Shown: piece after piece, positions 1-64,000 of the stretch
Position numbering within the stretch: the first letter of the stretch is position 1
Layout of the letters: every line of letters begins with the position of its first letter
NCBI GenBank assembly: GCA_030647435.1
Contig: JAUSJX010000081.1
Span: 2,913 to 66,912 of the forward strand
Length of the DNA stretch: 64,000 bases
Reading direction: 5' to 3'
From: Candidatus Rokuibacteriota bacterium
Lineage (GTDB): Bacteria > Methylomirabilota > Methylomirabilia > Rokubacteriales > CSP1-6
Translations under genes and position numbers: made by a program
Notes under the pieces: model-generated
Database searches by the model: none
What the model was told of the DNA's origin: nothing
What the model saw: only the letters and a program-made list of their open reading frames with translations

Positions 1-719
1 AGGACACGCTCGCCTATGGCAGGGAGCTGCCCGGAAACGGCGACATCGGCGATTTGCTCCTCGCGCTCTCTGAGACGCGCATGCCGTGGATCAGGCCCAT
101 GTACGTCCACCCAGCGCACGTAAACGATCGCCTGGTGGACAAGTGGCGGCGCGCGCGCGTCGTGCCGTATCTCGACATGCCGGTGCAGCACGGCGACGAT
201 GCGATCCTCCGGGCCATGCGCCGCGCCGTCACCGCGCGACGGATGAGAGAGATCGTGGCGCAGTTCCGCGAAGCCATCCCGGGCGTCACGATCCGCACGA
301 CGGTCCTCGTGGGCTTTCCCGGCGAGACGGACGCCGCTTTCGACAACCTCCTGTCTTTCGTCGAGGACACGGCCTTCGACCGCCTGGGCGTCTTCACCTA
401 CTCGGTCGAGGAGGGCACGCCTGCGGCAACCATGCCTGACCAGGTGCCCGCGGACGTGATGGCGGCGCGCGCGCACCAGGTCCAGGACCTTCAGGATAGC
501 CTCGCCTGGGAGCGTCAGAAGGCGCTCTACGGCACGAAGCAGACCGTCCTGGTGGACGGCGCGAGCGCCGATCCCGCCTTCCCCTTCGAGGGGAGGACGG
601 CGGGACAGGCGCCGGAAATCGACGGCGTCGTCTACCTCCGCGATCCCGAGCTCAGCCCCGGACGCTTCGCAGAGGTCCGCATCGTCGAAGTGGACGGCTA
701 CGAGCTCGTGGGGGAATAG
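1..719 (+). CDS. rimO: Ribosomal protein S12 methylthiotransferase RimO, C-terminal part (5' end outside window)
   Basis: Frame-0 ORF ending at 719. Radical-SAM MTTase C-terminal/TRAM-like region (VLVGFPGETD...GVFTYSVEEGTPA...VRIVEVDGYELVGE). Confidence 0.75.
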   Translation, partial: DTLAYGRELPGNGDIGDLLLALSETRMPWIRPMYVHPAHVNDRLVDKWRRARVVPYLDMPVQHGDDAILRAMRRAVTARRMREIVAQFREAIPGVTIRTTVLVGFPGETDAAFDNLLSFVEDTAFDRLGVFTYSVEEGTPAATMPDQVPADVMAARAHQVQDLQDSLAWERQKALYGTKQTVLVDGASADPAFPFEGRTAGQAPEIDGVVYLRDPELSPGRFAEVRIVEVDGYELVGE

Positions 720-812
720 CCGATCCGCATCGCGGACCGCCTGGCCTTCGTTATCGCCAGCGGCGCGGGCGCGGGCTACTTCCCCGTTGCGCCCGGCACC
801 GCCGGCAGCCTG

Positions 813-1187
813 GTGGCGGCCGTCGGGCTCTGGCTCATCCCGTTCTCCCGCGTCGGCCTCTGGGCCGCGCTGGCGGCGGTCGTCGTCGTCGGGATCTGGG
901 CCTCGCACCGCGTCGAGGCCGTGCTCGAGCGCAAGGATCCCGGCGTGATCGTCATCGACGAGGTGGCGGGTATGATGGTGGCGGTCCTGCTCCTGCCCCG
1001 CACCCTCGGTGTCCTCCTCTGCGCATTCCTCCTCTTCCGGCTCTTCGACATCTGGAAGCCCTTCCCGGCGCGCGAGGTCGAGGCCCTGCGCGGCGGCTTC
1101 GGCGTCGTGGCGGACGACCTGATCGCGGGCGTCTACGCCCTCGTGCTGATCATGGGCGCGCGGATGCTCTTCGGAGTGCCTCGGTGA
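813..1187 (+). CDS. pgpA: Phosphatidylglycerophosphatase A
   Basis: Hydrophobic PgpA-like ORF. The conserved N-terminal motif (ASGAGAGYFPVAPGTAGSL) lies upstream of the ORF-track ATG, so the true start is probably near 723-740 with a non-ATG codon. Confidence 0.65.
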   Translation: MAAVGLWLIPFSRVGLWAALAAVVVVGIWASHRVEAVLERKDPGVIVIDEVAGMMVAVLLLPRTLGVLLCAFLLFRLFDIWKPFPAREVEALRGGFGVVADDLIAGVYALVLIMGARMLFGVPR

Positions 1188-2407
1188 GCCCGGCTCATGT
1201 GCTCACGGTGGCGGACGGCGCGGCCGACGACAGGGCGGCCCGTGACGTGGCGCGCGCGCTGGCCGCAGCGGGCACCCTGGTCGCGTCGCGCCAGGTGGTG
1301 GACCCGAGCGAGGCGGCGCTCGAGCCCGCGCTGCGCGGACCGCTCGAGGGCGGCGGGCTCACGGTCGTGCTCGCAGAGCCCGGTGGCTCGGCGGGTGAGT
1401 TGGTGCCCCGCGTGGTCGCGCGCCTCACTGGCGCGCGGCTCGTCCTCAACGAGCGGCGCCTGGCGCTGCTCGAGGCCTCGTTTGCCCAGCGCGGCCAGGC
1501 CATGCCGAGGCGGCTCGACAGGCTCGGACTCTTGCCCAAGGGCGCCCTACTTCTGCCGTCGGCGCCCGACGGCTGGGATGGCTGGTCGCTCGCGGGGAAG
1601 AACGGAGTCCTCGTCGTCCTGCCCCTGGGCTCTCCACACCTCGGGAGCATGGTGAGCGACTTTCTCAAGGCGCCGGCCGGACTCGAAGCGGCGGAGGCGC
1701 TCGTCCAGCGCGTGCTCCTGACGACCGGACTCGAAGCGGCGGATGCCGAGGCGCGCGTCGGTGCATGGCTCGGCAAGGAGGGCGACGTCACGGTCTCCTG
1801 CGTGCCCGTCGAGGGCGACGTCCATGTGCGCCTGCTCGGGCGCGGCGCCACTCGCGCGCTGGCCGAGTCCGCGCTGGCGCCGGTCGAGGCCGAGGTGCGC
1901 GCGGCGCTCGGCGCCGACTGCTACGGCCGGGACGACGACCTCCTCGAGGAGGTTGTCGGGCGGCTCCTCTTGGAGCGCGCGTGGACCGTGTCGGTCGCCG
2001 AGTCGTGCACGGGCGGCCTCCTCGGCCACCGGCTGACCAATATCGCGGGTTCGTCGCGTTACGTCGAGCGCGGGGTCATCGTTTACTCGAACCGCGCCAA
2101 GGAAGACCTCCTCGGCGTCCCCGAGCCGCTCCTGCGCGCCCACGGCGCCGTCAGCGCGCCCGTCGCCCAGGCGATGGCGGCGGGCGTCTGCCGCATCTCG
2201 GGCTCGCCCTGCGGCTTGGCCGTCACGGGCATCGCCGGCCCGGACGGCGGCAGCGCGGAGAAGCCGGTCGGCACGGTCTACATCGGCTGCGCGACGCCGG
2301 CCGGCGTTGAGACGCGCCGCTGTCGCTTCGCCGGCGACCGCGTGGCCATCAAGTGGCAGTCCTCCCAAGCGGCGCTCGACATGCTTCGCCGCCGGCTGGT
2401 GCCCTGA
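1184..2407 (+). CDS. cinA: CinA family competence/damage-inducible protein (MocF-like N-domain plus NMN amidohydrolase C-domain)
   Basis: C-terminal motif VAESCTGGLLG...GIAGPDGG typical of CinA/PncC. Start overlaps the pgpA stop. Confidence 0.8.
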   Translation: MSPAHVLTVADGAADDRAARDVARALAAAGTLVASRQVVDPSEAALEPALRGPLEGGGLTVVLAEPGGSAGELVPRVVARLTGARLVLNERRLALLEASFAQRGQAMPRRLDRLGLLPKGALLLPSAPDGWDGWSLAGKNGVLVVLPLGSPHLGSMVSDFLKAPAGLEAAEALVQRVLLTTGLEAADAEARVGAWLGKEGDVTVSCVPVEGDVHVRLLGRGATRALAESALAPVEAEVRAALGADCYGRDDDLLEEVVGRLLLERAWTVSVAESCTGGLLGHRLTNIAGSSRYVERGVIVYSNRAKEDLLGVPEPLLRAHGAVSAPVAQAMAAGVCRISGSPCGLAVTGIAGPDGGSAEKPVGTVYIGCATPAGVETRRCRFAGDRVAIKWQSSQAALDMLRRRLVP

Positions 2408-2997
2408 TGCCGCGCGCCTTCGTCGCCGTCGTGCTGGACGAGCAGACGAGGCGGACCGTCGCTGCGCAGATCGACCGTCTGCGCCCGCTCTCCAAGACCG
2501 TCGCCTGGGTGCCGCCCCACAACCTCCACCTGACGCTCCGATTCCTCGGCGACCAGACAGAGGAGCAGCTGGCGGACGTGGTGCCGGCTCTCGAGGAGGC
2601 TGCCTCGGGCGTGCCGACCTTCACGCTGAGTCTCAAGGGGTTGGGCGCCTTCCCCGCCCTCGACCATCCGCGCACCCTCTGGGTCGGTGTCTCCGAGGGC
2701 GTGCAGGACGTGCAACGGCTGCAGGCCCGCGTGGCCGAGGCGCTCGAGAGGCGGGGCGTCCCGATCGAAGCGCGCGCCTGGCAGGCGCACGTCACCATCG
2801 GCCGCGTCACCGACGAGAAGCGCTGGCGGCGCGAGGGCATGCCGGAGCTCCGCTCGGCGGTGGTGCGCGGGGCCGCCACGCCCTTCGGCTCGATGCCCGT
2901 CGCCTCGATCGCGCTCATGCGGAGCGACCTCTACACTTCGGGGGCTCGCTACACGGGCATCGCCTCCGTGCCGCTGTCCTCCGAGTACGACGTCTGA
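2407..2997 (+). CDS. thpR: RNA 2',3'-cyclic phosphodiesterase (2'-5' RNA ligase LigT/ThpR family)
   Basis: Two H-x-T/S-x motifs (HLTLRFLG and HVTIGRV). ATG at 2407 overlaps the cinA TGA as ATGA. Confidence 0.75.
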   Translation: MPRAFVAVVLDEQTRRTVAAQIDRLRPLSKTVAWVPPHNLHLTLRFLGDQTEEQLADVVPALEEAASGVPTFTLSLKGLGAFPALDHPRTLWVGVSEGVQDVQRLQARVAEALERRGVPIEARAWQAHVTIGRVTDEKRWRREGMPELRSAVVRGAATPFGSMPVASIALMRSDLYTSGARYTGIASVPLSSEYDV

Positions 2998-3153
2998 CTC
3001 CCCGCCGCGTATCGCTTTCGGGACATTGACACGCCGGAAGAGCGCGTCAGGATGGATGTGTCGGACGCGCTGATTGACTTTGGGGTCCACGGGCCCCTAC
3101 AATGATGAAACTGCTCGTCGAATTGGGCGTTTACGCGCCTCGGAGGAGAACCC

Positions 3154-5283
3154 ATGGCTGAAGTAGCGAAGAGCGATCGGCGGCAGGCCCTCGACCTGGC
3201 CATCGCGTCCATCGACCGTCAGTTCGGCAAGGGTGCCATCATGCGCCTGGGCCAGGGGGGCGTGTTCGACGAGATCTCGGTCATCCCGACCGGGGCGCTC
3301 TCCCTCGACGTCGCGCTCGGCATCGGCGGCATCCCGCGCGGTCGCGTCACCGAGATCTACGGGCCGGAGTCCTCCGGCAAGACGACGCTGGCGCTGCACA
3401 TCATCGCGGAAGCCCAGCACATGGGCGGCACGGCCGCCTTCATCGACGCCGAGCACGCCCTCGACCCGAAGTACGCCAAGAACCTCGGCGTCAATACCGA
3501 CGAGCTCCTGATCTCCCAGCCGGACACCGGGGAGCAGGCGCTCGAGATCGCCGAGACGCTCGTGCGCTCGAACGCCGTGGACGCGATCGTGATCGACTCG
3601 GTCGCGGCGCTCGTGCCGCGGGCCGAGCTCGACGGCGACATGGGCGACTCGCTGCCGGGCCTGCAGGCGCGGCTCATGTCCCAGGCGCTCCGCAAGCTCA
3701 CGGCGGCCATCGCGCGCTCCGGCGGCGCCGTGATCTTCATCAACCAGATCCGCGAAAAAATAGGCGTCATGTTCGGCTGTTTCCACTACACGACGCGAGT
3801 CGTCCTGGCCGATGGAAGCACGGAGAAGATCGGCAAGCTGGTGAACCAGCGTCGAGCCGTGGAAGTCCTCTCGTACGATTCCGCCACGGGTCGGATCGAG
3901 CCGCGCCGCGTGGTGAACTGGTTCGACAACGGCCGTGTCGATCATTTCCTCCAGTTCGAGGTCGAAGGGGGACGGTCCGGTCGCCGCCATTTTGGAGCCA
4001 CGGAGAGCCACGTCATCTTCACTCCTAACGGACCGACCGCGGCCGCCGATCTGGAGGTTGGTGATGAGGTGCTCGTCTCGGTACGAGACTACGACCTCAC
4101 GGCCGGCCAGTGGCAGGTGATCCTCGGCGGCAGCTTCGGGGACGGTTCCCTCCGGAAGGTGGGCACGCACGCGGCGTCGTTCCGGGTAGGGCACAGCGAA
4201 GCGCAGAAGGACTATCTGCGCTGGAAACACTCGATGCTGGCGCCGTTCTCGAGTCCCATTCGCCGCACGGGCAATGGGTTCGGCTTTGACACGCTGGCAA
4301 TTCCGGCGCTCGCCGATCTGCGGAGCCACTACTACGGCACCGGCCGCGAGCGTCTCGCTGCCCAGGCCGTTCTCGACCGGCTCGATACGCGGGGGCTGGC
4401 CGTTTGGTACGCCGATGACGGGTCATTCATGGGGTCCTATGCCCGCTGGGGCAAGGGCAAAGCCGTGCTCTACAACACGGCCCTCTCAGCGGAATCCCGC
4501 GCTCGTGTGGTGGGTCTCTTTGAGCGCCTCGGTATCGGGCACCCCCGCGATGACGGCCGGGGTTTCTGGCTCTCCTCGGAGCAGACCGCCACATTCCACC
4601 GGATGATCGCGCCGTATGTGCATCCCTCGATGGACTTCAAGCTCCATCCGAGCGAGCGAGGCCGGTTCGAGTGGCAGCCCGAGCTCGACGGATCCGTGGC
4701 GCCCCTGGCGAATCGTGCCCGCTTGCGCGCAGTGCCGGCCCGTATCCTGAAGCGGTACGTCAAGCCCGCAACCCGTTCGACCCACCGCTTCGATCTGGAA
4801 ATTGAAGGGAATCACACCTACCTCGTGGACGGCGTGGTCGTGCACAACTCGCCCGAGACGACCACGGGAGGCCGGGCTCTCAAGTTCTACTCGTCCATCC
4901 GCCTCGACATCCGGCGGCAGGAGGCGATCAAGAACGGCACCGAGTCGATCGGCGTGCACACCAAGGTCAAGGTCGTGAAGAACAAGCTCGCGCCGCCGTT
5001 CCGCGAGGCGGAGTTCGACGTCATCTACGGCGAGGGCATCTCCAAGGAAGGTTCCGTCCTCGATGCCGCGGTCGAGCAGAACCTCGTCGAGAAGTCCGGC
5101 ACCTGGCACACGTACGGGACAGAGCGGATCGGCCAGGGCCGCGAGAACGCCAAGAAGTACCTCAAGGACAACCCCAAGATTCTGGCGGACCTCGAGGTCA
5201 AGGTGCGCGCGGCGCTGGGCCTCAAGCCGGTCGGTGGCGGGCCGGCGCCGGTGCGCGCCGAGCCCCAGAAAGCGGCCAAGTAG
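3154..5283 (+). CDS. recA: Recombinase RecA precursor interrupted by an in-frame intein (exteins 3154-3777 and 4849-5283)
   Basis: N-extein carries the Walker A motif GPESSGKTT and ends ...[16 protein letters not shown]-extein resumes [23 protein letters not shown]... through the RecA C-terminus. Shine-Dalgarno GGAGGAG lies upstream of the ATG. Confidence 0.92.
3778..4848 (+). mobile_element. RecA intein (357 aa) with LAGLIDADG homing-endonuclease domain
   Basis: Begins with Cys (CFHYTT...) immediately after RecA ...GVMFG and ends ...VVHN followed by a +1 Ser (SPETTTGG). Two LAGLIDADG-like motifs ([11 protein letters not shown] and [11 protein letters not shown]). Local GC is visibly lower than the flanking recA exteins. 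Confidence 0.85.
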
Positions 5284-5291
5284 GAGCGACC

Positions 5292-6452
5292 ATGGACTTC
5301 CACCAGCTCCTGAGCGAGTGCGTGAAGCGCAGCGCCTCCGACCTGCACCTCAAGTCTGGCTCGCGCCCCATCGTGCGCGTGCACGGCCACCTCGAGACGC
5401 AGGACGACCTTCCGGCGGTGACGCGCGACTTCATGCGCAAGACGGCCATGACGCTGCTGGGCGAGATCCGCTACAACGCGCTGATGGAGGGCGAGGAGAT
5501 GGACCTCGCCCACAGCGTCCCGAGCGTCGGGCGCTTCCGCATCAACGTCTTCCTCTGCCAGGGCGACGTGCGCGCCGTGCTCCGCCACATCCCCGAGCGC
5601 ATCCCGCCCTTCGAGGAGCTGCACCTGCCCAAGGTGCTGGAGCGCCTCTGCCTGGAGCGCCGCGGCATGGTGCTGGTCACCGGCATCACCGGTTCCGGCA
5701 AGACCACGACGCTCGCGGCCATGCTCGACTTCATGAACCGGACGCGCAACGACCACATCGTCACCATCGAGGACCCGGTCGAGTTCGTCCACGAGGACAA
5801 GAAGTGCGTCATCAGCCAGCGCGAGATCGGGCAGGACTCGACGAGCTTCGCGCAGGCGCTGCGCGCCGCCCTCCGCCAGGACCCGGACATTATCCTCGTC
5901 GGCGAGATGCGCGACGCCGAGACGATGGAAGTGGCGCTGCACGCCGCGGAGACGGGCCACCTCGTGCTCTCGACCCTCCACACGCTGAACGCGACCGAGA
6001 CGATCAACCGCATCATCTCGATCTTCCCGCCGCACCAGGAGGACCAGATCCGCGCCCAGCTCTCCGCCGTCATCCAGGGCGTCGTCTCCCAGCGCCTGGT
6101 GGTCCGCGCCGACGGCAAGGGGCGCGTGCCGGCGGTCGAGGTGATGATGATGACCGGTCTCATCCGCGAGTCCATCCGCGAGAGGCTCAAGACGCCGCAG
6201 ATCCCCACCGTCATCGCGGCGGGCCAGGCGCAGTACGGCATGCAGACCTTCGACCAGTCCCTGCTCGGCCTCTACCGCCAGGAGCTCGTGACGTACGAGA
6301 CGGCGCGGGACGCCGCGACCAACCCCGACGACTTCGATCTCAAGATCAAGGGCATCTTCTCCACCGGTGAGATGACCTGGGACGCGAGCAGCCCCGGCTT
6401 CGTGGGCGCCCCCAGCGTCGGCAGGCTGCCGGGCCCCGCCAAGCGGAACTAG
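5292..6452 (+). CDS. pilT: Type IV pilus retraction ATPase PilT (twitching motility)
   Basis: Walker A TGITGSGKTT, Asp box, and the PilT-specific AIRNLIRE-like motif (GLIRESIRE). 386 aa. Confidence 0.85.
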   Translation: MDFHQLLSECVKRSASDLHLKSGSRPIVRVHGHLETQDDLPAVTRDFMRKTAMTLLGEIRYNALMEGEEMDLAHSVPSVGRFRINVFLCQGDVRAVLRHIPERIPPFEELHLPKVLERLCLERRGMVLVTGITGSGKTTTLAAMLDFMNRTRNDHIVTIEDPVEFVHEDKKCVISQREIGQDSTSFAQALRAALRQDPDIILVGEMRDAETMEVALHAAETGHLVLSTLHTLNATETINRIISIFPPHQEDQIRAQLSAVIQGVVSQRLVVRADGKGRVPAVEVMMMTGLIRESIRERLKTPQIPTVIAAGQAQYGMQTFDQSLLGLYRQELVTYETARDAATNPDDFDLKIKGIFSTGEMTWDASSPGFVGAPSVGRLPGPAKRN

Positions 6453-6454
6453 CC

Positions 6455-6994
6455 GTGGCGTCGCGGGGCCGCCGCCCGGCGCGCGGGCCCCGGGAGCGGC
6501 GGGAGCTGGACGCGAAGGCCGCCAAGCTGGCGGCCTTCGACCTTCTCGCCCGCAAGTCCTGGAGCGCCCGCGAGCTGACGAGCCGGCTGAAGCGCCGCGG
6601 CGCGCCCGACGAGATCGCGCGTGCGGTGGTCGCCGAGCTCTGCTCCCGAGGCTACGTGGACGACGCCTCGTTCGCGCGCTTCTGGGCCGAGTCGCGCGCG
6701 CGCGGGCGGCGCGTCGGCAGCCGCCGTCTCCGCCAGGAGCTTCTCCAGAAGGGCATTCCGCGCGACGTGGCCGCCGCGGCGATCGCCGCCGCCTTCGAGG
6801 AGGCGCCCGAGGCTCTGCGGTGCCTCGAGGCGGGACGCCGCCGGCTGCCGGCCCTCCTGCGGGCCGGCCTCCCACGGGCGGCGCCGCGGCTGCGCGACTA
6901 CCTCGTGCGCCGCGGATACCCCCTAGCGGTCGTCATGCGGACGGTCGCGGCGCTCACCGGGACGCGCCCCGACGGAGACGCACCGTCCGACTGA
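6455..6994 (+). CDS. recX: RecA regulator RecX
   Basis: 179-aa Arg-rich helical repeat protein (LAAFDLLARKSWSARELTSRLKRRG...). Sits in the classic recA-recX-alaS arrangement. GTG start. Confidence 0.75.
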   Translation: MASRGRRPARGPRERRELDAKAAKLAAFDLLARKSWSARELTSRLKRRGAPDEIARAVVAELCSRGYVDDASFARFWAESRARGRRVGSRRLRQELLQKGIPRDVAAAAIAAAFEEAPEALRCLEAGRRRLPALLRAGLPRAAPRLRDYLVRRGYPLAVVMRTVAALTGTRPDGDAPSD

Positions 6995-7013
6995 CCCCCG
7001 GTATAATGACGCC

Positions 7014-9701
7014 ATGGCCATGACCGGTAGCGAGCTCCGCCAGCGCTTCCTGGAGTACTTCAGCCGCCACGGGCACACCGTGGTGCGCTCGTCGCCCCTC
7101 GTGCCCGCCCACGACCCGACGCTCCTCTTCACCAACGCCGGGATGGTCCAGTTCAAGAGCGTGTTCCTGGGCGAGGAGCGGCGGGAGTACAAGCGCGCGG
7201 CCACCGTGCAGAAGTGCGTGCGGGCGGGCGGCAAACACAACGACCTGGAGAACGTGGGCCGCACGGCCCGGCACCACACCTTCTTCGAGATGCTGGGCAA
7301 TTTCTCCTTCGGGGACTACTTCAAGGCCGAGGCCGTGGCCTTCTGCTGGGAGCTCCTGACCGGGGAGCTGGGGCTGCCGAAGGACCGGCTCAAGGCGACC
7401 GTCTTCACCGACGACGACGACGCGTTCGCGCTGTGGAAGAAAGTCGCCGGCTTGGGCGACGAGCGCATCCTGCGCCTGGGCGAGAAGGACAATTTCTGGG
7501 CCATGGGTGACACCGGCCCCTGCGGGCCGTGCTCCGAGGTGCACTTCCACCAGGGCGACCATTTCCCGTGCCCGGAGGAGCAGGCGGGCCGGACATGCCT
7601 GGGCCCGGCCTGCGACTGCGACCGCTGGCTCGAGATCTGGAACCTCGTCTTCATGCAGTTCAACCGGGACGCGTCGGGGAAAATGACGCCCCTGCCCAAG
7701 CCCTCGATCGACACGGGCATGGGCCTCGAGCGCCTCGCCGCCGTGATGCAGGGCACGCCGTCCAACTACGACACCGACCTCCTGCGCCCGCTGATCACCC
7801 GCGTCGAGCGCCTCGCGTCGAAGCGCTACGGCGCAGATGCCGAGCACGACGTCTCGATGCGGGTCATCGCCGACCACGCGCGCGCGGCCACCTTCCTCAT
7901 CACCGACGGCGTGACGCCGTCGAACGAGTGGCGCGGCTACGTGCTGCGCCGGATCATGCGCCGGGCCATGCGCCACGGCCGCATGCTCGGGCTCGAGCGG
8001 CCCTTCCTCTGGGAGGTGACCTCGACCGTGGTGGAGATTCTGGGCGGAGCGTACCCGGAGATCATCGAGGCCCGCGGGCACGTCGCGGATGCCGTGAAGC
8101 AGGAGGAGGAGCGCTTCAGCGAGACGCTCGGCCTCGGCACGGCCAAGATCCACGAGTACCTCGAGGCTCATGCCCACGACCCGCGAAAAGTCGCCGACGG
8201 GAAGTTTCTCTTCACGCTCTACGACACCCATGGCTTCCCGACCGATCTCGCGCAGGAGGTCTTCCAGGACGCCGGCTGGTCCGTGCCGCCGGAGGCGATG
8301 CAGCAGTTCGAGACCGAGATGGAGGCCCAGCGCGAGCGCGCGCGGGCGGGCGCTTCTTTCGGCGCGGCGGCCGCCGACGGGGACGGCACGGTCGAGATCT
8401 ATCGCCAGCTCTCGGCGCAGATCGGCAAGCCTGAGTTCCTCGGCTACTCCCAGCTGGCGACGCCCGCGCGGATCCTGGCCCTGGTCGGCGAGGGACGGCG
8501 GCTCACCGAGGCGGTGCAGGGCCAGGTCGTCGAGGTCATCCTCGACCGCACGCCCGCCTATGCCGAGTCCGGCGGCCAGATGGGCGATACCGGCGCCATC
8601 ATGGGGCGCGAGGGGCAGGGGTCCATCGAGGACACGTACTACCGGAGCGGCCATCTGATCGTCCACCGCGTCCGCGTCAACCAGGGGAGGTTGAGGGAAA
8701 ACGAAGAGGTGGCCGTGTCCGTCGAATCGGCCCGGCGCCAGGGTTTGAAACTCCACCACACGGGGACGCACCTGCTCCACGCGGCGCTCAGGAGGGTCCT
8801 CGGCACCCACGTGACGCAGGCGGGTTCGCTGGTCGCGCCCGACCACCTGCGCTTCGACTTCTCCCACGGCGGGCCGCTCAAGGACGGCGAGATCGAGAAG
8901 GTCGAGGATCTCGTCAACGAGCACGTCCAGGCCAACATCGTCGTCACGCCCGCCGAGATGGATCTCCAGGCCGCGCTCAAGAGCGGGGCCATGGCGCTGT
9001 TCGGCGAGAAGTACGGCGACCGCGTGCGCGTCATCCGCATCGGGGATTTCTCCACCGAGCTCTGCGGCGGCACGCACCTCGAGGCCACCGGCCAGATCGG
9101 CCTCTTCAAGGTCGTCTCCGAGGGCGCCGTCGCCTCTGGCGTCCGCCGCATCGAGGCGGTGACGGGCGAGGCCGCGCTGAGACATGTAGGCCGGCAGGAG
9201 GCGGCGCTGCGCGAGTCGGCAGGCCTCCTCAGGATCCCGCCGCTCGAGCTGCCGCGGCGCCTCCAGAAGCTCCTCGACGAGCAGAAGCAGCTCGAAAAGC
9301 AGGTGCAGCAGCTCGAGGCGCGACTCGCGAAGAACAGGGCGCAGGAGCTGGCTCTAGCCGCGAAGACCGTCGCGGGTGTGACCGTGCTGGCGGCGCGCAT
9401 CGACGGCCTCGACGCCGAAGGGCTGCGCTCGGTCGTGGATACGCTGCGCGAACGCATGGGTCCGGGCGTGATCTGTCTGGGATCCTTGATGGATGGGAAG
9501 GTCGCCTTGGTGGCGTCCGTTTCCAAGGACCTGACGAAACGCATTCAGGCCGGGAAGCTCGTGCAGGAGGTGGCGCCGCTCGTCGGCGGCAAGGGCGGTG
9601 GTCGGCCTGACCTGGCGCAGGGCGGCGGCACCGATGCCTCACGGCTCGACGAAGCCTTGGCCCTTGTGCCGGCCTTTATCGAGCGCGCGTACAAGGTCTA
9701 G
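7014..9701 (+). CDS. alaS: Alanine--tRNA ligase
   Basis: 895 aa with the class II AlaRS catalytic core (FTNAGMVQFK, HHTFFEMLGNFSFGDYFK) and a C-terminal editing domain with HTGTHLLH and CGGTH motifs. Confidence 0.95.
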   Translation: MAMTGSELRQRFLEYFSRHGHTVVRSSPLVPAHDPTLLFTNAGMVQFKSVFLGEERREYKRAATVQKCVRAGGKHNDLENVGRTARHHTFFEMLGNFSFGDYFKAEAVAFCWELLTGELGLPKDRLKATVFTDDDDAFALWKKVAGLGDERILRLGEKDNFWAMGDTGPCGPCSEVHFHQGDHFPCPEEQAGRTCLGPACDCDRWLEIWNLVFMQFNRDASGKMTPLPKPSIDTGMGLERLAAVMQGTPSNYDTDLLRPLITRVERLASKRYGADAEHDVSMRVIADHARAATFLITDGVTPSNEWRGYVLRRIMRRAMRHGRMLGLERPFLWEVTSTVVEILGGAYPEIIEARGHVADAVKQEEERFSETLGLGTAKIHEYLEAHAHDPRKVADGKFLFTLYDTHGFPTDLAQEVFQDAGWSVPPEAMQQFETEMEAQRERARAGASFGAAAADGDGTVEIYRQLSAQIGKPEFLGYSQLATPARILALVGEGRRLTEAVQGQVVEVILDRTPAYAESGGQMGDTGAIMGREGQGSIEDTYYRSGHLIVHRVRVNQGRLRENEEVAVSVESARRQGLKLHHTGTHLLHAALRRVLGTHVTQAGSLVAPDHLRFDFSHGGPLKDGEIEKVEDLVNEHVQANIVVTPAEMDLQAALKSGAMALFGEKYGDRVRVIRIGDFSTELCGGTHLEATGQIGLFKVVSEGAVASGVRRIEAVTGEAALRHVGRQEAALRESAGLLRIPPLELPRRLQKLLDEQKQLEKQVQQLEARLAKNRAQELALAAKTVAGVTVLAARIDGLDAEGLRSVVDTLRERMGPGVICLGSLMDGKVALVASVSKDLTKRIQAGKLVQEVAPLVGGKGGGRPDLAQGGGTDASRLDEALALVPAFIERAYKV

Positions 9702-9730
9702 CGACGCTGCTGGAGACAGCCAAACACCGC

Positions 9731-10435
9731 ATGGCTGACACGCGCGGGACCATCCTCATCGTGGACGACGAGCCCGCCACGATCGAGCTGCTCTCCGACT
9801 ACCTCGGCGGCAAGCGGCTTGCCGTCGCCCGCGCGCACAACCTCGACGAGGCGCTGGCTGAGCTCGACCGGGAGCGCCCCAACGCCGTCCTCATCAGCCT
9901 GCGCCTGGGCGAGGCCGATGGGCTCGAGGTGCTCCAACGCATCCGGGAGGTCAACGTGCAGGTGGGGCTCCTCGTCATGGCCGAGCAGGAGGACGCGGGC
10001 CGCGCCAAGGAGGCGCTCGCGCTCGGGGCCATGGACTACCTCCTCAAGCCCATCGACTTCGACTATCTGAACCGCGCCATCGAGAAGGCCCTGAGCGTCT
10101 CGGCGCCGATGATCGACTACGCGGAGACGCCGCCCGAGCCCGCGGCGGCTCTGACGCCGTCCGGTCTGCTTTACGCGCTTGCCCTCGAAGTCTTCCGGGC
10201 GACGCGAGCGTTCTCTCCTGAGGCGCGCGCCTCGGTCGGCACCGGGCTCGAGCAGGCGGCGCTCGCCGCCATGCAGCGAGGTGTCGGCGGCGAGAAGGCC
10301 GAGGTCATTCGCGCGCTCAACCAGGTGCGCAACATGATCCGCTTCGCGTTTGACCTGGGCGACATCAGCGCCGAGACGGCCGGGCGTCTCGACGAGCACA
10401 TGGCGCGGGCGCGCCGGTCCGTGGGGCTGTCGTAG
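9731..10435 (+). CDS. Response regulator (CheY-like receiver) with C-terminal helical domain of unknown function
   Basis: N-terminal REC domain (ILIVDDEP...D...KP). The C-terminal ~100 aa is helical and has no recognisable DNA-binding motif. Confidence 0.65.
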   Translation: MADTRGTILIVDDEPATIELLSDYLGGKRLAVARAHNLDEALAELDRERPNAVLISLRLGEADGLEVLQRIREVNVQVGLLVMAEQEDAGRAKEALALGAMDYLLKPIDFDYLNRAIEKALSVSAPMIDYAETPPEPAAALTPSGLLYALALEVFRATRAFSPEARASVGTGLEQAALAAMQRGVGGEKAEVIRALNQVRNMIRFAFDLGDISAETAGRLDEHMARARRSVGLS

Positions 10436-10479
10436 CGCCCGGGCGCGCGCAGTCTTCCGTCCCGACTGGAGAGGACCTC

Positions 10480-11154
10480 GTGAATTCCGCCGTGCTGTTC
10501 GACTTCGGGGGCACGCTCGACGCCGACGGCCTGACGTGGAAGGAGCGCTTCCACCGCCTCTTCGAGGCCGAGGGCGTCGCCGTCGAGCCCGCGCGCTTCG
10601 ATCCCGTCTTCTACGCGGCCGACGATGCCCTCGTCGGCACCGTGCCGGAGTCCTTCTCGCTCGAGGAGACCGTCCGCCGTGTTGCCGACGGCGTGGCGAA
10701 AGCGCTTCGACCGAATGTTCCGGCGCTCGGCTCGCGGGTCGCGGCGCGCTTCCTTGCCGACGCCCGGGCCTGCTTCGAGTCGAACGCGCCGATCCTGGAG
10801 CGCCTCGCCCGCCGCTACCGCCTCGGCATCGTGTCCAACTTCTATGGCAATCTCGCGACGGTGTGCGATAATGCGCAGGTTCGGCGGTACTTTGGCGTCA
10901 TCATAGACTCGGCGCGGGTGGGGATCAGCAAGCCGGACCCGCGCATTTTCATGAAAGCTTTAGACGCGCTGGGGATCGAGCCGGGCCGCACGGTCATGGT
11001 TGGCGACTCACTGGCCCGCGACATGGCGGGAGCGCGCGCGGCCGGCATGGCCCACATCTGGCTCACGCCGGCCCCAGAGCGGCAGGGACGGCCGTGCTGC
11101 CCGGGCGACCGCGTGATCCAGTCGCTGCGCGACCTGGAGGGAATACTGCCGTGA
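10480..11154 (+). CDS. HAD-superfamily hydrolase (phosphatase), first gene of the IPCT/DIPPS-like operon
   Basis: DxG motif at the N-terminus (FDFGGTLD) and HAD motifs III/IV (ISKPDP, MVGDSLARD). GTG start. Its stop overlaps the next gene's start. Confidence 0.7.
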   Translation: MNSAVLFDFGGTLDADGLTWKERFHRLFEAEGVAVEPARFDPVFYAADDALVGTVPESFSLEETVRRVADGVAKALRPNVPALGSRVAARFLADARACFESNAPILERLARRYRLGIVSNFYGNLATVCDNAQVRRYFGVIIDSARVGISKPDPRIFMKALDALGIEPGRTVMVGDSLARDMAGARAAGMAHIWLTPAPERQGRPCCPGDRVIQSLRDLEGILP

Positions 11155-11873
11155 CATTGGATCCGGGCCTCTCTGGGTCGCCGGGCCTATCGGGCGGCAT
11201 CATCGCCGCGGGCGAGGGCAGCCGCCTGAGGCAAGCCGGCTGGGCCGTGCCCAAGCCCATGGTAGAGGTGGCGGGCGTGCCGCTGATCGAGTCGGCGATC
11301 CGGAACTTCGTCGCCGCGGGCATCACGCGGCTGTCGATCATCGTCAACGAGCAGGAGCGCGACTGCGCGGCGTGGGTCCGCGGCCGGTTCCCCGAGCTCG
11401 ACCTCCGGCTGACCGTGAAGACGACCGCCTCGTCGCTCGAGAGCTTCCGCGAGGTCGCCGGCGGTCCCGGCGCGGGGCGCATGCTGGTCTCGACGGTGGA
11501 CGCCTGGTGCCGCGCGGCGGACTTTCGGCGCTTCGTGGAGGCGGCGCTCCGCCGGCCGCGCGAGGCGACGGTACTGGCGGTGACGCCGCTCGTAGCCGAC
11601 GAGAAACCGCTGGGAGCGGTCGTGGACGCCCTAGGCCGCATCACCGCGCTCGGCGTCGAGTCGCCCGCGCTCGTGACGGCCGGTGTGTACCTCCTGTCGG
11701 AGCGGGTGCGGCGCATCGAGCCGCCCGTCGGCCTCGGCAGGCTGCGGGAGCACCTGGCCTGGCTCCTGGAGTCAGGCGAGCCGATGTACGGGGACGTGAT
11801 CGAGACCGTCGTGGACGTGGATCGAGCCGAGGACGTGGCGCTGGCCGAAGCGCTGGCGGCGCGGGCCTCGTGA
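11151..11873 (+). CDS. Sugar/alcohol-phosphate nucleotidyl(cytidylyl)transferase, IPCT-like
   Basis: N-terminal G-rich loop IIAAGEGSRL...PKPMVEVAGVPLIE resembles the CTP:inositol-1-phosphate cytidylyltransferase signature (AAGxGTRL...PKPLv.VgG). The GTG start overlaps the upstream TGA. Confidence 0.65.
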   Translation: MTLDPGLSGSPGLSGGIIAAGEGSRLRQAGWAVPKPMVEVAGVPLIESAIRNFVAAGITRLSIIVNEQERDCAAWVRGRFPELDLRLTVKTTASSLESFREVAGGPGAGRMLVSTVDAWCRAADFRRFVEAALRRPREATVLAVTPLVADEKPLGAVVDALGRITALGVESPALVTAGVYLLSERVRRIEPPVGLGRLREHLAWLLESGEPMYGDVIETVVDVDRAEDVALAEALAARAS

Positions 11874-11892
11874 GCGGACCGGGAGGAAGTGC

Positions 11893-12732
11893 GTGAACGA
11901 TTCTCATTGCTGGGGCATCTTCCGCGAGGAGGCGCACTCGCCGGGGCGGGAGAGCGACGACACCGAGATCCTGCGCCTGACCGCGAAGGGTCTCGAGGCC
12001 AAGGGGTTCCAGGTCGACCTGAAGACGCCTGACGAGCTGGGTGTCGTCACCGACACCAGGCCGCGCGGCATGTTCCTCATGTGCGAGCAGCCCGGGGCGC
12101 TCCAGGCGGTCACGGCGCTGGAGGTCTCCGGGGTTCGCGCGGTCAACAGCCCGGCCGCCGTGCTCAACACCTATCGCGAGCGCATGATCGCGCAGTTCGC
12201 GGAAGCGCGCGTGCCGTTCATCGCGAGCCGGCTCGTGACGACGTCGGACGAGCGCATCGCCGCGCCGCGGTCGCTGTGGGTCAAGCGCGCCGACGTCCAC
12301 AACACCCAGGAGGGCGACGTCGTCTATGCCGCGGACGCGGCGGCCGCCGCGCTCGCGCTCGAGGGGCTCGCGGCGCGCGGCATCCCGCGCGCCGTCCTCC
12401 AGCCCCACGTGGACGGCGACTTGATTAAGTTCTACGGCATCGGTCCCGGCGGCGGCGCCCACGGCGAGCCGCCCTGGTTCCGGTGGTTCTACCACAAGGA
12501 CCAGCAGCTCAGCGGCCACGCCTTCGACCAGCGCGCGCTCGCGCGCCTCGTGCGCCAGGCGGCCGGCGCGCTCGGCCTCGAGATCTACGGCGGCGACTGC
12601 ATCGCGACCGCTTCGGGCGAGCTCGTCCTGATCGACCTCAACGCGTGGCCGAGCTTCGCGCTCTTCCGCGAGGAGGCCGCCTCCGCCATCGCCGCGTACC
12701 TCTCGGTGCGCTTCACGGGGAGGCCGCGGTGA
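11893..12732 (+). CDS. ATP-grasp family ligase (RimK / glutathione-synthetase-like fold)
   Basis: 279 aa with a C-terminal ATP-grasp pattern (GDLIKFYGIG...ELVLIDLNAWPSF). Lies inside the coupled operon. Confidence 0.55.
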   Translation: MNDSHCWGIFREEAHSPGRESDDTEILRLTAKGLEAKGFQVDLKTPDELGVVTDTRPRGMFLMCEQPGALQAVTALEVSGVRAVNSPAAVLNTYRERMIAQFAEARVPFIASRLVTTSDERIAAPRSLWVKRADVHNTQEGDVVYAADAAAAALALEGLAARGIPRAVLQPHVDGDLIKFYGIGPGGGAHGEPPWFRWFYHKDQQLSGHAFDQRALARLVRQAAGALGLEIYGGDCIATASGELVLIDLNAWPSFALFREEAASAIAAYLSVRFTGRPR

Positions 12733-14072
12733 GCGGGATGCGCGAGCCCGGGCCGCGGGAGCCAGGGCCGCGATCCAAGGAGATCGTCGAGCGCGAGCGG
12801 CGCCACGCCGCCGCCGGCGGGCAGGGCTTCGCGCTCTACGCGGGGCTCGCCATGGCGCGCGGCCAGGGGTGCACGCTCGTGGACGAGGACGGCCAGGAGT
12901 ACATCGACTTCATCGCGGGCGTCGCCGTGGGCTCCGTCGGTCACTGCCACCCGCACTACGTCGAGGCGCTCAAGAACCAGGTCGAGAAGCTCACCTTCGG
13001 CAGCTTCACGACCGAGGCGCGCGCGCGCTTCCTCGAGCTGGTCGCCTCCGTGACGCCCGAGGGGCTGACGCGCATCCAGATGTTCTCGGGCGGCGCTGAG
13101 GCTGTCGAGGCGGCGTTGAGACTCGCCAAAGTTGCCACGGGCAAGGACGAGGTCATCGGCTTCTGGGGCGGCTTCCACGGCAAGACCGGCGGCGTGCTGG
13201 GTCTCCTCGGCAGCGACTTCAAGCACCACCTGGGTCCCTTCATGCCGGGCCAGTACTCGACGCCGTATGCCGACTGCTACCGCTGCCCGCTCAAGCTCAC
13301 GTATCCCGACTGCGGCATCGCCTGCGCCGAGTTCGTTGGCGACGTGATCCGCTACCAGACGGGCGGCGAGATCGCGGCCATCATCGTCGAGCCGATGCAG
13401 GGCACGGCCGGGAACATCATCCCGCCCGAGGGTTTCCTGCGCGCCATTCAGCAGATCGCCAAGGATGCAGGCGCGCTCCTGATCGCGGACGAGATGATCA
13501 CGGGCTTTGGGCGAACGGGCCTCATGTGGGGCTCGGAGCACGACCGGGTCGTGCCCGACATCATGACCGTCGGCAAGGGCGTGGGCGGCGGCTTCCCGCT
13601 GTCCGCCGTCATCTCCACGGATGACCTGACGAGCCGGAAGCCCTGGTCCAACCCGTCCGCCAGCTCGTCCTCGTACGGCGCCAACCCGCTCGCCTCAGCG
13701 GCGGGGCTGGCGGCGCTCGAGATCATTCTCAAGGAAGACCTCGTCAAGAACGCCGACCGCGTGGGCGCCGTCATGCTCACCCGGCTCGAGGCGATGAAGG
13801 AGAAGTACCGGTGCGTGGGCGAGGTGCGCGGCCGCGGCCTGATGCTGGGCATGGAGCTGGTCAAGGACCGCCGCACCAAGGAGCCGCTCGGCAAGGACGT
13901 GACGCAGGCGCTCTACAAGGAGTGCCTCAGGCGCGGGCTTGCCGCGATGACGTATTCACCGACGGTGCGCATCAACCCGCCGCTGATCATCCGCGAAGAG
14001 GCCGCGCTCAACGGGCTCGCCATCCTCGACGAGGCCCTGGGGACGATAGTCAGGGAGCACCGGCTCCAGTAG
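12729..14072 (+). CDS. Class III pyridoxal-phosphate-dependent aminotransferase
   Basis: AT-III hallmarks: GHCHP, FSGGAEAVEAALRLA, LLIADEMITGFGRTG, and the PLP-binding Lys in TVGKGVGGGFP. The GTG start overlaps the preceding TGA. Confidence 0.8.
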   Translation: MSGMREPGPREPGPRSKEIVERERRHAAAGGQGFALYAGLAMARGQGCTLVDEDGQEYIDFIAGVAVGSVGHCHPHYVEALKNQVEKLTFGSFTTEARARFLELVASVTPEGLTRIQMFSGGAEAVEAALRLAKVATGKDEVIGFWGGFHGKTGGVLGLLGSDFKHHLGPFMPGQYSTPYADCYRCPLKLTYPDCGIACAEFVGDVIRYQTGGEIAAIIVEPMQGTAGNIIPPEGFLRAIQQIAKDAGALLIADEMITGFGRTGLMWGSEHDRVVPDIMTVGKGVGGGFPLSAVISTDDLTSRKPWSNPSASSSSYGANPLASAAGLAALEIILKEDLVKNADRVGAVMLTRLEAMKEKYRCVGEVRGRGLMLGMELVKDRRTKEPLGKDVTQALYKECLRRGLAAMTYSPTVRINPPLIIREEAALNGLAILDEALGTIVREHRLQ

Positions 14073-14073
14073 C

Positions 14074-15108
14074 ATGCTGCGCGGCGCCGTCATCGGGCTC
14101 GGCAATGTCGCCATCTACGGGCATCTGCCCGGGTGGCTCGGCCGCCCGGACGTTCGGATCGCGGCCGCCGCCGACTCCCGTCCCGCCCAGCGCGCCCTGT
14201 GCGAGGCGCGGCTTCCCGGCGCGCGCTGGTACGACTCGCCCGAAGATCTCCTGGCCGGCGAGCCGCTCGACTTCGTGGACATCTCCACCCCTCCCTCGAG
14301 CCACGCGCCCCTTATCGTCAGTGCCCTCGAGCGGGGCCTGCACGTGCTGTGCGAGAAGCCGCTCGTGAGTTCGCCCGCTGATCTGCGCCGCGTCACCCTA
14401 GCGGCCCGCTCGGCCGGCCGCGTGCTGCACACCGTGCACAACTGGCACCACGCGCCCATCCTCTCACTGACCGCCGACCTCATCCGCGAGGGCGAGATCG
14501 GTCGGGTGCGGCGCATTGTCTGGGAGACGCTGCGGGTGAGACCGGCAGCGGGCGGCAGTATCAACTGGCGGGTGGACCCCGCGGTGGCCGGCGGCGGCGT
14601 CCTCACCGACCACGGCTGGCACGTCTTCTACGTCCTGCCGGCCTGGGTCGGCGCGCGGCCGACAAGCGTCGGCGCGCGGCTCGAGACGCGGCGCCACACG
14701 GCTTTCGCCGTCGAGGACACGGCGTCGGTGCGGCTCGAGTTTGCCGACGCGAGCGCCGAGATTCTCCTGACCTGGGCCGCGGAGGAGCGGCGCAACCGGG
14801 TCGAGGTGGACGGCACGGAGGGGAGGATCGAGCTCCGCGACGACACGCTCGTGCTCACCGGCAAGGGTGGCGAGCGGCGCTGGTCGGGGCTGCCGGCGCT
14901 GTCGGACGGCTCGCATCATCCCGATTGGTTCCACAAGGTGGCGGGCCGCTTCATTGGGGCGGTGTCAGGAGGCGAGGGGCACGCGGACACCAACCTCGCG
15001 GAGGCGGCGCTCTGCTGCGAGATCGAGTACCTGGCTCGCGAGTCGAGCAGGCGGGGCGGAGCGCAGATACCGCTCAGCCGGGCGCCCCTCGCGGGGTCGC
15101 GTCTGTGA
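14074..15108 (+). CDS. Gfo/Idh/MocA family NAD(P)-dependent oxidoreductase (inositol-2-dehydrogenase-like)
   Basis: N-terminal Rossmann fold GAVIGLGNVAIYGHLPG and the EKP motif (LCEKPL). 344 aa. Confidence 0.8.
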   Translation: MLRGAVIGLGNVAIYGHLPGWLGRPDVRIAAAADSRPAQRALCEARLPGARWYDSPEDLLAGEPLDFVDISTPPSSHAPLIVSALERGLHVLCEKPLVSSPADLRRVTLAARSAGRVLHTVHNWHHAPILSLTADLIREGEIGRVRRIVWETLRVRPAAGGSINWRVDPAVAGGGVLTDHGWHVFYVLPAWVGARPTSVGARLETRRHTAFAVEDTASVRLEFADASAEILLTWAAEERRNRVEVDGTEGRIELRDDTLVLTGKGGERRWSGLPALSDGSHHPDWFHKVAGRFIGAVSGGEGHADTNLAEAALCCEIEYLARESSRRGGAQIPLSRAPLAGSRL

Positions 15109-16187
15109 CGGAGAGCCTTCTCGTGGTCGTGGATGCCGGCGTGGCGCCCGACATCACTCCCGAGACGATGGTGGCGGGGCTGCCGCTCGGGCGGCGCCTC
15201 TTGCTCGCCGGGGCGCGCGCGGGACTCGCCTCCGCCCCGTCCTCGGAGCCGGGACGCCGGCGTGTGATCCTCGTACCGTCCAACGTCATCCCGCAGCCGC
15301 GGTGGCTGCGGGCCCTGGCCGCCATGCCGCTCCAGCCCGAGACGCTCTGGGTGGATCCCGCGCAGGTCGCCGTGGTGGACACCGACGATCCGAAGCCGGT
15401 GCTCGACGCCGCCGGCCGCGCGGCGAGCGCGGCCGAGTGCGTCGCCGCCCTCAAAGGCCGGTTCGCGACGATCGAGGGGACCGCGGATCACAGGGGCCGC
15501 TTCGCGGTTCGCACGGCCGGCGACCTGCGCCGCGCCGAGTCGTGGCTGCTGCGCGGTCTCATCAAGGACTCCGAGGGCTTCATGTCCCGCCACGTCGAGC
15601 GGCTGGTCTCGCTCGCGCTGACGCGGCGCCTCGTCTGGACCTCGGTCACCCCGAACGCGATGACGCTCGTCTCGCTCGCCATCGGCCTGGCGGCGGCGCC
15701 GTTCTTCCTCTCCTCGACCCCCGGCTGGCAGCTCGCGGGCGCGCTCCTCTTCCTCCTGCACTCGATCCTGGACGGCTGCGACGGCGAGATCGCGCGGCTG
15801 AAATTCCTCGAATCCGCGGGCGGGGCGGCGCTGGATTTCTGGGGCGACAACAGCGTCCACGTGGCGGTCTTCGGCTGCATGGCTGTCGGCTGGAGCCTCT
15901 CCGCGCATTCGCCATGGCCGCTCTGCGTGGGAGCGGTCGCCGTCGCCAGCACGCTCGCCGCCGCGTTCGTCGTCGCGCCCCACATGGTCTCGGCGTTCGC
16001 GACGGCGGGGTCGCGCTCGGCGGGGGCCAAGACGGCCGACGCGCTCGCCAACCGCGACTTCATCTACCTGATCGTGGCGTTGTCGGTCTTCGGCAAGGCG
16101 GGGTGGTTCATCGTCTTCGTCGCGATCGGCACGCCGATCTTCGTGCTCGTGCGGCTCTGGGCCGACCGGCCGCAGGGGAGAGCCTAG
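15105..16187 (+). CDS. DIPPS-like CDP-alcohol phosphatidyltransferase with degenerate N-terminal nucleotidyltransferase-like domain
   Basis: C-terminal membrane domain has PNAMTLVSL...HSILDGCDGEIARL. This nearly matches the signature of bifunctional IPCT/DIPPS (di-myo-inositol-phosphate-phosphate synthase): PNQMTLISF...SSILDGCDGEIAR. The N-terminal ~190 aa lacks an intact GxGxRL loop. The GTG start overlaps the upstream stop. Confidence 0.75.
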   Translation: MTESLLVVVDAGVAPDITPETMVAGLPLGRRLLLAGARAGLASAPSSEPGRRRVILVPSNVIPQPRWLRALAAMPLQPETLWVDPAQVAVVDTDDPKPVLDAAGRAASAAECVAALKGRFATIEGTADHRGRFAVRTAGDLRRAESWLLRGLIKDSEGFMSRHVERLVSLALTRRLVWTSVTPNAMTLVSLAIGLAAAPFFLSSTPGWQLAGALLFLLHSILDGCDGEIARLKFLESAGGAALDFWGDNSVHVAVFGCMAVGWSLSAHSPWPLCVGAVAVASTLAAAFVVAPHMVSAFATAGSRSAGAKTADALANRDFIYLIVALSVFGKAGWFIVFVAIGTPIFVLVRLWADRPQGRA

Positions 16188-16190
16188 CCC

Positions 16191-17762
16191 GTGGCCGGGT
16201 TCATCGACGTCCTGCTCCGGGGGCTGGCCCTCTGCGGCCAGGCCGCCGCCATCGGAGGCGTGCTGTTCGCGCTGCTCGTCCTCAAGCCCGCCGCGCGCCG
16301 GCGCCCCGAGCTCTCCGCGCTGCTGGGCCGCCTCCTGCTCCTCGTCGTCGCGGGCGCAGTCGCCGTCACGGCAGGACAGCTTCTGGCGCTGACGGTCCAG
16401 CAGGTGGTGTTGGCGGGCGGGCAGGCGTGGCCCATCCGCGAGGTGCTCGGCACGGCCTACTTCCAGGCGAGCGCGCTCCGCGTGCTGACCTGCATTGCGC
16501 TCATCGTGGGCGCGCTTCGGCTCAGGCGGCGCCCCGACGCGCCCGGGTGGTGGCCCGCGATGGTGGCGCTGACCGTGGCGTTGGCCGCCACGGCAGCGGG
16601 GATCAGCCATGCGGCCGCGCGCCTCGAGCACGGCGGCGTCTTGTTTCTCCTGGACGCCGTGCACCAGTATGCCGCGTCAGTCTGGGTGGGAGGCCTCATG
16701 CATCTCACGGCCATGGCCTACGGGCGCGGCGGCGATGCGTGGCCGGCGCTCCTGCTCAAGCGCTTCTCGTCGATGGCGCTCTGCTCGGTGGTGGCGCTCG
16801 TCGCGGGGGGCGTCGGGTTGACGGTCTACTACGTGGACGGCTTCTCGGCTTTCACCGGGACGGCCTACGGCATGATGGTCGGCACCAAGATGACGATCCT
16901 GGCGCTCATCCTCGTGCTGGGCGCGCTCAACTTCTTCGTGGTGCGACGGCTGCCGTCGGCCGACCCCGTCTCGCTGCTGCGTCTCCGCCGCTTCGTGGAG
17001 GTCGAGCTGGGGCTCGGCGTCACCGTGCTCTTCGCCGCGGCCTCCCTGACGTCGCTGCCGCCCGCTGTGGACGTGGTCAATGACCGCGCCACGTTCGCCG
17101 AGGTCGCCCACGTGTTCACGCCCCGCGTGCCGTCCTTTACCTCGTCCAAGCTCGAGGACATGCCGCTGACCGACCGCGAGGCCCCGCGGACCGACGCGGA
17201 CCGGCAGTGGAGCGAGTACAACCACCACGTGGCCGGGCTGATCGTCCTGATCATGGGCATCCTCGCCATCCTCTACCGCACGGGCTGGGCGCCGTGGGCG
17301 CGGCACTGGCCGCTCGTCTTCTTCGCGCTGGCGGCTTTCCTGCTGGTGCGCAACGATCCGGGCTCCTGGCCATTGGGTCCGCAAGGTTTCTGGGCGGGCA
17401 TGCTCTTCACGGAGGTGCTCCAGCACCGGATCTTCGTGCTTCTCGTGCTGGGCTTCGGCACCTTCGAGTGGATGGTGCGCACGGGGCGTATCCGCTCGCC
17501 CCGCGCCGCCCTGGTCTTCCCCATCCTCTGCTCGGTGGGCGGCGCCCTTCTCCTCACGCACTCTCACGCCTCGCTGAACCTCAAGGCGGAGTACCTGATC
17601 GAAGTAACGCACATGCCCCTGGGCGGGATCGCCATGCTCGTGGGCTGGGGGCGCTGGCTCGAGCTGCGGCTCCAGCCCGGGGAGACGGCCCTGCCCGGGC
17701 GCGTCTGGTCGATCGGCTTGGCGATGGTCGGCGTGCTTCTTCTGCTTTACCGCGAGAGCTAG
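16191..17762 (+). CDS. CopD-family multi-pass membrane protein (copper-resistance/export-like) with extra C-terminal TM domain
   Basis: 523 aa with about 12 predicted TM helices. N-terminal half is CopD-like; the C-terminal half has His-rich loops (HSHAS). GTG start. Confidence 0.5.
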   Translation: MAGFIDVLLRGLALCGQAAAIGGVLFALLVLKPAARRRPELSALLGRLLLLVVAGAVAVTAGQLLALTVQQVVLAGGQAWPIREVLGTAYFQASALRVLTCIALIVGALRLRRRPDAPGWWPAMVALTVALAATAAGISHAAARLEHGGVLFLLDAVHQYAASVWVGGLMHLTAMAYGRGGDAWPALLLKRFSSMALCSVVALVAGGVGLTVYYVDGFSAFTGTAYGMMVGTKMTILALILVLGALNFFVVRRLPSADPVSLLRLRRFVEVELGLGVTVLFAAASLTSLPPAVDVVNDRATFAEVAHVFTPRVPSFTSSKLEDMPLTDREAPRTDADRQWSEYNHHVAGLIVLIMGILAILYRTGWAPWARHWPLVFFALAAFLLVRNDPGSWPLGPQGFWAGMLFTEVLQHRIFVLLVLGFGTFEWMVRTGRIRSPRAALVFPILCSVGGALLLTHSHASLNLKAEYLIEVTHMPLGGIAMLVGWGRWLELRLQPGETALPGRVWSIGLAMVGVLLLLYRES

Positions 17763-17765
17763 CCG

Positions 17766-17880
17766 GCCGCCGATAAGGGCCCATCTGCTTCGTTGGCGCC
17801 CTCGGCCGCAGGCTCAACGTAGCAGGGCTACGCCTCGCCTGCGACCTTCGAGCGCCGCCTCGCATCTGGACCCTTCTCGA
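17766..17880 (-). repeat. Intergenic repeat family R1 (~110 bp), copy 1
   Basis: Its reverse complement is ~90% identical to 28222-28330 (shared core cagatgcgaggcggcgc...cgcaggcgaggcgta...gagcctgcgg..agggcgccaacgaagcagatgg.ccttatcggc). Generates the spurious MRGGARRSQARR ORF. Confidence 0.8.
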
Positions 17881-17904
17881 CGCCCTCCACCTCGGACAAA
17901 GACT

Positions 17905-19065
17905 TCAGACCGCTTCGAGGAGTAGTCCCTTCAGGTAGCGGGATTCTGGGACGGTCAATAGGACGGGGTGGTCGCGGCTCTGGGACAGCGTGCGCAGCAC
18001 CCGCACGTTGACGCCCGCATCGCCGGCGGCCTCGCGGCAGATCTCCTCGAAGAGCCCCGGCGTGATGTGGTGCGAGCAGGAGAAGGTCGCCAGCACCCCG
18101 CCGGGCTCGAGCAGCCTGAGACCCCGGATGTTGATCTCCTTGTAGCCGCGCGCCGCCGCCTCGATCGCGTCCTTCCGACGCGTGAAGGGCGGAGGATCGA
18201 GGACGACCACGCCGAAGCGCTCGCCTGCCGCCTCGAGACCCCGCAGGAGGTCGAAGGCATTGCCCTCCCTGAGCTCCGCCCGGGCCGTCGCGCCGTTCAG
18301 CTCCAGATTCCGTCGCGCCAGCGCGAGAGCGGCGGCCGACGAATCGAGCAGGAGCGCCTGGGTAGCGCCCGAGCGAAGCGCGTGGCAGGCGAAGCCGCCC
18401 GAGAAGCAGAAGGCGTCGAGCACGCGCCGCCCGTCGGCATGCCGAGCTACGAGGGCGCGGTTCTCGGCCTGGTCGAGGTAGAGGCCGGTCTTGTGGCCCG
18501 CGCCGGGGGTGACGCCGAAGCGGCAGTCACCCTCGGTGACCACGAGCTCTTGCCCTGCCGGATCCTGGCGGGCGTCGAAGCCCTCGAGGTGTGCCGCCGT
18601 CGGCTCGTCGAGCCGGTGGATGCTCCCGTCGGGGAATTGCCGCCAAAGGGCTGCCAAGATCCAGCCCTCCGCCTTGAACATCCCGAGCGTCAGGCACTGG
18701 ACCACGCTCACGGGGCCGTAACGGTCCACCACGAGACCGGGCAGCCCGTCCGCCTCGCTCCAGCAGAGGCGATAGGCATCGGAGACCAGGCCTGCCGTCC
18801 GGCGGTACTCCCAGGCGGCCTCGAGCCGGCGCCTGAAGAACGCGGCGTCAATGGCCTCGTCACGCCTCGTGAGGAGGCGACAGCAGAGCGACGGGCGGGG
18901 ATTGTAGAAGCCCTGGCCGAGGTAGCGGCCGCCGGCATCCACCACCTCGACGGCCTCGCCGGCCTGCGAGAAGCCCTTGAGGTCGGCGACCTGCGTCCGG
19001 TAGATCCAGGGGTGGCCGGCGTTGACTCGATGCTCGGCGCCGCGCTTGAGAATGAGCCTGGCCAT
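17905..19065 (-). CDS. rlmI: 23S rRNA (cytosine1962-C5)-methyltransferase RlmI (PUA plus class I SAM MTase)
   Basis: 386 aa with an N-terminal PUA-like region, the SAM-binding motif VLDAFCFSGGF and the catalytic motif DPPPF. Confidence 0.8.
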   Translation of the reverse strand: MARLILKRGAEHRVNAGHPWIYRTQVADLKGFSQAGEAVEVVDAGGRYLGQGFYNPRPSLCCRLLTRRDEAIDAAFFRRRLEAAWEYRRTAGLVSDAYRLCWSEADGLPGLVVDRYGPVSVVQCLTLGMFKAEGWILAALWRQFPDGSIHRLDEPTAAHLEGFDARQDPAGQELVVTEGDCRFGVTPGAGHKTGLYLDQAENRALVARHADGRRVLDAFCFSGGFACHALRSGATQALLLDSSAAALALARRNLELNGATARAELREGNAFDLLRGLEAAGERFGVVVLDPPPFTRRKDAIEAAARGYKEINIRGLRLLEPGGVLATFSCSHHITPGLFEEICREAAGDAGVNVRVLRTLSQSRDHPVLLTVPESRYLKGLLLEAV

Positions 19066-19125
19066 AGTGGTCTAGACGCTCCCCCTCACTGTTTCAGCCC
19101 TCGCCTCACCGCTCGAGGCGAGCGT
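19066..19125 (-). repeat. Intergenic repeat family R2 (~55 bp), single copy
   Basis: Its reverse complement (gagctgaaacgctcgcctcgagcggtgaggcgagggctgaaacagtgaggg) closely matches the tandem units at 30961-31076. Confidence 0.7.
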
Positions 19126-19162
19126 TTCAGCTCGAACTCCGGCCCTCTCCCCCAGAGGGAGC

Positions 19163-19191
19163 GAGGGTTTCAATTCTCCCTCTCCCCGCTG
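19163..19191 (-). terminator. GC-rich perfect hairpin (10-bp stem ccctctcccc/ggggagaggg, loop gct) between the methyltransferase gene and rlmI
   Basis: Perfect inverted repeat read directly from the sequence. No clear U-tract follows, so it may be a processing or stability element rather than an intrinsic terminator. Confidence 0.35.
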
Positions 19192-19220
19192 GGGAGAGGG
19201 CCGGGGTGAGGGGAAACTCC

Positions 19221-19994
19221 TCAGAGCTTTCTCAGGACGACGACCATCAGGAGCGGGTGGTGGGCCCGGTCGAGCTTGAGGTGGGGCCTGAAGCCGTAGA
19301 ACCATTCGACCAGGTCAAAGCCTCCCGCCAATGCGACCAGCGCCCGGAGCTCCTGCGGAAAGACCATGCGGGAGGCGTGACGCTGGCGGTAGACGTGCCG
19401 GCGGCCGTCCTCGTGCGCCTCGAGCTCCATGTCCTCGTAGAACGTCTGGGTCACCGGGTTGAGGTCTTTGAGGGCCTCGAATGTCGCGCGCACCGTCGCC
19501 CGCCCGCGCCGCCTCGTCCAGGACCAGCGCCGCGCCGGGTCGGTCCACGACGAGCACATGTAGCGGTCGAAGACGTAGAGTCCGCCCTTGCGGACGGCCT
19601 TGGCCACGCAGCGGAGATGGGCCAGGATGGCCTCGTTCGTGAGCAGGTGCCCTTGCGAGTCCTGCATGCAGATGGCGGCGTCCACGGGGCGGGGCAGCGT
19701 GAAGCGGGTCATGTCCGCCACGTGGAGACCTACGTCGAGGCCCTCCTCCGCCGCCCGCTCCCGGAGGAAGGCGATATTCTCGGGCGACAGGTCGAGGCCC
19801 GACATGCGGTAGCCGCGCCGGCCGAGCCTGATCAGGTGCGGGCCCGTGCCGCAGGCGATGTCGAGCACGGTCTTCACGGGGCGCCTCGCATAGCGGCGGA
19901 AGCAGTGGGCGAGGAAGTCCACCTCCTGCTTCCGGTTCATGTCGAACGCGATCTCGTAGTAGCGCGGCGCCGAGTACTGACCCTTCTGGCTCAC
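19221..19994 (-). CDS. Class I SAM-dependent methyltransferase
   Basis: Motif I VLDIACGTG and motif II/post-I region. Likely GTG start at 19994 with a GAGG Shine-Dalgarno 5 nt upstream. The ORF-track ATG at 20075 would overlap speB by 77 nt. Confidence 0.65.
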   Translation of the reverse strand: MSQKGQYSAPRYYEIAFDMNRKQEVDFLAHCFRRYARRPVKTVLDIACGTGPHLIRLGRRGYRMSGLDLSPENIAFLRERAAEEGLDVGLHVADMTRFTLPRPVDAAICMQDSQGHLLTNEAILAHLRCVAKAVRKGGLYVFDRYMCSSWTDPARRWSWTRRRGRATVRATFEALKDLNPVTQTFYEDMELEAHEDGRRHVYRQRHASRMVFPQELRALVALAGGFDLVEWFYGFRPHLKLDRAHHPLLMVVVLRKL

Positions 19995-19998
19995 GGCC

Positions 19999-20856
19999 TC
20001 ATTTTCCCCACCAGGTGAGAATCGCCTCGCGGAGAATCCAGGAGGCGGTGATGCCCGTCCGCCCCGACGGGTCAAAGACGTGGGCGACCTCCATGAGATC
20101 GGTGCCCACGACCGTGCAGGGCTCGAGCAGCCGGACGATCTCGACCAGCTCAGAGGCCCTGAGCCCGCAGGGCTCGGGAGCGCCTGTCCCGGGCGCCTCC
20201 GATGGGTCGAGCACGTCCACGTCTATCGTGACGTAGAGCGGGTGCCGGCTGAGCTCGGGCACGAGGCTTCGGACGGCCTCGACCGGGTGGATGGCGTGCG
20301 CCGGGTAGAGGTGCGGCGCCCGGCGCCGGTACTCCTCGCGGGCACCCGTCCGCATGCCCACCTGGTAGACCCGCTCGGGCTCGACGACGTCCATCACGCG
20401 GGCCATGGCTGAGGCGTAATTGTAGCGCTCGCCGAGGAACTCTTCTCTCAAGTCGGGATGGGCGTCCAGCTGGAGGATGCGAAGGTCGGGGATGGCCGGA
20501 GCCAGGATCTCGATCACGGGCAAGGTCGCCGTGTGGTCGCCGCCCAGCATGACGGGCAGGAGGCCCGGCCGCCAGAAGCCGCGCACCTCCTCGCGGGCCC
20601 TCTGCAGCTGCTCCCGGGGGCTCCCAGAGCCCAGCTCGCAATCTCCCAGGTCGGCCATGCCGAGATCTTCCAGATCCCGATCGAGGGCGGGCGAGTAGGT
20701 CTCGATGGAGTCCGAGGCGATCCTGAGATCCCGGGGGCCGTGGTCGGCGCCGGTGCGGAGGTTGACGGAGCCTTCGAAGGGGATGCCGAAGAGGACGATA
20801 CGGGCGTCCGGGTAGGGCGCCCGGCACGCGATGAAGCGTGGGTCGGCTGGCGTCAC
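19999..20856 (-). CDS. speB: Agmatinase (arginase/ureohydrolase family)
   Basis: Mn-binding motifs GGDHTAT, DAHPD and TIDVDVLDPS. Confidence 0.8.
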   Translation of the reverse strand: MTPADPRFIACRAPYPDARIVLFGIPFEGSVNLRTGADHGPRDLRIASDSIETYSPALDRDLEDLGMADLGDCELGSGSPREQLQRAREEVRGFWRPGLLPVMLGGDHTATLPVIEILAPAIPDLRILQLDAHPDLREEFLGERYNYASAMARVMDVVEPERVYQVGMRTGAREEYRRRAPHLYPAHAIHPVEAVRSLVPELSRHPLYVTIDVDVLDPSEAPGTGAPEPCGLRASELVEIVRLLEPCTVVGTDLMEVAHVFDPSGRTGITASWILREAILTWWGK

Positions 20857-20922
20857 GTGGGTAGCTCGCCTCGGACGGCGGGGCCCCAGCCCCGCGACGT
20901 CCTGCAGTTCGCAGTTCCCGAA

Positions 20923-21405
20923 CTAAACGACGTCGTCGTCGGAGAGCAGCGTCACGGCCGCCAGGGCGCAGCCCGTGCGCTCGACGCGGTGCTCGACGGC
21001 GCAGACCTTCATGTCGCGGATCGTCCAGCCGCGGCTCTTGAACGACTCCTCCAGCATGTGGACGATGGCCCGTTCGGCCTCTTCCCGGGTGGCCTTGTCG
21101 TGAAATTCCATGATCACGCCGTTGGCCTTGGGGTCGGCGGGGCGGGCCCAGCCGACCGCGGCGGCGACCACTTCGCCGGGCACTTCGCTGGTCATGGCGG
21201 CGTAGGCCGTGGGCACGACCGCGCCGGGCCGGAGCCGGGGCAGGTCCACAATCGCGGCCTCGGGCGGCAGGATGGAGGAGACCTTCACGAGGTTGATGTT
21301 GCCGATGCCCGCCGCCAGGAGGGCGTTGTCGAAGGCGTTGAGCGGGGTCGTTCCCTCAGCGCTTCCGGACGTCGTGGCTGCCTTGGTCACCGGTTTCCAG
21401 CCCAT
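20923..21405 (-). CDS. pdaD: Pyruvoyl-dependent arginine decarboxylase (archaeal-type PdaD)
   Basis: 161 aa from an ATG at 21405 with a perfect GGAGG Shine-Dalgarno. The Ser-Ser self-cleavage site (LVKVSSILP) is characteristic of PdaD. The longer track ORF is an N-terminal over-extension. Confidence 0.75.
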   Translation of the reverse strand: MGWKPVTKAATTSGSAEGTTPLNAFDNALLAAGIGNINLVKVSSILPPEAAIVDLPRLRPGAVVPTAYAAMTSEVPGEVVAAAVGWARPADPKANGVIMEFHDKATREEAERAIVHMLEESFKSRGWTIRDMKVCAVEHRVERTGCALAAVTLLSDDDVV

Positions 21406-21719
21406 TTCTCCTCCTCGCCTCCTTGGTTGAAGTGAAACGCCGCGGAAATTTTTCTTCGCCCATGTTAGCGAGTCGGGAGTGGAACGCAAGAGAAAAGTGG
21501 CCGCCGGCCGGCTTCCGATCGCTCGGCCGGCGGCTCCACGGCGGCTCATCCCGCCGCTTGACGACCGCCGATCGGGCCCGCGGCGGGCGCCTCGGCCTCG
21601 CCGACAGCCTCCGGAGAGGGCATTTTTTCCTTGCAATGCTAAAAACATGGCCCTACATTCAGAAAAATCGCATTCGCAGGTTTTTCGCGAGCGAGAAACG
21701 AACGGAGAGGAGAAAAAGA

Positions 21720-22184
21720 GTGCAAGCACTGGGGCGACACCTGCTGCTCGAGCTGTTCGACTGCGACGCGGAAGCGCTTAACAGCCTTGAGACCGTGAAG
21801 GCGTCCATGGTGGAGGCGGCGAAGCGCGCCCAGGCCACCATCGTCGACGTCGTCTTTCACGAGTTCAACCCGTTCGGCATCAGCGGTGTTGTCGTGATCG
21901 CCGAGTCGCACCTCGCCATCCACACGTGGCCCGAGTACCGCTTCGCTGCGGTGGACATCTTCTCCTGCGGCGACGTGCTCCAGCCCCAGACGGCGGCCAA
22001 CTACCTGGTCGAGCAGTTCGGGGCCTGCCGGGCCTCCGTCGTCGAGCTCCAGCGCGGCATCTTTCTCCAGGCCTCACCCATGCCCCACAAGCCGGCCGGC
22101 GCCAAGATGCCAGTCGCCAAGGTGCCAGTCGCCAAGATGCCAGTCGCCAAGGTGCCAGGCGCCAAGGTGCCAGTGGGAGGATGA
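21720..22184 (+). CDS. speH: S-adenosylmethionine decarboxylase proenzyme (small pyruvoyl SpeH type)
   Basis: LGRHLLLELFDCD...ESHLAIHTWPE core. GTG start with a GGAGAGGAG Shine-Dalgarno. The C-terminus carries a (K-M/V-P-V-A)n tandem-repeat tail. Confidence 0.8.
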   Translation: MQALGRHLLLELFDCDAEALNSLETVKASMVEAAKRAQATIVDVVFHEFNPFGISGVVVIAESHLAIHTWPEYRFAAVDIFSCGDVLQPQTAANYLVEQFGACRASVVELQRGIFLQASPMPHKPAGAKMPVAKVPVAKMPVAKVPGAKVPVGG

Positions 22185-23101
22185 GCGGTCCCCCGCAGTA
22201 CAAGTGGTTCTTCGAGAGCACCACGCCGGTTGAAGGCCACATGCACGCCATCGCCCGCACCATCGCCACCCGCCAGACCAAGTTCCAGTTCATGGAGATC
22301 TTCGAGACTCACTCCTACGGCAAGGTCCTGGTCCTCGACGGCCGCATCCAGTCGAGCCAGCACGACGAGTTCATCTACCACGAGATCCTGGTCCAGCCGG
22401 GCCTCCTGGCACACCCAAAGCCGGTCCGCGCCATGGTCATCGGCGGGGGCGAGGGCGCCACGGTCAGGGAGATCCTGCGGCATCCGAGCATCAGCGACTG
22501 CCTCATGGTGGATATCGACGGCGAGGTGGTCGAGGAGTGTAAGAAGCACCTGCCCGAGATGCACCAGGGCGCCTTCGAGGACTCGCGCACCCGGGTGCTC
22601 CACGAGGACGCCCGGGCCTACCTTGAGAAGACCAAGGAGCGCTTCGACCTGATCGTGGTGGACTTGCCGGAGCCGCTCGGGGAGGGCCCGGCCTGCCTGC
22701 TCTTCACGACCGAGTTCTACACCCTGATCCGCGACCGGCTGACGGACAACGGGATCATGACCATGCAGGCGGGCATGACCAAGATCAACGAGCTGTTCTT
22801 CTACGGCGCCGTCAACCGGACCCTCCGCGAGGTGTTCCAGGTCGTCGCGCCGTACCAGGGCTTCATCTCCTGCTTCGGGACTCCCTGGGGCTTCATCCTG
22901 GCCTCCAAGGGCACCGACCCGCGCAAGCAGACGGCTCGCGAAATCGACGGGCTGATTTCTTCGCGGATGAACCCAGATACTCTCGGCTACTGGAACGGGG
23001 CCGCGCACCTGCACTCATTCAACCTGCCCAAGTTCCTGACCAATGCCCTGGCCAAGAACGACCGGGTCATTACGGACAAGAACCCCCTGATCGTCAGCTG
23101 A
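22181..23101 (+). CDS. speE: Polyamine aminopropyltransferase (spermidine synthase)
   Basis: WFFE...HAIA tetramerisation region, SAM-site motif VIGGGEGAT and DLIVVDLPEP. The ATG overlaps the speH TGA as ATGA. Confidence 0.85.
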   Translation: MSGPPQYKWFFESTTPVEGHMHAIARTIATRQTKFQFMEIFETHSYGKVLVLDGRIQSSQHDEFIYHEILVQPGLLAHPKPVRAMVIGGGEGATVREILRHPSISDCLMVDIDGEVVEECKKHLPEMHQGAFEDSRTRVLHEDARAYLEKTKERFDLIVVDLPEPLGEGPACLLFTTEFYTLIRDRLTDNGIMTMQAGMTKINELFFYGAVNRTLREVFQVVAPYQGFISCFGTPWGFILASKGTDPRKQTAREIDGLISSRMNPDTLGYWNGAAHLHSFNLPKFLTNALAKNDRVITDKNPLIVS

Positions 23102-23679
23102 GCAGCAAGCCAGCCCTCGTCCTCGCCTCTGCCTCGCCCCGCCGTCAGGATCTCCTCGCGGGGCTCGGCATCCCGTTCACCGTGCAGCCGAGCCGTATCG
23201 CCGAGGTCCATCCGCCGGGGCCGGCGGAGGCGGCAGTGGCCGCCGTCGCGCTGGACAAGGCGCGCGCCGTCGCGCGCGAGTGGACGGGCGGCCCGGCGGT
23301 TGTCCTGGGTGCCGACACCGAGGTGGTCTTGGACGGCCGCTACCTGGGCAAGCCCCGCGATACAGCCGACGCCGCCCGCATGCTCCGGGAGCTCAGCGGC
23401 CGCACCCACGAGGTTGTCACCGGCCTTGCCCTCGTCGATGCGCCGTCGGGCCGAGAGGAGACTCTCGCCGTGACGACGCGGGTGACCATGATCGACGCCG
23501 GCGCCGAGGAGATCGCGGCCTACGTGGCGACCGGCGAGCCGCTCGACAAGGCCGGCGCCTATGCCGTCCAAGGGCTCGGTGCCCGGCTCGTGGCCCGCGT
23601 GGACGGCTGCTTCACCAACGTGGTCGGCCTGCCGGTCGAGACGACGCGGCGGCTGTTGAAGCGGTGGGGGCTCGTCTAG
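23098..23679 (+). CDS. maf: Maf-like nucleoside triphosphate pyrophosphatase (septum formation protein Maf)
   Basis: Conserved N-terminus LVLASASPRRQDLL begins at ~23113, but no ATG/GTG/TTG lies in frame between the speE stop and this motif. The candidate start is CTG at 23098. The track ORF (ATG 23182) truncates the conserved N-terminus. Confidence 0.65.
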   Translation: MSSKPALVLASASPRRQDLLAGLGIPFTVQPSRIAEVHPPGPAEAAVAAVALDKARAVAREWTGGPAVVLGADTEVVLDGRYLGKPRDTADAARMLRELSGRTHEVVTGLALVDAPSGREETLAVTTRVTMIDAGAEEIAAYVATGEPLDKAGAYAVQGLGARLVARVDGCFTNVVGLPVETTRRLLKRWGLV

Positions 23680-24749
23680 CGGGGCGGCGGCTCTCCCGCA
23701 ACCGTGGCCCGCTCGAGCGGGCCGGTGCGGAGCAGGGGAGACCACCGGAACCAGGGCAGCTTGACGGCGGCGGGCATCTCGACGCGCTCGCGGGCCTGGC
23801 GAAGGCTCGCCTTGAGCATGTCTTCCGTGACCCGCCCACGGGGCAGATAGATCTGCCGCGCGCCGGCCACGCGCAGTGCGAAGTCGCCGGGCTGGCCGAT
23901 CACCGACGCCGGCAGGCCGGCGGCGAGCGTCTCCGCGGGGGCGTCGCTGACGCGGGCCACTGCGCGGAGGAGTGCCTTGGCCAGGGCGACGAGATCCTGC
24001 TCTCCGACTGCGGCGTCGGCACGGAGGAAGAGGGCGGCGTGGACCGTCTCGGCACCGAGCCAGCGGGCCGCGTCGGATCGGGTCCGCAGATCCACAAGTA
24101 TGGAGACTGCGTTTTTCTCAGCCCTCGGCTCGCCTTCGGCTGCGCCTCGAACTGCGCTCTTCTCAGCCCTCGGCTCGCCTCCGGCTGCGCCTCGAACTTC
24201 CACGTCTTCTACCAAGCGGGTGACCCAGGGGTCGGCCATGACGGCGGCCGCCACCTCACCCTGCTCGAGCGCGCCGGCGAGCGCACGGTTGGAGAAGCTC
24301 CTGAGCGGCACATGGTAGATCCTGACGCCCGCGCGCGCGAGAATGGTCGCGAGCATCGCCTGCTCGGGCGTGCCGACGCCGGGCAGGCCCACGGGCTGGC
24401 CGCGCAGGTCGCGGGGAGAGCGGACGGTCTCCTTGTGGCCCGGAGAGACGAGGATCGCGACAGGCGGCGCCGCCGTCAGGCCGAAGAGGAGCGGCGGCGG
24501 GGCGCCCTTGACATGTCCCAGGCGATAGGCCGCGTCGAGCGAGGTGGCGGCGATATCGGCGCGGCCCCGGGCCATCGCCTGCGCGGCGTCGCTCTCCGAG
24601 CGCTCGATCGTGAGCGTCACCTCGAGCTTCTCCTGGGCGAAGTATCCTTCCGACTGGGCGACGAAGAGCGGCAGGTACTCTGGCGAGGTTGCCGGTCCCG
24701 CCACAGCGATGGTGATCGCGGCCCAGAGTCCCAATCCCGCTGCCGTCAT
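23676..24749 (-). CDS. ABC transporter periplasmic substrate-binding protein (NMT1/SsuA/TauA-like)
   Basis: Signal peptide MTAAGLGLWAAITIAVAG, then an SsuA-like fold. Contains an in-frame 45-bp tandem duplication (VRGAAGGEPRAEKSA x2). Confidence 0.6.
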   Translation of the reverse strand: MTAAGLGLWAAITIAVAGPATSPEYLPLFVAQSEGYFAQEKLEVTLTIERSESDAAQAMARGRADIAATSLDAAYRLGHVKGAPPPLLFGLTAAPPVAILVSPGHKETVRSPRDLRGQPVGLPGVGTPEQAMLATILARAGVRIYHVPLRSFSNRALAGALEQGEVAAAVMADPWVTRLVEDVEVRGAAGGEPRAEKSAVRGAAEGEPRAEKNAVSILVDLRTRSDAARWLGAETVHAALFLRADAAVGEQDLVALAKALLRAVARVSDAPAETLAAGLPASVIGQPGDFALRVAGARQIYLPRGRVTEDMLKASLRQARERVEMPAAVKLPWFRWSPLLRTGPLERATVAGEPPPR

Positions 24750-24760
24750 CAAGCCTCCCC

Positions 24761-25426
24761 GTGAGCCTGCGCCACCGTCTCCTGCGCGTCTATACAGCAC
24801 TGCACGCCCGCTACGGCCCTCAGGACTGGTGGCCGGCCCGGAGCCGCTTCGAAGTCGCCGTGGGTGCCGTCCTGACCCAGCATACCGCTTGGCCTGGCGT
24901 CGAGCGGGCCATACACAATCTCCGCGCCGCGCGGAGGCTCGGGCCCCGGCGGCTGGCCCGGCTGGCGCTACCGCGGCTCGGACGGCTCATCCGCCCAGCG
25001 GGGACTTGGCGTCTCAAGGCGCGGCGTCTCCACGCGCTCGCGGTCTTTTTCCTGGCGCGAGCCGGCGGGCGCCTCGACCGGCTGCGCGGGGCGCCTCTCG
25101 AGACCCTGAGAGCCCAGCTCCTCGCGGTGCCCGGCATCGGCCCCGAGACAGCCGGCGCCATACTGCTCTACGCCCTGGGGCGGCCGGTCTTCGTCGCCGA
25201 CGCCTACACGCGCCGCGTGCTCTCGCGCCACCGGATGGTGCCCGCCGACATCGGCTACGATGAGCTCAGGCGTTTCCTCGAGGGGCACCTGCCCGGCGAC
25301 CCGGCGCTCTTCAACGAGCTCCACGCGCTCCTGGTGGCCGTCGCCAAGTCTCACTGCCGCGCGCGGCCCCGATGCGAGGGCTGCCCGCTGCGCTTCGACC
25401 TCAGGGGGCGGCGACCTCGCGGATGA
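24761..25426 (+). CDS. Endonuclease III-like HhH-GPD base-excision DNA glycosylase
   Basis: HhH-GPD motifs (VLTQHTAW, LPGIGPETAGAILLYALGRPVFVADAYTRRV) with catalytic Asp. GTG start. No C-terminal 4Cys FeS cluster (only CxxC at ...CEGC). Confidence 0.6.
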   Translation: MSLRHRLLRVYTALHARYGPQDWWPARSRFEVAVGAVLTQHTAWPGVERAIHNLRAARRLGPRRLARLALPRLGRLIRPAGTWRLKARRLHALAVFFLARAGGRLDRLRGAPLETLRAQLLAVPGIGPETAGAILLYALGRPVFVADAYTRRVLSRHRMVPADIGYDELRRFLEGHLPGDPALFNELHALLVAVAKSHCRARPRCEGCPLRFDLRGRRPRG

Positions 25427-26522
25427 GCCGGGCCAGGCGTTGGGCGGCGTCGGGGACGGCGAGCGTCCGGGCGCGCGCGCCCATCGCCTCGAGGGCCGCG
25501 CGATCCGCCAGGAGGCGCGTGAGCGTGTCCACGAGGCGCTCTACCGTGAGATCGCCCTGCGGAAGGACCACGGCGCCCCCCGCGGCCTCCACGAGCCCGG
25601 CGTTGGCCGTCTGCTCGTCACCGCTCGCCCCCGGAAGCGGGATGAAGACGGCCGGCACGCCGAGACTGCAGCACTCGATGACGGTGCCCGCCCCGCTGCG
25701 CCCCACGAGCAGGGTCGTCGCCGCGTAGACGTCGCGGAGCTCGGCGCCGATGTATGTTCTCACGGCGTAGCGCGGCCGGATCGCAGGCGGCAGGGCGCGG
25801 GCCCGATCCTGGAGCCAGGAGTGATCGCCGGTCTCGGCGTTGTCACCGCACTGGTGGAGGATCTGGCAGATCGCGAGAAGCCGCGGCAGCGCCTCGCCCA
25901 CCACGCGGTTGATCCGGTGAGAGCCTTGGGCGCCGCCCGTGATGTAGACCAGCGGCCTAGCCGCGTCGAAGCCGAAGTGCCCGAGCGCGGCCTCGCGGCT
26001 GCCTCCCAGGATTTCCTCTCTCACGGGATTGCCCGTCAGGACGACCCGGTCCGTCGGGAATCCGCTGCCCAACCCAGGAGAGGACACGGCGAAGGACACG
26101 GCGATCCGGGCGGCGAAGCGCGCCGTCAAGCGATTGGCGAGGCCGGGGACGGCCGTCTGCTCGTGGACCACGATGGGGATGCCGAGAACGCGGGCCGCGA
26201 GCGCGGGCGGCACGCTGACGAAGCCGCCCAAGGAGAAAAGAACCGCGGGTCTCAGGCTCCGCAGGAGCCTCCAGGACTGGATCAGGCCCGCGGGCACGCG
26301 CACGAGGAGATCGCTCGCGTTGCGCCGGTCCCAGTAGCGGCGGAGCTTGCCCGTCGAGATGGGATGGAAGGGCAGGCCCGCCTCGGGCACGCGCCGCGCC
26401 TCGACGCCATCGTGGCTGCCGATCCAGTGGACCTCTGCGCCGTCCCGGACGAGCGCCGCCGCCACCGCCAGCCCCGCGCTCGTGTGCCCGCCGGTGCCGC
26501 CGCCGGCGATGACGACGCGCAC
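25401..26522 (-). CDS. murG: Undecaprenyldiphospho-muramoylpentapeptide beta-N-acetylglucosaminyltransferase MurG (GT28)
   Basis: N-terminal VVIAGGGTGGH G-loop and a C-terminal GT28 domain. Likely GTG start at 26522. The track ORF extends into an Arg-rich leader. Confidence 0.7.
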   Translation of the reverse strand: MRVVIAGGGTGGHTSAGLAVAAALVRDGAEVHWIGSHDGVEARRVPEAGLPFHPISTGKLRRYWDRRNASDLLVRVPAGLIQSWRLLRSLRPAVLFSLGGFVSVPPALAARVLGIPIVVHEQTAVPGLANRLTARFAARIAVSFAVSSPGLGSGFPTDRVVLTGNPVREEILGGSREAALGHFGFDAARPLVYITGGAQGSHRINRVVGEALPRLLAICQILHQCGDNAETGDHSWLQDRARALPPAIRPRYAVRTYIGAELRDVYAATTLLVGRSGAGTVIECCSLGVPAVFIPLPGASGDEQTANAGLVEAAGGAVVLPQGDLTVERLVDTLTRLLADRAALEAMGARARTLAVPDAAQRLARLIREVAAP

Positions 26523-26544
26523 GCCGATCAGCAGCCCTGGCCCA

Positions 26545-27048
26545 TCAGCAGCCCTGGCCCAAGGACGGGCTCGACGGCGGCGGGCCGCCCGAGGCGTCGC
26601 AGCGTGTGATGCTGCCGTCCGGCGTGGCGAAGAGGGAGGCGGAGAGTCCCTTGGCGTTGCCGCCGACACCCGCGACGGAGACCTGGCCGACGGGTACGGA
26701 CCCCGCGGCGCTCGTGCTGAGGTGGGCGACGGTGATCTGCCAGCGTCCGTCGGCGCTCTGGCCCGTCGGTCCGACGCCGGCGTTCCCGGCGACTTCGGCG
26801 AACGAGCATGAGCGGCCGGCCAGGCCCTTGGCTTGCGCGCAGAGGGTCAGCGCCACGATGGTGCGGGTGAGCAGCCCCTGGGCCTCGGCGAGCCGCGCGC
26901 CCTGGTCCGGACGGACGCTTTCCCCGGAAAGGTCCCGCGTGAGCGGCCCGACGGTCGCCTGGAAGTACCCCTGGAGGATCACCCCCGTGAGAGCGCTGAC
27001 GATCAGGAGAGAGATCAGGACGGAGATGAGGCCGAAGCCGCGCTGCAT
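26545..27048 (-). CDS. Small secreted/membrane-anchored protein with prepilin-like N-terminal helix
   Basis: N-terminus MQRGFGLISVLISLLIVSALTG resembles a type IV pilin/pseudopilin leader plus hydrophobic helix. It lacks the conserved Glu5 (Ser instead). Gly/Ser/Ala-rich C-terminus. Confidence 0.4.
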   Translation of the reverse strand: MQRGFGLISVLISLLIVSALTGVILQGYFQATVGPLTRDLSGESVRPDQGARLAEAQGLLTRTIVALTLCAQAKGLAGRSCSFAEVAGNAGVGPTGQSADGRWQITVAHLSTSAAGSVPVGQVSVAGVGGNAKGLSASLFATPDGSITRCDASGGPPPSSPSLGQGC

Positions 27049-27052
27049 GCGC

Positions 27053-28162
27053 TCACCGGCGCTCGAGGGCGAGATCGATCAGGCGGGAGATCAGCTCGGT
27101 GTAGGAGATGCCCGAGGCCTCCCAGAGCTTGGGGTAGGCGCTCGTCGCGGTGAAGCCGGGCAGGGTGTTGATCTCGTTGACGAGCACGCCCGCCTCCCCC
27201 TCGATGAAGAAGTCCACGCGCGCGAGCCCCGCGCAGTCGATGGCCTTGAACGCGCGGATCGCCAGCTCGCGCACCCGCGCCGTCACCTCGGGGCCGAGCG
27301 GCGCCGGCACCTTGAAGGTCGTGTGGCCGGCACCGTACTTGGTCTCGTAGTCGTACCACTCGCGAGCAAAGCAGACCTGGCCCGGGACGGATGCCTGCGG
27401 CTCGTCGTTGCCCAGCACGGCGACCTCGACCTCTCGCCCCTGCACGGCGCGCTCGACCAGCACGCGGCGGTCGTGTCCGGCGGCCAGGGCCAGCGCGGCG
27501 GCCAGGTCCTCCGGCGCCTTGACCTTGCTGATGCCGACGCTCGAGCCGAGGTTGGCGGGTTTGACGAAGCAGGGGAATCCGATGGTTTCAGCGACGGCGC
27601 GCTCGATCGCGGCGGGGTCGCGCCGCCATTCGTGGCGCTTCACGACGAGATAGTCCACGACCGGCAGACCATGGGCGCGGAACATGTCCTTCATCGCGGC
27701 CTTGTCCATGCCGATGGCCGAGGCGAGCACGGCCGCGCCCACGTACGGCAGCCCCGCCAGCTCGAGCAGGCCCTGGATCGTGCCGTCCTCGCCGCGGGGG
27801 CCGTGGAGCATGATCCAGACCACGTCGAGCCGCTCACGGAGGCCCGGCGGCAGGCCCTCGCTCGACTCGACGCGCTGGAGCGCCGTCGAGGACGCCGCGC
27901 CGCCCGCGCGGACCGCGAGCTCCTGCTTGACCGACGCCTCGGGGCCGCCTTCGCCGAGCGCCTTGCCCGCGGCCTCCTGGGCGAGCGCCCGCAGCGGGTC
28001 GCCGCCCACGAGCCAGCGCCCCTCGCGCGTGATGCCGATCGGCACCGGCTCGAAGCGCTCGCGGTCCATGGCGGCCATCACGGACGCCGCGCCGGCGAGC
28101 GACACCTCGTGCTCGCCCGATTCGCCGCCGAAGACCACGCCCACGCGGAGCTTCTTCGCCAT
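27053..28162 (-). CDS. ddl: D-alanine--D-alanine ligase
   Basis: 369 aa ATP-grasp with Ddl motifs (VGVVFGGESGEHEVSL, HGPRGEDGTIQGLLELAGLPYVG, EINTLPGFT). Confidence 0.9.
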   Translation of the reverse strand: MAKKLRVGVVFGGESGEHEVSLAGAASVMAAMDRERFEPVPIGITREGRWLVGGDPLRALAQEAAGKALGEGGPEASVKQELAVRAGGAASSTALQRVESSEGLPPGLRERLDVVWIMLHGPRGEDGTIQGLLELAGLPYVGAAVLASAIGMDKAAMKDMFRAHGLPVVDYLVVKRHEWRRDPAAIERAVAETIGFPCFVKPANLGSSVGISKVKAPEDLAAALALAAGHDRRVLVERAVQGREVEVAVLGNDEPQASVPGQVCFAREWYDYETKYGAGHTTFKVPAPLGPEVTARVRELAIRAFKAIDCAGLARVDFFIEGEAGVLVNEINTLPGFTATSAYPKLWEASGISYTELISRLIDLALERR

Positions 28163-28221
28163 CGCCCTACTCTAACAGAGGGTCGCTAGATGGCCACGCA
28201 GGCTGTCGAGAAGGGGTCAGA

Positions 28222-28330
28222 TGCGAGGCGGCGCCCGAAGATCGCAGGCGAGGCGTACTCTCTGTACGTCGAGCCTGCGGTCAAGGGCGCCAACGAAGCA
28301 GATGGCCCCTTATCGGCAGCCTGCGCGCGT
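28222..28330 (+). repeat. Intergenic repeat family R1, copy 2 (overlaps the 3' end of the MFS gene)
   Basis: ~90% identical to the reverse complement of 17766-17880. Gives the spurious MRGGARRSQARR ORF on the track. Confidence 0.8.
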
Positions 28331-29632
28331 GAACTCCTTGAAGCGCACCGTGAGCGGTCCCAGCAGCGCCACGGCGCCGAGGAGCCCGAAGCCCCAGATC
28401 CACTTGGACTCGGCCGAGGCGCCCCAGCGCGGCGCCCAGTCGAGCACGAATCCCACGGCCCATGGTGACAGCGCGCCGGCCGTGAAGCCCACCGTGGACT
28501 GGAGCGCCATGGTTCGCCCGAGATAGGTCGACTCGGCCGCATCGGCGATGCCGGTCGAGACGATGGCCGACTCGGACGTGATGAGCACGCCGTAGAGGAG
28601 CCCGAGCGCGACGAGGGTGGAGAACGGCCAGGCGAGACCCCAGCCGATCGCGAACGAGCACGCCGCCGAGAGCAGCATGAGCACGCTGATCGGCCGCGCG
28701 CGGCCGAAGCGATCGGAGACCAGGCCCGTGAAGGGATGGGGCAGGGCGCCGATGGCCAGCACGGCCGAGGCCGCGAGCGCGGCCCGCTGGTTGGCCTCGG
28801 CCAGGGCCGCTCCCGAGGCGACGAGGCTCGCGGTGAAGAAGGGGACGATCCAGCCGCGCATGCCCATGAGCTCGAAGGTGTGCGCACCGTAGGCCGTGAT
28901 GAGCCGCATGGCGGGGCGGTTCTTGAGGACAGGGCCCAGCCGCTCTCTATTGGTGCTGGCGGCGCCTGGCCTCCCGCTCGAGGGAACGGGCTTGGGCGCA
29001 GCCGCCATCCCACGGGGCAGGACGAACCAGCCGATCAGCCCTGCCAGGAGCGGCCCCGCCGCCGTCAGCGCGAAGGCCCAGCGCCAGCCCCACAGCCCAT
29101 TGGCCCAGCCCGTCAGCAGGAGCGACACGGATGTGCCAAGGGTGAAGCTGCCGATATAGCAGCCCATGGCGAAGCCGCGCCGGCCTTCAGCGAAGCGCTC
29201 GGCGACCATGCGCATGCCCGGCATGTACGTGCCGGCGAGCCCGAGCCCGACGGCGCCGCGCAGGAGGATGGCCGAGAGGAACCCCTGCGCCCAGAACGCG
29301 AAGGCCAGGCTGGCCGCGGCCGTCCAGAACGCGCTCCAGAGATAGATGCGGCGCGGCGGCATGTAGTCGGTCAGGGTCGCGAGGATCATGACCGCGCCGA
29401 TATAGCCGAACTGGTAGAAGGAGACGATCAGTCCCGCCTCGCTATTGCTGAGCCCCCAGTCCTTCTGGAGGATGGGCAGGAGCGCCGAGAAGTTGGAGAA
29501 GACCAGCAGTGTCCCGAGCTCGGAGGCGCAGATGGCGGCGAGCCAGGCGCGGTCGCTGTAGGTGAACCGGCCGCGGGCGCTGTAGGTGAACCGGCCGCGG
29601 GCGCTGTAGGCGAGTCGGCCGCGGGCGCTCAC
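28310..29632 (-). CDS. MFS transporter
   Basis: 12-TM major facilitator pattern ([22 protein letters not shown] loop motif). GTG start at 29632 overlaps the rarA TGA. The N-terminus carries three tandem SARGR(L/F)(A/T)Y units encoded by 24-bp repeats. Confidence 0.7.
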
Positions 29633-30951
29633 CGCTTGCCCTGCTGCTCCCGCCACTTCCTCCACGCCTCGAGGCGCGCTGCCAACTCCTTCTCGAGCCC
29701 GCGGTCCACGGGCCGGTAATAGACGCGGCCGCGCAGCGCCTCGGGCAGATGTTCCTGGCTCACGCGCGCCTCCGCTGCGTCGTGCGCGTACTGGTAGCCC
29801 TTGCCGTATCCCTGGTTCGCCATGAGCCCGGTCGGGGCGTTGCGGAGGTGTAGCGGCACGGGCTCGGCGGGCTTGTCCTGGATGTCCTGGCGGACCTGGT
29901 TCCACGCGGCGTAGACGGCGTTCGACTTGGGCGCGAGCGCCAGGTAGCAGGCCGCCTGCGCGAGCGCGAGGTCACCCTCGGGCGAGCCCAGGAAGTGATA
30001 GGCCTCCTTGGCGTCGAGCGCCAGGCGCAGCGCCTGCGGGTCCGCGTTGCCCACGTCCTCGGAGGCGAAGCGCACGAGGCGCCGCGCGACGTAGAGCGCG
30101 TCCTCACCGGCCTCCAGCATGCGCCCGAGCCAGTAGAGCGCGCCGTCGGGGTCGGAGTCGCGCAGCGACTTGTGCAGGGCCGAGATCAGGTTGTAGTGCT
30201 CCTCGCCCGACTTGTCGTAGAGGAGCGCCTTCTTCTGGACGGCGTCGCGGATCGCGCCTTCCGTCACCGCGCCCGCGTGCAGCGTCACCGTCAGCTCGAG
30301 GATGTTCAGCGCGCCTCGCGCGTCGCCGTCCGAGAGGCGCGCGATCAGCCTCAGCGCGTCGGTATCGGCAGCGGCGGCCGTCCCGCCGAGCCCGCGCTCG
30401 GGATCGCGCAGCGCGCGCTCGAGGATGGCCACGATGTCCTCCTCCGACAGCGGCTGGAGCACGTAGACGCGGCAGCGCGAGAGGAGCGCGGCGTTGACTT
30501 CGAAGGACGGGTTCTCCGTGGTGGCGCCGATGAGGATGAGCGTGCCCTTCTCGACGTGGGGCAGGAAGGCGTCCTGCTGGCTCTTGTTGAAGCGGTGGAT
30601 CTCGTCCACGAAGAGGATGGTGCGCTTGCCGCCGCGCGCCCGGTCCGCCTCGGCCTCGGCCACGACCTGCCGGATCTCCTTGACGCCCGCCAGCACCGCC
30701 GAGAAGAGCACGAAGCGCGCGCCCGCGACGTGCGCCATGAGCGACGCAAGCGTCGTTTTGCCGGTGCCCGGCGGGCCCCAGAGGATCATGGAGTGAAGCT
30801 GCCCCTCTTCGAGCGCGCGGCGGAGGACCTTGCCCGGGCCGATCAGGTGCTGCTGGCCCACGACCTCGTCGAGGGTGCGCGGTCGGATGCGATCCGCGAG
30901 CGGAGCGGGGGCGGCGGGCGTGGCGGACGGCGGGGGATCGAAGAGATCCAC
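29629..30951 (-). CDS. rarA: Replication-associated recombination protein A (AAA+ ATPase RarA/MgsA)
   Basis: Walker [10 protein letters not shown], Walker [11 protein letters not shown], and the MgsA C-terminal tetramerisation helices. Confidence 0.9.
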
Positions 30952-30960
30952 GGCGGGAGT

Positions 30961-31076
30961 ATACCCCGCAGTGCGAGCCGAAACGCCCGCCTCGGGCGGT
31001 GAGGCGAGGGCTGAGAGGCAGTGCGAGCCGAAACGCTCGCCTCGGGCGGTGAGGCGAGGGCTGAGAGAGTGGGGGG
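30961..31076 (+). repeat. Repeat family R2, two tandem ~57-bp units
   Basis: Unit gcagtgcgagccgaaacgc(c/t)cgcctcgggcggtgaggcgagggctgagag(g/a) repeated twice, related to 19066-19125. Each unit contains an internal inverted repeat (cgcctcg / cgaggcg). Confidence 0.75.
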
Positions 31077-31712
31077 CTACGCCAGCGCAGCGGGGAGATC
31101 GAGGAGCGAGGTGATGCGGGCCGTGACGCTGACGCCGCGGCGGTCGAGCTCGGCCGGGTCCGCGCGGTAGGCGATGAAGGGAATGCCGCCGGCCTGGGCG
31201 GCGAGCCCGTCCACCCAGGCGTCGCCCACCATCACCATGTGGGGCGCCGCGGGCCAGCGTAGGCGGACCACGCGGAGGCCGTCGGGATCCGGCTTAAGCG
31301 CGGTGACGTCGTCGCGGGTCACGACCAGGTCCAGGTGAGGCAGCAGGTCGAAGCGCGCGAGGACGAAGTCGGCGACCACGCGGTCGTTGTTGGTCCAGAT
31401 CGCGGTGGCGAAGCCCAGTTGCCTCATGGCGCGGAGCGCCTCGTCGGCGAAGGGCTCCAGCACCGCCTGCTCCATGGCGTGCCGCTCGTGGCGTTGGGGA
31501 ATGGCGAGGATCTCCGCCTCGAGATGGGGGGCCTCGCTTCGCACGAAGGCGAACAGCTCGGGCCCCGACCAGCGCAGCTCGCGCCGGGGCAGGGGCAGGC
31601 CCCGCTCGCGCACGAATGCTTCCATCTCGCGCCCCACCGCCTTGAGATCGAGCGGCGAGCTGACGAGGGTGTGGTCAAGGTCGAAGACGCAGACGGGAGG
31701 GCTCTGCGTCAC
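31077..31712 (-). CDS. HAD-superfamily hydrolase
   Basis: N-terminal DxDxT motif (VFDLDHTLV), Lys, and DD motif (MVGDAWVDG). Confidence 0.7.
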
Positions 31713-31716
31713 CGCC

Positions 31717-32742
31717 TCAGCCGCCGTGCGCAGTCCCGCGGTCGGGCTGCCCGCGGTCGGGCTGGTTGAGGAGATCGCGTAGGAGCTCGATGCCGCCGCT
31801 GTCCAGCGTACGGTCGGCCACGATCAGCTCGACATCCTTGGGCAGGCTCTCCCGGATGCGGGCCGCGGCTTGCTCGGAGCAGACGACGGTGCGCGTGCGC
31901 TCCAGCATGCGGTCCAGCGACCAGCTGTCGTCCGTGGAAGCGAGTACCGGGGTGACGTGCATGAGCCCCGCCGACTGCACGGAGCGCAGGAGGTTCTGGC
32001 CGCCGCTCGCGGTCGTGCAGACCAGTCCCACGGTGGAGCCCTCGGGCAGCTCGGTCAGCCGCAGGAGCGTCTTGATGCTTGCCTCGGCCAGCAGGGCCAC
32101 GGTAGGCGGGCCGTCCGGCGGCATGACGCGCCTCACCTCGTGGATGTGAAAGAAGGTCGTGATCACGACCCGGTAACCCTTGAGGAAGCCGGGATCACGG
32201 GCGGCTTTCGCCTCGAACTCGTCCACCAGCATCCGGTCGACCTGGAGCGGCAGCTCCGCCTCGAGCTCGTCTCGGTAGCGCGCCAGCTCCGCGTCGTTGC
32301 ACTCGACCAGGATGGCGCGGCGGCGCGCTACCTTGCCCGCGCGGCCCGCCGGCGCGCTCGAGGCCAGCGCGGCCAGGAATTCGTCCTGTGTGAAGCCGAG
32401 CCGCCGCACGCGCTCGAGGCTCTCGCCGACCAGGCGCTGGAGGCTGTGCGCCGCGCGCCCCTCCCGCGTCGGGCGGTCGGCCACGAAGGTGCCGCGTCCC
32501 TGCTGCCCCTCGACATAGCCGTCGCGCTCGAGGTCGGCGAGGGCGCGGGCGACCGTGTTGGGATTGATGCGGAGGAAGCCCGCCAGCTGGCGCACCGTGG
32601 GCAGCTGCATGCCCGGCTTGAGCGCGCCCGTGGAGATCAGGTGGCGGATCTGGGTCATGAGCTGCACGTGCACGGGCACGGCGCTCTTGCGGTTGACCCG
32701 GAGCCCCGAGGGTGGCGCTATGCGTGACGACTCACGCGCCAT
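31717..32742 (-). CDS. GntR-family transcriptional regulator with C-terminal effector-binding domain
   Basis: N-terminal winged HTH (LPTVRQLAGFLRINPNTVARALADLERDGYV). Start uncertain (ATG 32742 or GTG ~32697). C-terminus ends with a QPDRG x2 mini-repeat. Confidence 0.7.
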   Translation of the reverse strand: MARESSRIAPPSGLRVNRKSAVPVHVQLMTQIRHLISTGALKPGMQLPTVRQLAGFLRINPNTVARALADLERDGYVEGQQGRGTFVADRPTREGRAAHSLQRLVGESLERVRRLGFTQDEFLAALASSAPAGRAGKVARRRAILVECNDAELARYRDELEAELPLQVDRMLVDEFEAKAARDPGFLKGYRVVITTFFHIHEVRRVMPPDGPPTVALLAEASIKTLLRLTELPEGSTVGLVCTTASGGQNLLRSVQSAGLMHVTPVLASTDDSWSLDRMLERTRTVVCSEQAAARIRESLPKDVELIVADRTLDSGGIELLRDLLNQPDRGQPDRGTAHGG

Positions 32743-32752
32743 GAATGTGGTG

Positions 32753-33025
32753 CTAGACCGTGGCGCGTCGCGGCCCGGTGGCGCTCTTGACAGCCTGTCC
32801 CGCGAGGGACCGGCCCACCCGGATCAGCGCCAGCCCCAGGGCCACCCGCAGGGGAACGGGGGTCGGGCGCGTGGAGCCCATCAGTCTCGCCTGGGTCGCC
32901 ATGGCCCGCGCCTCTGCCAGCCGGTCTTTCCCGATCTGCTCAGCCAGGTAGTAGTTGATCACGTCCGTCCTCCTTTCGGGCCTCTCTGCCCGTCTTGCGG
33001 TCTCCGTAATAGTGTATTGGTACAT
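32753..33025 (-). CDS. Candidate small protein (90 aa), first gene of the gntR operon
   Basis: ATG at 33025 embedded in a palindrome (MYQYTITETARRAERPERRTDVINYYLAEQIGKDRL...). Its stop lies 11 nt before the gntR start. No family recognised. Confidence 0.3.
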   Translation of the reverse strand: MYQYTITETARRAERPERRTDVINYYLAEQIGKDRLAEARAMATQARLMGSTRPTPVPLRVALGLALIRVGRSLAGQAVKSATGPRRATV

Positions 33026-33045
33026 TGATACACTATTAACCGGCC
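33011..33045. promoter_or_regulatory. Perfect 10-bp inverted repeat AATAGTGTAT-N10-ATACACTATT, a candidate GntR-type operator
   Basis: Read directly from the sequence. GntR/FadR-type operators are GT..AC-containing palindromes. It lies at the 5' end of the small-ORF/gntR/HAD transcription unit. Confidence 0.45.
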
Positions 33046-33104
33046 ACACGCAACTCCCGGCGACATAGCTGGGCGGGCCCGAAAACACCCCCGCTCGCAG
33101 GCGG

Positions 33105-33235
33105 CTCAAAAAGGTCCAGATGCGAGGCGGCGCCCGCCGGCCGCACGCGAGGCGTACTCCTGTACGTTGAGCGTGCGGCCGAGGGCGCCCCCACAGTCTT
33201 CATGCTAAATGGCGCAGATGGGCCTTTTTCAGCCG
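33105..33235 (+). repeat. Intergenic repeat family R1, copy 3
   Basis: Shares the core ggtccagatgcgaggcggcgccc...cgcgaggcgtactcctgtacgttgagcgtgcggccgagggcgcc...gcagatgggcc with copies 1 and 2. Confidence 0.7.
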
Positions 33236-33241
33236 CCTGCA

Positions 33242-34588
33242 CTAGACGAGCCAGCGGAGGAGGAGGGTGGCGAGAGAGAGGAAGATCGTGACGCCGAGAA
33301 CGTCCTGGAAGGCGGTCTCGAACGGGCCGGCCGTGAGGGCGGGGTCGAAGCCCAGCCGCTTGGACAGCATGGGGATCGCCGTCCCCGCGCAGCCCGAGAG
33401 ATTGACCGAGACGAACATGGAGGTGGCGACCACGAACCCGAAGGTGAAGGAGTGCCACAAGAGCCCGATCGAGCCGACCACCACGGCGCAGACAGCCCCG
33501 AGGATGGCGGACGTCTGGGCCTGCCTCCAGAGCGGCTCCCACCACCGGCTGAGCTGGACCTGTCCCGTCGCCAAGCCCCGCACGACCATCGTTACCGACT
33601 GGAGGCCCGTATTGCCGGAGATCGCCTGGATCACCGGCATAAAGGACGCCAGGAGGATGACCTTGCCGAGGGTCTGGTCGAAGTAGTGGATGACCACGCC
33701 CGCCAGCATCTCGATCAGCAGCGTCAGCAGCACCCAGGGCAGGCGCAGCATGGCGACCTGGCGCGGGGAGCGGCGCTCGAGCTCGGCGGCATCCGAGCCG
33801 GCCATGCGGAAGATGTCTTCCGATGCTTCCTCCTGGACCACGTCCATGACGTCGTCCACGGTGATGGTGCCCACCAGCCGGTTCTGGTCGTCCACGACCG
33901 GGACGGTCACGAGGTCGTACTTCACGACGACCCGCGCGACCTCTTCCTTGTCCATCGTCGCGTTGACGCTCACGACCTCCTCCGCTTCGAGGATGCCGAG
34001 GATGAGGCTGCGCGGGTCGGCGAGAAGGAGGCGCCGGAGCGGCACCCGCCCGATGAGGTGCTGGTGATCGTCCACCGCGTACACGCCGAAGGGGCGCTCC
34101 TCGGTGACGGTCTTCCTGATGTGCTGGATGGCCTCCTCGACGGTCGACGTCTCGCGGATTGCCACGACGTCCTGGGACATGAGGCGCCCCGCCGAGTCTT
34201 CGGGATACTCGAGGATCTCCTGGATCTCTTCCGACTTCTCCTCTTCCATGAGGTCCAGGATCTTTTCCGCATGCTCGCTCGAGAGCTCGTCCACGACGTC
34301 GGCCGCGTGCTCCGCCGGCATCCGGTCGAGGATCATCGACACCTCGACGTCGTCCAGGGCGCGCACGAGCTCGAGCAGCGTGGCGTCGTCGAGCTCGGAC
34401 AGGACGTCGCCGGCCTGGTCCTGCCGGAGCGAGCGGAAGATCGTCGCGCGGTCGGCGAGCGGCAGCTGCTGGAGCACGTGGGCGATGTCGGCCGCGTGGG
34501 CTTCGACGAGCGCCTGAGTTGCGCGAACGTCGTCGCGGTTCTGGAGCAGCTCTTCGGCTGCGCGTAGCAGGCGCTCGCTCGTGTCCAT
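33242..34588 (-). CDS. mgtE: Magnesium transporter MgtE
   Basis: N-domain, tandem CBS domains, and the C-terminal MgtE TM domain (FMPVIQAISGNTGLQS...GFDPALTAGPF). ATG at 34588. The longer track ORF is an over-extension. Confidence 0.9.
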   Translation of the reverse strand: MDTSERLLRAAEELLQNRDDVRATQALVEAHAADIAHVLQQLPLADRATIFRSLRQDQAGDVLSELDDATLLELVRALDDVEVSMILDRMPAEHAADVVDELSSEHAEKILDLMEEEKSEEIQEILEYPEDSAGRLMSQDVVAIRETSTVEEAIQHIRKTVTEERPFGVYAVDDHQHLIGRVPLRRLLLADPRSLILGILEAEEVVSVNATMDKEEVARVVVKYDLVTVPVVDDQNRLVGTITVDDVMDVVQEEASEDIFRMAGSDAAELERRSPRQVAMLRLPWVLLTLLIEMLAGVVIHYFDQTLGKVILLASFMPVIQAISGNTGLQSVTMVVRGLATGQVQLSRWWEPLWRQAQTSAILGAVCAVVVGSIGLLWHSFTFGFVVATSMFVSVNLSGCAGTAIPMLSKRLGFDPALTAGPFETAFQDVLGVTIFLSLATLLLRWLV

Positions 34589-34694
34589 GGTGTGATCTCC
34601 GGAGTCGATTGTACCGGGCTGCCCGCGTTGCCGCGACGGAATATCCATCAGTAGAGGCCGGGCCGGGGCACCGTGGTAGCCTGACGGTATCCGT

Positions 34695-36089
34695 ATGGTG
34701 CACCTCCGCGCGTTCTCCGGCTTGCTCCTCGCGGGACTCGTAGCCGTCTCCGCCGGGCCCGCGCTGGCCCTCGACGAGGCCGAGCGCCTCATGCTGGTCG
34801 GCGAGAAGTCCTACGAGGACGGGCTCTACGCGCTCTCCCGCCGCACGCTCGAGCGCTTTCTCGAGCGCTTCCCCGGTGACAAGCGGGCTGGCGAGGCGAT
34901 GCTCCTCCTGGGCAAGGCCCGGCTCTCCCAGGGGTCTCTCGAGGCCGCGCTCGACGCCTTCAGGAAGACGGAGGGGTTCTCGCCCGTTCCCGGGAAGCCC
35001 CAGGAAGCGCGCTTCTGGGAGGCCGAGACGCTGTACCGGCTGAAGCGCTTCACCGACGCGCGCGCGGCCTATGCCCGCGTCATCTCGGCCGAGCCTGCCT
35101 CGCCGCTCCTCCCCGACGCCCTCTACTCGATCGGCTGGACCGACCTCGAGCTCAAGCGCCGGGATGCGGCCGTGATCGAGTTCGGACGGCTCGTCAAGGA
35201 ATTTCCCGATCACGCGGCGGGGCCCTCGGCCGCCATCCAGCTCGCCCGCGCCCTCATCGAGACGAAGCACGCCGACGAGGCCGTGGCGGTGCTCGAGCCG
35301 TTCCCGGCGAAGTACCCGGAGCACCGGCTGGTGCCGGAGGCGCGCTACTACCTGGCGCGCGCCCGGCTGGCGGCGGGCGACATGGACAAGGGCGTGGCCG
35401 AGCTCCGGGCCTTCGCGCGGGCCAACCCGGGGCACGAGCTGGCGCTCTCCGCGCGCCGCGTAGCGCTCGACACCCAGATCAAGGCCGGCAAGAAGAAGGA
35501 GCTCGCCGAGGAGTACGCGGCGCTGATGGGCCAGAAGCCTCCGGCGCCCGAAGGCCTCTACGACGCGGGCACCATCGCGGCGGCCCTCGACCGCCCGCGC
35601 GACGCAGACGCCGCGTGGGCGCGGCTCAGGAAAGAATTCCCGGAGCACGTCTTGACCGCCCGCGCCTCGCTGGAGCAGGCTCAGACGGCGTTCGGCAAGA
35701 AGAACTTCAAGGACGCCGCGACGCTGGGGCGCGCCGCCGCCAAGAGCCCCGAGGACGCCGTGCGGGGCGAGGCGCTCCTTGTCGTCGGCGAGAGCGAGAT
35801 GAAGCTACGGCACCCCGCCCAGGCGCTCCCGGCCTTCCAGGCCGCTGCGGACACGCCCGGGCTCGAGCCCGCGCTCCACTTCCGCGCGCTGGCAGGCAGC
35901 GGGCTCGCCCACGAGGACCAGAAGCAGTGGACGCAGGCCGCGAAGTACTACGAAGACGTCGCGGAGAAGAGCCCGGACAAGACGCTGGCCAACTGGGCCA
36001 AGACGCGCCGCGCGGCGATCGCGGCCCACCTCAAGCCGGCGCCCAAGCCGGCGCCCAAGCCGGCGCCCAAGACGGACAAGAAGCGATGA
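34695..36089 (+). CDS. Secreted tetratricopeptide-repeat protein (YbgF/CpoB-like)
   Basis: Signal peptide followed by multiple TPR-like helices. Low-complexity (KPAP)n tail. Confidence 0.65.
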   Translation: MVHLRAFSGLLLAGLVAVSAGPALALDEAERLMLVGEKSYEDGLYALSRRTLERFLERFPGDKRAGEAMLLLGKARLSQGSLEAALDAFRKTEGFSPVPGKPQEARFWEAETLYRLKRFTDARAAYARVISAEPASPLLPDALYSIGWTDLELKRRDAAVIEFGRLVKEFPDHAAGPSAAIQLARALIETKHADEAVAVLEPFPAKYPEHRLVPEARYYLARARLAAGDMDKGVAELRAFARANPGHELALSARRVALDTQIKAGKKKELAEEYAALMGQKPPAPEGLYDAGTIAAALDRPRDADAAWARLRKEFPEHVLTARASLEQAQTAFGKKNFKDAATLGRAAAKSPEDAVRGEALLVVGESEMKLRHPAQALPAFQAAADTPGLEPALHFRALAGSGLAHEDQKQWTQAAKYYEDVAEKSPDKTLANWAKTRRAAIAAHLKPAPKPAPKPAPKTDKKR

Positions 36090-39064
36090 CCCGCCCGCTC
36101 CTCTCGGCCGCGCTCCTGCTTCTCTCCGTTGCCCCGGCTGCCGCCGTCGAGCCCGCGTTCAAGCTGCCGCCGCCAGACCTGGCCGAGGTCCTGCCGCTGG
36201 TCTCGCCGGCGCTGGACAAGCCGGCGCTTCCGGGCTCGCTCGCGGCGTATCCACCCTCGCCCCAACCCGTGCCGCCGCTGCCGCGGGCCCGCGTGGAGAC
36301 CGACCTCGCGGTCCAGCCCGTGGCGGCCGCGCCGCCGCCGCGCTTCCTCGCGTGCAACCCGCTCGGCACCGTGCTCGGCGTCGTCTCCGAGCTCGTCGAA
36401 TGCGGCCGCGCGCGCTTCCAGCGCGGCGAGTTCGAAGACGCGCGCGAAGCGCTCGACGGCGCCGCCAAGCGCGCGACCGAGGCGCCCCTGCTTCGAGAGG
36501 CGCGCTACTGGCTGGGCGAGACTTTGATCCGGCTCGGCCAGCCCGACCAGGCGGCGCAGGCGATGCTCCTCGTGGTCCAGGGCGACCCGCGCTCGGACGT
36601 GGGGTTTCACGCCGCGCTCAAGTATGGCTGGCTGTCGCTGATGGCGGGCGATCCGGCGCGGGGGCTCGCGACGCTGGACGCGCTCGTCAAGAGCGGTCCG
36701 CCTCCGGACCTCGTCCCCTGGGCGCAGCACGGCCGCGCCGTGGCGCTGTACGGTCTCGGGCGCTACGCCGAAGCGCGCGAGGTCTGGACCCGCCTCCTCG
36801 GCCGGACCCTGCCCGCGCCGGTGGCAGGAGAGGCGCCCTTCTGGCTCGGCGACACGCTGGGGCGGCTCGGCGAGTACAAGGAGGCCGTCGCGCGGCTCAA
36901 GACCTTTACCGGCGGCGGCCCGCGCCTCCAGATCGACACGGCGCTCCTGCGCCTCGCCTGGTGGAGCCGCGCGGCAGGTGAGCCGCTCGCGGCCGTGCAG
37001 ACCTACCGCGGGGTGATGTCGGCGTATCCGAAGATGCCCGAGATCCTCTGGGCGAGGGCCGGGCTCGCGCTGGCCCTCCTCGACCTCGACGACTATGCAG
37101 CCGCCCTCGCCGAAGCGCGCACGCTCGACGCCGCCGACAAGGCGGGCGCGCTCGGCCTGCCTGTACTCCTGGCAGTGGATCGTTGGGCGACTTCGAGCCG
37201 CCGCGCCGACGACGCGCGGGCGCTCGAGCAGGAGCTCCTCGGACGCACCCTCGAGCCCGCCACGCGCGCCTACGTCCTCCTGCTGGCCGGCGAGGTCGAG
37301 CGCGACGCCGGCCAGATGTCGGAGGCCCGCGGCCGCTTCGAGCTCGTCCTGGCGCGTCCCGGGGCGCCGGCGCTCGGCTGGTACGCGGGGCTGCGCCTGG
37401 CGCAGACGGATCTCGAGAGCCGCGAGATCGCCCAGGCGCGGACGCGCATCGACGCGCTCCTCAACGAGCCGCTGACGGCCGAGCTCCGCGGCGCGGCCCT
37501 CGCGCTCGGCGGCGAGGCCGCCTACGCCGGTCGCGCCTGGGACGAGGCCGCGGCGCGCTACAGCCGGTTTCTCGCCGAGTTCCCGACCTCGCCGCAGGCG
37601 CCCTCGGTCCTGCTGGCGCTAGGCTGGGCGGAGTTCCGCCGCGGGCGTCTCGAGGCGGCGCGCGACACCTGGACGCGCTTCGCCACGATTAACCGCGCCG
37701 ATCCGCGGGCGCCCGCCGCGCTCCTTCTGGCGGCGGAGCTCGCGGCGCGCTCGGGCGACACCGCGGGCGCCCGCGCGCTGCTCGACGGGCTCGTCACGCG
37801 CTACCCGGAAGGCGAGTACGCGGACATTGCGCGGCTCAACCGGTCGATCCTCGCCATCCGCGCCGGCCGGGCCCCGACTGTCCTCGCCGATCTCACGGAG
37901 CTGATCCGCCGCGCGCCGCTGTCTCCCTACGTCGGGCGGATGAGGCTCGCGCGCGGCGTGGTCCTCGTGACGACCGGCAAGGCCGCGGAGGCCGCGCGCG
38001 AGTTCAAGAGCGCGCAGGGGCAGGGCGAGGGCGCGTCGGCGAACCTGGGGCTCGGGCGCGTCGCTTTCGATCTCGGGCAGTGGGACGAGGCCGAGCGGGA
38101 ATTCGTCGAGGCGCGCGACACGGGGGCGGGCGCCGTCGCGGCTGCGGCCGAGTACGGCATGGCCGCCGTGTTGTGGAACCAGGGCAAGAGCGACGACTTC
38201 AAGCGCTTCGCCCAGGCGCTCCTCGCGCGGCCGGCCGATCCGGCGATCACGCCCTACGTGCTCGCGGCCGTGGCGGCGCTGGCGGCCGACGAGGGGCGGT
38301 GGAAGGACGCGCGCACGCTCGCGATGCGCGCGGTCAACGAGTTCCCGACGAGCGATGCCGCGCCGACGGCGCTGTCGCTCGTAGGCACGGCGGCCGCGCG
38401 CGCGGGGGAGTGGCCGGTGGCGAGCGAGAGCTTCCAGCTCCTGACCGGCCGCTACCCCGGCTACAAGACCGGACGCGAGGCGCGGCACGGCTACGCCGAG
38501 GCGGGCTATAGAACTGGCGCCCACGCGGAGGCGAGCGCGAGGCTCCAGGAGTTCATCGACGCATCGCCGAGGGACCCCGAGCTGCCGCGCGCGCTCGTAC
38601 TGCTGGGCCGTACCCGCGAGGCGGCCGGCGACGGGGCTGGGGCGCTCGACGTCTACACGCGCGTGGAGCGCGAGTTCCATGCCTTCCAGGGCGCGGCGCT
38701 TCTCGGCAACGCCAGGGTGCTCCTGCTCGCCGGAAACTGGGACGAGGCGCGGCCGCTCCTCGAGCGCGCGGTGGAGGCGGGGGATGGGGGGGTGGCTGCC
38801 GAGGCGGCGTACCGCCTCGGTGAAGGGCTCCGGGGCGCGGGCCGTCACCAGCAGGCCGTCGACTCGTACATGATGGCGGCCTACGTCGCGCCCGACACGC
38901 CGCTCGCGCGCCGCGCGCTCCTCGGCGCCGGGCAGTCGTTCACCGCGCTCAAGCAGCCCGACTCGGCGATCATCGTGTACAAGAAGCTGCTGGCGGGGAA
39001 GGGCGTCGAGCCGGACGTGGCCGACGCCGCGAAGAAGGGGCTGAAAGCTCTCGGGGTCAACTAA
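36086..39064 (+). CDS. Large secreted tetratricopeptide-repeat protein (992 aa)
   Basis: ATG at 36086 overlaps the upstream TGA. Signal peptide MTRPLLSAALLLLSVAPAAA, then extensive TPR-like repeats. The 1149-aa track ORF is over-extended. Confidence 0.65.
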   Translation: MTRPLLSAALLLLSVAPAAAVEPAFKLPPPDLAEVLPLVSPALDKPALPGSLAAYPPSPQPVPPLPRARVETDLAVQPVAAAPPPRFLACNPLGTVLGVVSELVECGRARFQRGEFEDAREALDGAAKRATEAPLLREARYWLGETLIRLGQPDQAAQAMLLVVQGDPRSDVGFHAALKYGWLSLMAGDPARGLATLDALVKSGPPPDLVPWAQHGRAVALYGLGRYAEAREVWTRLLGRTLPAPVAGEAPFWLGDTLGRLGEYKEAVARLKTFTGGGPRLQIDTALLRLAWWSRAAGEPLAAVQTYRGVMSAYPKMPEILWARAGLALALLDLDDYAAALAEARTLDAADKAGALGLPVLLAVDRWATSSRRADDARALEQELLGRTLEPATRAYVLLLAGEVERDAGQMSEARGRFELVLARPGAPALGWYAGLRLAQTDLESREIAQARTRIDALLNEPLTAELRGAALALGGEAAYAGRAWDEAAARYSRFLAEFPTSPQAPSVLLALGWAEFRRGRLEAARDTWTRFATINRADPRAPAALLLAAELAARSGDTAGARALLDGLVTRYPEGEYADIARLNRSILAIRAGRAPTVLADLTELIRRAPLSPYVGRMRLARGVVLVTTGKAAEAAREFKSAQGQGEGASANLGLGRVAFDLGQWDEAEREFVEARDTGAGAVAAAAEYGMAAVLWNQGKSDDFKRFAQALLARPADPAITPYVLAAVAALAADEGRWKDARTLAMRAVNEFPTSDAAPTALSLVGTAAARAGEWPVASESFQLLTGRYPGYKTGREARHGYAEAGYRTGAHAEASARLQEFIDASPRDPELPRALVLLGRTREAAGDGAGALDVYTRVEREFHAFQGAALLGNARVLLLAGNWDEARPLLERAVEAGDGGVAAEAAYRLGEGLRGAGRHQQAVDSYMMAAYVAPDTPLARRALLGAGQSFTALKQPDSAIIVYKKLLAGKGVEPDVADAAKKGLKALGVN

Positions 39065-39591
39065 TCGAGGGCGGCCACGACGTCGGACATCGGTGCGTGG
39101 TCACCCGCAAAGCGGTCCCGCCACTCGTAGCGCACGCGATCCGCCGGCCCCAGCACGAACACGCCGCCCTGCTGCACCGGATCCCCCCGCCGCGCGCCCT
39201 GCCTGAAGCCCTTCGCGAACGCCCGCAGACCCTTCACGAAGCTCCCGGGATGGAAGGTCCTGCCCCAGCCATAGGCGAGGCCGGCCGCGCGGAAGGCCTC
39301 CAGCGACGGGTCCGCGTAGAGCGGGCCCGCGTAGCCCGTGACTTCACGGAAACCCTTCAGGTACTCGGGCTTTCCCGGCCCGACGACGACGAGCGCGGCG
39401 CCCCGCCGGACTATCGAGGGCTCGGCGGCGGCCAGGTCAGCGACCTGCTGACGACAGAAGATTCAGCCGAAGTGGCGGACGAAGGCGAGGACGGCCTGCT
39501 GGTCGGCCCAGGAGCCGCCGAGCGTGACGGCGCGACCCTCGGCGTCGAGGACCGTGAGGCGCGCGAGCCGCGATGCCACAGTGTCGGACAT
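39061..39591 (-). CDS. Candidate selenoprotein: AhpC/TSA-like (Prx-like, PF13911-type) thiol-disulfide oxidoreductase with in-frame UGA (Sec43) in a U-x-x-C motif
   Basis: Minus-strand ORF from ATG 39591: MSDTVASRLARLTVLDAEGRAVTLGGSWADQQAVLAFVRHFG-[TGA 39465..39463]-IFCRQQVADLAAAEPSIVRRGAALVVVGPGKPEYLKGFREVTGYAGPLYADPSLEAFRAAGLAYGWGRTF...RVRYEWRDRFAGDHAPMSDVVAALD, ending TAG at 39063..39061. The reading frame continues through the TGA for a further 133 codons. The TGA sits at the first position of the redox dyad, where family members typically have Cys. Missed by the ORF track. Confidence 0.65.
39430..39462 (-). promoter_or_regulatory. Bacterial SECIS-like hairpin immediately downstream of the in-frame UGA
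   Basis: mRNA reads UGA-AUCUUCUGUC-GUCAGC-AGGUC-GCUGAC: a perfect 6-bp stem with a 5-nt loop containing GGUC, beginning 10-11 nt after the UGA. This spacing and loop are reminiscent of the E. coli fdhF SECIS apical loop. Confidence 0.55.
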
Positions 39592-39649
39592 GGCGCGATT
39601 CTACCCGCTTCCGGGTACTGGGCCAATTTGCTTTGCCAGATTTACTCAG

Positions 39650-39790
39650 CCCTTGCCTCACGGCGGGGCCGCTCAGCTCGAACCTCCACGTTCTCGGTCG
39701 CCAGCGACGCTCAACGTACACCCACGTACGCCTCGCGTGACTGGCTCCCTCGGGCCTCGTCTGGCTCGCAACCTGGCCCAGTACCGGACG
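39650..39790 (-). repeat. Degenerate copy of repeat family R1 with an R2-like tail
   Basis: Reverse complement contains cgcgaggcgtacgtgggtgtacgttgagcgtcg, which matches the R1 core, and ends ...ccgtgaggcaagggctgag, which resembles R2. Confidence 0.5.
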
Positions 39791-39812
39791 ACGGCGCCGC
39801 CGCGCGGGAGGA

Positions 39813-40529
39813 TTAGCGGGGGCCGATACCGAATAGTCGGAGCACGGCACGGCGCCTGAGCGCCAGGATCGAGTCCGTGGGCGAGATCTCCATGGGACAG
39901 ACGGCGGTGCAGTTGGCCTGGCCGTGACAGCGCGTCAACACGTCCTCGGCGAGCACCGCCTGGCTGCGATCGGCATGAGCCCCGTCGCGGCTGTCCCGCT
40001 GGAGCGTGAAGACGCGGTTCAGCGCCGCGGGCCCGGGGAAGCGCGGGTCGTGGCTGACCATGGTGCAGGCCGAGACGCACATGCCGCAGCCGATGCACTC
40101 GATCGCGGCGTCGATGGCGCGCCGCTCGCGCGTGCGCGAGCCGATCAGGGCGAACCCGTCGCCGTCCATCGCCCGGCGGCCGGGGACGAAGACCGCCTTC
40201 ATCTCCAGCATCTTGTTCTTGATCGGAGCCATGTCGACGACGAGGTCGCGGATCAAGGGGAACTGGTACAGCGGCCGGACGGTCACCGGCCCGCGGTCGA
40301 GATTCGAGAGCAAGGTCCGGCAGGCCCAGCGCTCGCGGCCGTTGACGACCATGGCGCAGGAGCCGCACATGCCCACGCGGCAGGCGTAGCGAAAGGCGAG
40401 CGTCGCATCGGAGTTTCGCTGGAGCTCGACCAGCGCGTCGAGGACCGTCATGCCCTGGAGGGCCTTGACCCAGTACTTCTGCAGGCGCTCGCGCGAGCCC
40501 GGGCTCCAGCGGAAGACCTTCAGTACCAT
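39813..40529 (-). CDS. sdhB: Succinate dehydrogenase/fumarate reductase iron-sulfur subunit
   Basis: 2Fe-2S motif CRVGMCGSC, then CIGCGMCVSAC and CHGQANCTAVCP cluster motifs. ATG at 40529. Confidence 0.8.
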   Translation of the reverse strand: MVLKVFRWSPGSRERLQKYWVKALQGMTVLDALVELQRNSDATLAFRYACRVGMCGSCAMVVNGRERWACRTLLSNLDRGPVTVRPLYQFPLIRDLVVDMAPIKNKMLEMKAVFVPGRRAMDGDGFALIGSRTRERRAIDAAIECIGCGMCVSACTMVSHDPRFPGPAALNRVFTLQRDSRDGAHADRSQAVLAEDVLTRCHGQANCTAVCPMEISPTDSILALRRRAVLRLFGIGPR

Positions 40530-40828
40530 CGCCACCTCCAGATGGCCGCGAAGGCCGCCACGCCGACCAGGAGCGCCAGCAGGAAGAGCAGCCGGTGCCA
40601 GCGCGCCGGCAGGCCGAAGTCGAGGAGGATGGCGCGCACGCCAAGCAGGCCGTGGAAGAGCACGAGGGCGAGGAGCGCCGCCTGGACGGGGCGCGCGAAG
40701 GGGTTCTTCAGGTGCGCCGCGATCACCGCCACGAGGCCGATGGCCGCGACGCGCTGGAGCAGCCACGCCCACATGCCCACCTTGGTGTCCCGCCACGCCT
40801 CGGCGGAGCCCATGCGGCGCGTGAGCAT
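40520..40828 (-). CDS. sdhC: Succinate dehydrogenase hydrophobic membrane-anchor subunit (single small anchor)
   Basis: ~100-aa protein with 3 TM helices and conserved His residues. Overlaps the sdhB start by 10 nt. Confidence 0.5.
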   Translation of the reverse strand: MLTRRMGSAEAWRDTKVGMWAWLLQRVAAIGLVAVIAAHLKNPFARPVQAALLALVLFHGLLGVRAILLDFGLPARWHRLLFLLALLVGVAAFAAIWRWRWY

Positions 40829-40863
40829 CTTCCGGTCACGGACCGGCTCGGCGCGCCGCGCGC

Positions 40864-42567
40864 TCAATCCCCGACCTCAACGCCTGTCGGCTGGCGCTCG
40901 CCGTCGGGCGCGAGGCGCGTGAGCCGCGTCGGCTCTTTCCAGACGCGCAAGCCCGCCGTGTCGCCGCCGGCGACGTGGATGTTGTACAGCTCGGCGCCGG
41001 TGTCCGGGTGGTCGCGGCGGAAGTGCGAGCCGCGGCTCTCCTCGCGCTCGAGCGCGCTGCGCGCGATGAGCCAGGCGGCTGCGACCTGGTTCTGGAGGTT
41101 GAGCCAGTCCTGCCACGCGAGGTTGTAGGTCGTCCCGCCCGGCACGGCCGCCCTTGGCGCGCGCTGGCCGATGTCCTCGATCTCGCGGAGCGCCGCCTTG
41201 AGGCCCGAGGCCTGACGCACGAGGCCCACCTGCTCCCACATGACGTCGCGCAGCCGCTGCTGGAGCGCGTAGAGACCCTCGCCGCCCTCACCGCGCCCGA
41301 GGGGTTCGACTATGCGGGCCGCCGGCGCCTCGACGTCCGGCGTGGACAACCGCGGCAGGGACCGGCCCACGACCCACTCCGCCATCACGTCGCCCGCGAT
41401 CCCGCCGAAGACGGTCGAGTCGGCCACGCCATTGCCCCCCAGCCGATTCGCGCCGTGGACGCCACCCGCATCCTCGCCGGCGGCGAAGAGTCCCTCAATG
41501 GCGGTCCGGCACGAGGCGTCGATGACCACCCCGCCCATCATGAAGTGCGCCGTCGGGCCCACTTCGACCGGCTCGCGGGCCAGATCCCGACCGAAGTCGC
41601 GGCAGCGCTTGACCATGCCCCGGAAGTTGGTCTCGACGAGCTTCGCGCCAAGGTGAGACACATCGATCCACACGCCGCCGTTCGGGCTGCCGAGGCCCTC
41701 CTGCACCTCGGTGAAGCAGGCGCGCGCGACGAGGTCGCGCGTGGAGCGCTCCATGCGCCCCGGATCGTAGCGCGACATGAAGCGCTCGCCCTTGCCGTTG
41801 AGGAGCCTGCCCCCCGCCCCCCGGAGCCCCTCTTCGAGCAGCGCGCCGGTCATGAGCGAGTTCGGCACGACGAGGCCCGTGGGATGGAACTGCACCATCT
41901 CCATGTCCTTAACGGGGGCGCCGGCGCGCAGCGCCAGCGCGATGCCGTCTGCGGCCTTGTCCGCCGAGCAGGCGATGACGCGGTACATCGTCGGCCCGCC
42001 GCCCATCGCGAGCAGCGTGGCGCGGCTGCGCACCGCGGTGAAGCTCCCGCGGCGGATGTCGAGCACGAGCGCCCCGCCGACGCGGCCGGCGCCGTCGCTG
42101 AGCAGCTCGACCGCCCGGTGTTCCTCCAGCGCGCGAATGGAAGGGCGAATCCACACCTGCTCGGTCAGCCGGTTCATGATCTCGATGCCGGTCAGATCTC
42201 CCTTGTGGATGGTCCGGTCGTGCGTCTGGCCGGCGAAGGGCTTCTGGTGGATGCGGCCGTCGGGGTGGCGGTCGAAGAAGCAGCCGTAGCGGCTCTCGAG
42301 CTCCAGCACGCGCCCGGGCGCCTCGGTGACGAGCGTCCAGACGAGCTCCTGGTCGTTGATCCAGCCGCCGCCCGCAAGGGTATCGAGGAGGTGCGCGTCG
42401 AGAGAGTCGGGGGAGGCGAGTACGGCGTTGTAGCCGCCCTGGACCATCCGCGTGCAGCCCGCGCGGCCGAGCAACCCCTTGACGACGACGGTCACCGACA
42501 GGTGCGGCGAGCGGTCCGCGGCGTGCAGGGCGGCGCAGAGCCCGGCGCCGCCGGCGCCCAGGATCAA
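40864..42567 (-). CDS. sdhA: Succinate dehydrogenase/fumarate reductase flavoprotein subunit
   Basis: FAD loop ILGAGGAGLCAAL and catalytic motifs HPTGL, HFMMGGV and RLGGNGVADS. TTG start at 42567. The upstream in-frame sequence (ETDLLILG) has no canonical start codon. Confidence 0.85.
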   Translation of the reverse strand: MILGAGGAGLCAALHAADRSPHLSVTVVVKGLLGRAGCTRMVQGGYNAVLASPDSLDAHLLDTLAGGGWINDQELVWTLVTEAPGRVLELESRYGCFFDRHPDGRIHQKPFAGQTHDRTIHKGDLTGIEIMNRLTEQVWIRPSIRALEEHRAVELLSDGAGRVGGALVLDIRRGSFTAVRSRATLLAMGGGPTMYRVIACSADKAADGIALALRAGAPVKDMEMVQFHPTGLVVPNSLMTGALLEEGLRGAGGRLLNGKGERFMSRYDPGRMERSTRDLVARACFTEVQEGLGSPNGGVWIDVSHLGAKLVETNFRGMVKRCRDFGRDLAREPVEVGPTAHFMMGGVVIDASCRTAIEGLFAAGEDAGGVHGANRLGGNGVADSTVFGGIAGDVMAEWVVGRSLPRLSTPDVEAPAARIVEPLGRGEGGEGLYALQQRLRDVMWEQVGLVRQASGLKAALREIEDIGQRAPRAAVPGGTTYNLAWQDWLNLQNQVAAAWLIARSALEREESRGSHFRRDHPDTGAELYNIHVAGGDTAGLRVWKEPTRLTRLAPDGERQPTGVEVGD

Positions 42568-42652
42568 AAGATCGGTCTCGAGGATGTCGATGGCGCGCTC
42601 CGCGGTGACTATAGCCCCGGGCCGGGTCCGGGCGCAATCCGACGAGGCGCCC

Positions 42653-43336
42653 TCAGCGGGCGGGCGCCTTGAGCAGGTAGTCGAGGAGCTCGCGGGTCGG
42701 GCCCTCTGCCCACGAGCGGGTGCCCGTCACGCGGCCGACCAGCTTGTGATCGCGGCCGATCAGGTAGAGCGTGGGCACCACTTTGACCTTGTAGATGTCG
42801 GTCACGCCGCCGTCTCCGTCGAGGAGGAAGACCGGCGAGAGCCCACGGCTCTTCACCCAGGGCGCGACCGCTTCCGACGTCTCCTTCGTGGTGACGGCCA
42901 GCACCGTAAAGCGGCGCGGGAGAAGCTCGCGCTGGAGCTTGTCGATGGTCAACGACAGCTCGTCCGAGGCGTAGGGCGACGTCGTGCTCCAGAAGTAGAG
43001 CAGGACCACCTGCCCCGCGAAGTCGGAGAGGGCCACGCGCTTGCCGTCGGCGCGCAGCAGGGTGAAGGAGGGCGGGTCCTTGCCGACGAGCGGGAAGAGC
43101 CGGGCCGCCTCGACCAGCCGGTCGAGCTCGGTCTTATCCCTCAGCTTGTTCCGGTCCCGCTCCCGCTTGTAGAGGTCGTATTGCCACGGCTGCATCCTCT
43201 TCTCTATCGCGCGCTCCCGGGCCTCCTCGCGCTCTCGCTCCTCCTCCGTGTCCACCTGCCCCTGCGCCGGGGGGAGCCAAGCGACCAGGAGTACCAACAG
43301 GATCGCGAGTGCGCCCGCGCGGCGGGATGCGCTCAC
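42653..43336 (-). CDS. Secreted TlpA/redoxin-like thioredoxin-fold protein lacking the CxxC active site
   Basis: Signal peptide plus a TlpA-like fold (VVLLYFWSTTSPYASDEL). Both active-site cysteines are replaced, so it is predicted redox-inactive. Confidence 0.55.
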   Translation of the reverse strand: MSASRRAGALAILLVLLVAWLPPAQGQVDTEEEREREEARERAIEKRMQPWQYDLYKRERDRNKLRDKTELDRLVEAARLFPLVGKDPPSFTLLRADGKRVALSDFAGQVVLLYFWSTTSPYASDELSLTIDKLQRELLPRRFTVLAVTTKETSEAVAPWVKSRGLSPVFLLDGDGGVTDIYKVKVVPTLYLIGRDHKLVGRVTGTRSWAEGPTRELLDYLLKAPAR

Positions 43337-43653
43337 GCCGGCTTGACCTCGGCCGAGCCCTCGAAGCGCGATCCGTGGCTGTCGAAGAACGTGACCTTGA
43401 GCGGCCCGGGCTCGGTGACCCTGAACGCGAAGCCGAACGACGGGTTCTCGCCGATCGAGGTCGAGGTGTCGAACTCCGCGATGTCGCGGCCGAGGTAGTT
43501 GACGACGATGCGGTTGACGAAGCGGTAGTTCCTGTCCACCGACTTCCCGTCCTTGCGCTCGACGCGCTCGTTGGGGTGGATCAGGAGCGCCCGCGCCCGC
43601 GCGACCGACCCGCGCGCGACCGAGTCCGGCACCCTGATCTTCACCTGCCCCAT
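43333..43653 (-). CDS. soxZ: Thiosulfate-oxidation carrier complex protein SoxZ
   Basis: 106 aa: MGQVKIRVPDSVARGSVARARALLIHPNE...NRIVVNYLGRDIAEFDTSTSIGENPSFGFAFRV...KVTFFDSHGSRFEGSAEVKPA. ATG at 43653. Only visible on the track as the tail of an over-long ORF. Confidence 0.75.
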   Translation of the reverse strand: MGQVKIRVPDSVARGSVARARALLIHPNERVERKDGKSVDRNYRFVNRIVVNYLGRDIAEFDTSTSIGENPSFGFAFRVTEPGPLKVTFFDSHGSRFEGSAEVKPA

Positions 43654-43658
43654 GGTGC

Positions 43659-44147
43659 TCACGCGGCGCACCCCGCGACGACCACGCGGACGCTCCGCTT
43701 GACCATGAGGAGCGCGCCGTCCTGCATCTCCGCCACGGCGCGCACGTCTCCGGTGTCGGCCAGCCGGAGGTTGGCGGCCACGTACGCCTGGCCGCACGCC
43801 GGCGTGAGGCTGAACTTCGCGTTGAGCGGCCGCGGGTTCTTGTCGGACATGACGTAGATGGTCTTGACGTAGCTCTGCGGCGTCATCGGCGACTTGACCT
43901 CGACCGACATGGCCACGTTGCCGCCGTCTTCCGCGATGAGCGGCAACTCGAGCGTGATGACCTGGGATCCGTCCTTGATCGGGCGGCTCCCGAACAGCCG
44001 CTGCATGGTTTTCTCGACGGGCTCCTCGGGGGCAAGGTTGGCGAGGAAGCCTTGAGCGCGCGCCTTGGCGTGAGGCCAAGCGGCGGCAAGCGCCGCCGCG
44101 GCGGCCCCCATGAACACTTCTCTCCTGGTCACCCCCTGCCGAGCCAT
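43659..44147 (-). CDS. soxY: Sulfur carrier protein SoxY (Tat-exported)
   Basis: Tat motif TRREVF, a SoxY beta-sandwich, and a C-terminal swinging-arm Cys in the variant motif VVVAGCAA-COOH (canonical GGCGG). Confidence 0.7.
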   Translation of the reverse strand: MARQGVTRREVFMGAAAAALAAAWPHAKARAQGFLANLAPEEPVEKTMQRLFGSRPIKDGSQVITLELPLIAEDGGNVAMSVEVKSPMTPQSYVKTIYVMSDKNPRPLNAKFSLTPACGQAYVAANLRLADTGDVRAVAEMQDGALLMVKRSVRVVVAGCAA

Positions 44148-44203
44148 GGCTCCCCGCTTAACCATGGCTCCATGATGCCGCGCTTCACGACCAAGTCAAA
44201 GGC

Positions 44204-47032
44204 TCACGGCTCGAGGCGGTAGGTCGAGGCATCGGGCCTGAAGGCCCGCGGCAGCCAGAGGGGGCGCCTGAGCCCGCCGGGTCCCGGCGCCGGCCGCGCC
44301 ATGGCGAGCCACTCGCGGTAGACCTGATGCGCCCGGTTGGTGTCCACGACGACGTCGCCGTAGCGGTCCTCGGGCCCCGGGCGGACGACGCGCACCTTCT
44401 GGTGCCAGCAGTGCTGGCCGCTGACGGGGTCCGGATGCACCGGGAACGTCAGGTTCTGGTGGACGCCCGGGTCCTCCCACCAGACGCGCGACGAGTCGGG
44501 GTCAGCGCTCTCGAACGGCCTCACGCCGTGGATGTGGCGGAGCCGCCACTGCCCTTCGCCCAGCCGCTGCATGTCCACGAGGGCCGTGGACCAGCGCTCG
44601 CCGCCCGCGTCCTCCTGGAGCCGCCAGCGGCCGAGGTGATGCGAGCAGGCGACGACGCCGGGCCGGATCGACTCGGTCACCCAGACCTTGTCCACGAAGT
44701 GGCCGATCTCCGTCTCCACCTTCAGGAGATCTCCCGTGCGGACGCCGAGCCGCGATGCGTCCCCGGGACTGAGCCACAGCGGGTTGGTATGCGAGATCTC
44801 GTAGAGCCACTTGGCATTGCCCGAGCGCGAGTGGATCAGGGTCGGGAGCCTGAAGGTCGGCAGGAGCAGCATCTCACCGCGGGCCGGGTCGATCTGGGAC
44901 CAGTGCACGTGGCCTTTCGCGTAGGTCGGCACCGCGTGCTCCGGCCACTTCCAGTCCTTGAGCGTCTTCGAATAGAACTCGAGCTTTCGCGAGGGCGTGG
45001 GGAACCCCGCGCGGAGCTGCCCGTCGACTTCGACACCCACGGCGCTCCCGCCCTTGACCGCCACGCGCGTGACGGGGTCCACCGCGGCCCCTAGGCACTC
45101 CGCGGGGGAGAGCGGGGTCTCGTGGGTGCGGTAGACGTGATCTTCGATGAGGAACGCGCCGTACTTGCGCATGTACTCGAGCGGAGTCAGGCCCTGCCGC
45201 GCCGCGGCCTCAGGCAGCCCGGGGACGCTGTGCTCGAAGATCCACCGGTAGAGCTCCTCGATCCTGAGCTTCTCGCCCGCGCGGTACGGGGACTCGAAGA
45301 ACTTCCTGATGCCGAGCGTCCCGTCGGGATCGATGCGCCACGACAGCTCGATCAAGAACTCGTCCTCCTCCCACACCTGCCCCAGCCCCACGGCCTCGTG
45401 GGCCTGCCAGGTCAGGTCGAACTTCTTGCCCTGCCGCTCGAGGGCCACGCGCAGGACGGGCTGGCGGAAGCCGATCCAGCGCGCCGCGTGGGTCTCCTGG
45501 CTCATGAGGTCGTGGCGCTCCGAGGCGTGCCCCATCGGCAGCACGTAGTCGGCGAACCACGCGGTCTCGCTCCAGATGGGCGTAAGACAGGCGTGCCGCT
45601 CGACCTTGGCCTCGTCCGTCAGCATCTCGATCCACGACATGCCGTCGGGGTTGGTCCAGACGGGGTTGTAGACACGCGTGAAGTACATGGCGAGCTTGCC
45701 GCGGCCTTCGCGGAGGAAGTGCGGCAGGAGGAAGCTCATCTCGAAGAAGGCCAGCGGGTACTCGCGCGGCATCAGGAGCTCGCTCCACACTTTCGCGGGG
45801 GGCGGCATCATCGGCGGCGCCGGCACGGCCTTGTTCCAGGCGCTGGGCGCGGTGCCGCCGGGAACCGCGACGGCGCCCATCAGCACCACCACCAGCTCCA
45901 GGGCGCGCGCGACTTCCCAGCCATGGAGGTTGCCCGCCGCGGCGTTCCGCCACACGTGACTCGAGAGCGCGCCGCCCGAGCGGCCGATCTCCCGCGCCAC
46001 TTCCTCGATGCGCGCCGCGGGGACACCGCTCTCGGCCTCTGCGAACTCCGGCGTGTACGTCGCGTAGATCTCGCCCAGCGCCCGCTCGAATTCTTCGAAG
46101 GCGACCGGCACGCCCGGCCGCTCGTGGCGCAGGTACTCCTCCCAGTTGACCCAGCGGCGGACGAACTCGCGGTCCCAGGTGCCGTCACGCAGCAGGACGT
46201 GGACGAAGGCCAGGAGCATCGCGGCCTCGGTCCCCGGCCAGGGCGACAGCCAGTAGTCCGCCATCGATGCGGTGTTGGACAGACGCGTGTCCACCACGCA
46301 AACCTTGGCGCCCGCCATCTTGCCCTCGATGATCCGCTGGGCGTGCGGATTGAAGTAGTGCCCCGCCTCGAGGTGGGAGGACAGGAGGAGGATGAAGCGC
46401 GCGCGGCTGTGATCGGGCGAGGGCCGGTCGAACCCGTGCCAGAAAGCGTAGCCGGCACGCGCCCCCGCCGAGCAGACGTTGGTGTGGCTGTTGTGCCCGT
46501 CGATGCCCCAGGCGTGGAAGACGCGCTGGAGGTAGACGAGCTCGTGCCCCGGGCGGCCCAGGTGATACATGATCTCCTTCTGCCTGCCCTCGACGAGCGC
46601 CTTGCGGATCCGACCGGCAATGTCGTCCAGCACCTCGTCCCAGCTGACGCGCTCCCACTTGCCTTCCCCGCGCTTCCCGGCGCGCTTCAGCGGGTAGAGG
46701 ATGCGCTCCGGATCCTGCACCTGGTTGAGCGTGGCCGGGCCCTTGGCGCAGTTGCGGCCGCGGCTGCCCGGGTGCTCGGGGTTGCCCTCGAACTTCTGGA
46801 TCTTGAGCGTCTGCTTGTCCACGTAGGCGAGGAGCCCGCAGCCCGCCTCGCAGTTGAAGCAGATGGTGGGGATGAGCGAGTAGCGCCGCGGCACGCGCTT
46901 CGGCCACGCTTTCGAGTCGTACTCCTCCCAGTCGTCCCACCGATCGACGGGCGGAAAGGGGCTGAGCCCGGGCGCCGGCGGGTCGAGGTCGCGGGCGTGC
47001 GGGTGAAGCGGGTCGGCTGACTTGTCGGTCAT
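44204..47032 (-). CDS. Molybdopterin (bis-MGD) oxidoreductase catalytic subunit, DMSO-reductase/complex iron-sulfur molybdoenzyme (CISM) family, cytoplasm-facing (SoeA-like)
   Basis: 942 aa with the N-terminal 4Fe-4S motif C-x2-C-x3-C...C (CFNCEAGCG...NCAKG) and a likely Mo-ligand region HTNVCSAGAR. No twin-arginine signal. AGGA Shine-Dalgarno before the ATG. No in-frame TGA. Confidence 0.75.
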   Translation of the reverse strand: MTDKSADPLHPHARDLDPPAPGLSPFPPVDRWDDWEEYDSKAWPKRVPRRYSLIPTICFNCEAGCGLLAYVDKQTLKIQKFEGNPEHPGSRGRNCAKGPATLNQVQDPERILYPLKRAGKRGEGKWERVSWDEVLDDIAGRIRKALVEGRQKEIMYHLGRPGHELVYLQRVFHAWGIDGHNSHTNVCSAGARAGYAFWHGFDRPSPDHSRARFILLLSSHLEAGHYFNPHAQRIIEGKMAGAKVCVVDTRLSNTASMADYWLSPWPGTEAAMLLAFVHVLLRDGTWDREFVRRWVNWEEYLRHERPGVPVAFEEFERALGEIYATYTPEFAEAESGVPAARIEEVAREIGRSGGALSSHVWRNAAAGNLHGWEVARALELVVVLMGAVAVPGGTAPSAWNKAVPAPPMMPPPAKVWSELLMPREYPLAFFEMSFLLPHFLREGRGKLAMYFTRVYNPVWTNPDGMSWIEMLTDEAKVERHACLTPIWSETAWFADYVLPMGHASERHDLMSQETHAARWIGFRQPVLRVALERQGKKFDLTWQAHEAVGLGQVWEEDEFLIELSWRIDPDGTLGIRKFFESPYRAGEKLRIEELYRWIFEHSVPGLPEAAARQGLTPLEYMRKYGAFLIEDHVYRTHETPLSPAECLGAAVDPVTRVAVKGGSAVGVEVDGQLRAGFPTPSRKLEFYSKTLKDWKWPEHAVPTYAKGHVHWSQIDPARGEMLLLPTFRLPTLIHSRSGNAKWLYEISHTNPLWLSPGDASRLGVRTGDLLKVETEIGHFVDKVWVTESIRPGVVACSHHLGRWRLQEDAGGERWSTALVDMQRLGEGQWRLRHIHGVRPFESADPDSSRVWWEDPGVHQNLTFPVHPDPVSGQHCWHQKVRVVRPGPEDRYGDVVVDTNRAHQVYREWLAMARPAPGPGGLRRPLWLPRAFRPDASTYRLEP

Positions 47033-47075
47033 TGAGTCCTCAAGAGAGTGGGGATCCTCACGAGAGTGGGCGTCC

Positions 47076-48623
47076 TCACGAAAGGGGCAGCGCTTGGCCG
47101 GCGCGCACCCAGATGTCTTCCCAGAGCCAGAGGCCGAAAAGACCGAGCACGGTCGCCGCGACGGCCGCCCATGGCTGCGGCGAGAGCACGAGCAGGACGA
47201 GCGGCACGGCGGTGCCGCCCACCACGATGCCCCACCAGAAGCGGACGCGGTACGGGCCCCGCGTGATCAGCCGCGCGGCGCGGGCGGCATCCTGGGTGGC
47301 ATGCGCCGTGAAGGCCTCGGCGAAGAGCACGACGCCGTTCAGGGCGAGCGAGAACCAGAGCGCCATGCGGAGCCCCTCGGCCACGCGCGGATCGTGGCTG
47401 ATGGCGAGCGCGGCGAGCAGGAGGCCCGCGCAGCCGGCCGTGACAGCGGCCACGAGGAGATGGGGCAGCACGAGCGGGCTCTGCCAGAAGTCGCGCCCCT
47501 CGGCCTGGCCGAAGAGGAAGGCGCTGTAGCCGGCCGACGCCGTGGCCACGAGCAGCACGGGCCAGCCCAGGGCGAAGAACGCCATGTAGCTCTGCGTCCA
47601 GCCCGCGACGAGCCAAGCGACGCCCAGGAGACCGTGCGCCGTCAAAATCCACCCGCCCCAGACCAGCCAGGAGCGCCAGTTCGGCTTCAAGAGGAGATAG
47701 AGGAATCGCTCCGGGCGCTTGAGGTCGAGGACGAGAAGCGCGGTCGTCAGCGCGAGGAAGACGAGGCTGATGAGCGGCGCCGCGAGACCCGCCACGGGTC
47801 CCGCAAAGGACAGCCCGGCGATCGCGGTGATCGCCGCGACGAGAAGCGCACCCGCCGCGACCGACTTGGTCCAGAGATACGTCGAGACCTTCCACCCCCA
47901 GGGCCGCTCCGGATGCGCCACGTCGTACACTGTCCGCGCCATGCCGAGCAGGTCCACGCCTTCACCGGCGACGGCTGCAGCCCGGCCGGCGACGTTGGGC
48001 CCGCCCGGCACCGGGATGCGGCTCGCCTCGGCGAACATATAGCGGTCACCGGCCTCCTGCATGGCCGGCCTCAGCGCGGCTTCGTCGGCGCCGATATAGA
48101 AGAGCTTGGGCTGCGTCCCCTGCTCCGGCTTGCGCACCGCCACCTGCTGCGTGGCGACCAGACGCGCGATCCCCGAGTTGGGGTCGTCCAGGTCGCCCGG
48201 GACGATGGCCTGCACCGGGCACACGATGACGCACGCCGGCTCGAGCCCGACCTCGACCCGGTGCGCGCAGTAGTGGCACTTGGCCGCCGTCTGCGTCTCC
48301 GGGTCGATGTAGAGCGCGTCGTACGGGCAGGCCTGCATGCACGACTTGCAGCCGATGCAGCGGTCACCGTCGAAGTCCACGATGCCGTCGGGGCGCCGGT
48401 AGAGCGCGACGGTCGGGCAGATCGTCACGCACGGGGCGTTGTCGCAGTGGTTGCACCGCATGACGGAGAAGTAGCGCCGCGTGTCGGGGAACGTGCCCTT
48501 CTCGATGTACTTGACCCAGGTGCGGTTGACGCCGAGGGGCACCTGGTTCTCTTCCTTGCACGCCACCGTGCAGGCGTGACACCCGATACATTTCCGCTGG
48601 TCGATCACGAAGCCGTAGCGCAA
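47076..48623 (-). CDS. Fused 4x[4Fe-4S] ferredoxin subunit and NrfD/PsrC-like membrane anchor (CISM B-C fusion)
   Basis: N-terminal ~200 aa has four Cys clusters (CIGCHACTVAC, CNHCDNAPC, CIGCKSCMQAC, CHYCAHR...CVIVCP). The C-terminal ~300 aa is polytopic and NrfD-like. Confidence 0.75.
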   Translation of the reverse strand: MRYGFVIDQRKCIGCHACTVACKEENQVPLGVNRTWVKYIEKGTFPDTRRYFSVMRCNHCDNAPCVTICPTVALYRRPDGIVDFDGDRCIGCKSCMQACPYDALYIDPETQTAAKCHYCAHRVEVGLEPACVIVCPVQAIVPGDLDDPNSGIARLVATQQVAVRKPEQGTQPKLFYIGADEAALRPAMQEAGDRYMFAEASRIPVPGGPNVAGRAAAVAGEGVDLLGMARTVYDVAHPERPWGWKVSTYLWTKSVAAGALLVAAITAIAGLSFAGPVAGLAAPLISLVFLALTTALLVLDLKRPERFLYLLLKPNWRSWLVWGGWILTAHGLLGVAWLVAGWTQSYMAFFALGWPVLLVATASAGYSAFLFGQAEGRDFWQSPLVLPHLLVAAVTAGCAGLLLAALAISHDPRVAEGLRMALWFSLALNGVVLFAEAFTAHATQDAARAARLITRGPYRVRFWWGIVVGGTAVPLVLLVLSPQPWAAVAATVLGLFGLWLWEDIWVRAGQALPLS

Positions 48624-48641
48624 GCGAGTCTCCCGTGAACC

Positions 48642-49424
48642 CTAGTGCAGAACGTCGATCCAGACGCGCAGGGCCGCCAGCGCGATGACGGCGCCGAGTA
48701 TTACACGCAGGACGCCCACGGGAGCGCGCCTGCTGAGATGCGCGCCGAGGCTCGCGCCCGGCAATGAGCCCGCCACGACGGCGACGGCCGCGATGAAAGG
48801 GACCTGGCCCGTCGCGAGCTTGCCCACGAACCCCAAGCACGCGCCGGCGCCGACCATCACGAGCGAGGTGCCGATGCTGAGCCGCACCGGGAGCCGCATG
48901 ACGCCCACGAGCGCGGGCATCAGGAGAAACGCCCCGCCGGCGCCGACCAAGCCCGAGAAGACGCCGACCACTCCCGGGATCGCGACGGCCTCGGCCCGGT
49001 TGAACAGCATGGTCTCCGCGCGCGCGCCCGGCGCGGCGACGATAGGCGGGATGAACATGAGCAGCAGCGCCGCTGTGGCCATCAGGGCGAAGACGAGGAG
49101 CAGCACGCGCCCCCCGACGTAGTGTGCTCCAACCGCTCCCGCCAGCGAGCCCGCGGCCATGGCCGACCCGCCCCAGAGGGCCAGGCGGCGGTGCACCATG
49201 GCGCCGCGGCCGTGGGTCCATGCGCCCATCACGGAGGCCGCCAGCACCTGCGCCATGGTCACGCCCGCCACCAGCTTGATGTCGAGGCTGCCCACGGCGA
49301 GGAGCGGCGGGACATAGAAGAGGAGCGGGATCATCACGATGGCCCCGCCCACGCCGACCAGTCCCGACGCGAACGCGCCCACGAAGCCCAGCGCGGCCAG
49401 CGTCAGGATGAAGACCGCGCTCAT
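48642..49424 (-). CDS. TauE/SafE-family sulfite exporter (DUF81)
   Basis: 8-TM protein with duplicated TauE halves containing G-rich motifs (GLVGVGGAIVMIPLL and GLVGAGGAFLLMPAL). Start chosen at M47 of the track ORF. Confidence 0.6.
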   Translation of the reverse strand: MSAVFILTLAALGFVGAFASGLVGVGGAIVMIPLLFYVPPLLAVGSLDIKLVAGVTMAQVLAASVMGAWTHGRGAMVHRRLALWGGSAMAAGSLAGAVGAHYVGGRVLLLVFALMATAALLLMFIPPIVAAPGARAETMLFNRAEAVAIPGVVGVFSGLVGAGGAFLLMPALVGVMRLPVRLSIGTSLVMVGAGACLGFVGKLATGQVPFIAAVAVVAGSLPGASLGAHLSRRAPVGVLRVILGAVIALAALRVWIDVLH

Positions 49425-49626
49425 GCGGAAGCGCCAGGGTCCGGTTGCGACATGGGCAGCATGATACCTCGACCGCCCCCCGCGCCGATGGCCCGCGTCG
49501 ATGACGGTCCCGCAGGCCCCGAGTGCGAAGCCTACAGGCAGCAGCCAGAGGGGTTCGGGCATGAGTCGCCGAAAGCTCGGCGGCCCATTCTGCCACGGCG
49601 TCCCCGGGCGGGCGCCGGATTCCGGG

Positions 49627-50235
49627 CTAGCGGAGGCTCGAGTAGTACGCGGCCAGATCGGCGAACTGGCCGTCCGGGATGATCTTCATCAGCGCCTTCT
49701 TGGCCGCGAGCAGCGGTTCGCCCGGGTCCCGCGTGTCCACCTTGAAGAGCACCATCTGCTGCGCGAGGTAGCCGGGCGGCTGTCCGGCGAGTCCCGGGAT
49801 CAGCCGCGCGGGATCACCCTTGCCGTCCGGCCCGTGGCAGATCACGCACTGGGCCGCAACCGTCTTGCCTCTCGCGGCGGCTTCGGCCGAAGAGCGAATG
49901 GGCGTGGGCACGCGCTTCTGCGCGGCGAAGTACGCCGCGATCTGGTTCAGCCCGAGGAACTGGATCTCCTTGGCGTAGGGCTCCATCTCGGGCGACGGGC
50001 GCTTGCCGGCGGCGTAGTTCTCGATCTGCCGCTTGAAGTAGGCCGGGTCGAGCCCGGAGATGATCGGCATCATGTTGGAGCCGCTGTTGCCGTTGGCACC
50101 GTGGCAGGCCGCGCACGTGATGACCTTCGCGAAGCCCGGGTCGTCGAGCGGGCCGGCGGCGCAGGCCGCGCCGGGCCCGGCCGCGAGTACGAAAACTGCC
50201 GCCGCGAGGGCGGCCGCGAAGCGTGAGGTCGTCAT
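49627..50235 (-). CDS. fccA: Diheme cytochrome c, flavocytochrome c sulfide dehydrogenase cytochrome subunit (FccA-like)
   Basis: Signal peptide and two CxxCH motifs (CAACH, CVICH). Confidence 0.7.
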   Translation of the reverse strand: MTTSRFAAALAAAVFVLAAGPGAACAAGPLDDPGFAKVITCAACHGANGNSGSNMMPIISGLDPAYFKRQIENYAAGKRPSPEMEPYAKEIQFLGLNQIAAYFAAQKRVPTPIRSSAEAAARGKTVAAQCVICHGPDGKGDPARLIPGLAGQPPGYLAQQMVLFKVDTRDPGEPLLAAKKALMKIIPDGQFADLAAYYSSLR

Positions 50236-50250
50236 GATCGCCGTCCCCCT

Positions 50251-51546
50251 CTACGACAGCATGTCGGCCCAGATGCTCTGCCGCCAGCCCTCTGCACGCT
50301 GGGCGACGGAGACGCTCTGGGCGGGCGTGAGCTTCTGCTCGATCTGGACCACCTTGCCGTTCTCGATCTTGTAGGAATTCACCACCGCGATGGCTTCGCG
50401 GTCGCTGACCCAGCTGTAGCAGGTGTTGCCTGGAGGCATGAGCGGCACGGCTTGCCCGTTGAGCAGGCTCACGATGCTGAGCGCCGCCGCCTTGCCCATG
50501 TTGTTGGCGACGTTTCCGGACTTCGGCACGGGCAGTCCGATGGTCGCGTCGCCGACCACGTGGATGTTCTTCTGCTTCACCGACTCGTACGTGACGTGGT
50601 CCACCTCGCACCAGCGCTTGTCGGCGCCGACGAGGTCCGCCTGGACGGCAATCGTGCCCGCGCGCTGGGGCGGGATCAGGTTGAGCACGTCGTACTTGAC
50701 GCGGTCGAACTCGGTGCGGACTTCGCGCGTCGAGGTATCGACGCCGATCACCTTCTGCGAGGCGCGGTAGTCGATGTTCGGGTACGCCTGCCACGCCGCG
50801 CGGAAGAGCGCGGTCTTCGACACGATGTTCTGGTTGGCGTCGAGCACGATCACCTTGCTCTTCGGCTTGTGCTGCTTGAGGTACCACGCGACCTGGCAGA
50901 TGCGCTCGTAGGGGCCCGGCGGGCAGCGGAAGGCGACGGGAGGCACCGTCAGGACGAAGACGCCGCCGTCCGGCATGGACTGGATCTGCGCCGCCAGCTG
51001 CACCGTCTGCGGCCCCGCCTTCCACGCGTGGAGCACCGTGTCCTTGGCGGCCGCGAGCCCCTCGATCTGCTCCCACTGGAAGTCGATGCCGGGCGAGACG
51101 ACGAGACGGTCGTAGGCGAGGTAGCCTTGGCCGATGCGGACCCTCTTGGTGTCGGGCTCGATGGCGGTCGCTGACTCGTGGATGATCTTGACGCCGCGGG
51201 CCCGGAGCCCCGCGTAGGAAAGCGTCAGGCTCTCGATGGTCCGCTGCCCGCTCAACACGAGATTGCTGAACGGGCAGGAGACGAACTCGCGGTTGGGCTC
51301 GAGCAGCACCACTTCGATCGACGGGTCGGCGATCCGGATGTATCTGGCCGCGGTGGACCCGCCCCAGCCGCCGCCGATCACCACCACCCTGCGACCGCTC
51401 TTTGGCGCGATGTCGCCCGTCATGGTACTGGCGCAGCCCGAGAGTCCAAGACCAGCGCCCAAGCCCAACCTGACACCGACACCCACACCCGAGGAGCGGA
51501 GGAAATCTCTGCGCGTCAGCCCGCTCATAGACCCCGCCTCCTTCAT
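50251..51546 (-). CDS. fccB: Flavocytochrome c sulfide dehydrogenase flavoprotein subunit (FccB/SoxF-like)
   Basis: Tat signal SGLTRRDFLRSSG, then the FAD motif VVVIGGGWGGSTAARY. FccB-like C-terminal domain. Confidence 0.8.
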   Translation of the reverse strand: MKEAGSMSGLTRRDFLRSSGVGVGVRLGLGAGLGLSGCASTMTGDIAPKSGRRVVVIGGGWGGSTAARYIRIADPSIEVVLLEPNREFVSCPFSNLVLSGQRTIESLTLSYAGLRARGVKIIHESATAIEPDTKRVRIGQGYLAYDRLVVSPGIDFQWEQIEGLAAAKDTVLHAWKAGPQTVQLAAQIQSMPDGGVFVLTVPPVAFRCPPGPYERICQVAWYLKQHKPKSKVIVLDANQNIVSKTALFRAAWQAYPNIDYRASQKVIGVDTSTREVRTEFDRVKYDVLNLIPPQRAGTIAVQADLVGADKRWCEVDHVTYESVKQKNIHVVGDATIGLPVPKSGNVANNMGKAAALSIVSLLNGQAVPLMPPGNTCYSWVSDREAIAVVNSYKIENGKVVQIEQKLTPAQSVSVAQRAEGWRQSIWADMLS

Positions 51547-51620
51547 TGATTGGCTCGTTTATCGACCGGAATACGGAGAAATGTACTAAGCCATTTGCAT
51601 CATGTCAACAGCGTTTTTGG

Positions 51621-52856
51621 CTAGAGGCCGAGGGCCTTCCTGACACGGGCGAGGACCTGCGCCTCGTCGCCTTCAAGGTGCACCGGAGCCGGCAGCGCCG
51701 GCGGCGAGTTCTTGATCCCCGCGCCCGTGAGCACGATGACGATGCGCGAGCCCGCATCCACCTCGCCGGTCTCCTTCATCTGGCAGAGCGCGGCGAGCGC
51801 GGCGGCGGCTTCGGGCGCCGTCCAGATGCCCTCGACGCGCGCCAGGAGCTTCTGCGCCTCCACGATCTCCTGCTCGCTCACGGCGCGCGCGTGGCCGCCC
51901 GTATCGCGCATGATCTTGAGCATCTGGCGCCCCGCGAAGGGGCCCGGCACGCGAAGGCCGGGCGCGTCGGTGACGGGGTTCTCCCAGAGCGTCGTCGTCT
52001 CGGCCTTGTCGTCCCACGCCTTCACGAGCGGGGCGCACCCTTCGGCCTGGACCGCGACGAAACGGGGCTGAGCGGCCTTGATCCAGCCCATGGCCGCCAG
52101 CTCCTCGTAGGCCTTCCAGATCCCGACCAGACCCGTCCCGCCGCCCGTCGGGTACATGAGGAGATCCGGCATCTGCCAGCCGAGCTGCTCGGCCAACTCG
52201 AGCCCCATCGTCTTCTTGCCCTCGAGGCGATAGGGCTCCTTCAGCGTGGCCAGATCGAACCAGCCGATCTTGGACGCGATGCCGGCGATCAACTTGCCCG
52301 CCGTCGCGATCGAGCCGTCGACCGTGAAGACGTAGGCGCCCGCGATGATCGCCTCCGCGATGGCGGCCTCGGCCGTGCCGCGCGGGACGACCACGACCAC
52401 CGGGATCCCACCGCGCGCCCCGTAGACCGCCGCGGCGCCGCCCGCGTTGCCCGCCGACGGGATCATCAGCCCCTTGACGCCGAGCGTGCGCGCCTTGGTG
52501 AGCGCCATGCCGAGGCCGCGCGCCTTGAACGAGCCCGTCGGGTTCTGGCCTTCGTCTTTCGCCCAAACGTGGCGCAGGCCCAGGTGCGCGCTCAGGCGCG
52601 GGAGCGGGATCAACGGCGTGCCGCCCTCGCCGAGAGTGATCGGTTCCTCGCCGTCGTCGAGCGGCGTCAACTCGCGGAAGCGGTACATCCCGGGCGCGCG
52701 CCGCAGGAGGTCGTCCTTCGTGACAGCGGCGGCGACCTTGGGCAGGTCGTAGCGCACGGCCAGCATCTGGCCGCAGCCTTGGCAGACGGTGAGGAGGCGG
52801 CCGGCCTCGTGGCGCCGGCCGCAGACAGTGCACTCGATGTGGGTGACGAAGGACGG
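51621..52856 (-). CDS. thrC: Threonine synthase with N-terminal Cys4 zinc-ribbon
   Basis: PLP motif TGSFKARG plus ThrC-like N- and C-regions. In-frame upstream of the track ATG (52766) is HIECTVCGRRHEAGRLLTVCQGCGQ. This is a typical ThrC zinc-ribbon, but no ATG/GTG/TTG is present in frame, so the 5' limit is approximate. Confidence 0.75.
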   Translation of the reverse strand, partial: PSFVTHIECTVCGRRHEAGRLLTVCQGCGQMLAVRYDLPKVAAAVTKDDLLRRAPGMYRFRELTPLDDGEEPITLGEGGTPLIPLPRLSAHLGLRHVWAKDEGQNPTGSFKARGLGMALTKARTLGVKGLMIPSAGNAGGAAAVYGARGGIPVVVVVPRGTAEAAIAEAIIAGAYVFTVDGSIATAGKLIAGIASKIGWFDLATLKEPYRLEGKKTMGLELAEQLGWQMPDLLMYPTGGGTGLVGIWKAYEELAAMGWIKAAQPRFVAVQAEGCAPLVKAWDDKAETTTLWENPVTDAPGLRVPGPFAGRQMLKIMRDTGGHARAVSEQEIVEAQKLLARVEGIWTAPEAAAALAALCQMKETGEVDAGSRIVIVLTGAGIKNSPPALPAPVHLEGDEAQVLARVRKALGL

Positions 52857-52857
52857 G

Positions 52858-54936
52858 CTAATGGGCCTTCTCTTTCTCTGCCTTCGCGGCGGCGACGACT
52901 TTCTCCGCGAGGTGGGCCGGGACTTCTTCGTAGTGCGAGAAGTCCATGGAGTAGCCGCCGCGCCCGCCGGTCATGGAGCGGAGCGAGGACTCGTACGTCA
53001 GCATTTCGGCCATGGGCGCCTGTGCGCGGACGGACACGACTTCGCCGTCGGGCTCCATGCCCACGATGCGCCCGCGGCGGCCGTTCAGGTCACCGATGAC
53101 GTCGCCCGCGTGGTCGGACGGCGCCGTCACCTCGACGTGCATGATGGGCTCGAGGAGGATCGGGTGCGCCTCCATGAAGCCCTTCTGCAGGCCCATCGAG
53201 GCCGCGATCTGGAAGGCCATGTCCGAGGAATCCACGTCGTGGTAGGAGCCGTCGTAGAGCGAGACCTTGAGGTCCACGATGGGGTAGCCGGCGAAGATGC
53301 CGCGCTTCAGGCAGTCGCGGACGCCTTTCTCCACCGACGGGATGAAGTTACGCGGCACGGACCCGCCGAAGATATCGTCCACGAACTCGAAGCCGCCGCC
53401 GCGCTGGAGCGGCTCGACCTTGAGCCACACGTCGCCGTACTGCCCGCGGCCACCCGTCTGCTTCTTGTACTTGCCCTGGACTTCGGCGCGCCCCTTGACG
53501 GTCTCCTTGTAAGGGATGCGCGGCGGCAGGAGGCTCACGTCCACGTTGTACTTGCGCTTCATCCGCTCGACGACCGTCTCGACGTGCAGCTGCCCCATGC
53601 CGGAGACGAGCAGCTGCTTCGTCTCGGGGTCGAAGTGGTGGTGGAGCGTCGGGTCCTCCTCCGTCATCCGGTGGAGCGCCGTCGAGATCTTGTCCTCGTC
53701 GCCGCGCGTCTTGGGCTGGATCGCGAAGGAGATGGAGGGCTCCGGGAAGGCGATGCCCGGCAGGACGACCGGGTGCGCCTCGTCGCAGAGCGTGTCGCCC
53801 GTCAGCGTGTCTTTCAGCTTCGCGACGACGCCGATCTCCCCGGGCCCCAGCGCCTCGACGGGCTTCTGCGTCTTGCCCATGAGCCACCCGATATGCCCGA
53901 TGCGCTCCTTGGCCCCGCGCGTGGAGTTGAGCACCTGGCTGTCGGCCTTGAAGGTGCCGGAGTACACGCGGAAGAGCGAGAGCTTGCCCACGTGCGGGTC
54001 CGCGATGGTCTTGAAGACAACGGCCGCGAGCGGAGCCTTGGGATCGGGCGCCAGCGTGACGGCCTGCTTGGTGCGCGGGTCGATGCCCTCGACCGGGCCG
54101 GCCTCGGCGGGCGACGGGAACTCCTTGACGATCAGGTCCATCAGCGGCTGGACGCCGATGCCCTTGGCGGCGGAGGCGGCCATGACGGGCACGAGGCTCC
54201 CCTGCCCGATGGCCTTGCCGAGGGCCTTGACCATCTCCTCCTCGCCAATGCTGCCCTCTTCGAGATACTTGGCGAGAAGGTCGTCGTCGGTCTCGGCCAC
54301 GGCCTCCATGAGCTTCTCGCGCCACGCCTTAGCGTCGTCCATCGCCTCGCCGGGGATCTCGGCTTCCTTCGGCTTGCCGTCGGCCGTAAGGAGCGCCTTC
54401 ATCGCGACCAGGTCCACCACGCCCTTGAGGCCCGCCTCGGACCCGATCGGCAGCTGGAGCGGGCAGAGCCGGCCCTTCAAGCGCTTCTGGAGTGACTCGA
54501 GGGTGCGGAAGAAATCGGCGCGCTCGCGGTCGAGGCGGTTGATGACAACAGCGCGCGGCAGGGTGTACTCGTTGGCGTACTTCCAGACCTTCTCCGTCTG
54601 CACCTGCACGCCGGCGACCGCGTCCACCACGATGACCGCCGCGCCCGCCACGCGCAGCCCCCCGCGCGCGTCGGCGACGAAGTCGCCGTACCCGGGCGTG
54701 TCGATCAGGTTGAGGCGGTGGCCCTTCCAGTCGCAGTAGGCGACCGAGGTGCCCAGCGAGATCTTGCGCTTGATCTCGTCGGGGTCGAAGTCGGTGGTGG
54801 TGGTGCCGTCGTCCACCTTGCCGAGCCGGTTGATGGCCCCGGCCGCGAACAGGATGGCTTCCACCAGGGATGTCTTGCCGACCCCGCCGTGCCCCGCGAA
54901 GCCCACGTTGCGGATCTTGGAGATGTCCGTCGCCAT
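52858..54936 (-). CDS. Elongation factor G paralog (EF-G2-like translational GTPase)
   Basis: G1 AGHGGVGKTS, G3 DTPGYGDF and G4 NRLD motifs, then EF-G domains II-V. ATG at 54936 with a GGAGG Shine-Dalgarno. No adjacent ribosomal-protein genes. Confidence 0.85.
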   Translation of the reverse strand: MATDISKIRNVGFAGHGGVGKTSLVEAILFAAGAINRLGKVDDGTTTTDFDPDEIKRKISLGTSVAYCDWKGHRLNLIDTPGYGDFVADARGGLRVAGAAVIVVDAVAGVQVQTEKVWKYANEYTLPRAVVINRLDRERADFFRTLESLQKRLKGRLCPLQLPIGSEAGLKGVVDLVAMKALLTADGKPKEAEIPGEAMDDAKAWREKLMEAVAETDDDLLAKYLEEGSIGEEEMVKALGKAIGQGSLVPVMAASAAKGIGVQPLMDLIVKEFPSPAEAGPVEGIDPRTKQAVTLAPDPKAPLAAVVFKTIADPHVGKLSLFRVYSGTFKADSQVLNSTRGAKERIGHIGWLMGKTQKPVEALGPGEIGVVAKLKDTLTGDTLCDEAHPVVLPGIAFPEPSISFAIQPKTRGDEDKISTALHRMTEEDPTLHHHFDPETKQLLVSGMGQLHVETVVERMKRKYNVDVSLLPPRIPYKETVKGRAEVQGKYKKQTGGRGQYGDVWLKVEPLQRGGGFEFVDDIFGGSVPRNFIPSVEKGVRDCLKRGIFAGYPIVDLKVSLYDGSYHDVDSSDMAFQIAASMGLQKGFMEAHPILLEPIMHVEVTAPSDHAGDVIGDLNGRRGRIVGMEPDGEVVSVRAQAPMAEMLTYESSLRSMTGGRGGYSMDFSHYEEVPAHLAEKVVAAAKAEKEKAH

Positions 54937-55091
54937 GCCTACCTCCCCGTGCCCCTGCTGCGAAGGGAAAACTCGACTGCCGGAGAAAAGGGCGATGTGG
55001 GCGGAAATGCTACCACAGCGCCGCGGGACAGGCCAGCCGCAGGTCCGGGCCGCAGGTCCGGGCAGCCAGGAGTCCACCGCGACACCGGCAG

Positions 55092-57698
55092 CTATCTGAG
55101 CATGTCCGGGTCTTCGATCACCTGCCAGAGTGAGCACAAGCTCCATCCGCAGAAAATACCTGTGGGGAATGATACTCCCGGGGGCGGGTCGGCCAGCCGT
55201 TTCAGAGACGCAAGGTCCGGATCCTCGGGAGGGAATCCCGGTGTCCCTACCCGCGGAAGAACGACGGTCCCGTCCGCAGTCCAACCCTTCACGAAATAGG
55301 TGGGAGTGGCGGTACGGAGCAGATGGTCGGGTGCTACGGGGAGCAGTGACGCCGCCCAGACCGATAGGACATCCGCCTCTCCAGCGCCGATCTCCGTGGA
55401 GGTCCCGTCGACGAGTGAAGACAGGTACACCCGGTTGTTATCGCTGTTCACCCACAGGAGATGCCTGCCTCCGCGCTGAGGGTCAGGATAGTACGGCATT
55501 CCGAATGGCTCCCAGCCCATGAGCGTGGTCACCACACTACCATTCCCATCGACAACTCCCAGATACACGCGGTACGAATCGTTGTCGGCGTAAATGTTGT
55601 GAAAGCCCTCCACAACGATGCGGCTTTCGCCAGGATTGCTGGCGTCGAGGCGCAGCACCATCGACGCAAAGACCCCAGTGAAACCCAGCCCTCCGCTGGG
55701 CGCACCCAGGGCACTCGGGGGCAGATCGAAGACTATCGTGCGCGCCGTGTGGTTCACCACCAGGGCATGGCACTCTTCTCGTTCCATGTGGAACGGATCC
55801 GGGATGTCGAGACAGTAGTCCCCGGGAAGGATCACGTTGAGATTGTCATCAAGAAGGGCACGGTAGTTTAAAACTTGTGGCCTGGCGAAGGGCGGCAGCT
55901 GCGAGAGCATGAAGAACGGGTCGAAGAGATCGGGTCCACGCACGAGGGTCGCCACGGGTGGGTCGCGGAAGACTTGATCGGGCCGTGGCCGGTTCAGGGT
56001 GAACACGTAGAAATGCGACACACCCTCACCAGGAACACCCCCTTCCACCAGGAAGGTGTCGTTGCGGGTGCCCCACGAGCGCAGAATGACGAGGCTGCCA
56101 GACGGGAGTTGAGAGCGTACGTTGAGCTTTGTCACCAGCGTCCCATTGCGAAAGTACACGTCGCCGTCGGCCGCGTTGACGAAGAGTTGCTCGATGGTCC
56201 CCACGTACTTCGCGGCCTTGCCGATGACGGCACCCCCAAACCCAGGCGGGTTATCCTTCTTCTCCTCGCCCAAGCTCCCCTGATACACCACCATGTAGCG
56301 CTCCGGAATCGGCCGGTCAGTCGGAGGACGGAAGCTGAGAGTCTGGTCGGACAGAGCATCCCCGGACGCCACCGGCCCCGAAATCGTCCAGGACCCGAGC
56401 TCGCGGCGCCCCTCACTCGCGTAGTCGCCGAAGACCTTCAGCATGCCGTCCTTCAGCGGTTCTTGCGACTCGTTCTTGCCCGTCAACAGGAACGCTTGCG
56501 GATCCGCCGGGTCCGGCGCGATCCTCGCCCCGAGCTTCCCCCGGAAGAAGTAATCCAGCAGCGCAGCGGAGTAACTGACGGCCTTCGGTAGGAGCCGCGC
56601 GGCGTAATTCTCCAGAACCTTGTCATCTAGGGCCTTCTCTTGGTCTCGTAGTGCATCGGGGAGGCTCTCATACAGGGCGCTCGGAACCGCCAGCCGATAT
56701 CCAGTGTCTCCGTCCTGCGTCTTAAGGAAGTAGCGGCGACGCACACCGCCGGGCGCATCCTCTTCATTGCCGAGCTCGACGCTCGCAAAGGATGGATACC
56801 GAAAACTGGGATTACCCGGCGCGTGATCCTCGAAGACTGTATGGTCACTGAAGAAGTTGGCGTTCGTATACTCTGCCAGCCCGACGGTGAGACGCATCGT
56901 ATCTGTGGGATTGGTCCCATCGTACCGATCGGTGTCCATGAGCCGTGCTATTGGAACTTTCGCCACCTGATCATCTACGGGCACGTTGATCGAGAAGATG
57001 CTCGGATCGACCGGCTGAAGGGTCGCGCTCAGAATGGAATCGACCCTTGGCTTGTTCCTCAGTGCCCACGCCTCAAAGCGGTCCGATACGGGGCAATGGA
57101 TGTCGTTGCGTGTATGCGCCGGTACCACCAGGTCAGCCACGAGATGCATTTGCTGACCCAGGACCTGAAGGGTCCGGGTCCATCCGTCGTCGCGGTCGAC
57201 CATCGCCCCAAGTGTTAGGGCCTCGAAATACGCCTTCCGAGCGTCGGCCCAAGCTGCCTGTCCACTCTGCCCCTGGTCGGCGTTCTGAGCCCATCGCGGC
57301 GACGACTCTCCGGAGATGACGAAAGGCAGACAAATGCTCAGCGTCCTCAACCCGGAGTCCGCCCACGACGCCACGATTGGGTTGTGGAAATGGTTCTTCG
57401 ATCGGTATGCCGCGCCGAACCACTCGCTCTCGTCGTACAGGTCCTCGGCGCGCCCGCCAAACTGAATCCATCGGAAACCGGTCCGCTCGTCGTCCGGTTT
57501 CCGTCGAAATGTCTTACCAAGCCCATCCTTCAGGCCGAGCTCATCCTTCAGATATGCCCCAGTCCCCGATATGACGGCGGCGCGATCGTTGATCGAGACG
57601 TGGGTCTCCAGCTTGAAGGCCACCGCGCCGGGGATGTCCGCCGTCGTCAGGACTGCGAGGATCAATGTCCCAAAAAAGCGGGGCTTGTACGCGATCAT
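55092..57698 (-). CDS. Large secreted hypothetical protein (~868 aa)
   Basis: Signal peptide MIAYKPRFFGTLILAVLTTADIPGAVA. No family recognised. Lies in a lower-GC (~60%) segment. Confidence 0.45.
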   Translation of the reverse strand: MIAYKPRFFGTLILAVLTTADIPGAVAFKLETHVSINDRAAVISGTGAYLKDELGLKDGLGKTFRRKPDDERTGFRWIQFGGRAEDLYDESEWFGAAYRSKNHFHNPIVASWADSGLRTLSICLPFVISGESSPRWAQNADQGQSGQAAWADARKAYFEALTLGAMVDRDDGWTRTLQVLGQQMHLVADLVVPAHTRNDIHCPVSDRFEAWALRNKPRVDSILSATLQPVDPSIFSINVPVDDQVAKVPIARLMDTDRYDGTNPTDTMRLTVGLAEYTNANFFSDHTVFEDHAPGNPSFRYPSFASVELGNEEDAPGGVRRRYFLKTQDGDTGYRLAVPSALYESLPDALRDQEKALDDKVLENYAARLLPKAVSYSAALLDYFFRGKLGARIAPDPADPQAFLLTGKNESQEPLKDGMLKVFGDYASEGRRELGSWTISGPVASGDALSDQTLSFRPPTDRPIPERYMVVYQGSLGEEKKDNPPGFGGAVIGKAAKYVGTIEQLFVNAADGDVYFRNGTLVTKLNVRSQLPSGSLVILRSWGTRNDTFLVEGGVPGEGVSHFYVFTLNRPRPDQVFRDPPVATLVRGPDLFDPFFMLSQLPPFARPQVLNYRALLDDNLNVILPGDYCLDIPDPFHMEREECHALVVNHTARTIVFDLPPSALGAPSGGLGFTGVFASMVLRLDASNPGESRIVVEGFHNIYADNDSYRVYLGVVDGNGSVVTTLMGWEPFGMPYYPDPQRGGRHLLWVNSDNNRVYLSSLVDGTSTEIGAGEADVLSVWAASLLPVAPDHLLRTATPTYFVKGWTADGTVVLPRVGTPGFPPEDPDLASLKRLADPPPGVSFPTGIFCGWSLCSLWQVIEDPDMLR

Positions 57699-58291
57699 GG
57701 TTGGGACCCCGGTTTGCGAAAGGGTTGAAGGCCGAGTTGGCTGCGTTCCTCGTTGATGAGCCGCATCAGATTCGGCACTTGCTCCCATCGGACCATCTCC
57801 ATGCCGAGCGGCAGATCGGCGTCGTGAATGCGGGCCCCTCTGGTAGTCGGACGCCTCAATGGAATCGTCACATAGGTCTCGGGGCGGTCCCGATCACGCG
57901 GATCCCGGGGCGGACGATCCACAACTGGGACATCACGACCGTAGTAGGCTGCATATCCGGGCGTGTATGCCGGGTAATACACCTTGAGCTTGGGCTCAAG
58001 GATCCATCCAAAGGGTGTGAAGTGTGTACGGTGTGGAATCGCGAACTGCCCATTGCCATCGCTGAGGGTTTCGTAGACATCCCAATCGCCCTCGGCTACC
58101 TCCGGCCCAGTCGGCATTTCACGCGTCCAGATGGCGACCACGGCCGCACCAGCGACGGGCCGACCGGTTTCGGCATCGACGACTTGGCCGCTGTATGGAC
58201 CACTCGAATAGACCAAGTGTCCGCAGCCTGCGGCCAGGCTGAACGCCACCCCCAGCAGCAGACAGACACTCGCACTGCTCCTCCAGCCCAT
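57695..58291 (-). CDS. Lipoprotein with carboxypeptidase-regulatory-like (transthyretin-like) domain
   Basis: Lipobox LAAGC, then GQVVDAETGRPVAGAAVVAIW...SDGNGQFAIP. Confidence 0.45.
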   Translation of the reverse strand: MGWRSSASVCLLLGVAFSLAAGCGHLVYSSGPYSGQVVDAETGRPVAGAAVVAIWTREMPTGPEVAEGDWDVYETLSDGNGQFAIPHRTHFTPFGWILEPKLKVYYPAYTPGYAAYYGRDVPVVDRPPRDPRDRDRPETYVTIPLRRPTTRGARIHDADLPLGMEMVRWEQVPNLMRLINEERSQLGLQPFRKPGSQP

Positions 58292-58301
58292 GACGAGCCT
58301 C

Positions 58302-61142
58302 CTAAAAGAAATGCAGCCGCCAGACGCCGTCTGCGTCGCGCACGAAGAGCACCAGGTGGCCAATGGGCTGCCCGTTGTCGATCCGGGTCATGTTCAATTC
58401 GGCCCACTCACCGTCGAAGGACACGAGACTGATATCGGTCAGGACTGAGTCGATCTGGCTCAAGGGAATCGTGAGGTTGCTCAGCAGCGTTTGGTAGCTG
58501 TCACGTTTTCTCATTGCGATGGATTCGACGGCGGTCGTGAGCGCCCCGCGACGGAGCGCATCCTTGAACCCGATCCACCGCGCCTGCAGGAATGCCACGA
58601 GCGCCGCCCGATCCAACACCTGGATGATGGCCGCGGCGTTGGTCTGAGTGCGCTGGCTGTCGGTGACGGCCACGCTCGCCACGTAGAGTCCCGGCTGGGA
58701 GTAGGTGAAACTCTGCCCGTCGAGGCTCGCGCCCTGGAAATCCACGGAGCCGTTGCCGTCGATGTCGAGCGCGACCTGGGTCACGGGGCGAGGCGCCGAT
58801 ACCGAGAAGGTGACCTGGAGGGGCGCGATGCCGCTCTCGGGATTTGGGCGGAGGACGACGGCATCGGAAGGATTTCCGGTAACGCCGATGGGGATGGTGC
58901 TGCTCGTCGTGGCTCCGGTGACGGTGGTCGCCACGGCGATCAGCTGCGTGGTGCTTTGGTCCACAGACACCAACGCGGCGAACGCGCTCCCGTGCACCGC
59001 CGCGGGGCGCCCGTTGACGGCGACCCCGACATCTTTGCCGCCCGCATTCACACTCCCGCGCACCAGGAGCAGGCCGGCCTGAACGGTGGCGCCTGCCGGG
59101 GGTGAGGTCACCTGGATGCTCAGCGTGCTGACGGTGAAGCTCTGCTGGGCGGGAGTGGGATCCTCGTTGCCGGCCAGGTCCCGGGCCTTGACCTCGAAGG
59201 TGTGCCCGCCGGGAGTGAGACCGCTGAGCAGAATCTGTGTGCTGGGGTCGAAGGCCGAGTAGGGTCCGCCGTCGAGCCGCCAGGCGTATTGGAGGCGGGC
59301 GACGGACACGAGGTTGTCCGTGCCGGTGACGGTGAAGGTGGCGGACGTGTCGGTGATGGGGCCGCTGGGCCCTGCCGTGATTTGCGTGTCGGGCGGAGTG
59401 TTGTCCACGATCACCGCGCGCGTCGCTGCGGCAGTGTTGCCCGCCTGATCGGTCGCTGTCGCGGTCAGCGTCTGGGCGCCGTCGAGGATACCGCTTGTGT
59501 TCCAGCTCGCTGTTGCCGTCACCGACGGGGCCGGAGGCGCCGGGCTGAGGGTAACCGTGAGGGACTGGCCACCCGCGCTCACGACAAGGCTCGTCACAGC
59601 GCTGCCTCCACCCCCGCTCGCCTGGGCCTGCACGGTCACCGTCTGGCGCACGTAGGCGTTGCCGAGAGGTGTGACGAAGGTGATGACGGGCAGCTGGTTG
59701 TCGTGGGCGATGCTCGCCTGCGCCGGGGCGCTCGTGAGCCCGTTTCCGAGCCGCGCCGTGGCAAACACCTCGAGCGTGTTCTTGGCGTTCAACGCCAGCG
59801 GCGACGCCAGTGAGAAGGCGCCCCTGTTGTCCGAAAAACCCGTGATCGCGGTCGTCGCGTCGTTGACGAAGAGATCTACGCGGGCGAAGGGCACGGCGGT
59901 GCCGCTCACGGTCAGCGGAGAGTCTCTGGTGAAAGCCGGCAGCCCCGCGAGGCTGGGGGCCGGGGGCGCGCGGAACCGCAGCAAGCGCCCCGAGCGGCCG
60001 TCGGCGACATAGAGCGAGCCGTCGGGGCCGAGGGCCAGGCCCCGCGGGTCCACCAGGGACTCCGCGAATCGCGTGAGGTGCGCATCCCCGTGCACCTTGA
60101 CTATAGCGCGGGACCGGGGCGTGACGTAGAGCGACGCGAGCTGGTCCAGGACGAGACCGCGCGGATCCTGGAGACCGCCCGGGACGAAGTAGGTGGGCGG
60201 ATCCAGGCGGCCGTCCGGGAGCAGCGGATAGCGCGCGATGACGCCCTGTGCCTGCCGCAGCCCCTCGACCCAGCGGGCTGCGGCAAAGAGCGCGGTGCCG
60301 TTCAGCGCCAGGGCCTCGAGCTGGTGGAGGCCGGTGGCAACCACCTCGAGCTGGCCCGTCGAGGGGTCCCGGCGGATGATGACCTTCGCCTCGGCCGTGA
60401 TGTAGACGGTGCCATCGTGGCCTCTGGCAAGCCAGCGCGGCGTCCGCAATCCTCTGGCGAGAACCGACTGCGCTCCCCCGGGCGTCACGCGCAACACGCG
60501 TCCGGCGTCCTCCTCGGCGATCAGGAGATCCGCGCCGTCGAGCGCCAAGCCGGAGGGACGTCGCAGCCCGGCGGCAATGATGACCGCTGAACCCGCCGGA
60601 TCTACCCTGAAGATCTCGCCGTGTCTCACATCTGACACATAGGCGGTGCCGTCGGACGCCACGGCCACGCCCAGGAGCTCGCCTTGAGTCTGCAGCAGCG
60701 ACTCTACGACCGAGACGCCGCCCCGCACAGACGTCGTGAAGCGGATGTCCCTCCCAGACGGGTTCTTGAATTTCAGGACCAGGTTCTGCACGCGCCCGCC
60801 GGGGCCAAGGAACCCGTCCGGCAGCGGCACGCTCACGAACGGCAGGCCGTCGCCAGTCTGGCCGGAGGAATTGGCCAGGATCACGCCCGAGCTTACGCTC
60901 GTCAGCACGAGAGACAGCGGCTCGAGCAAGACATCCGACGAAATGTTAGTCAGCGTGCCCGAGGTGACGAAGACCTGCTCGGCGCGGTCGTGGCGGAAGC
61001 CGCCGAACTGAACCCGCACGCGGCTGTCGAGATTGACCTCCTGTGCGGAGAGCGAGGGCGGCCCGAGGATGGCAATGAGAACCACCCAGACACCCGCGAG
61101 CGCCCAACCGAGACCTGCGGAGCGATTCTCGGAACTGGCCAT
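58302..61142 (-). CDS. Large cell-surface protein with NHL/beta-propeller repeats, Ig-like/PKD-like domains and a C-terminal NTF2-like domain
   Basis: Signal peptide, then repeated GLALDGADLLIAEEDAGRVLRV-type propeller blades, Thr/Ser-rich Ig-like repeats and a C-terminal SnoaL-like segment. Confidence 0.5.
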   Translation of the reverse strand: MASSENRSAGLGWALAGVWVVLIAILGPPSLSAQEVNLDSRVRVQFGGFRHDRAEQVFVTSGTLTNISSDVLLEPLSLVLTSVSSGVILANSSGQTGDGLPFVSVPLPDGFLGPGGRVQNLVLKFKNPSGRDIRFTTSVRGGVSVVESLLQTQGELLGVAVASDGTAYVSDVRHGEIFRVDPAGSAVIIAAGLRRPSGLALDGADLLIAEEDAGRVLRVTPGGAQSVLARGLRTPRWLARGHDGTVYITAEAKVIIRRDPSTGQLEVVATGLHQLEALALNGTALFAAARWVEGLRQAQGVIARYPLLPDGRLDPPTYFVPGGLQDPRGLVLDQLASLYVTPRSRAIVKVHGDAHLTRFAESLVDPRGLALGPDGSLYVADGRSGRLLRFRAPPAPSLAGLPAFTRDSPLTVSGTAVPFARVDLFVNDATTAITGFSDNRGAFSLASPLALNAKNTLEVFATARLGNGLTSAPAQASIAHDNQLPVITFVTPLGNAYVRQTVTVQAQASGGGGSAVTSLVVSAGGQSLTVTLSPAPPAPSVTATASWNTSGILDGAQTLTATATDQAGNTAAATRAVIVDNTPPDTQITAGPSGPITDTSATFTVTGTDNLVSVARLQYAWRLDGGPYSAFDPSTQILLSGLTPGGHTFEVKARDLAGNEDPTPAQQSFTVSTLSIQVTSPPAGATVQAGLLLVRGSVNAGGKDVGVAVNGRPAAVHGSAFAALVSVDQSTTQLIAVATTVTGATTSSTIPIGVTGNPSDAVVLRPNPESGIAPLQVTFSVSAPRPVTQVALDIDGNGSVDFQGASLDGQSFTYSQPGLYVASVAVTDSQRTQTNAAAIIQVLDRAALVAFLQARWIGFKDALRRGALTTAVESIAMRKRDSYQTLLSNLTIPLSQIDSVLTDISLVSFDGEWAELNMTRIDNGQPIGHLVLFVRDADGVWRLHFF

Positions 61143-61342
61143 CTCCCCTCCCGCGGCGCGCGTATCGTTCGCACGCGCCGAACTGGAGGCTCACCGTAGG
61201 CCCGCTCCTGGCGTGTTTCAAGAGTGCTTGTTTCGATACAGGACCCTGTCACGAATGGAGGACACTCCCGCGCGCACGGGACATGAAAAGGGGGCGCCGG
61301 CGATGCCGGCGCCCCCGAGGTGAACCGCTGCGGGATCGGCTG

Positions 61343-62518
61343 CTACTGGTTCCGGCCGCGCATCGATGCCGGCTGGCCGGGCAGCTTGAGCGTCTTGCCG
61401 GTGTTGATGACGCGGATGCCCTTCTTCGTCTCCTCGACGCGGAGGATGGACACGTCGCTGTCCATGTAGTTGCCGACGAACAGGTACTTGCCGTCGGCGC
61501 TCCACACGGCCCCTTCGGGCAGGCCGCGCACCTCGACCTCGTCGAGCTTCGTCACCTTCTTGCCGTCGATCTTGAGGATGACCACGCTGCCGTTGCGGTT
61601 GTAGAGCCACGAGCTCCACGCCTGGTTGCTGCCGCGGAGCAGGATGGCCGCGGCCAGGTTGCCCTTGGGGCTGATGGCGAGACCCTCGGGCGCGTCGCCC
61701 ACCACCACGCGGTCGATCACGCGGGGCGGGGTCGCCTCGAGGTCGATCACGCTGACCGTGTCCACGTTGCCGTCGGAGCCGCCGGCGAAGCCGTTGTCGG
61801 CTGTCAGCGCGATGCTGCCGTCGGGCACCACGTCCACGTTGTAGGGCCAGAGGCCCACGGCCATGTTGTGCTTGCTGTCGGTTACCTTCTGGCCGTCTAC
61901 GTTCAGCACGGCGATCTTGTGGCCGGGGAACTTGGCGACCAGCGCCCGCTTGCCGTCGGGCGTGAAGACCACGTGCGCCACCTGCTCGCCCATGGGCACG
62001 GTGTCGATCAGCTTGACGTCCTTCCCGGAGATGGACAGCACACTGATCGAGTTGTCGGCGCGGTTGGCGACAAGCGCCAGGTTGCCGGCTTTATTAATGG
62101 ATAGCCCCGAGGGCTGCTTGCCGACCTCGACCGTCCCGATGTGAGCGGGAGGGTTCGTCGTCAGGTCAATGACGTAGAGCTTGTTGTCCGGCACCGGCTT
62201 CCAGTCGTCGCCGTCCTTCTGCCAGTCCATCGAGTTGGCCACGATCGCCAGCTTCTGGTCGGGCGTGATGGCCAGGTTGGTCGGCGGGCCGACCACGGTG
62301 TTCATCAGCGGCAGGCTGCCGACGATCTTCGGCGCCTCAGGGTTGCTGATGTCCACGATGGCCACGGCGTCTTTCCCGGGGGGCCGGCGGATCTGTTTGC
62401 CGGTCTTGTCGAAGACGATCTTGTCGTCGATGCCGATGATCATCAGCTGGGCGTGGGCGGCGAGCGGCGCGAGGACGAGCGACAGTGCCAGGGCCAGCGT
62501 CTTTGCTGTGCGCATGCG
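61343..62518 (-). CDS. Secreted YVTN-family 7-bladed beta-propeller protein (lactonase-like)
   Basis: Signal peptide MRTAKTLALALSLVLAPLAAHA and repeated ~40-aa YVTN/PQQ-like blades. Confidence 0.55.
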   Translation of the reverse strand, partial: RMRTAKTLALALSLVLAPLAAHAQLMIIGIDDKIVFDKTGKQIRRPPGKDAVAIVDISNPEAPKIVGSLPLMNTVVGPPTNLAITPDQKLAIVANSMDWQKDGDDWKPVPDNKLYVIDLTTNPPAHIGTVEVGKQPSGLSINKAGNLALVANRADNSISVLSISGKDVKLIDTVPMGEQVAHVVFTPDGKRALVAKFPGHKIAVLNVDGQKVTDSKHNMAVGLWPYNVDVVPDGSIALTADNGFAGGSDGNVDTVSVIDLEATPPRVIDRVVVGDAPEGLAISPKGNLAAAILLRGSNQAWSSWLYNRNGSVVILKIDGKKVTKLDEVEVRGLPEGAVWSADGKYLFVGNYMDSDVSILRVEETKKGIRVINTGKTLKLPGQPASMRGRNQ

Positions 62519-62547
62519 AAATCCCCCTCTCGTCTGGTGGGTTGGGG

Positions 62548-63489
62548 CTACGGCCGGGCGACTCTGTTGGCGAGCACGCCGATCTTCTCGACTTCCGCCT
62601 CCATGCGGTCCCCGGCCTTGAGGTAGTTGCCGGTAGCGGCGCCCACGCCGTTGGGCGTGCCGGTGGCGATCAGGTCGCCGGGCAGGAGCGTCATGGAGAG
62701 CGACAGCACCTCGATGCACTGGTCCAAGGGGAAGATCATCTTGCTGGTGTTGCTCGACTGCCGTACTTGTCCGTTAACGCGCATGGCGATGCTGAGCGCC
62801 TGCGGGTTCGGGATCTCGTCGGCCGTGACCAGCACTGGGCCCATGGGGCAGAAGGTGTCGAGCGACTTGCCCTTGAACCACTGCGTGTGGCGCTTCTGGA
62901 GGTCGCGGGCGGTCACGTCGTTGATGATCGTGTAGCCGAAGACGTGCTTGAGCGCGTCGGCGCGGCTGATGTCGCGACCGGCCGTGCCGATCACCGCCGT
63001 CAGCTCCACCTCGTAGTCGAGCTCGCTGGTGACCGCGTGGTGGACAACGTCGTCGCCGGGGCCGACGACGGCCGTGCCGGGCTTGGTGAAGTACACGGGG
63101 TGCTCGGGCACGGCGGCGCCGCGCTCGGCGGCGTGGTCGGCGTAGTTGCGGCCGAGGCAGAAGACGTTGCGCGCCGGGTGCGGGATGGGGGCCAGCAGAC
63201 GCACCCGCTTGAGCGGGTAAGCCAGCTTGCGCTTCGCCAGCTCTTCGATGGCCTGCTGGTCTACCAAGCGCTTGCCGTACTCCCAGGCCTCGTGCGCGAG
63301 GAGGAGCGCGGCTTCGCCACCCTGGATCAGCTCGAGCAGGCTCTTCGGGAAGCCGCTGCGGCCGCGCCTGACCGTCCCCCGCTGCGCGGCCAGATCCTTC
63401 GCCAGGCCGCCCAGGTCCAGCACGGCCTCGTGCCACACGGCGCCCGGCTTGGGCTCGCCGCGCCCGCGACGGAAGGTGACGAGGTGCAC
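62548..63489 (-). CDS. Fumarylacetoacetate hydrolase (FAH)-family hydrolase/isomerase
   Basis: FAH-fold motifs (NYADHAAE, FTKPGTAVVGPGDDV, ELDYEVELTAVIG, GDLIATGTPNGVG). GTG start at 63489. The upstream Arg-rich track extension is rejected. Confidence 0.75.
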   Translation of the reverse strand: MHLVTFRRGRGEPKPGAVWHEAVLDLGGLAKDLAAQRGTVRRGRSGFPKSLLELIQGGEAALLLAHEAWEYGKRLVDQQAIEELAKRKLAYPLKRVRLLAPIPHPARNVFCLGRNYADHAAERGAAVPEHPVYFTKPGTAVVGPGDDVVHHAVTSELDYEVELTAVIGTAGRDISRADALKHVFGYTIINDVTARDLQKRHTQWFKGKSLDTFCPMGPVLVTADEIPNPQALSIAMRVNGQVRQSSNTSKMIFPLDQCIEVLSLSMTLLPGDLIATGTPNGVGAATGNYLKAGDRMEAEVEKIGVLANRVARP

Positions 63490-63491
63490 GG

Positions 63492-64000
63492 CTACTCGCT
63501 CACCGCGGCGGCGCCGCTGCGCTCGGGCAGGGCCTTGCCGCCCTGGCGGGCGATGTCCTCCAGCTCGCGCGGCAGCCCGAAGCGCACGTCCTCCTCGACC
63601 ACGTGCACCTCGCGCACCGCGACGCGGCCGGCGTGCTGGAGCGCCTCGACCACCTGGGTGACGAGGAACTCGGGCGTCGAGGCGCCTGCCGTCACGCCGA
63701 TGCGCTTGGAGCCGTCCAGCCACTCGGGCCTGATGTCGTTCTTGTCGTTGATCAGGTAGGACGGCGTGCCCATCACCGTCGAGACCTCGACCAGGCGGTT
63801 CGCGTTGGAGCTGTTGGCGGCGCCGATGACGAGCAGCACGTCCACCTGCCCCGCCACGGTCTTGGCCGAGGCCTGGCGGTTCTGGGTCGCGTAGCAGATG
63901 TCGTCCTTGGCGGGCCCGGCGATCTTCGGGAAGCGGCGGCGCAGCGCCTCGATGCAGGCGCGCGTGTCGTCGAGGGAGAGCGTCGTCTGGGTGAGATAGG
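63492..64000 (-). CDS. ispH: 4-hydroxy-3-methylbut-2-enyl diphosphate reductase IspH/LytB, C-terminal part (start beyond window)
   Basis: DVLLVIGAANSSNANRLVEV...GVTAGASTPE C-terminal IspH motifs. Confidence 0.8.
   Translation of the reverse strand, partial: YLTQTTLSLDDTRACIEALRRRFPKIAGPAKDDICYATQNRQASAKTVAGQVDVLLVIGAANSSNANRLVEVSTVMGTPSYLINDKNDIRPEWLDGSKRIGVTAGASTPEFLVTQVVEALQHAGRVAVREVHVVEEDVRFGLPRELEDIARQGGKALPERSGAAAVSE

Follow-up and report, generated by a model that had tools for sequence, protein, structure and literature searches.

A probable full-length intein with an embedded LAGLIDADG endonuclease at site b of recA in a Rokubacteria/Methylomirabilota-like bacterium

The window, a 64,000-nucleotide stretch of DNA from Candidatus Rokuibacteriota bacterium, contains a recA gene whose open reading frame carries a long internal sequence foreign to RecA (Table 1). 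What is this sequence, and how could a recombinase gene interrupted in this way still serve its host? The reading proposed here, to which we assign a probability of about 0.9, is that a class-1 intein of full length, in which a monomeric LAGLIDADG endonuclease is embedded, occupies site b of recA; this intein would be removed by protein splicing and would be able to home.

Boundaries and domains of the insert

The recA frame of 2,130 nt is open throughout, with no internal stop or frameshift, the insert included. The precursor is matched by Pfam RecA (5e-131), the match being split over two stretches, as well as by RecA_C, and it reaches 525 bits with TIGR02012 (RecA), for which the cut-off is 325. 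RecA sequence breaks after ...EKIGVMFG (aa 208) and picks up again at aa 566. Removal of aa 209-565 in silico restores an uninterrupted RecA, and the gap in the alignment with intein-free RecAs (95-99% identity) covers exactly these residues. The original prediction, which described a 357-aa insert splitting RecA, was thus exact in its coordinates. The canonical splice junctions that it named were also found: the insert starts with Cys, ends with His-Asn and is followed by Ser at position +1. The first of these residues, Cys1, is the sole cysteine of the entire precursor. From the sequence, the predicted products of splicing are a mature RecA of 352 aa and a free intein of 357 aa.

Table 1. 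Features of the interrupted recA gene (positions in the window)
Feature	Position	Strand	Description
recA precursor ORF	3154..5283	+	709 aa + stop; N-extein + intein + C-extein
N-extein	3154..3777	+	RecA aa 1-208; P-loop and first half of loop L2
Intein	3778..4848	+	357 aa, Cys1 to Asn357; precursor residues 209-565
Hint splicing domain, N-terminal part	3778..4092	+	Intein aa 1-105; TIGR01445 (matches aa 1-82), PI-MtuI alignment, Foldseek
Block A	3778-3843	+	Starts at Cys1; in Hint N-terminal part
Block B	3994-4023	+	T75/H78 (TxxH)
LAGLIDADG homing-endonuclease domain	4093..4707	+	Intein aa ~106-310; PF03161, phrog_11023, Foldseek
LAGLIDADG motif 1	4120-4152	+	Intein aa 115-125; D122, ...FGD122G...
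LAGLIDADG motif 2	4396-4428	+	Intein aa 207-217; D213/D214, ...ADD214G...
Hint domain, C-terminal part	4708..4848	+	Intein aa 311-357; TIGR01443, PI-MtuI alignment, conservation
Block F	4786-4827	+	D339, H346
Block G, DGVVVHN	4828-4848	+	H356, N357
C-extein	4849..5283	+	Spliced-RecA aa 209-352 + stop; Ser+1 nucleophile at 4849-4851

The insert contains each of the intein blocks A, B, F and G, and in it the NCBIfam models of the intein N-terminal (TIGR01445; 41 bits, cut-off 24.5) and C-terminal regions (TIGR01443; 22-24 bits, cut-off 15.6) both score above their cut-offs. The Pfam models Intein_splicing (18.8-21.7 bits) and Hint (14.1 bits) remain under their gathering cut-offs on the same sequence. 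Between the two halves of the splicing domain, the two LAGLIDADG motifs from which an endonuclease domain had been predicted both lie inside a match to Pfam LAGLIDADG_2 (PF03161; E 4e-17, 63 bits, cut-off 25). The insert is also matched, at 1.8e-13, by phrog_11023, described as "homing endonuclease with LAGLIDADG motif".

The AF2 model of the intein has a pLDDT of 93.1 and a pTM of 0.88. When it was searched with Foldseek, TliVMA, PI-PfuI and PI-SceI were retrieved at E values from 1e-10 to 5e-12, together with the M. tuberculosis RecA, DnaB and DnaE inteins and the hedgehog Hint domain. The model displays a Hint fold and, in its centre, the two-motif pseudo-dimeric alpha-beta-beta-alpha-beta-beta-alpha fold of LAGLIDADG proteins. 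The best structural match to this central domain is I-SceI/I-WcaI (TM 0.68, rmsd 3.4-3.7 A over about 200 columns). These enzymes and the domain of the window are each a single chain with two LAGLIDADG motifs, although I-SceI/I-WcaI are free-standing, intron-encoded proteins, not embedded in an intein, and share just 16-18% identity with it.

Insertion site and comparison with known RecA inteins

The N-extein aligns with residues 1-205 of M. tuberculosis RecA and with E. coli RecA up to G204 (mature numbering). The insertion point is therefore situated between G205 and S206 in M. tuberculosis/M. leprae numbering (...KIGVMFG before the insert, SPETTTGG... after it) and between G204 and N205 in mature E. 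coli numbering. It falls within the RecA core, as had been predicted, in the middle of the DNA-binding loop L2. Two RecA insertion sites are distinguished in the literature: site b, used in M. leprae (intein 206-570), and site a, used in M. tuberculosis (252-691) (Topilina et al. 2015, PMC4513877 Table 1). The insertion site of the window is site b, of the M. leprae type, as the original prediction had proposed. Site a corresponds to residue 254 of the window RecA and is uninterrupted. With NF007072, the NCBIfam model of the M. tuberculosis-type intein-containing RecA, the precursor scores 468 bits, under the cut-off of 1024.

The prototype of site b, the M. leprae RecA intein (Mle RecA, PI-MleI), occupies the same point according to its published coordinates (PMC4513877 Table 1). 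It has the same junction chemistry, from Cys1 to His-Asn and Ser+1, is of similar size (365 aa versus 357 aa) and likewise bears a LAGLIDADG domain. It differs in host, M. leprae being an actinobacterium; actinobacterial b-site inteins, those from Mycobacteriales MAGs included, are just 42-53% identical to that of the window. The M. tuberculosis RecA intein (PI-MtuI) has a homologous splicing domain (phmmer 3e-10, about 31% identity), which in the Foldseek comparison superimposes on the window Hint domain with an rmsd of 1.4 A over 101 columns. The two share the catalytic set C1, TxxH, D, H and HN, and the C-terminal end of PI-MtuI, ...FDLEVEELHTLVAEGVVVHN, with residues D422, H429, H439 and N440, aligns with blocks F and G. 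PI-MtuI differs in its site (between K251 and C252), in its +1 residue (Cys versus Ser) and in its length of 440 aa.

Outside mycobacteria, b-site RecA inteins have been published from Thermomonospora, Saccharomonospora, Verrucosispora, Isoptericola, Thermobifida, Thiovulum sp. ES and Oscillatoriales JSC-12 (PMC4513877). They share site b with the window intein, measure 353-367 aa and come from three phyla; none of these published inteins is from Methylomirabilota/Rokubacteria, Eisenbacteria, Acidobacteria, Armatimonadota or Gemmatimonadota. A literature search for an intein in Rokubacteria found nothing. The original prediction had called a RecA intein uncommon outside mycobacteria, which was overstated in view of the published inteins of other actinobacteria, Thiovulum and a cyanobacterium, and of the genome loci in many phyla described below. 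The intein is a further case of a well-known kind of element and reveals no new mechanism.

Distribution, composition and transfer

None of the 120 nearest relatives of the in-silico spliced protein (85-99% identity) carries an intein, and the spliced RecA is 95-99% identical to the closest of them. A near-identical empty recA allele shares 95.7% of its nucleotides and 99% of its amino acids with the exteins. In the empty allele L081 (459-1517), the junction site reads ...ATCGGCGTCATGTTCGGC followed directly by TCGCCCGAGACGACC... One intein-free relative keeps the same gene order, cinA-ligT-recA-pilT-like-recX-alaS.

A survey of 185,579 species genomes detected related b-site inteins at 425 loci, which belong to at least eight phyla. 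Among the best 80 of these 425 loci, 73 are complete, and the junction is identical in all 73, each with Ser at +1, in several phyla. Over intein residues 1-357, the window intein is 42-79% identical to these 73 b-site inteins, actinobacterial ones included. The hosts of its closest relatives belong to Methylomirabilota/Rokubacteria, Eisenbacteria, Acidobacteria, Armatimonadota and Gemmatimonadota. Two sets of apparent additional insertions were rejected. Frames of 1157-1232 aa at four loci (L034, L052, L069 and L075) owe their surplus to stop-free sequence flanking the start or end of recA in high-GC DNA, with no second intein inserted. Two proteins considered as carriers of mini-inteins (P0148, 529 aa; P0221, 549 aa) owe their length to fusion with the downstream gene, by C-terminal read-through or by frameshift, and have no intein at site b.

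The similarity of the inteins does not simply follow that of their host proteins. In one Eisenbacteria case the intein is 71% identical and the extein 65%, while some Rokubacteria have exteins of 84-86% identity with inteins of 61-63%. Overall, intein and extein identities are correlated with a Spearman coefficient of 0.53, and they disagree in both directions.

The composition of the insert had been described as lower in GC than that of the exteins. This holds at third codon positions, where GC3 is 0.79 in the insert versus 0.94 in the exteins (Fisher p = 5e-9), with abrupt steps at both borders; the overall difference is small (65.0% versus 68.1%). The insert GC3 lies in the lower tail of the genes of the window but still inside their range (median 0.885, minimum 0.71), and its lowered value could partly stem from weaker codon selection instead of foreign origin. 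Taken together, the GC3 step, the existence of recA alleles with 99% identical exteins but no intein, and the incongruence between inteins and exteins indicate horizontal transfer of the intein across hosts, in agreement with the acquisition originally proposed.

A separate observation concerns the codons around the junction. The N-extein has GAA AAA ATA at aa 201-203, 6-8 codons upstream of the junction, where both empty alleles have GAG AAG ATC, and A/T-ending extein codons cluster near the junction (5 of 21 within 10 codons of it; p about 0.005). A co-conversion tract was considered and set aside: an empty allele also has one of the five A/T-ending codons (GGA572), and the 4 differences from L081 counted within 60 nt near the junction, where about 2.6 are expected, are not unusual. 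The codon pattern is a weak hint of co-conversion.

Related inteins are also found in phage-type genes. UvsX-like recombinases on putatively viral IMG/VR contigs carry inteins of 35-43% identity at the equivalent position (...GVM[FY]G, then C...HN, then SPETT...), and UvsX-like genes of cultured phages carry more distant ones (about 25%). The survey gave 225 viral loci next to the 425 in genomes. The host protein is in this case a divergent phage recombinase, and the relation to the window intein is distant.

Proposed splicing and homing, and their significance

In the mechanism that we propose, the 709-aa precursor would be inactive as a recombinase, because a foreign protein of about 40 kDa interrupts loop L2. 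Splicing would begin with an N-S acyl shift at Cys1, assisted by T75 and H78 of block B. Ser+1 would then attack the thioester and form a branched ester, and cyclisation of Asn357, assisted by H356, H346 and D339, would free the intein. A final O-N shift would leave an ordinary Gly-Ser peptide bond in the 352-aa RecA, next to the released 357-aa intein. The endonuclease domain of the free intein would in turn cut intein-free recA at the highly conserved sequence coding for the junction, and recombinational repair would copy the intein into the cut allele. Spread between phyla might proceed via phage UvsX/RecA homologues, which carry related inteins at the same site. Such homing would account for the sporadic presence of the intein among near-identical recA alleles and for its spread between phyla. 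The M. leprae b-site intein is not known to splice when expressed in E. coli, and cleavage by the endonuclease PI-MleI is atypical; the window intein need not, therefore, be active in a foreign host.

The residues on which these reactions would depend are conserved. Across 44-74 relatives, the catalytic residues are all invariant or nearly so, T75 and H78 being invariant and C1 nearly so, and G121, D122, D213, D214 and G215 of the LAGLIDADG motifs are invariant in 44 of 44. Relative to the closest intein (L083), dN/dS is 0.10 in the N-terminal Hint part and 0.11 in the endonuclease domain, at an unsaturated dS of 0.6-0.8. The exteins have a dN/dS of 0.05 relative to an intein-free allele, which marks this recA as a working gene. 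The element is under selection and apparently still mobile.

An alternative, which we regard as rather improbable but as the strongest competitor, is that splicing is intact while homing has been lost. The endonuclease domain would then be retained for some other reason, for instance because it supports folding or splicing structurally or has a regulatory function, and the patchy distribution would result from old invasions followed by losses through recombination with empty alleles. The search for a near-identical donor fits this alternative, as nothing above 88% amino acid identity was found; with a best match at 88% and a dS of 0.69, homing can be called recent only in a relative sense. An intein GC3 already in the range of the host genes suggests long residence, and the atypical cleavage by PI-MleI points the same way. 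Against a loss of homing stand the LAGLIDADG aspartates and glycines, which are invariant in 44 relatives, and the endonuclease dN/dS, which matches the low value of the splicing domain. The alleles that lack the intein in spite of 99% identical exteins, and the incongruence of intein and extein similarity across phyla, argue in the same direction.

It is also conceivable, though unlikely, that splicing is conditional. By analogy with known cases, the L2 intein would act as a post-translational switch, releasing active RecA only in particular circumstances, for example with DNA damage, single-stranded DNA, or a given redox state, metal ion or temperature. Conditional splicing has been demonstrated for the RadA intein of Pyrococcus horikoshii and for mycobacterial DnaB inteins (PMC4513877, PMC6195587), RecA is a stress-response protein that is interrupted here in a loop contacting DNA, and the intein clade is kept under purifying selection in many soil phyla. 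No feature of the sequence demands such a switch, however, and selfish persistence accounts for the data. Moreover, with a single cysteine in the precursor an intramolecular disulfide trap as in DnaBi1 is impossible, and since very close relatives manage without the intein, RecA regulation in this lineage does not require it. Finally, a dead, non-splicing insertion or an assembly chimera, which would make recA effectively a pseudogene, could be read into the sub-threshold Pfam Intein_splicing score but is disfavoured as highly improbable by the intact frame, the complete set of splicing residues, the low extein dN/dS, the same architecture at 73 independent loci, the high-confidence structure model and the synteny of the locus with intein-free genomes.

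For the organism, a spliceable intein at this position implies that RecA would function only after splicing, since the insertion interrupts the DNA-binding loop L2. In automatic annotation, such genes tend to be labelled plainly as "recombinase RecA" or as partial; recognition of the intein corrects the gene model to a mature RecA and a free endonuclease. With the survey, the RecA intein of the M. leprae type is seen in hosts well outside the three phyla recorded in the literature examined. These inteins could be useful in studies of intein evolution, as new splicing domains, and as a source of rare-cutting LAGLIDADG enzymes aimed at a universally conserved recA sequence. As a broader and tentative possibility, the clade may be currently mobile and crossing phyla among uncultivated bacteria of soil and groundwater (Rokubacteria, Eisenbacteria, Acidobacteria, Armatimonadota and Gemmatimonadota), with near-identical empty recA alleles coexisting in the environment, phage UvsX-like recombinases serving as possible shuttles, and splicing in L2 perhaps conditional, gating RecA. 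If this were true, the intein clade would offer a natural system in which the homing cycle could be watched in the wild.

The recA precursor and its domains

The recA precursor is encoded by a single long ORF on the plus strand, in which two RecA stretches flank an insert that starts with Cys, has His-Asn as its last two residues and precedes a Ser on the extein side. The insert coordinates and splice junctions of the original prediction agree exactly with the ORF translation. The catalytic Cys1 is the sole cysteine of the precursor, mature RecA having none.

Features of the recA locus and of related intein-bearing genes (window positions unless a locus is named)
Feature	Location	Strand	Description
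recA precursor ORF	3154-5283	+	709 aa, ATG start, 0 internal stops
RecA N-terminal stretch	precursor residues 1-208	+	RecA sequence up to the insert
Insert (intein)	aa 209-565, nt 3778-4848	+	357 residues between the RecA stretches
RecA C-terminal stretch	aa 566 to precursor end	+	RecA sequence resumed
Sigma-70-like promoter upstream of recA	3074-3103		TTGACT-N18-TACAAT
Ribosome-binding site upstream of recA	3142-3148		GGAGGAG
cinA, ligT/thpR-like 2',5' RNA ligase family, recA, pilT-like T2SSE ATPase, recX, alaS	1184-9698		order conserved with L082
UvsX-like recombinases with intein	L084-L095 (IMG/VR), e.g. L084 2900-3979, L086 3001-4083		junction ...GVM[FY]G|C...HN|SPETT...

In Pfam, the precursor matched RecA in two stretches (5e-131) and RecA_C, and the insert matched LAGLIDADG_2 (63 bits, cut-off 25); Intein_splicing and Hint matched below their cut-offs only. 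Among NCBIfam models, the RecA equivalog TIGR02012 was above cut-off, as were the intein N-terminal model TIGR01445 (41 bits, cut-off 24.5) and C-terminal model TIGR01443 (22-24 bits, cut-off 15.6), and the cut-off of the model for intein-containing RecA of the M. tuberculosis type, NF007072, was not reached (468 bits, cut-off 1024).

In its N- and C-terminal parts, the insert matches the RecA mini-intein of M. tuberculosis that has been crystallised (3e-10), and the block F/G residues of the insert align with FDLEVEELHT...VVVHN of that intein, the VVVHN end being identical in both. In 74 genome-derived b-site inteins and a 44-sequence protein alignment, C1, T75 and H78 (block B TxxH), D339 and H346 (block F), H356 and N357 (block G), as well as G121-D122-G123 and D213-D214-G215, which hold the acidic residues of both LAGLIDADG motifs, are invariant or nearly so. 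The AlphaFold2 model built from the 44-sequence alignment is confident (mean pLDDT 93.1, pTM 0.88). Its top Foldseek matches in the PDB are full-length, endonuclease-containing inteins (TliVMA, PI-PfuI, PI-SceI and PI-TkoII, E 5e-12 to 3e-10); the splicing domain matches the M. tuberculosis RecA intein (rmsd 1.4 A, 31% identity) and the central domain I-SceI and I-WcaI (TM 0.68), the latter domain also being labelled LAGLIDADG homing endonuclease by PHROGs.

Insertion site and intein-free alleles

The 352-aa RecA spliced in silico was used as query for intein-free relatives. The best 120 RecA clusters were 85-99% identical and mostly 348-352 aa long, and none of the 120 carried the intein; two longer clusters among them, considered as carriers, were read-through artefacts. 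Alignment of the precursor with five intein-free RecAs left a gap of exactly residues 209-565 with continuous flanks. The intein-free relative L082, a 261-kb metagenome contig, carries radical-SAM, pgpA, cinA, ligT, recA, pilT-like ATPase, recX and alaS, and the neighbours of recA in the window match this order. Because the gap is exact and the gene order is the same, we interpret the insert as cleanly present or absent among loci that are orthologous in all other respects.

The promoter, the ribosome-binding site and a promoter-to-start stretch, AACTGCTCGTCGAAT...GGCGTTT, are conserved in the intein-free loci L081 and L082 and in L083, the locus with the closest intein. This stretch could be a putative operator, such as an SOS box.

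According to alignment offsets to PDB RecA chains and alignment to E. coli and M. tuberculosis RecA sequences, the latter of which gives back the published site a at K251, the junction lies at G205|S206 (M. tuberculosis numbering) or G204|N205 (mature E. coli numbering). It falls within E. coli residues 195-209, which form DNA-binding loop L2, and therefore the intein splits this loop. At the equivalent of site a (residue 254 of the window RecA) there is no interruption. Topilina et al. 2015 (Table 1, PMC4513877) place the M. leprae RecA intein at site b (206-570) and that of M. tuberculosis at site a (252-691), so the insertion was correctly predicted to be of the M. leprae type. The window intein belongs to the RecA site-b allele, of which the M. 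leprae intein was the first to be described and which was later catalogued in other actinobacteria, Thiovulum and a cyanobacterium (PMC4513877); a literature search found no mention of inteins in Rokubacteria.

Distribution, composition and selection

With only the intein as query, a search of 5.8 billion proteins gave 524 matches, and nearly all of those listed are RecAs that contain LAGLIDADG_2. The best match (88% identical) came from Methylomirabilota/Rokubacteria MAGs, and NCBI already labels at least one match "intein-containing recombinase RecA". When 185,579 species were scanned, each represented by one genome, a relative was encoded at 425 loci. Many such sequences are already in public databases, and the original prediction, right in all essentials, had overstated the rarity of the intein. 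The closest 47 of the best 80 loci (59-78% identity) belong to Rokubacteria/Methylomirabilota, Eisenbacteria, Armatimonadota, Gemmatimonadota, Acidobacteria (Pyrinomonadaceae, Blastocatellia) and a Verrucomicrobia-labelled MAG, and the next 33 (42-49%) to Actinomycetota, including Mycobacteriales, and an Anaerolineae MAG. Among the best 80, all 73 loci with both junctions have ...G[VI]M[FY]G|C...HN|SPE[T]T.... In three others (L012, L040 and L047), no C-terminal junction motif could be recognised in one frame; L040 is truncated where its contig ends, and a frameshift, decay of the intein copy or an assembly error may account for L012 and L047.

Overall GC differs little (intein 65.0%, exteins 68.1%, window 69.9%), but GC3 contrasts strongly (0.79 versus 0.94, Fisher p = 5e-9), dropping at the N-junction and rising again at the C-junction in a sliding plot. 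Because GC3 steps at the junctions, yet at 0.79 (about 1.5 sd below window genes) stays inside their range, the intein looks foreign but partly ameliorated. Codon bias linked to expression does not readily explain the step, since intein and exteins are translated from one mRNA. The composition survey also returned a few long open frames with GC3 of 0.71-0.78 (window median 0.885), at 55095-57893 (minus strand) and 20926-23098, which may be further genes of foreign origin or of weak expression. Six to eight codons upstream of the intein junction, recA codons 201-203 (3754-3762) are the adjacent A-ending synonyms GAA AAA ATA in an extein of GC3 0.94, L081 and L082 both having GAG AAG ATC; with weak statistics, these may be a remnant of a homing co-conversion tract.

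Against L083 (88% aa identity), the closest intein with DNA available, dN/dS was 0.10 in the N-terminal part of the Hint domain and 0.11 in that of the endonuclease (dS 0.58-0.77, unsaturated), and extein dN/dS against an empty allele was 0.05. With such low ratios, the predicted splicing and endonuclease activities both look selectively maintained, and recA is a live gene.

Predicted splicing and mobility of the intein

The conserved residues suggest the standard class-1 pathway, in which Cys1 would perform an N-S acyl shift, Ser+1 a transesterification and Asn357 cyclisation, and an O-N shift would complete ligation. Splicing would yield the 352-aa RecA and set the intein free, and the LAGLIDADG domain of the latter would be directed at the empty recA site. 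In E. coli, the M. leprae b-site intein reportedly failed to splice, and atypical behaviour is reported for its endonuclease, so splicing or cleavage tests in heterologous hosts may mislead.

The similarity of inteins is out of step with that of their exteins. In Rokubacterial alleles whose exteins reach 91-92% identity to the window, intein identity is only 73-74%, and in others at 84-86% extein identity it falls to 61-63%. An Eisenbacteria allele is 65% identical to the window in its extein and 71% in its intein, and a Mycobacteriales and an Anaerolineae MAG are 76% identical to each other in their inteins but only 61% in their exteins. Over all pairs, the Spearman correlation was 0.53, with clear outliers both ways. 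Together with empty alleles at 99% extein identity, this incongruence is what classically marks a homing element subject to gain, loss and horizontal transfer.

On IMG/VR viral-collection contigs, related inteins (35-43% identity) interrupt UvsX-like recombinases (phrog_97, E 6e-68 and 2e-49 once the insert is removed) at the homologous site, and more distant ones in UvsX-like genes of cultured phages. This fits the dissemination of inteins by phages, as proposed for mycobacteriophages (PMC5050341), and the contigs, which are putatively viral, could be vehicles for the spread of the RecA b-site intein. That this clade is actively homing across phyla with phages as shuttles, and that its splicing in loop L2 may be conditional, is a tentative reading to which we give a probability of about 0.3.

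Follow-up and report, generated by a model that had tools for sequence, protein, structure and literature searches.

What might an operon make that sets, in this order, genes for a HAD hydrolase, a nucleotidyltransferase, an ATP-grasp enzyme, a class-III aminotransferase, a Gfo/Idh/MocA oxidoreductase, a CDP-alcohol phosphotransferase and a CopD-like membrane protein? Our search of the literature found no paper on the cluster and no described pathway that matches it, in keeping with the initial annotation of the locus, which had not recognised the combination either. The window (the whole stretch of DNA analysed, 64,000 nucleotides) carries these seven co-directional genes at 10480-17762 on the plus strand. 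Direct reading of the sequence and of the list of open reading frames confirms the gene run and motifs first reported. The operon had been counted as six genes; the tight coupling holds, and the count rises to seven with the CopD-like gene, g7.

Neighbouring genes either overlap by a GTGA or lie 1-19 nt apart. The HAD gene g1 (10480-11154) overlaps the nucleotidyltransferase gene g2 (11151-11873) by a GTGA, with GGAGG 10 nt upstream of g2. A 19-nt gap with a GGGAGGAAG Shine-Dalgarno sequence leads to the ATP-grasp gene g3 (11893-12732), and a second GTGA joins g3 to the aminotransferase gene g4 (12729-14072). The oxidoreductase gene g5 (14074-15108) follows after 1 nt, the phosphotransferase gene g6 lies at 15105-16187, and g7 (16191-17762) begins 3 nt further on. 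The start of g6 is ambiguous: the 15105-equivalent start (360 aa) is the call in many database homologues, and GTG 15123, with a better GGAG 9 nt upstream, is the choice of the gene caller on the identical contig L001. ATGA or GTGA overlaps had been claimed at three junctions; those of the GTGA type are real, no ATGA occurs, and the one between g5 and g6 is uncertain. We saw no promoter- or terminator-like site at any junction of the operon.

We compared the cluster with 88 related loci, mostly from Methylomirabilota. All six genes g1-g6 are present in 62 of them, and 59 keep the identical order on one strand, down to about 55% identity; nearly all loci that depart from it lie at contig ends. 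Given this conserved synteny, the six-gene arrangement is far beyond chance. The most conserved gene is g4, with 74-95% identity across loci. The host is an uncultured member of the Rokubacteria/Methylomirabilota from soil or groundwater. Its widely conserved operon, which in relatives often lies beside hopanoid genes, most likely encodes a hitherto undescribed pathway. We read it as a CDP-alcohol (Kennedy-type) pathway for an inositol-derived, amino-sugar-like polar lipid head group, a product that we infer and to which we give about an even chance.

The membrane enzyme g6 (Pfam CDP-OH_P_transf) belongs to the AF2299/DIPPS clade. Its full signature, D-x2-DG-x2-AR-x8-G-x3-D-x3-D, is intact, SILDGCDGEIAR and PNAMTLVSL are present, and its N-terminus (VVVDAGVAPD...) lacks the GxGxR loop that binds NTP, all as previously noted. 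Against the PDB, the g6 profile matches AF2299 (1e-30), IPCT/DIPPS (1e-20) and PIP synthase (6e-13), and more weakly PI synthase (2e-6) and CEPT (0.04). Since its top matches are AF2299 and DIPPS, the possibility that g6 clusters instead with PgsA or Pss finds no support. The membrane domain is homologous to that of IPCT/DIPPS (A. fulgidus AF0263, PDB 4mnd) and of its paralogue AF2299 (PDB 4o6m), and g6 shares with both the identical DGCDGEIAR core. Also common to them are the juxtamembrane helix, the cytosolic N-terminal domain (about 130 aa in g6) and roughly six TM segments, a number taken by eye from the sequence. Thus, the DIPPS-like character first proposed holds at the level of the clade. 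Membership of the bifunctional IPCT/DIPPS family was rejected: that model is the best NCBIfam match of g6, at 80.5 bits and so under the cut-off of 580, and the N-domain is without its G-loop. A comparison of this domain with a cytidylyltransferase fold gave no demonstrable homology (hhalign probability 2.5%). The operon's own cytidylyltransferase candidate is a separate protein, only distantly related to that of IPCT/DIPPS.

The order of nucleotidyltransferase, CDP-alcohol transfer and phosphatase is exactly the scheme of di-myo-inositol-phosphate (DIP) synthesis, and the operon might make a soluble compatible solute of this kind, an aminated di-inositol-phosphate analogue against osmotic or heat stress. 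Here, g2 would form a CDP-(amino)cyclitol, g6 would link this to a second cyclitol phosphate, also soluble, and g1 would remove the terminal phosphate. Both relatives of g6 that have been characterised or have a solved structure, DIPPS and AF2299, act on soluble substrates only, which counts against a lipid head group. The six-TM architecture is likewise associated with soluble acceptors and counts against a lipid one (Clarke et al. 2015, PMC4634129).

The two proteins that open the operon are less specific. The 240-aa g2 (Pfam NTP_transferase, NTP_transf_3) has an intact GxGxR/PKP loop, AAGEGSRL...PKPMVEVAG; its best model matches are GlmU-arch, MurU, RmlA and HddC, its closest structures MurU-like 4y7t and HddC 5xhw, and it meets the IPCT/DIPPS model at 23.8 bits across 55 residues. 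By sequence, g2 is a generic sugar-1-phosphate/LicC-type nucleotidyltransferase, and we propose that it acts as a CTP:cyclitol-phosphate cytidylyltransferase. The loop that had been called IPCT-like is there, and the label derives from context only. As for g1 (224 aa; HAD-IA family, Pfam Hydrolase/HAD_2/Hydrolase_like), motifs II-IV are intact and motif I is atypical, D-F-G-G-T. The general acid/base Asp+2 is Gly in all of some 80 homologues, and because of this the role of plain final phosphatase, first suggested for the HAD protein, is less certain. We propose that g1 is the cyclitol (bis)phosphate phosphatase of an activation module.

That module is defined by the company that g1, g2 and g3 keep. 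Fusions join the nucleotidyltransferase to g3 in six proteins, and HAD-nucleotidyltransferase-g3, g3-phosphotransferase and g3-HAD fusions also occur; at least seven cluster representatives carry a g2-type domain fused with a g3 homologue. A core of HAD, nucleotidyltransferase, g3 and phosphotransferase, without aminotransferase or oxidoreductase, is found in a Rokubacteria MAG (L047) and in three Bacteroidaceae loci (L087, L090, L091). In these three, one operon encodes homologues of g1, g2 and g3 that match over the full length (E 1e-31 to 1e-40; for the HAD protein, 27% identity and E 9e-31), whereas the transferase has 317 aa, no N-domain and only 35% identity to g6 over 69 residues. Thus, HAD, nucleotidyltransferase and ATP-grasp enzyme form the core module.

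A similar grouping is known from nucleotide-heptose synthesis, in which a kinase (HldE/HddA), the HAD phosphatase GmhB and a nucleotidyltransferase (HddC/HldE) relocate the phosphate to the position that is nucleotidylated. The analogy suggests three matching enzyme roles and includes kinase-nucleotidyltransferase fusions, and HddC is one of the structures that g2 matches best. However, the heptose kinases are of the GHMP or PfkB type rather than ATP-grasp, the substrate is a heptose, and no CDP-alcohol transferase follows.

The kinase in such a scheme would be g3, an unannotated ATP-grasp enzyme of 279 aa. It carries a D-x-N-x-Φ-P-S-F metal site, as in inositol-phosphate kinases, and we read it as a putative cyclitol(-phosphate) kinase rather than an amide ligase. 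Sequence similarity to the ATP-grasp kinases ITPK1, ITPK4 and PPIP5K is confined to some 50-100 residues, only 9 members of the family, out of 45, match the Pfam model Ins134_P3_kin (E ~2e-3), and the overall fold is nearer RimK and LysX than ITPK-type kinases. Alternatively, g3 could be a carboxylate ligase, of the carboxylate-amine or carboxylate-hydroxyl type, that (amino-)acylates the cyclitol to give a charged head group comparable to lysyl-PG, moved across the membrane by the MprF-like flippase. We find this doubtful: where the aligned ligases have Glu as second metal ligand, g3 has Asp (D-x-N), as ITPK does, and the repeated fusions to nucleotidyltransferase and HAD domains are typical of kinase/nucleotidyltransferase pairs. 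Furthermore, g3 is kept in core clusters without an aminotransferase and is therefore independent of an installed amine, which makes the earlier suggestion that it amidates that amine unlikely.

The amine itself would come from g4 and g5. The 447-aa g4 is a class-III (omega-type) PLP aminotransferase (Aminotran_3, 335 bits) with the PLP lysine motif TVGKGVGGG, closest in structure to GabT-like and archaeal class-III enzymes; we propose that it converts a keto-cyclitol into an aminocyclitol. The ketone would be supplied by g5 (344 aa; NAD(P)-dependent, Pfam GFO_IDH_MocA plus C-terminal domains; motifs EKP and GGG-x-L-x-D-H), proposed as a cyclitol (phosphate) dehydrogenase. Its initial description as inositol-dehydrogenase-like does not hold in particular: g5 reaches 60.9 bits against the IolG cut-off of 355, and GFOR (7e-22) and aldose-aldose oxidoreductase are nearer in structure than scyllo-inositol dehydrogenase (1e-12). 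In model and structure comparisons, none of g2, g4 and g5 bears an inositol-specific signature; this, like the HAD protein without its catalytic Asp+2, counts against the head-group pathway.

Could the pathway then involve no inositol? An ordinary NDP-amino-sugar route like WbpB/WbpE or NtdC/NtdA/NtdB, which combines an oxidoreductase, an aminotransferase and a HAD enzyme, might serve a cell-envelope glycan, with g6 placing a phosphodiester-linked sugar on a polymer or carrier lipid. It would fit the top-scoring sugar-1-phosphate nucleotidyltransferases, the Gfo/Idh/MocA-aminotransferase pair classical for 3-amino sugars (WbpB is among the g5 matches) and a window without inositol-1-phosphate synthase (MIPS). 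We judge it improbable, since g6 falls in an inositol/glycerol phosphodiester clade, no glycosyltransferase or polymer-export genes are conserved near the cluster, and MIPS directly flanks it in many relatives. About 20 related loci have a MIPS gene at a distance of no more than 10 kb, and it adjoins the cluster in Methylomirabilis, Nitrospirota and one distant lineage (flanking loci L002, L041/45/49/56, L036/63/71, L050/61/62/76 and L085, the last being the distant one). The inositol link first suggested is therefore supported, with MIPS outside this window.

The neighbourhoods of relatives also bear on the acceptor. A flippase-like gene of the LPG_synthase_TM/HpnL (MprF-TM) type lies in or beside the operon in about half of the loci (~42), HpnM-like neighbours occur in 17 and HpnN-like in 14, all scoring under NCBIfam cut-offs, and MlaE/F/D genes are interleaved with the cluster in L085. 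Squalene-hopene cyclase (799 bits) is directly upstream in Methylomirabilis, HpnH (553 bits) is 3 kb away in a Nitrospirota MAG, and a full hpn set surrounds L086. None of MIPS, squalene-hopene cyclase, HpnL, HpnN or Mla is encoded within the window, so for both the lipid and the inositol link the evidence comes from relatives. There, the neighbours make a membrane-lipid head group more likely than a DIP-like solute, with HpnM/HpnN, squalene-hopene cyclase and HpnH genes beside the cluster in at least four lineages. The linkage to MIPS would suit the solute as well, but we consider the solute unlikely: the hosts live in soil and groundwater and are mesophiles, not (hyper)thermophiles, and the Bacteroidaceae core is similar to a cluster to which inositol-lipid synthesis has been ascribed, as a proposal, in Bacteroidetes that make such lipids. 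There, nucleotidyltransferase, CDP-alcohol transferase, HAD and MIPS genes of Bacteroides vulgatus and Prevotella are proposed to yield inositol lipids through CDP-inositol (Heaver et al. 2022, PMC9246714). The putative 'alternative inositol lipid cluster' of that study has the same core, usually with MIPS, and an LPG-synthase-like gene nearby; an ATP-grasp gene goes unmentioned. L090 may correspond to its BVU_RS13095-13115. Of the solute or polar head group initially envisaged, the head group is thus preferred, and that interpretation as a whole is partly supported.

The hopanoid neighbours raise another option, in which the amine sits on the hopanoid rather than the cyclitol: g4 would work as HpnO does, with ribosylhopane aldehyde as its substrate, g5 would take the ribosyl lactol and g1 phosphoribohopane, and g2 and g6 would then add a phospho-cyclitol to bacteriohopanepolyol. 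HpnO is reportedly a class-III aminotransferase, and squalene-hopene cyclase, HpnH, HpnG, HpnA and HpnL/M/N adjoin the cluster in several lineages, the cluster lying inside or beside hpn loci (shc, hpnH, hpnL, hpnM, hpnN) in Methylomirabilis, Nitrospirota, some Rokubacteria and L086. No described hpn gene is among g1-g7. The aminotransferase, the oxidoreductase and g3 remain together even without a hopanoid gene within 10 kb, as in this window, which holds no hpn gene. The core module also occurs in Bacteroidaceae, not known as hopanoid producers, and adjacent MIPS is an obvious source of cyclitol for g4 and g5. We hold hopanoid tailoring to be quite unlikely.

In the preferred pathway to an inositol-derived head group, MIPS encoded elsewhere in the genome would provide an inositol phosphate; g5 would oxidise one ring carbinol and g4 aminate the resulting ketone, so that an inosamine-type aminocyclitol, free or as its phosphate, would be formed. 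By the logic of the heptose kinase, GmhB and nucleotidyltransferase, g3 would phosphorylate this compound, g1 strip the phosphate at the 'wrong' position and g2 form the CDP-cyclitol, from which g6, working on the cytoplasmic side of the membrane, would transfer the phospho-aminocyclitol to an acceptor alcohol. The acceptor would most likely be a membrane lipid, of the diacylglycerol type or a bacteriohopanepolyol, and the cluster's neighbours in relatives, the HpnL/MprF-TM flippase-like protein and HpnN/Mla-type systems, may export the product. Compared with IPCT/DIPPS, the ATP-grasp, aminotransferase and oxidoreductase steps are added, in mesophilic hosts and lipid-related neighbourhoods.

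Lastly, g7 is a polytopic membrane protein of 523 aa in the CopD family (Pfam CopD, 68 bits; NCBIfam CopD, 72.9 bits, under the cut-off of 195) and is possibly a membrane partner of the pathway. In 50 of 84 loci a homologue comes after the transferase gene, and in many Rokubacteria the LPG_synthase_TM flippase-like gene comes next.

Seven open reading frames follow one another on the plus strand between 10480 and 17762, in a window whose G+C content is ~70% throughout. They encode a HAD-family protein (g1, 10480-11154), a nucleotidyltransferase (g2, 11151-11873), an ATP-grasp protein (g3, 11893-12732), a class-III aminotransferase (g4, 12729-14072), a Gfo/Idh/MocA oxidoreductase (g5, 14074-15108), a CDP-alcohol phosphotransferase (g6, 15105-16187) and a CopD-like membrane protein (g7, 16191-17762). 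The GTG start of g2 overlaps the stop of g1 (GTGA), with GGAGG 10 nt upstream. The start of g3 is preceded by GGGAGGAAG, g4 overlaps g3 through another GTGA, and a single nucleotide separates g4 from g5. The initial annotation counted three such overlaps; those at g1/g2 and g3/g4 hold, but the third, at g5/g6, is uncertain because g6 has two candidate starts. GTG at 15105 creates the overlap and gives 360 aa, whereas GTG at 15123 gives 354 aa and has a better placed GGAG 9 nt upstream. The gene caller picks 15123 on L001 (the contig identical to the window), and both choices are called for g6 homologues in public databases. Pattern scans of the gene boundaries found no promoter- or terminator-like sites. 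All the motifs quoted earlier are present in the window, including a complete CDP-alcohol signature, and Pfam and NCBIfam support five of the six families of g1-g6. The exception is g3, which has zero matches in either database.

This arrangement is widely conserved. Metagenomic homologues of g3 and g6 run into the thousands, and the named ones belong to Candidatus Rokubacteria/Rokuibacteriota. A scan using one genome per species found g3 relatives in 272 species; the 80 loci kept from it come mostly from Methylomirabilota/Rokubacteria, together with metagenome-assembled genomes (MAGs) labelled Methylomirabilis or Nitrospira/Nitrospirae and a few others. All six genes occur in 62 of 88 related loci, in the window's order and on one strand in 59, and nearly all loci short of the full set stop at a contig edge. 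We conclude that the operon is genuine, of long standing and maintained by selection. The groups that carry it are abundant in soils, in aquifers and in nitrogen and methane cycling, and hardly anything is known about their polar lipids. The position of g7 (523 aa), which begins 3 nt past the transferase stop, is kept by a CopD-like gene in 50 of 84 related loci. Neither CopC nor any other copper gene was seen next to g7, and the last ~230 residues of the protein have no family match. Instead of handling copper, it may take part in the pathway.

The transferase g6 carries the D-x2-D-G-x2-A-R-x8-G-x3-D-x3-D signature across TM2-TM3 as DGCDGEIARLKFLESAGGAALDFWGD and is a member of PF01066 (42.1 bits, cut-off 22). 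Profile searches of the PDB rank the Archaeoglobus fulgidus paralogue AF2299 first (E = 1.2e-30), followed by the bifunctional DIP-phosphate enzyme IPCT/DIPPS (1e-20), PIP synthase (PIPS chimera, 6e-13) and, more weakly, PI synthase (2e-6) and CEPT1 (0.04). AF2299 is also closest in the single-sequence PDB search, and neither PgsA nor Pss matched g6 in the PDB searches, so that the DIPPS-like reading of the initial annotation stands. The best NCBIfam model is likewise IPCT/DIPPS (NF041135). However, g6 reaches only 80.5 bits against a cut-off of 580, the match is confined to residues 194-412 (the membrane domain), and the N-terminus, LLVVVDAGVAPDITPE, has no GxGxR(L) NTP loop. We therefore reject a bifunctional IPCT/DIPPS, and g6 is predicted from its sequence to act as an AF2299/DIPPS-clade member. 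Its N-terminal cytosolic domain (~130 aa) gives a 1.7-bit local match to that of AF2299, and hhalign matches it to the g2 family profile over no more than 29 columns, at 2.5% probability. AF2299 and DIPPS have a cytidylyltransferase-like N-terminal domain and do not process lipids, and their six-TM architecture is associated with soluble acceptors (Clarke et al. 2015, PMC4634129).

The strongest support for the initial annotation's central idea, a product built on inositol, comes from relatives. Inositol-1-phosphate synthase (MIPS) was not found in the 64-kb window, but it is clustered with these genes in ~20 related loci. It lies directly after the transferase in Methylomirabilis-type (L041, L045, L049, L056) and Nitrospirota-labelled (L036, L063, L071) loci, and directly before the cluster, flanking it, in four others (L050, L061, L062, L076). 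In L002 the order is MlaD, MlaC/HpnM-like, MIPS and MMPL, then the seven genes, and even in the distant L085, with a g3 of 35% identity, MIPS sits at the cluster end.

The soluble enzymes are less specific, and g2, g4 and g5 carry no inositol-specific signature. The nucleotidyltransferase g2, previously described as IPCT-like, resembles GlmU-arch, MurU, RmlA and HddC-type enzymes and matches the IPCT/DIPPS model over 55 residues only (23.8 bits); neither a curated cut-off nor a specific nearest neighbour backs the name. The same applies to the inositol-dehydrogenase label of g5, whose nearest relatives are GFOR and aldose oxidoreductases. It scores 60.9 bits against the IolG model (TIGR04380, inositol 2-dehydrogenase; cut-off 355), slightly below the levoglucosan and xylose dehydrogenase models. 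The aminotransferase g4 is a PF00202 member (335 bits) with the PLP-lysine GKG motif at TVGKGVGGG. It is generic GabT/ArgD-like and reaches no specific equivalog cut-off, and with no specific nearest neighbour either it cannot be equated with any named aminotransferase. An ordinary NDP-amino-sugar pathway is a very improbable reading of the operon. A lysine pathway of the LysW/AAA type (LysX + LysJ) was rejected since LysW/Z/Y/K genes are missing and the partners are instead a nucleotidyltransferase and a CDP-alcohol transferase. Two further candidates were also rejected: phosphonate (AEP) head-group synthesis, for which no PEP mutase is conserved nearby, and a mycothiol- or bacillithiol-like thiol, for which there is no glycosyltransferase and no Cys ligase.

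The HAD protein g1 departs from the phosphatase pattern. Its motif I reads D-F-G-G-T (10501-10521), instead of D-x-D-x-T with the general acid/base at Asp+2, and motifs II-IV are present and normal. Every homologue examined (~80) has D-(F/Y/L/W)-G-G-T, so the replacement of Asp+2 by Gly is invariant among them and extends to the Bacteroidaceae (DYGGT). This makes the role of a simple phosphatase less confident. From its motifs, g1 belongs to an atypical HAD subfamily, and the reaction it catalyses may be something other than simple phosphate hydrolysis.

The ATP-grasp protein g3 was originally proposed to amidate the amine made by g4. It has the hallmarks of the superfamily (three-domain fold, Lys and a D/E...D/E-x-N metal site). 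A single-sequence PDB search gave no match, and the family profile matches PsnB (3.8e-6), ITPK4 (1.9e-5), a RimK-like ligase (1e-4) and ITPK1 (2.8e-4). In domain searches, g3 itself has no match to PF05770 (ITPK-type inositol-phosphate kinases), which is found in 9 of 45 family members (best E 2.2e-3), and RimK is similar, at 11 of 45. In g3 the C-terminal motif is of the ITPK type, G-x-D ... D-x-N-x-aromatic-P-(S/G)-(F/Y), and the second metal ligand is Asp rather than Glu. The family consensus YGGDaIv...LIDlNdWPSF aligns with FGIDII...VIDINAFPGY in ITPK1 and FGFDVV...VIVDLNYLPSF in ITPK4, whereas the ligases PsnB and RimK-like show E-x-N at the same site (ELNASAMF, EVNSSPGL). An Asp second ligand followed by aromatic-P-S/G-F/Y is typical, and diagnostic, of inositol-phosphate kinases.

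Gene context argues in the same direction. Among cluster representatives, g3 is fused to the nucleotidyltransferase (n = 6), to HAD and nucleotidyltransferase together (n = 1), to the CDP-alcohol transferase (n = 1) and to HAD (n = 1). Complete clusters also exist without aminotransferase and oxidoreductase. In a Rokubacteria MAG (L047) the order is HAD-nucleotidyltransferase-g3-transferase, and in Bacteroidaceae (L087, 9291-12475; L090 and L091, 7306-10469) it is PdxA-nucleotidyltransferase-ATP-grasp (g3)-CDP-alcohol transferase-HAD. Since g3 is kept in these clusters, it needs no amine made by g4, and the amidation role loses ground. An acylating ligase, which would give an amino-acylated head group, is an alternative for this single step, but the Asp metal ligand, the module fusions and the clusters without aminotransferase speak against it and leave it doubtful. 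We infer that g1-g3 form a three-enzyme activation module, in which the simplest role for g3 would be that of a kinase. The logic is shared with nucleotide-heptose synthesis: the position to be activated is phosphorylated, the original phosphate is removed and the product is nucleotidylated. Because MIPS produces 1D-Ins3P while canonical inositol lipids are linked via position 1, a 'phosphate walk' of this kind would make chemical sense.

The module also bears on a known system. The 'alternative inositol lipid cluster' of Bacteroides vulgatus and Prevotella combines a nucleotidyltransferase, a CDP-alcohol transferase, a HAD protein and MIPS with an LPG-synthase-like gene nearby; it was proposed as a Kennedy-like route to inositol lipids, still unconfirmed, and the account does not include an ATP-grasp gene (Heaver et al. 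2022, PMC9246714). The window likewise has the first three (g2, g6 and g1) but, unlike that core, not MIPS. In our Bacteroidaceae comparison, which covers MAG loci, the HAD protein, the nucleotidyltransferase and the ATP-grasp protein are homologous to g1-g3 over their entire length (27-31% identity, E 1e-31 to 1e-40), and the transferases have nothing but the signature region in common with g6. The ATP-grasp gene carries no annotation in these loci. Its presence there suggests that the CDP-inositol route in Bacteroidetes may lack one enzyme in current models, a gap that cultivable Bacteroides and Prevotella put within reach of experiment.

The initial annotation left the product open between a DIP-like solute and a polar head group, and what surrounds the cluster in relatives favours a lipid. 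An LPG_synthase_TM gene (MprF flippase-domain, HpnL-like) lies within or adjoining the operon in ~42 loci; in L011 (99.5 bits) it comes eighth, behind the CopD-like gene. MlaE, MlaF and MlaD are interleaved between nucleotidyltransferase and g3 in L085. The Methylomirabilis locus L041 has HpnM-like, HpnN-like (590 bits), HpnM-like, PagL-like, squalene-hopene cyclase (799 bits, above cut-off) and HpnL-like genes ahead of the cluster and MIPS. Its PagL-like gene (4651-5301, between HpnM-like and cyclase) encodes an outer-membrane beta-barrel of the lipid A 3-O-deacylase family, and a purple-acid-phosphatase-like gene follows MIPS. In a Nitrospirae MAG (L036) MIPS is followed by IspG and HpnH (553 bits, above cut-off), and in L086 the genes lie amid Dxs, IspH, SQS_PSY, HpnG-, HpnA- and HpnH-like genes and squalene-hopene cyclase. 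This last locus (1-12103), with its full hopanoid/MEP neighbourhood, also has two LPG_synthase_TM genes and a pair of g3 paralogues, of which one stands alone and the other is part of a 700-aa fusion with the CDP-alcohol transferase. That shc, hpnH and hpnL/M/N recur beside the cluster suggests a partnership with hopanoids, either functional or covalent.

A membrane-lipid head group is thus favoured over a DIP-like solute. An aminated DIP-like solute, which the lipid and hopanoid genes around the cluster in relatives disfavour, is unlikely; in its favour, the only characterised relatives of g6 use soluble substrates (PMC4634129) and the window itself carries neither shc, hpnH or related hopanoid genes nor the other lipid genes seen in relatives. 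Our best model, to which we give an even chance, is that a CDP-aminocyclitol is made and its phospho-aminocyclitol moved onto a membrane alcohol. Here, g5 would oxidize an inositol phosphate and g4 transaminate it to an aminocyclitol (phosphate), g3, g1 and g2 would convert this to the CDP-aminocyclitol, and g6 would transfer the phospho-aminocyclitol to a diacylglycerol-type or bacteriohopanepolyol acceptor. The product would be distributed by flippase-like, HpnN-type and Mla-type systems, whose genes lie near the cluster in relatives. Such a head group, zwitterionic like PE and built on inositol chemistry, would define a new class of bacterial membrane lipid and could act as a biomarker for these uncultured lineages.

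With bacteriohopanepolyol as acceptor, attachment to the polyol side chain would give a phosphodiester-linked, zwitterionic 'phospho-inosamine hopanoid', carried to the outer membrane by the HpnL-like flippase, HpnN and Mla-type systems. Bacteriohopanetetrol has a polyol tail that resembles a soluble substrate, which would account for a six-TM DIPPS-type enzyme acting on a lipid acceptor. We regard this as a long shot. If true, it would be a new lipid class and the first phosphorylated composite hopanoid, missed by standard hopanoid work-ups. Equally improbable is that g4 acts like HpnO in hopanoid side-chain amination. Neither the enzyme families nor the CDP-alcohol logic is new; in the literature, we found no description of a gene set with the cyclitol amination pair and the unannotated ATP-grasp, nor of the cluster's phylogenetic spread or recurrent hopanoid linkage.

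Further observations concern the operon's flanks. A response-regulator receiver domain gene (9731-10435) ends 44 nt upstream of g1, and the ~110-aa C-terminal part of its product matches no output domain. Its position is kept in the close relative L003 and not in distant loci. Downstream, the genes from 17905-21729 (minus strand) and beyond are syntenic with L003 and L004. Based on precomputed Pfam hits of the relatives, they encode a PUA/SAM methyltransferase, a second methyltransferase, an arginase-family (agmatinase-like) protein and a pyruvoyl-dependent arginine decarboxylase; in L003, AdoMet decarboxylase and spermidine synthase come next, forming a polyamine block.

Follow-up and report, generated by a model that had tools for sequence, protein, structure and literature searches.

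R1, a hairpin repeat at gene ends in Rokubacteria and other phyla, is probably a MITE related to enterobacterial ERIC

R1 is probably a non-coding, non-autonomous MITE from the same superfamily as the enterobacterial ERIC/IRU elements, and it occurs in four copies in the stretch of DNA analysed here, 64,000 nucleotides from a Candidatus Rokuibacteriota bacterium (hereafter the window). R1 is an ordinary kind of element, in a branch that had not been linked to ERIC before and that resides in very different phyla. It settles at the 3' ends of genes, typically with one fixed end on, or a few bases past, a TAG or TAA stop codon. At these gene ends its hairpin is kept by compensatory substitutions, and among close relatives the element has been gained, lost, tandemly duplicated and internally deleted.

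Copies in the window

Scanning the whole window, filters off, with a covariance model of 24 related copies located all four copies that an earlier, sequence-only reading had proposed at or near these positions (c1, c2 and c3, taken as canonical, and the divergent c4; Table 1), and returned no credible match beyond them. The dimensions given in that reading required correction: instead of about 110 bp, the true length is 127-131 nt, or 148 nt for c3 (the imperfect palindrome being 125-130 bp), and instead of about 90%, identity among c1, c2 and c3 is 80-86% (86% over 125 nt between c1 and c2, 80-85% when c3 is compared). The greater length of c3 arises because a 24-nt segment in its 3' arm substitutes for the AACGAA loop. 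The 5' extension of c3 resembles the left end, TA followed by RCAGGMTGCKGAAAAAC, of other subtype-B and Nitrospira copies.

Table 1. Positions of the R1 copies and their parts in the window
Feature	Position	Strand	Description
c1 (subtype A)	17760-17890	-	131-nt hairpin; covariance model 130 bits; MFE -89.3 kcal/mol, z -8.3
c2 (subtype A)	28196-28326	+	covariance model 145 bits; MFE -100.7 kcal/mol, z -11.5
c3 (subtype B)	33095-33242	+	covariance model 106 bits; MFE -103.8 kcal/mol
c4 (subtype C)	39611-39787	-	covariance-model match 39662-39783, 20.8 bits, E 0.019
Apex core of c2	28248-28274	+	GCGAGGCGTAC-N5-GTACGTCGAGC; 7-bp stem, G.U-closed, above 2x2 GA/GA internal loop
Equivalent apex core, c1	17812-17838	-	pattern search
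Equivalent apex core, c3	33147-33172	+	pattern search
Equivalent apex core, c4	39709-39736	-	pattern search
24-nt segment in 3' arm of c3	33190-33213	+	takes the place of the AACGAA internal loop, conserved elsewhere; cmsearch alignment
5' extension of c3	33066-33094	+	TA at 33066-67, then outer inverted-repeat-like GCTGGGCGGGCCCGAAAAC (33068-33086)
Nested 50-nt unit in 3' arm of c4	39639-39688	-	belongs to a second family of small hairpin repeats; inserted beside GAGAACG loop

The genes flanking the copies proved by Pfam to be those named before, namely CopD and RlmI-like (c1), Ddl and MFS (c2), GntR and MgtE (c3), and AhpC-like and SdhB-like (c4), which are unrelated housekeeping genes 5-10 kb apart. 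The 5' end of c1 lies 15 nt past the stop of the RlmI-like gene (17905-19065, minus strand), and its 3' end takes in the CopD stop codon, TAG (17760-17762, plus strand). The second copy separates two minus-strand genes, MFS and ddl, in an apparent MFS-ddl operon, and the 3' arm of c2 contains the MFS stop codon, TAA at 28310-28312; an assembly break was also found inside this copy. The 3' end of c3 adjoins the TAG stop of MgtE (33242-33244, minus strand), and c4 follows the SdhB-like gene (39813-40796, minus strand) in the sense direction, at a distance of 25 nt. Relative to neighbouring transcription, c1 and c4 are sense, and c2 and c3 are antisense.

The fourth copy had been described as degenerate. 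It is divergent, but more than a decayed copy, as it represents a distinct subtype (C) that is found in other genomes too (L082, L089, L080, L094 and L016 in the alignment). It shares the apex core and the architecture of c1-c3, and the 50-nt unit nested in its 3' arm aligns with units at 19082-19142, 24106-24195 and 30966-31076; when this unit is removed, the remainder folds into a 127-nt hairpin of -70.9 kcal/mol. The composite nature of c4 was absent from the sequence-only reading, as were the abutment of stop codons in fixed orientation, the strand asymmetry and the kinship with ERIC.

Structure and strand asymmetry of the hairpin

Each copy folds as one long interrupted hairpin, with energies from -89 to -104 kcal/mol and z from -8 to -11 versus shuffles, and the apex core, which is invariant in the alignments, would be expected by chance 0.00 times in the window in the pattern search. 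The proposal that R1 is a structured element is borne out by compensatory change, as covariation was observed in 23 of 47 pairs among 24 Rokubacteria copies and in 40 of 47 among 61 copies from other phyla. In the latter set 89.7% of cells are paired, for which slid controls gave 26-41% and shuffles 0/500. Copies at one orthologous site covary in 16 of 47 pairs, with 95.6% of cells paired. Across phyla, MAFFT with RNAalifold recovered the upper stem only, because the lower arms were misaligned, and model-guided alignments were used in its place; automatic boundary calling from MFE folds was too noisy to use.

The two strands are not equivalent. G.U pairs outnumber A.C pairs by 89 to 5 and by 226 to 26 (about 10:1), which indicates that one particular strand is the folded one; the sense strand is the more stable in all 85 of 85 copies, and mismatches are purine-purine far more often than pyrimidine-pyrimidine. 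In the commonest orientation of R1, the strand that folds better runs antisense to the neighbouring gene, which weighs against the ERIC-like MITE reading. The apex is the most conserved part, and the termini differ between lineages. Nitrospira copies have, in addition, a semi-conserved segment of about 60 nt upstream of the hairpin. A conserved small ORF was considered for this segment (ATG, GTG or TTG followed by GC) and rejected, as the frames stop after 5-6 codons.

Stop-codon abutment and insertion states

In 66 of 102 instances, a long ORF on the opposite strand has its stop 30-59 nt past the core, and in 24 of these 66 a TAG or TAA stop lies at exactly +47; c1, c2 and c3 all follow this geometry, with the stop at the 3' end. 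The element was rejected as the source of the stop codon, since empty orthologous sites have the same TAG: the window genes ending at 61343 and 62548 carry it without an element, and in their orthologues in L104 and L038, loci that are filled where the window is empty, R1 adjoins it. The stop is therefore native, with the exception of c2-like subtype-A copies, in which the ORF enters the element by about 15 nt and ends at an internal TAA. A further locus, L015, was rejected as an orthologue of the c1 site because blastn aligns the element alone, so it represents a copy of the same subtype elsewhere.

Fuller copies possess an extra outer inverted repeat, RCAGGMTGCKGAAAAA, before the palindrome, bounded by TA. 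The tetranucleotide nTAn precedes 99 of 166 outer repeats (CTAG in 50, GTAG in 9) and 8 of 125 inner arms, the background TA dinucleotide frequency being 2.1%. In c3, TA is found at both ends (33066-67 and 33243-44), and in hairpin-only copies, including c1 and c2, at one end only, the stop-codon side. A clean target-site duplication was not demonstrable, and no near-identical filled/empty pair showed one. In 80 orthologous metagenome loci, the MgtE stop site is empty (31-69 nt), holds one copy (154-205 nt) or two to three tandem copies (about 300-326 nt), or carries deletion derivatives. In one of these derivatives (L130), the hairpin was lost precisely between GCGG direct repeats, with the outer segment of the 5' extension of c3 still present; it was dropped as an empty site because deletion between these repeats explains it better. 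Such filled, empty, duplicated and deleted states at orthologous sites, together with the TA-bounded outer inverted repeats, support the MITE-like character suggested earlier.

The mover would conventionally be sought among TA-targeting transposases of the IS630/Tc1-mariner type. About 1 Mb of loci yielded neither a transposase nor an autonomous parent sharing the R1 ends, and 120 loci, which cover only DNA around existing copies, gave no outer repeats paired in inverted orientation at a spacing of 0.7-3 kb. A conserved apex combined with variable termini is the reverse of what a classical transposase-bound MITE displays, and double-strand cut-and-paste leaves the strand asymmetry unexplained.

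These features would be accommodated if the hairpin moved via a single-stranded intermediate, in a REPIN/RAYT-like, IS200/IS605-like HUH or RNA-mediated manner, with the apex as the enzyme recognition site and insertion directly 3' of NTAR (TAG/TAA) without duplication. Such a route would agree with the excess of G.U over A.C pairs, the uniformly more stable sense strand, the invariance of the apex across phyla, the TA on the stop side alone in hairpin-only copies and the fixed orientation to the target. It is nevertheless unlikely, as the fuller copies, like ERIC, carry TA at either end, the strand with the target 5' is the weaker-folding one, and the window copies point both ways within 22 kb, hence show no bias with replication direction. 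An unsystematic look noticed no Y1/HUH transposase, TnpB or reverse-transcriptase gene beside copies. REP/BIME and REPIN sequences are likewise extragenic palindromes at gene ends, and REPIN hairpins of about 100 nt are strand-specific single-strand substrates; however, REP units measure 20-40 bp, bear GTAG/CGTC tags and form lineage-specific families tied to a RAYT gene, none of which was noticed for R1, whereas the R1 unit is 125-130 nt and is preceded mostly by CTAG, far less often by GTAG.

Distribution across genomes

R1 is not a local duplication confined to the window, as its 22-nt apex was found in more than 120 other loci among the matches listed, from Rokubacteria/Methylomirabilota, Nitrospirota, Geobacter and other taxa. 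The hosts thus include Methylomirabilota, Nitrospirota, Desulfobacterota and others, a phylum range that may partly reflect mis-binning of MAGs. Copy density is high, with single 8-kb loci holding several copies, and the exact R1 core is present in copies from Geobacteraceae (L055, L075, L078 and others). No match to plasmids was obtained by blastn with c2 and one Nitrospira copy. Rfam gave no match at gathering thresholds for the whole window and nothing usable at E<=10 for c2 and one Nitrospira copy (best hit chrB-a, 13.3 bits, E 7), and a literature search by core sequence yielded chance primer matches only.

Relationship to ERIC and other repeats

The assignment to a superfamily with ERIC is based on reciprocal model searches and shared architecture. 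A model of non-enterobacterial copies (Nitrospira, Geobacter and others) ranked ERIC first in five of seven ERIC loci, at full length and on one strand only, with scores of 33.3, 26.6, 20.7, 16.8 and 16.1 bits; the top three correspond to E values of 1e-6 to 3e-3 against a background that did not exceed 13.4 bits, and no match to the complement strand of ERIC appeared in the E<=10 list of this model. Conversely, 10 of 13 matches of an ERIC-only model in 94 kb of Nitrospira DNA were R1 copies on the correct strand, and R1 copies were also its top matches in the window and loci. The window's own copies score 10.5 bits (E 7.8) with the ERIC model, which is not significant by itself; scores between the two families are modest overall, and the likeness depends for the most part on the Nitrospira subtype as a link.

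Like R1, ERIC (also IRU or RU-1) is an intergenic unit of about 127 nt that forms one long interrupted hairpin with an RAAGGCG...CCAACGC inner loop, a 2x2 GA/GA loop beneath a 6-7-bp apical stem closed by G.U, and, as in the fuller R1 copies, TA at its ends, and in three of the seven ERIC loci examined one given end lies at the stop of an opposite-strand gene. The two differ in the apex (GCTTAC/GTAAGT in ERIC, GGCGTAC/GTACGTT in R1), in the GC-rich arms of R1 and in a further inverted repeat at the outer left of many R1 copies, which may or may not be accompanied by a spacer of about 60 nt. ERIC is hosted by Enterobacterales and Vibrionaceae; R1, hosted outside these groups, is therefore filed as a related family and not as ERIC proper.

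Members in Geobacter had been noted before: Aklujkar et al. (2009) recorded 24 such copies in the G. metallireducens genome under the name 'predicted short RNA elements, group 1' and read them as regulatory RNAs, without a link to ERIC or mobility (PMC2700814). These elements (Gmet_R1001-R1024 = GSU0160.1; PMC2700814) resemble R1 in being intergenic, multicopy and about 112-115 nt long, and in folding as one hairpin. Their central palindrome is GRCGTAGCGCTGCTACGCC, the other strand of which, GGCGTAGCAGCGCTACG, is the apex of L018, L042 and L045, but the G. metallireducens copies have CGCCCACAAGG for CGTTGAGC just 3' of the apex; this comparison was made by eye and by folding. Correia/NEMIS elements of Neisseria and RUP of the pneumococcus resemble R1 in length (100-160 bp), in having inverted terminal repeats and in the TA at their termini, and are co-transcribed with neighbours, their hairpins being RNase-processed (PMC2229807, PMC10969869). 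They lack a sequence relationship to R1 and, unlike it, have conserved termini, and no report was found of a stop-codon abutment in these families as precise as that of R1.

Possible roles in transcripts

ERIC elements possess inverted terminal repeats and a TA duplication, form an RNA hairpin and exert an orientation-dependent effect on mRNA via an RNase E site (PMC2229807, PMC3184786, PMC10969869); in Yersinia, the stability of flanking mRNA is affected in an orientation-dependent manner, and the RNase E site lies in one inverted repeat (PMC2229807, PMC10969869). By analogy with the Yersinia elements, R1 would be co-transcribed with its flanking genes, its RNA would form the long interrupted hairpin in a 3' UTR or intercistronic region, and this hairpin may alter mRNA stability, processing or read-through, depending on orientation.

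A more specific main role, that of a portable and often bidirectional intrinsic terminator right past stop codons, comparable to the pneumococcal SPRITE, would fit the A5/U5 flanks (CAAAAAGG...CCTTTTTCAG) of the GC-rich hairpin in subtype B, Nitrospira and many other copies: since A5 stands at one flank and U5 at the opposite one, the hairpin is followed by a U-tract whichever strand is read. Copies also lie between convergent genes or at gene ends, and c3 stands between mgtE and the gntR operator/promoter region. This role is improbable, however, since subtype A (c1, c2) has CUUAUC/CUUCUC without a U-run, ERIC has no U-tract, c2 is within an apparent operon, a simple terminator scan flags no window copy, and the roughly 50-bp stem, with its conserved apex and internal loops, far exceeds the needs of a terminator.

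Alternatively, R1 could comprise functional RNA elements without mobility of their own, in line with its covarying structure, the G.U bias on one strand, the apex motif kept across phyla, the upstream segment of Nitrospira copies and the Geobacter annotation. This is a very unlikely account of densely distributed copies with unrelated flanking genes, TA-bounded inverted repeats as termini and mixed orientation to neighbouring transcription. Copies are also documented as nested insertions and in tandem arrays, and at orthologous sites they may be deleted, present or absent. Rfam offers no match even at E<=10; promoter-like sites were absent near the window copies, in a promoter/terminator scan that was uninformative.

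The remaining proposals are effectively refuted by the alignments: a protein-coding mini-gene (MRGGARR...), to which the ATG-initiated ORFs beginning within c2 and c3 might point, is contradicted by the missing ATG in Nitrospira, Geobacter and subtype-C copies, by indels that are not multiples of three and by compensatory stem variation, and an integron attC-type recombination site, which would likewise be a strand-specific imperfect palindrome after cassette stop codons, by the absence (by inspection) of RYYYAAC/GTTRRRY boxes at the hairpin base and by flanking housekeeping genes that are not cassettes. The noncoding nature argued for by the sequence-only reading is accordingly upheld, the constraint being one of structural covariation with loops that vary from 3 to 7 nt across copies, and the MRGGARRSQARR ORF (28221-28526), which starts at an ATG inside CAGATGCGAGGC, is spurious, as had been suspected.

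Significance

ERIC has been a typing target for decades, and to our knowledge it is unsettled where it came from, which enzyme mobilises it and how far it extends beyond Gammaproteobacteria. If R1 is an ERIC-type MITE, its presence in Nitrospirota, Methylomirabilota and Geobacter widens the ERIC-related family across phyla and would account for the unexplained 'short RNA elements' of Geobacter genomes. A bolder but unlikely interpretation is that R1 and ERIC together stand for an ancient class of mobile hairpins that fold on themselves and span several phyla. In such a class the apex and not the termini would be recognised, on one specific single strand (DNA or RNA), and delivery would occur directly 3' of TAG/TAA stop codons. 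Mobilisation would then be stop-codon-targeting and strand-specific, unlike that of classical MITEs moved by a transposase acting on inverted repeats, and a conserved hairpin-binding factor, encoded by the host or by an element, might be involved; we know of no such factor ever identified for ERIC.

R1 also has practical effects: it creates spurious ORFs, breaks metagenome assemblies and alters the C-termini of real proteins, as in the MFS gene that ends inside c2. Since Geobacter and Nitrospira are culturable, they would provide systems in which both the RNA-level effect and the mobility mechanism of this family can be tested.

Structure and conservation of R1

With filters off, a covariance model trained on 24 related copies identified c1-c4 (see table) in the entire window and no further R1 copies. 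In a repeat search, 17762-17886 matched 28200-28324 with 86% identity across 125 nt, and the 33.1-kb copy matched both c1 and c2 at 80-85%. The relatedness of the four stretches noticed in the sequence-only reading is confirmed; the identities fall somewhat below the approximately 90% it had estimated. The core, GCGAGGCGTAS-N3-7-STACGTYGAGC, has a chance expectation of 0.00 in the window (G+C 70%).

Each of the canonical copies c1-c3 folds into a single long hairpin with interruptions, at -89.3, -100.7 and -103.8 kcal/mol (z -8.3 to -11.5). At the tip is a 7-bp stem GGCGUAC/GUACGUU whose two pairs nearest the loop beneath are G.U; that internal loop is a symmetric 2x2 GA/GA one. Below it follow a variable 10-bp stem, a GGCGCCC/GGGCGCC stem and a conserved internal loop (5' GCGAGGC / 3' AACGAAGC), and then a GA/GA loop within CAGAUGC/GCAGAUGG and two lower stems. 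In c3, 24 nt (33190-33213) substitute for the AACGAA loop. The fourth copy, previously described as degenerate, is more than a decayed one: it represents a separate subtype (terminal stems GGTACTGGG.CAAGTTGCGAGCCAGACGAGGC...) with intact examples in other Rokubacteria contigs, and its full span, 39611-39787(-), includes a nested 50-nt unit of another small repeat family; removal of this unit yields a 127-nt hairpin of -70.9 kcal/mol.

The second family consists of hairpins of about 45-50 nt (GAGCYGAAACGCYCGCCTCGRGCGGTGAGGCGAGGGCTGAG), frequently in tandem pairs, of which the pair at 30968-31067 is 98% identical; one unit lies inside the c4 3' arm and two are nested in a related copy, L080. Small hairpins (e.g., CCTGGTGAGAGGCGCGTCTCGGTGCGCCGGGG...) are also inserted in Nitrospira R1 copies, beside the AAGGC/AACG internal loop that is conserved among copies. 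The nested unit of c4 occupies the same place, and secondary palindromic elements may therefore insert preferentially at this loop.

Coordinates of R1 copies, associated repeats and neighboring sites
Feature	Location	Strand	Remarks
c1	window 17760-17890	-	subtype A; covariance model 130 bits
c2	window 28196-28326	+	subtype A; 145 bits
c3	window 33095-33242	+	subtype B; 106 bits
c4 (model match)	window 39662-39783	-	subtype C; 20.8 bits, E 0.019
Second, smaller repeat family	window 19082-19142	-	
Second, smaller repeat family	window 24106-24195	-	
Second, smaller repeat family	window 30966-31076	+	
Second, smaller repeat family	window 39639-39688	-	nested in c4
Palindromic operator-like site	window 33009-33036		ATAGTGTATCAATGTACCAATACACTAT; between c3 and the gntR-family gene
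Tandem repeat	window 22088-22174		15-nt period, ~6 copies (CAAGGTGCCAGTCGC-like); likely coding peptide repeat
Tandem repeat	window 29537-29629		24-nt period, 3-4 copies, within MFS ORF; likely coding peptide repeat
Tandem R1 at MgtE stop	L140:1522-1767		two copies; interval ~300 nt
Tandem R1 at MgtE stop	L167:1658-1918		two copies; interval ~300 nt
Tandem R1 at MgtE stop	L155:1653-1920		~three copies; interval 326 nt
Nitrospira spacer	L119:3478-3553		
Nitrospira spacer	L010:3505-3580		
Nitrospira spacer	L113:632-721	-	
Nitrospira R1 with nested hairpin	L019, L099		3' arm
Nitrospira R1 with nested hairpin	L077, L098		5' arm
Nitrospira R1 with nested hairpin	L028		

The sequence of the lower arms varies by lineage while pairing is kept. 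Covariation, suggested earlier as a check, was assessed on three alignments: compensatory double changes affect 23 of 47 pairs among 24 Rokubacteria copies, 40 of 47 among 61 copies from other phyla aligned to the Rokubacteria model, and 16 of 47 among 12 copies sharing one orthologous site. In the 61-copy set, 89.7% of cells are paired, compared with 26-41% when partners are slid, and none of 500 shuffles matches the observed values. The ATG opening the spurious MRGGARR ORF is missing in other subtypes, loop lengths range from 3 to 7 nt, and no Rfam family matches R1 even at E<=10. R1 is a non-coding palindromic repeat under structural constraint, and the earlier view that no coding potential is conserved holds, given the absent ATG and the covarying stems.

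This constraint has a polarity. On the sense strand, on which R1 is oriented as folded, the Rokubacteria set has 89 G.U pairs against 5 A.C mismatches and the other copies 226 against 26, and purine-purine mismatches are far commoner than pyrimidine-pyrimidine ones. The sense strand folds more stably in all 85 copies (means of -100.9 vs -83.3 and -66.1 vs -56.4 kcal/mol) and scores 60-90 bits higher than its complement under the covariance models. The constraint on the hairpin therefore acts on one single strand with a defined polarity.

Element ends

In Nitrospira, the whole element is about 200 nt long, and the hairpin makes up its right-hand two-thirds. The element begins with TA and an outer repeat RCAGGCTGCGGAAAAAC; next come a spacer of some 60 nt and a 124-nt hairpin whose last arm is the matching outer repeat, followed again by TA. 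The spacer is semi-conserved (…CTCGGTTTATACA…TATGGCRCTGATG…AATAA), with no conserved ORF across the Nitrospira loci; it may act as a promoter or form a second structure. In subtype-B copies from Rokubacteria, the hairpin is directly adjoined by the outer left repeat; in c3 this segment lies at 33068-33086, with TA at 33066-67 and 33243-44. The motif nTAn precedes 99 of 166 outer repeats (CTAG in 50) vs 8 of 125 inner arms, against a TA background of 2.1%. Subtype A (c1, c2) has TA at just one end, and the target-site duplication proposed as a check was not seen in clean form in hairpin-only copies.

Association with stop codons and turnover

R1 lies at stop codons (TAG or TAA) and favours one orientation, its 3' end coinciding with the stop of the opposite-strand gene. 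Where a long ORF occurs on that side, this stop lies 30-59 nt past the core in 66 of 102 instances; in the Nitrospira subtype it falls exactly at +47 in 24 instances, as TAG or TAA. The window copies adjoin gene ends, as initially observed: c1 terminates on the CopD TAG (17760-17762), with its 5' end 15 nt past the stop of an RlmI-like gene; the 3' arm of c2 holds the TAA of an MFS gene (28310-28312); c3 terminates on the MgtE TAG (33242-33244); and c4, in the opposite orientation, lies 25 nt past an SdhB-like gene. Two window genes, ending at 61343 and 62548, have the TAG without the element, and in their orthologues from two Methylomirabilota MAGs (77-81% nucleotide identity) the element abuts the same TAG. 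The abutting stop codon is native to the gene. The final ~5 codons and TAA of the MFS transporter come from the c2 outer arm (28310-28326), and the repeat has therefore remodelled the C-terminus of a real protein; in the subtype-A copies L015, L021 and L088, the opposite-strand ORF also stops at the same internal TAA.

Turnover was followed at 80 orthologous metagenome loci, fetched via the MgtE C-terminus (86-99% amino-acid identity), by measuring the interval from the MgtE stop to the conserved palindromic operator upstream of gntR. Empty sites span 31-69 nt, and those with one copy 154-205 nt, with constant orientation and a start 0-7 nt past the stop; subtype A occupies the site in some lineages and subtype B in others. 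The interval grows to about 300 nt with two tandem copies (L140, L167) and to 326 nt with about three (L155). Deletion derivatives occur as well. In L130, whose MgtE is 99% identical to that of the window, the hairpin is missing, with both break points precisely at the GCGG direct repeats on either side of it in the window; L131 retains just the first 21 nt of the element, and L145 lacks the apex. R1 is gained, lost, duplicated and deleted among relatives. Tandem arrays at this stop in some Rokubacteria metagenome contigs recall BIME-like clustering. More than 50 orthologous metagenome loci conserve the operator-like site, to which the GntR regulator itself probably binds. The Logan contig L128 (SRR13727527_49090), which encodes a Ddl protein identical to that of the window, stops 74 nt upstream of ddl inside c2 (compared with window 28162-28236), an assembly break caused by the repeat, as expected at such sequences.

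Distribution and probable relationship to ERIC

R1 is not confined to the window, since an exact-core scan of species-representative genomes returned at least 120 loci. Among the matches listed, ~60 are from Nitrospira/Nitrospirota, ~33 from Rokubacteria/Methylomirabilota (copies resembling those of the window) and ~12 from Geobacteraceae/Desulfuromonadales, including the isolate Geobacter hydrogenophilus; the few from Bacillota, candidate-phyla-radiation bacteria, Planctomycetes, Acidobacteriota and one gammaproteobacterial MAG may in part reflect binning errors.

Predicted short RNA elements of Geobacter were described by Aklujkar et al. (PMC2700814) with neither function nor class assigned. 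The other strand of their published palindrome is the apex of several R1 copies, and folding the published sequences gives a single hairpin of comparable length. E. coli ERIC and R1 are both ~127 nt and alike in layout (ERIC GAAGGCGACAAGCGAGTGAA vs Nitrospira R1 CAAGGCCGCAGCGAGCGAAG), sharing a GA/GA loop beneath a G.U-closed apical stem (GAGCUUAC-AUAA-GUAAGUGAC), GCCAACGCA on the 3' side and an opposite-strand stop (ybhI) at the matching end. A model from 61 non-Rokubacteria, non-enterobacterial R1 copies was run with filters off on 37 kb of DNA comprising seven ERIC loci of six genera. It ranked ERIC top in five of the seven, with matches that covered the full length and lay on a single strand (33.3, 26.6, 20.7, 16.8 and 16.1 bits; background at best 13.4), and the complement strand of the ERIC copies was absent from the E<=10 list. 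Conversely, a model from the seven ERICs alone gave 13 hits in 94 kb of Nitrospira DNA, 10 of them R1 on the correct strand, including the top six (21.5-15.5 bits); across the window and comparison loci it also ranked R1 copies top, but c2 scored just 10.5 bits. R1, the Geobacter elements and ERIC likely constitute one superfamily with the Nitrospira subtype as a bridge. No paper in the literature searched links R1-type repeats to ERIC.

Probable mobility and possible function

R1 is probably a MITE, and structural constraint together with gain and loss at orthologous sites supports the structured, MITE-like interpretation proposed at the outset. A TA-targeting transposase would move it in trans. 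Four observations sit awkwardly with this: conservation is highest at the apex and not at the termini, the strand that folds runs antisense to the neighbouring gene in the common orientation, a search of DNA around existing copies revealed no partner IS, and hairpin-only copies carry no clean duplication. They leave single-strand mobilisation, either HUH-type or RNA-mediated, as a less likely alternative.

R1 may be co-transcribed with host genes. Its transcript, folded as a hairpin within a 3' UTR or between cistrons, may tune decay, processing or read-through. Where R1 has the common orientation, a ribosome halted at the abutting stop would keep the proximal arm open and expose the distal U-rich arm, a model already proposed for ERIC. 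Reviews class ERIC as a MITE that has inverted terminal repeats and a duplicated TA. It is transcribed as a long stem-loop that in Yersinia affects flanking-mRNA stability in an orientation-dependent manner, acting through an RNase E site that lies in one of the repeats (PMC2229807, PMC3184786, PMC10969869). Subtype B and Nitrospira copies, where A5 and U5 flank the hairpin, could plausibly act as terminators; for subtype A such a role is implausible, and a simple terminator scan flagged none of the window copies.

As a probable MITE, R1 is an element of an ordinary kind, unusual for the sharpness of its stop-codon association and its strand bias, and represents a branch not tied to ERIC before, in phyla without previously known ERIC-like repeats.
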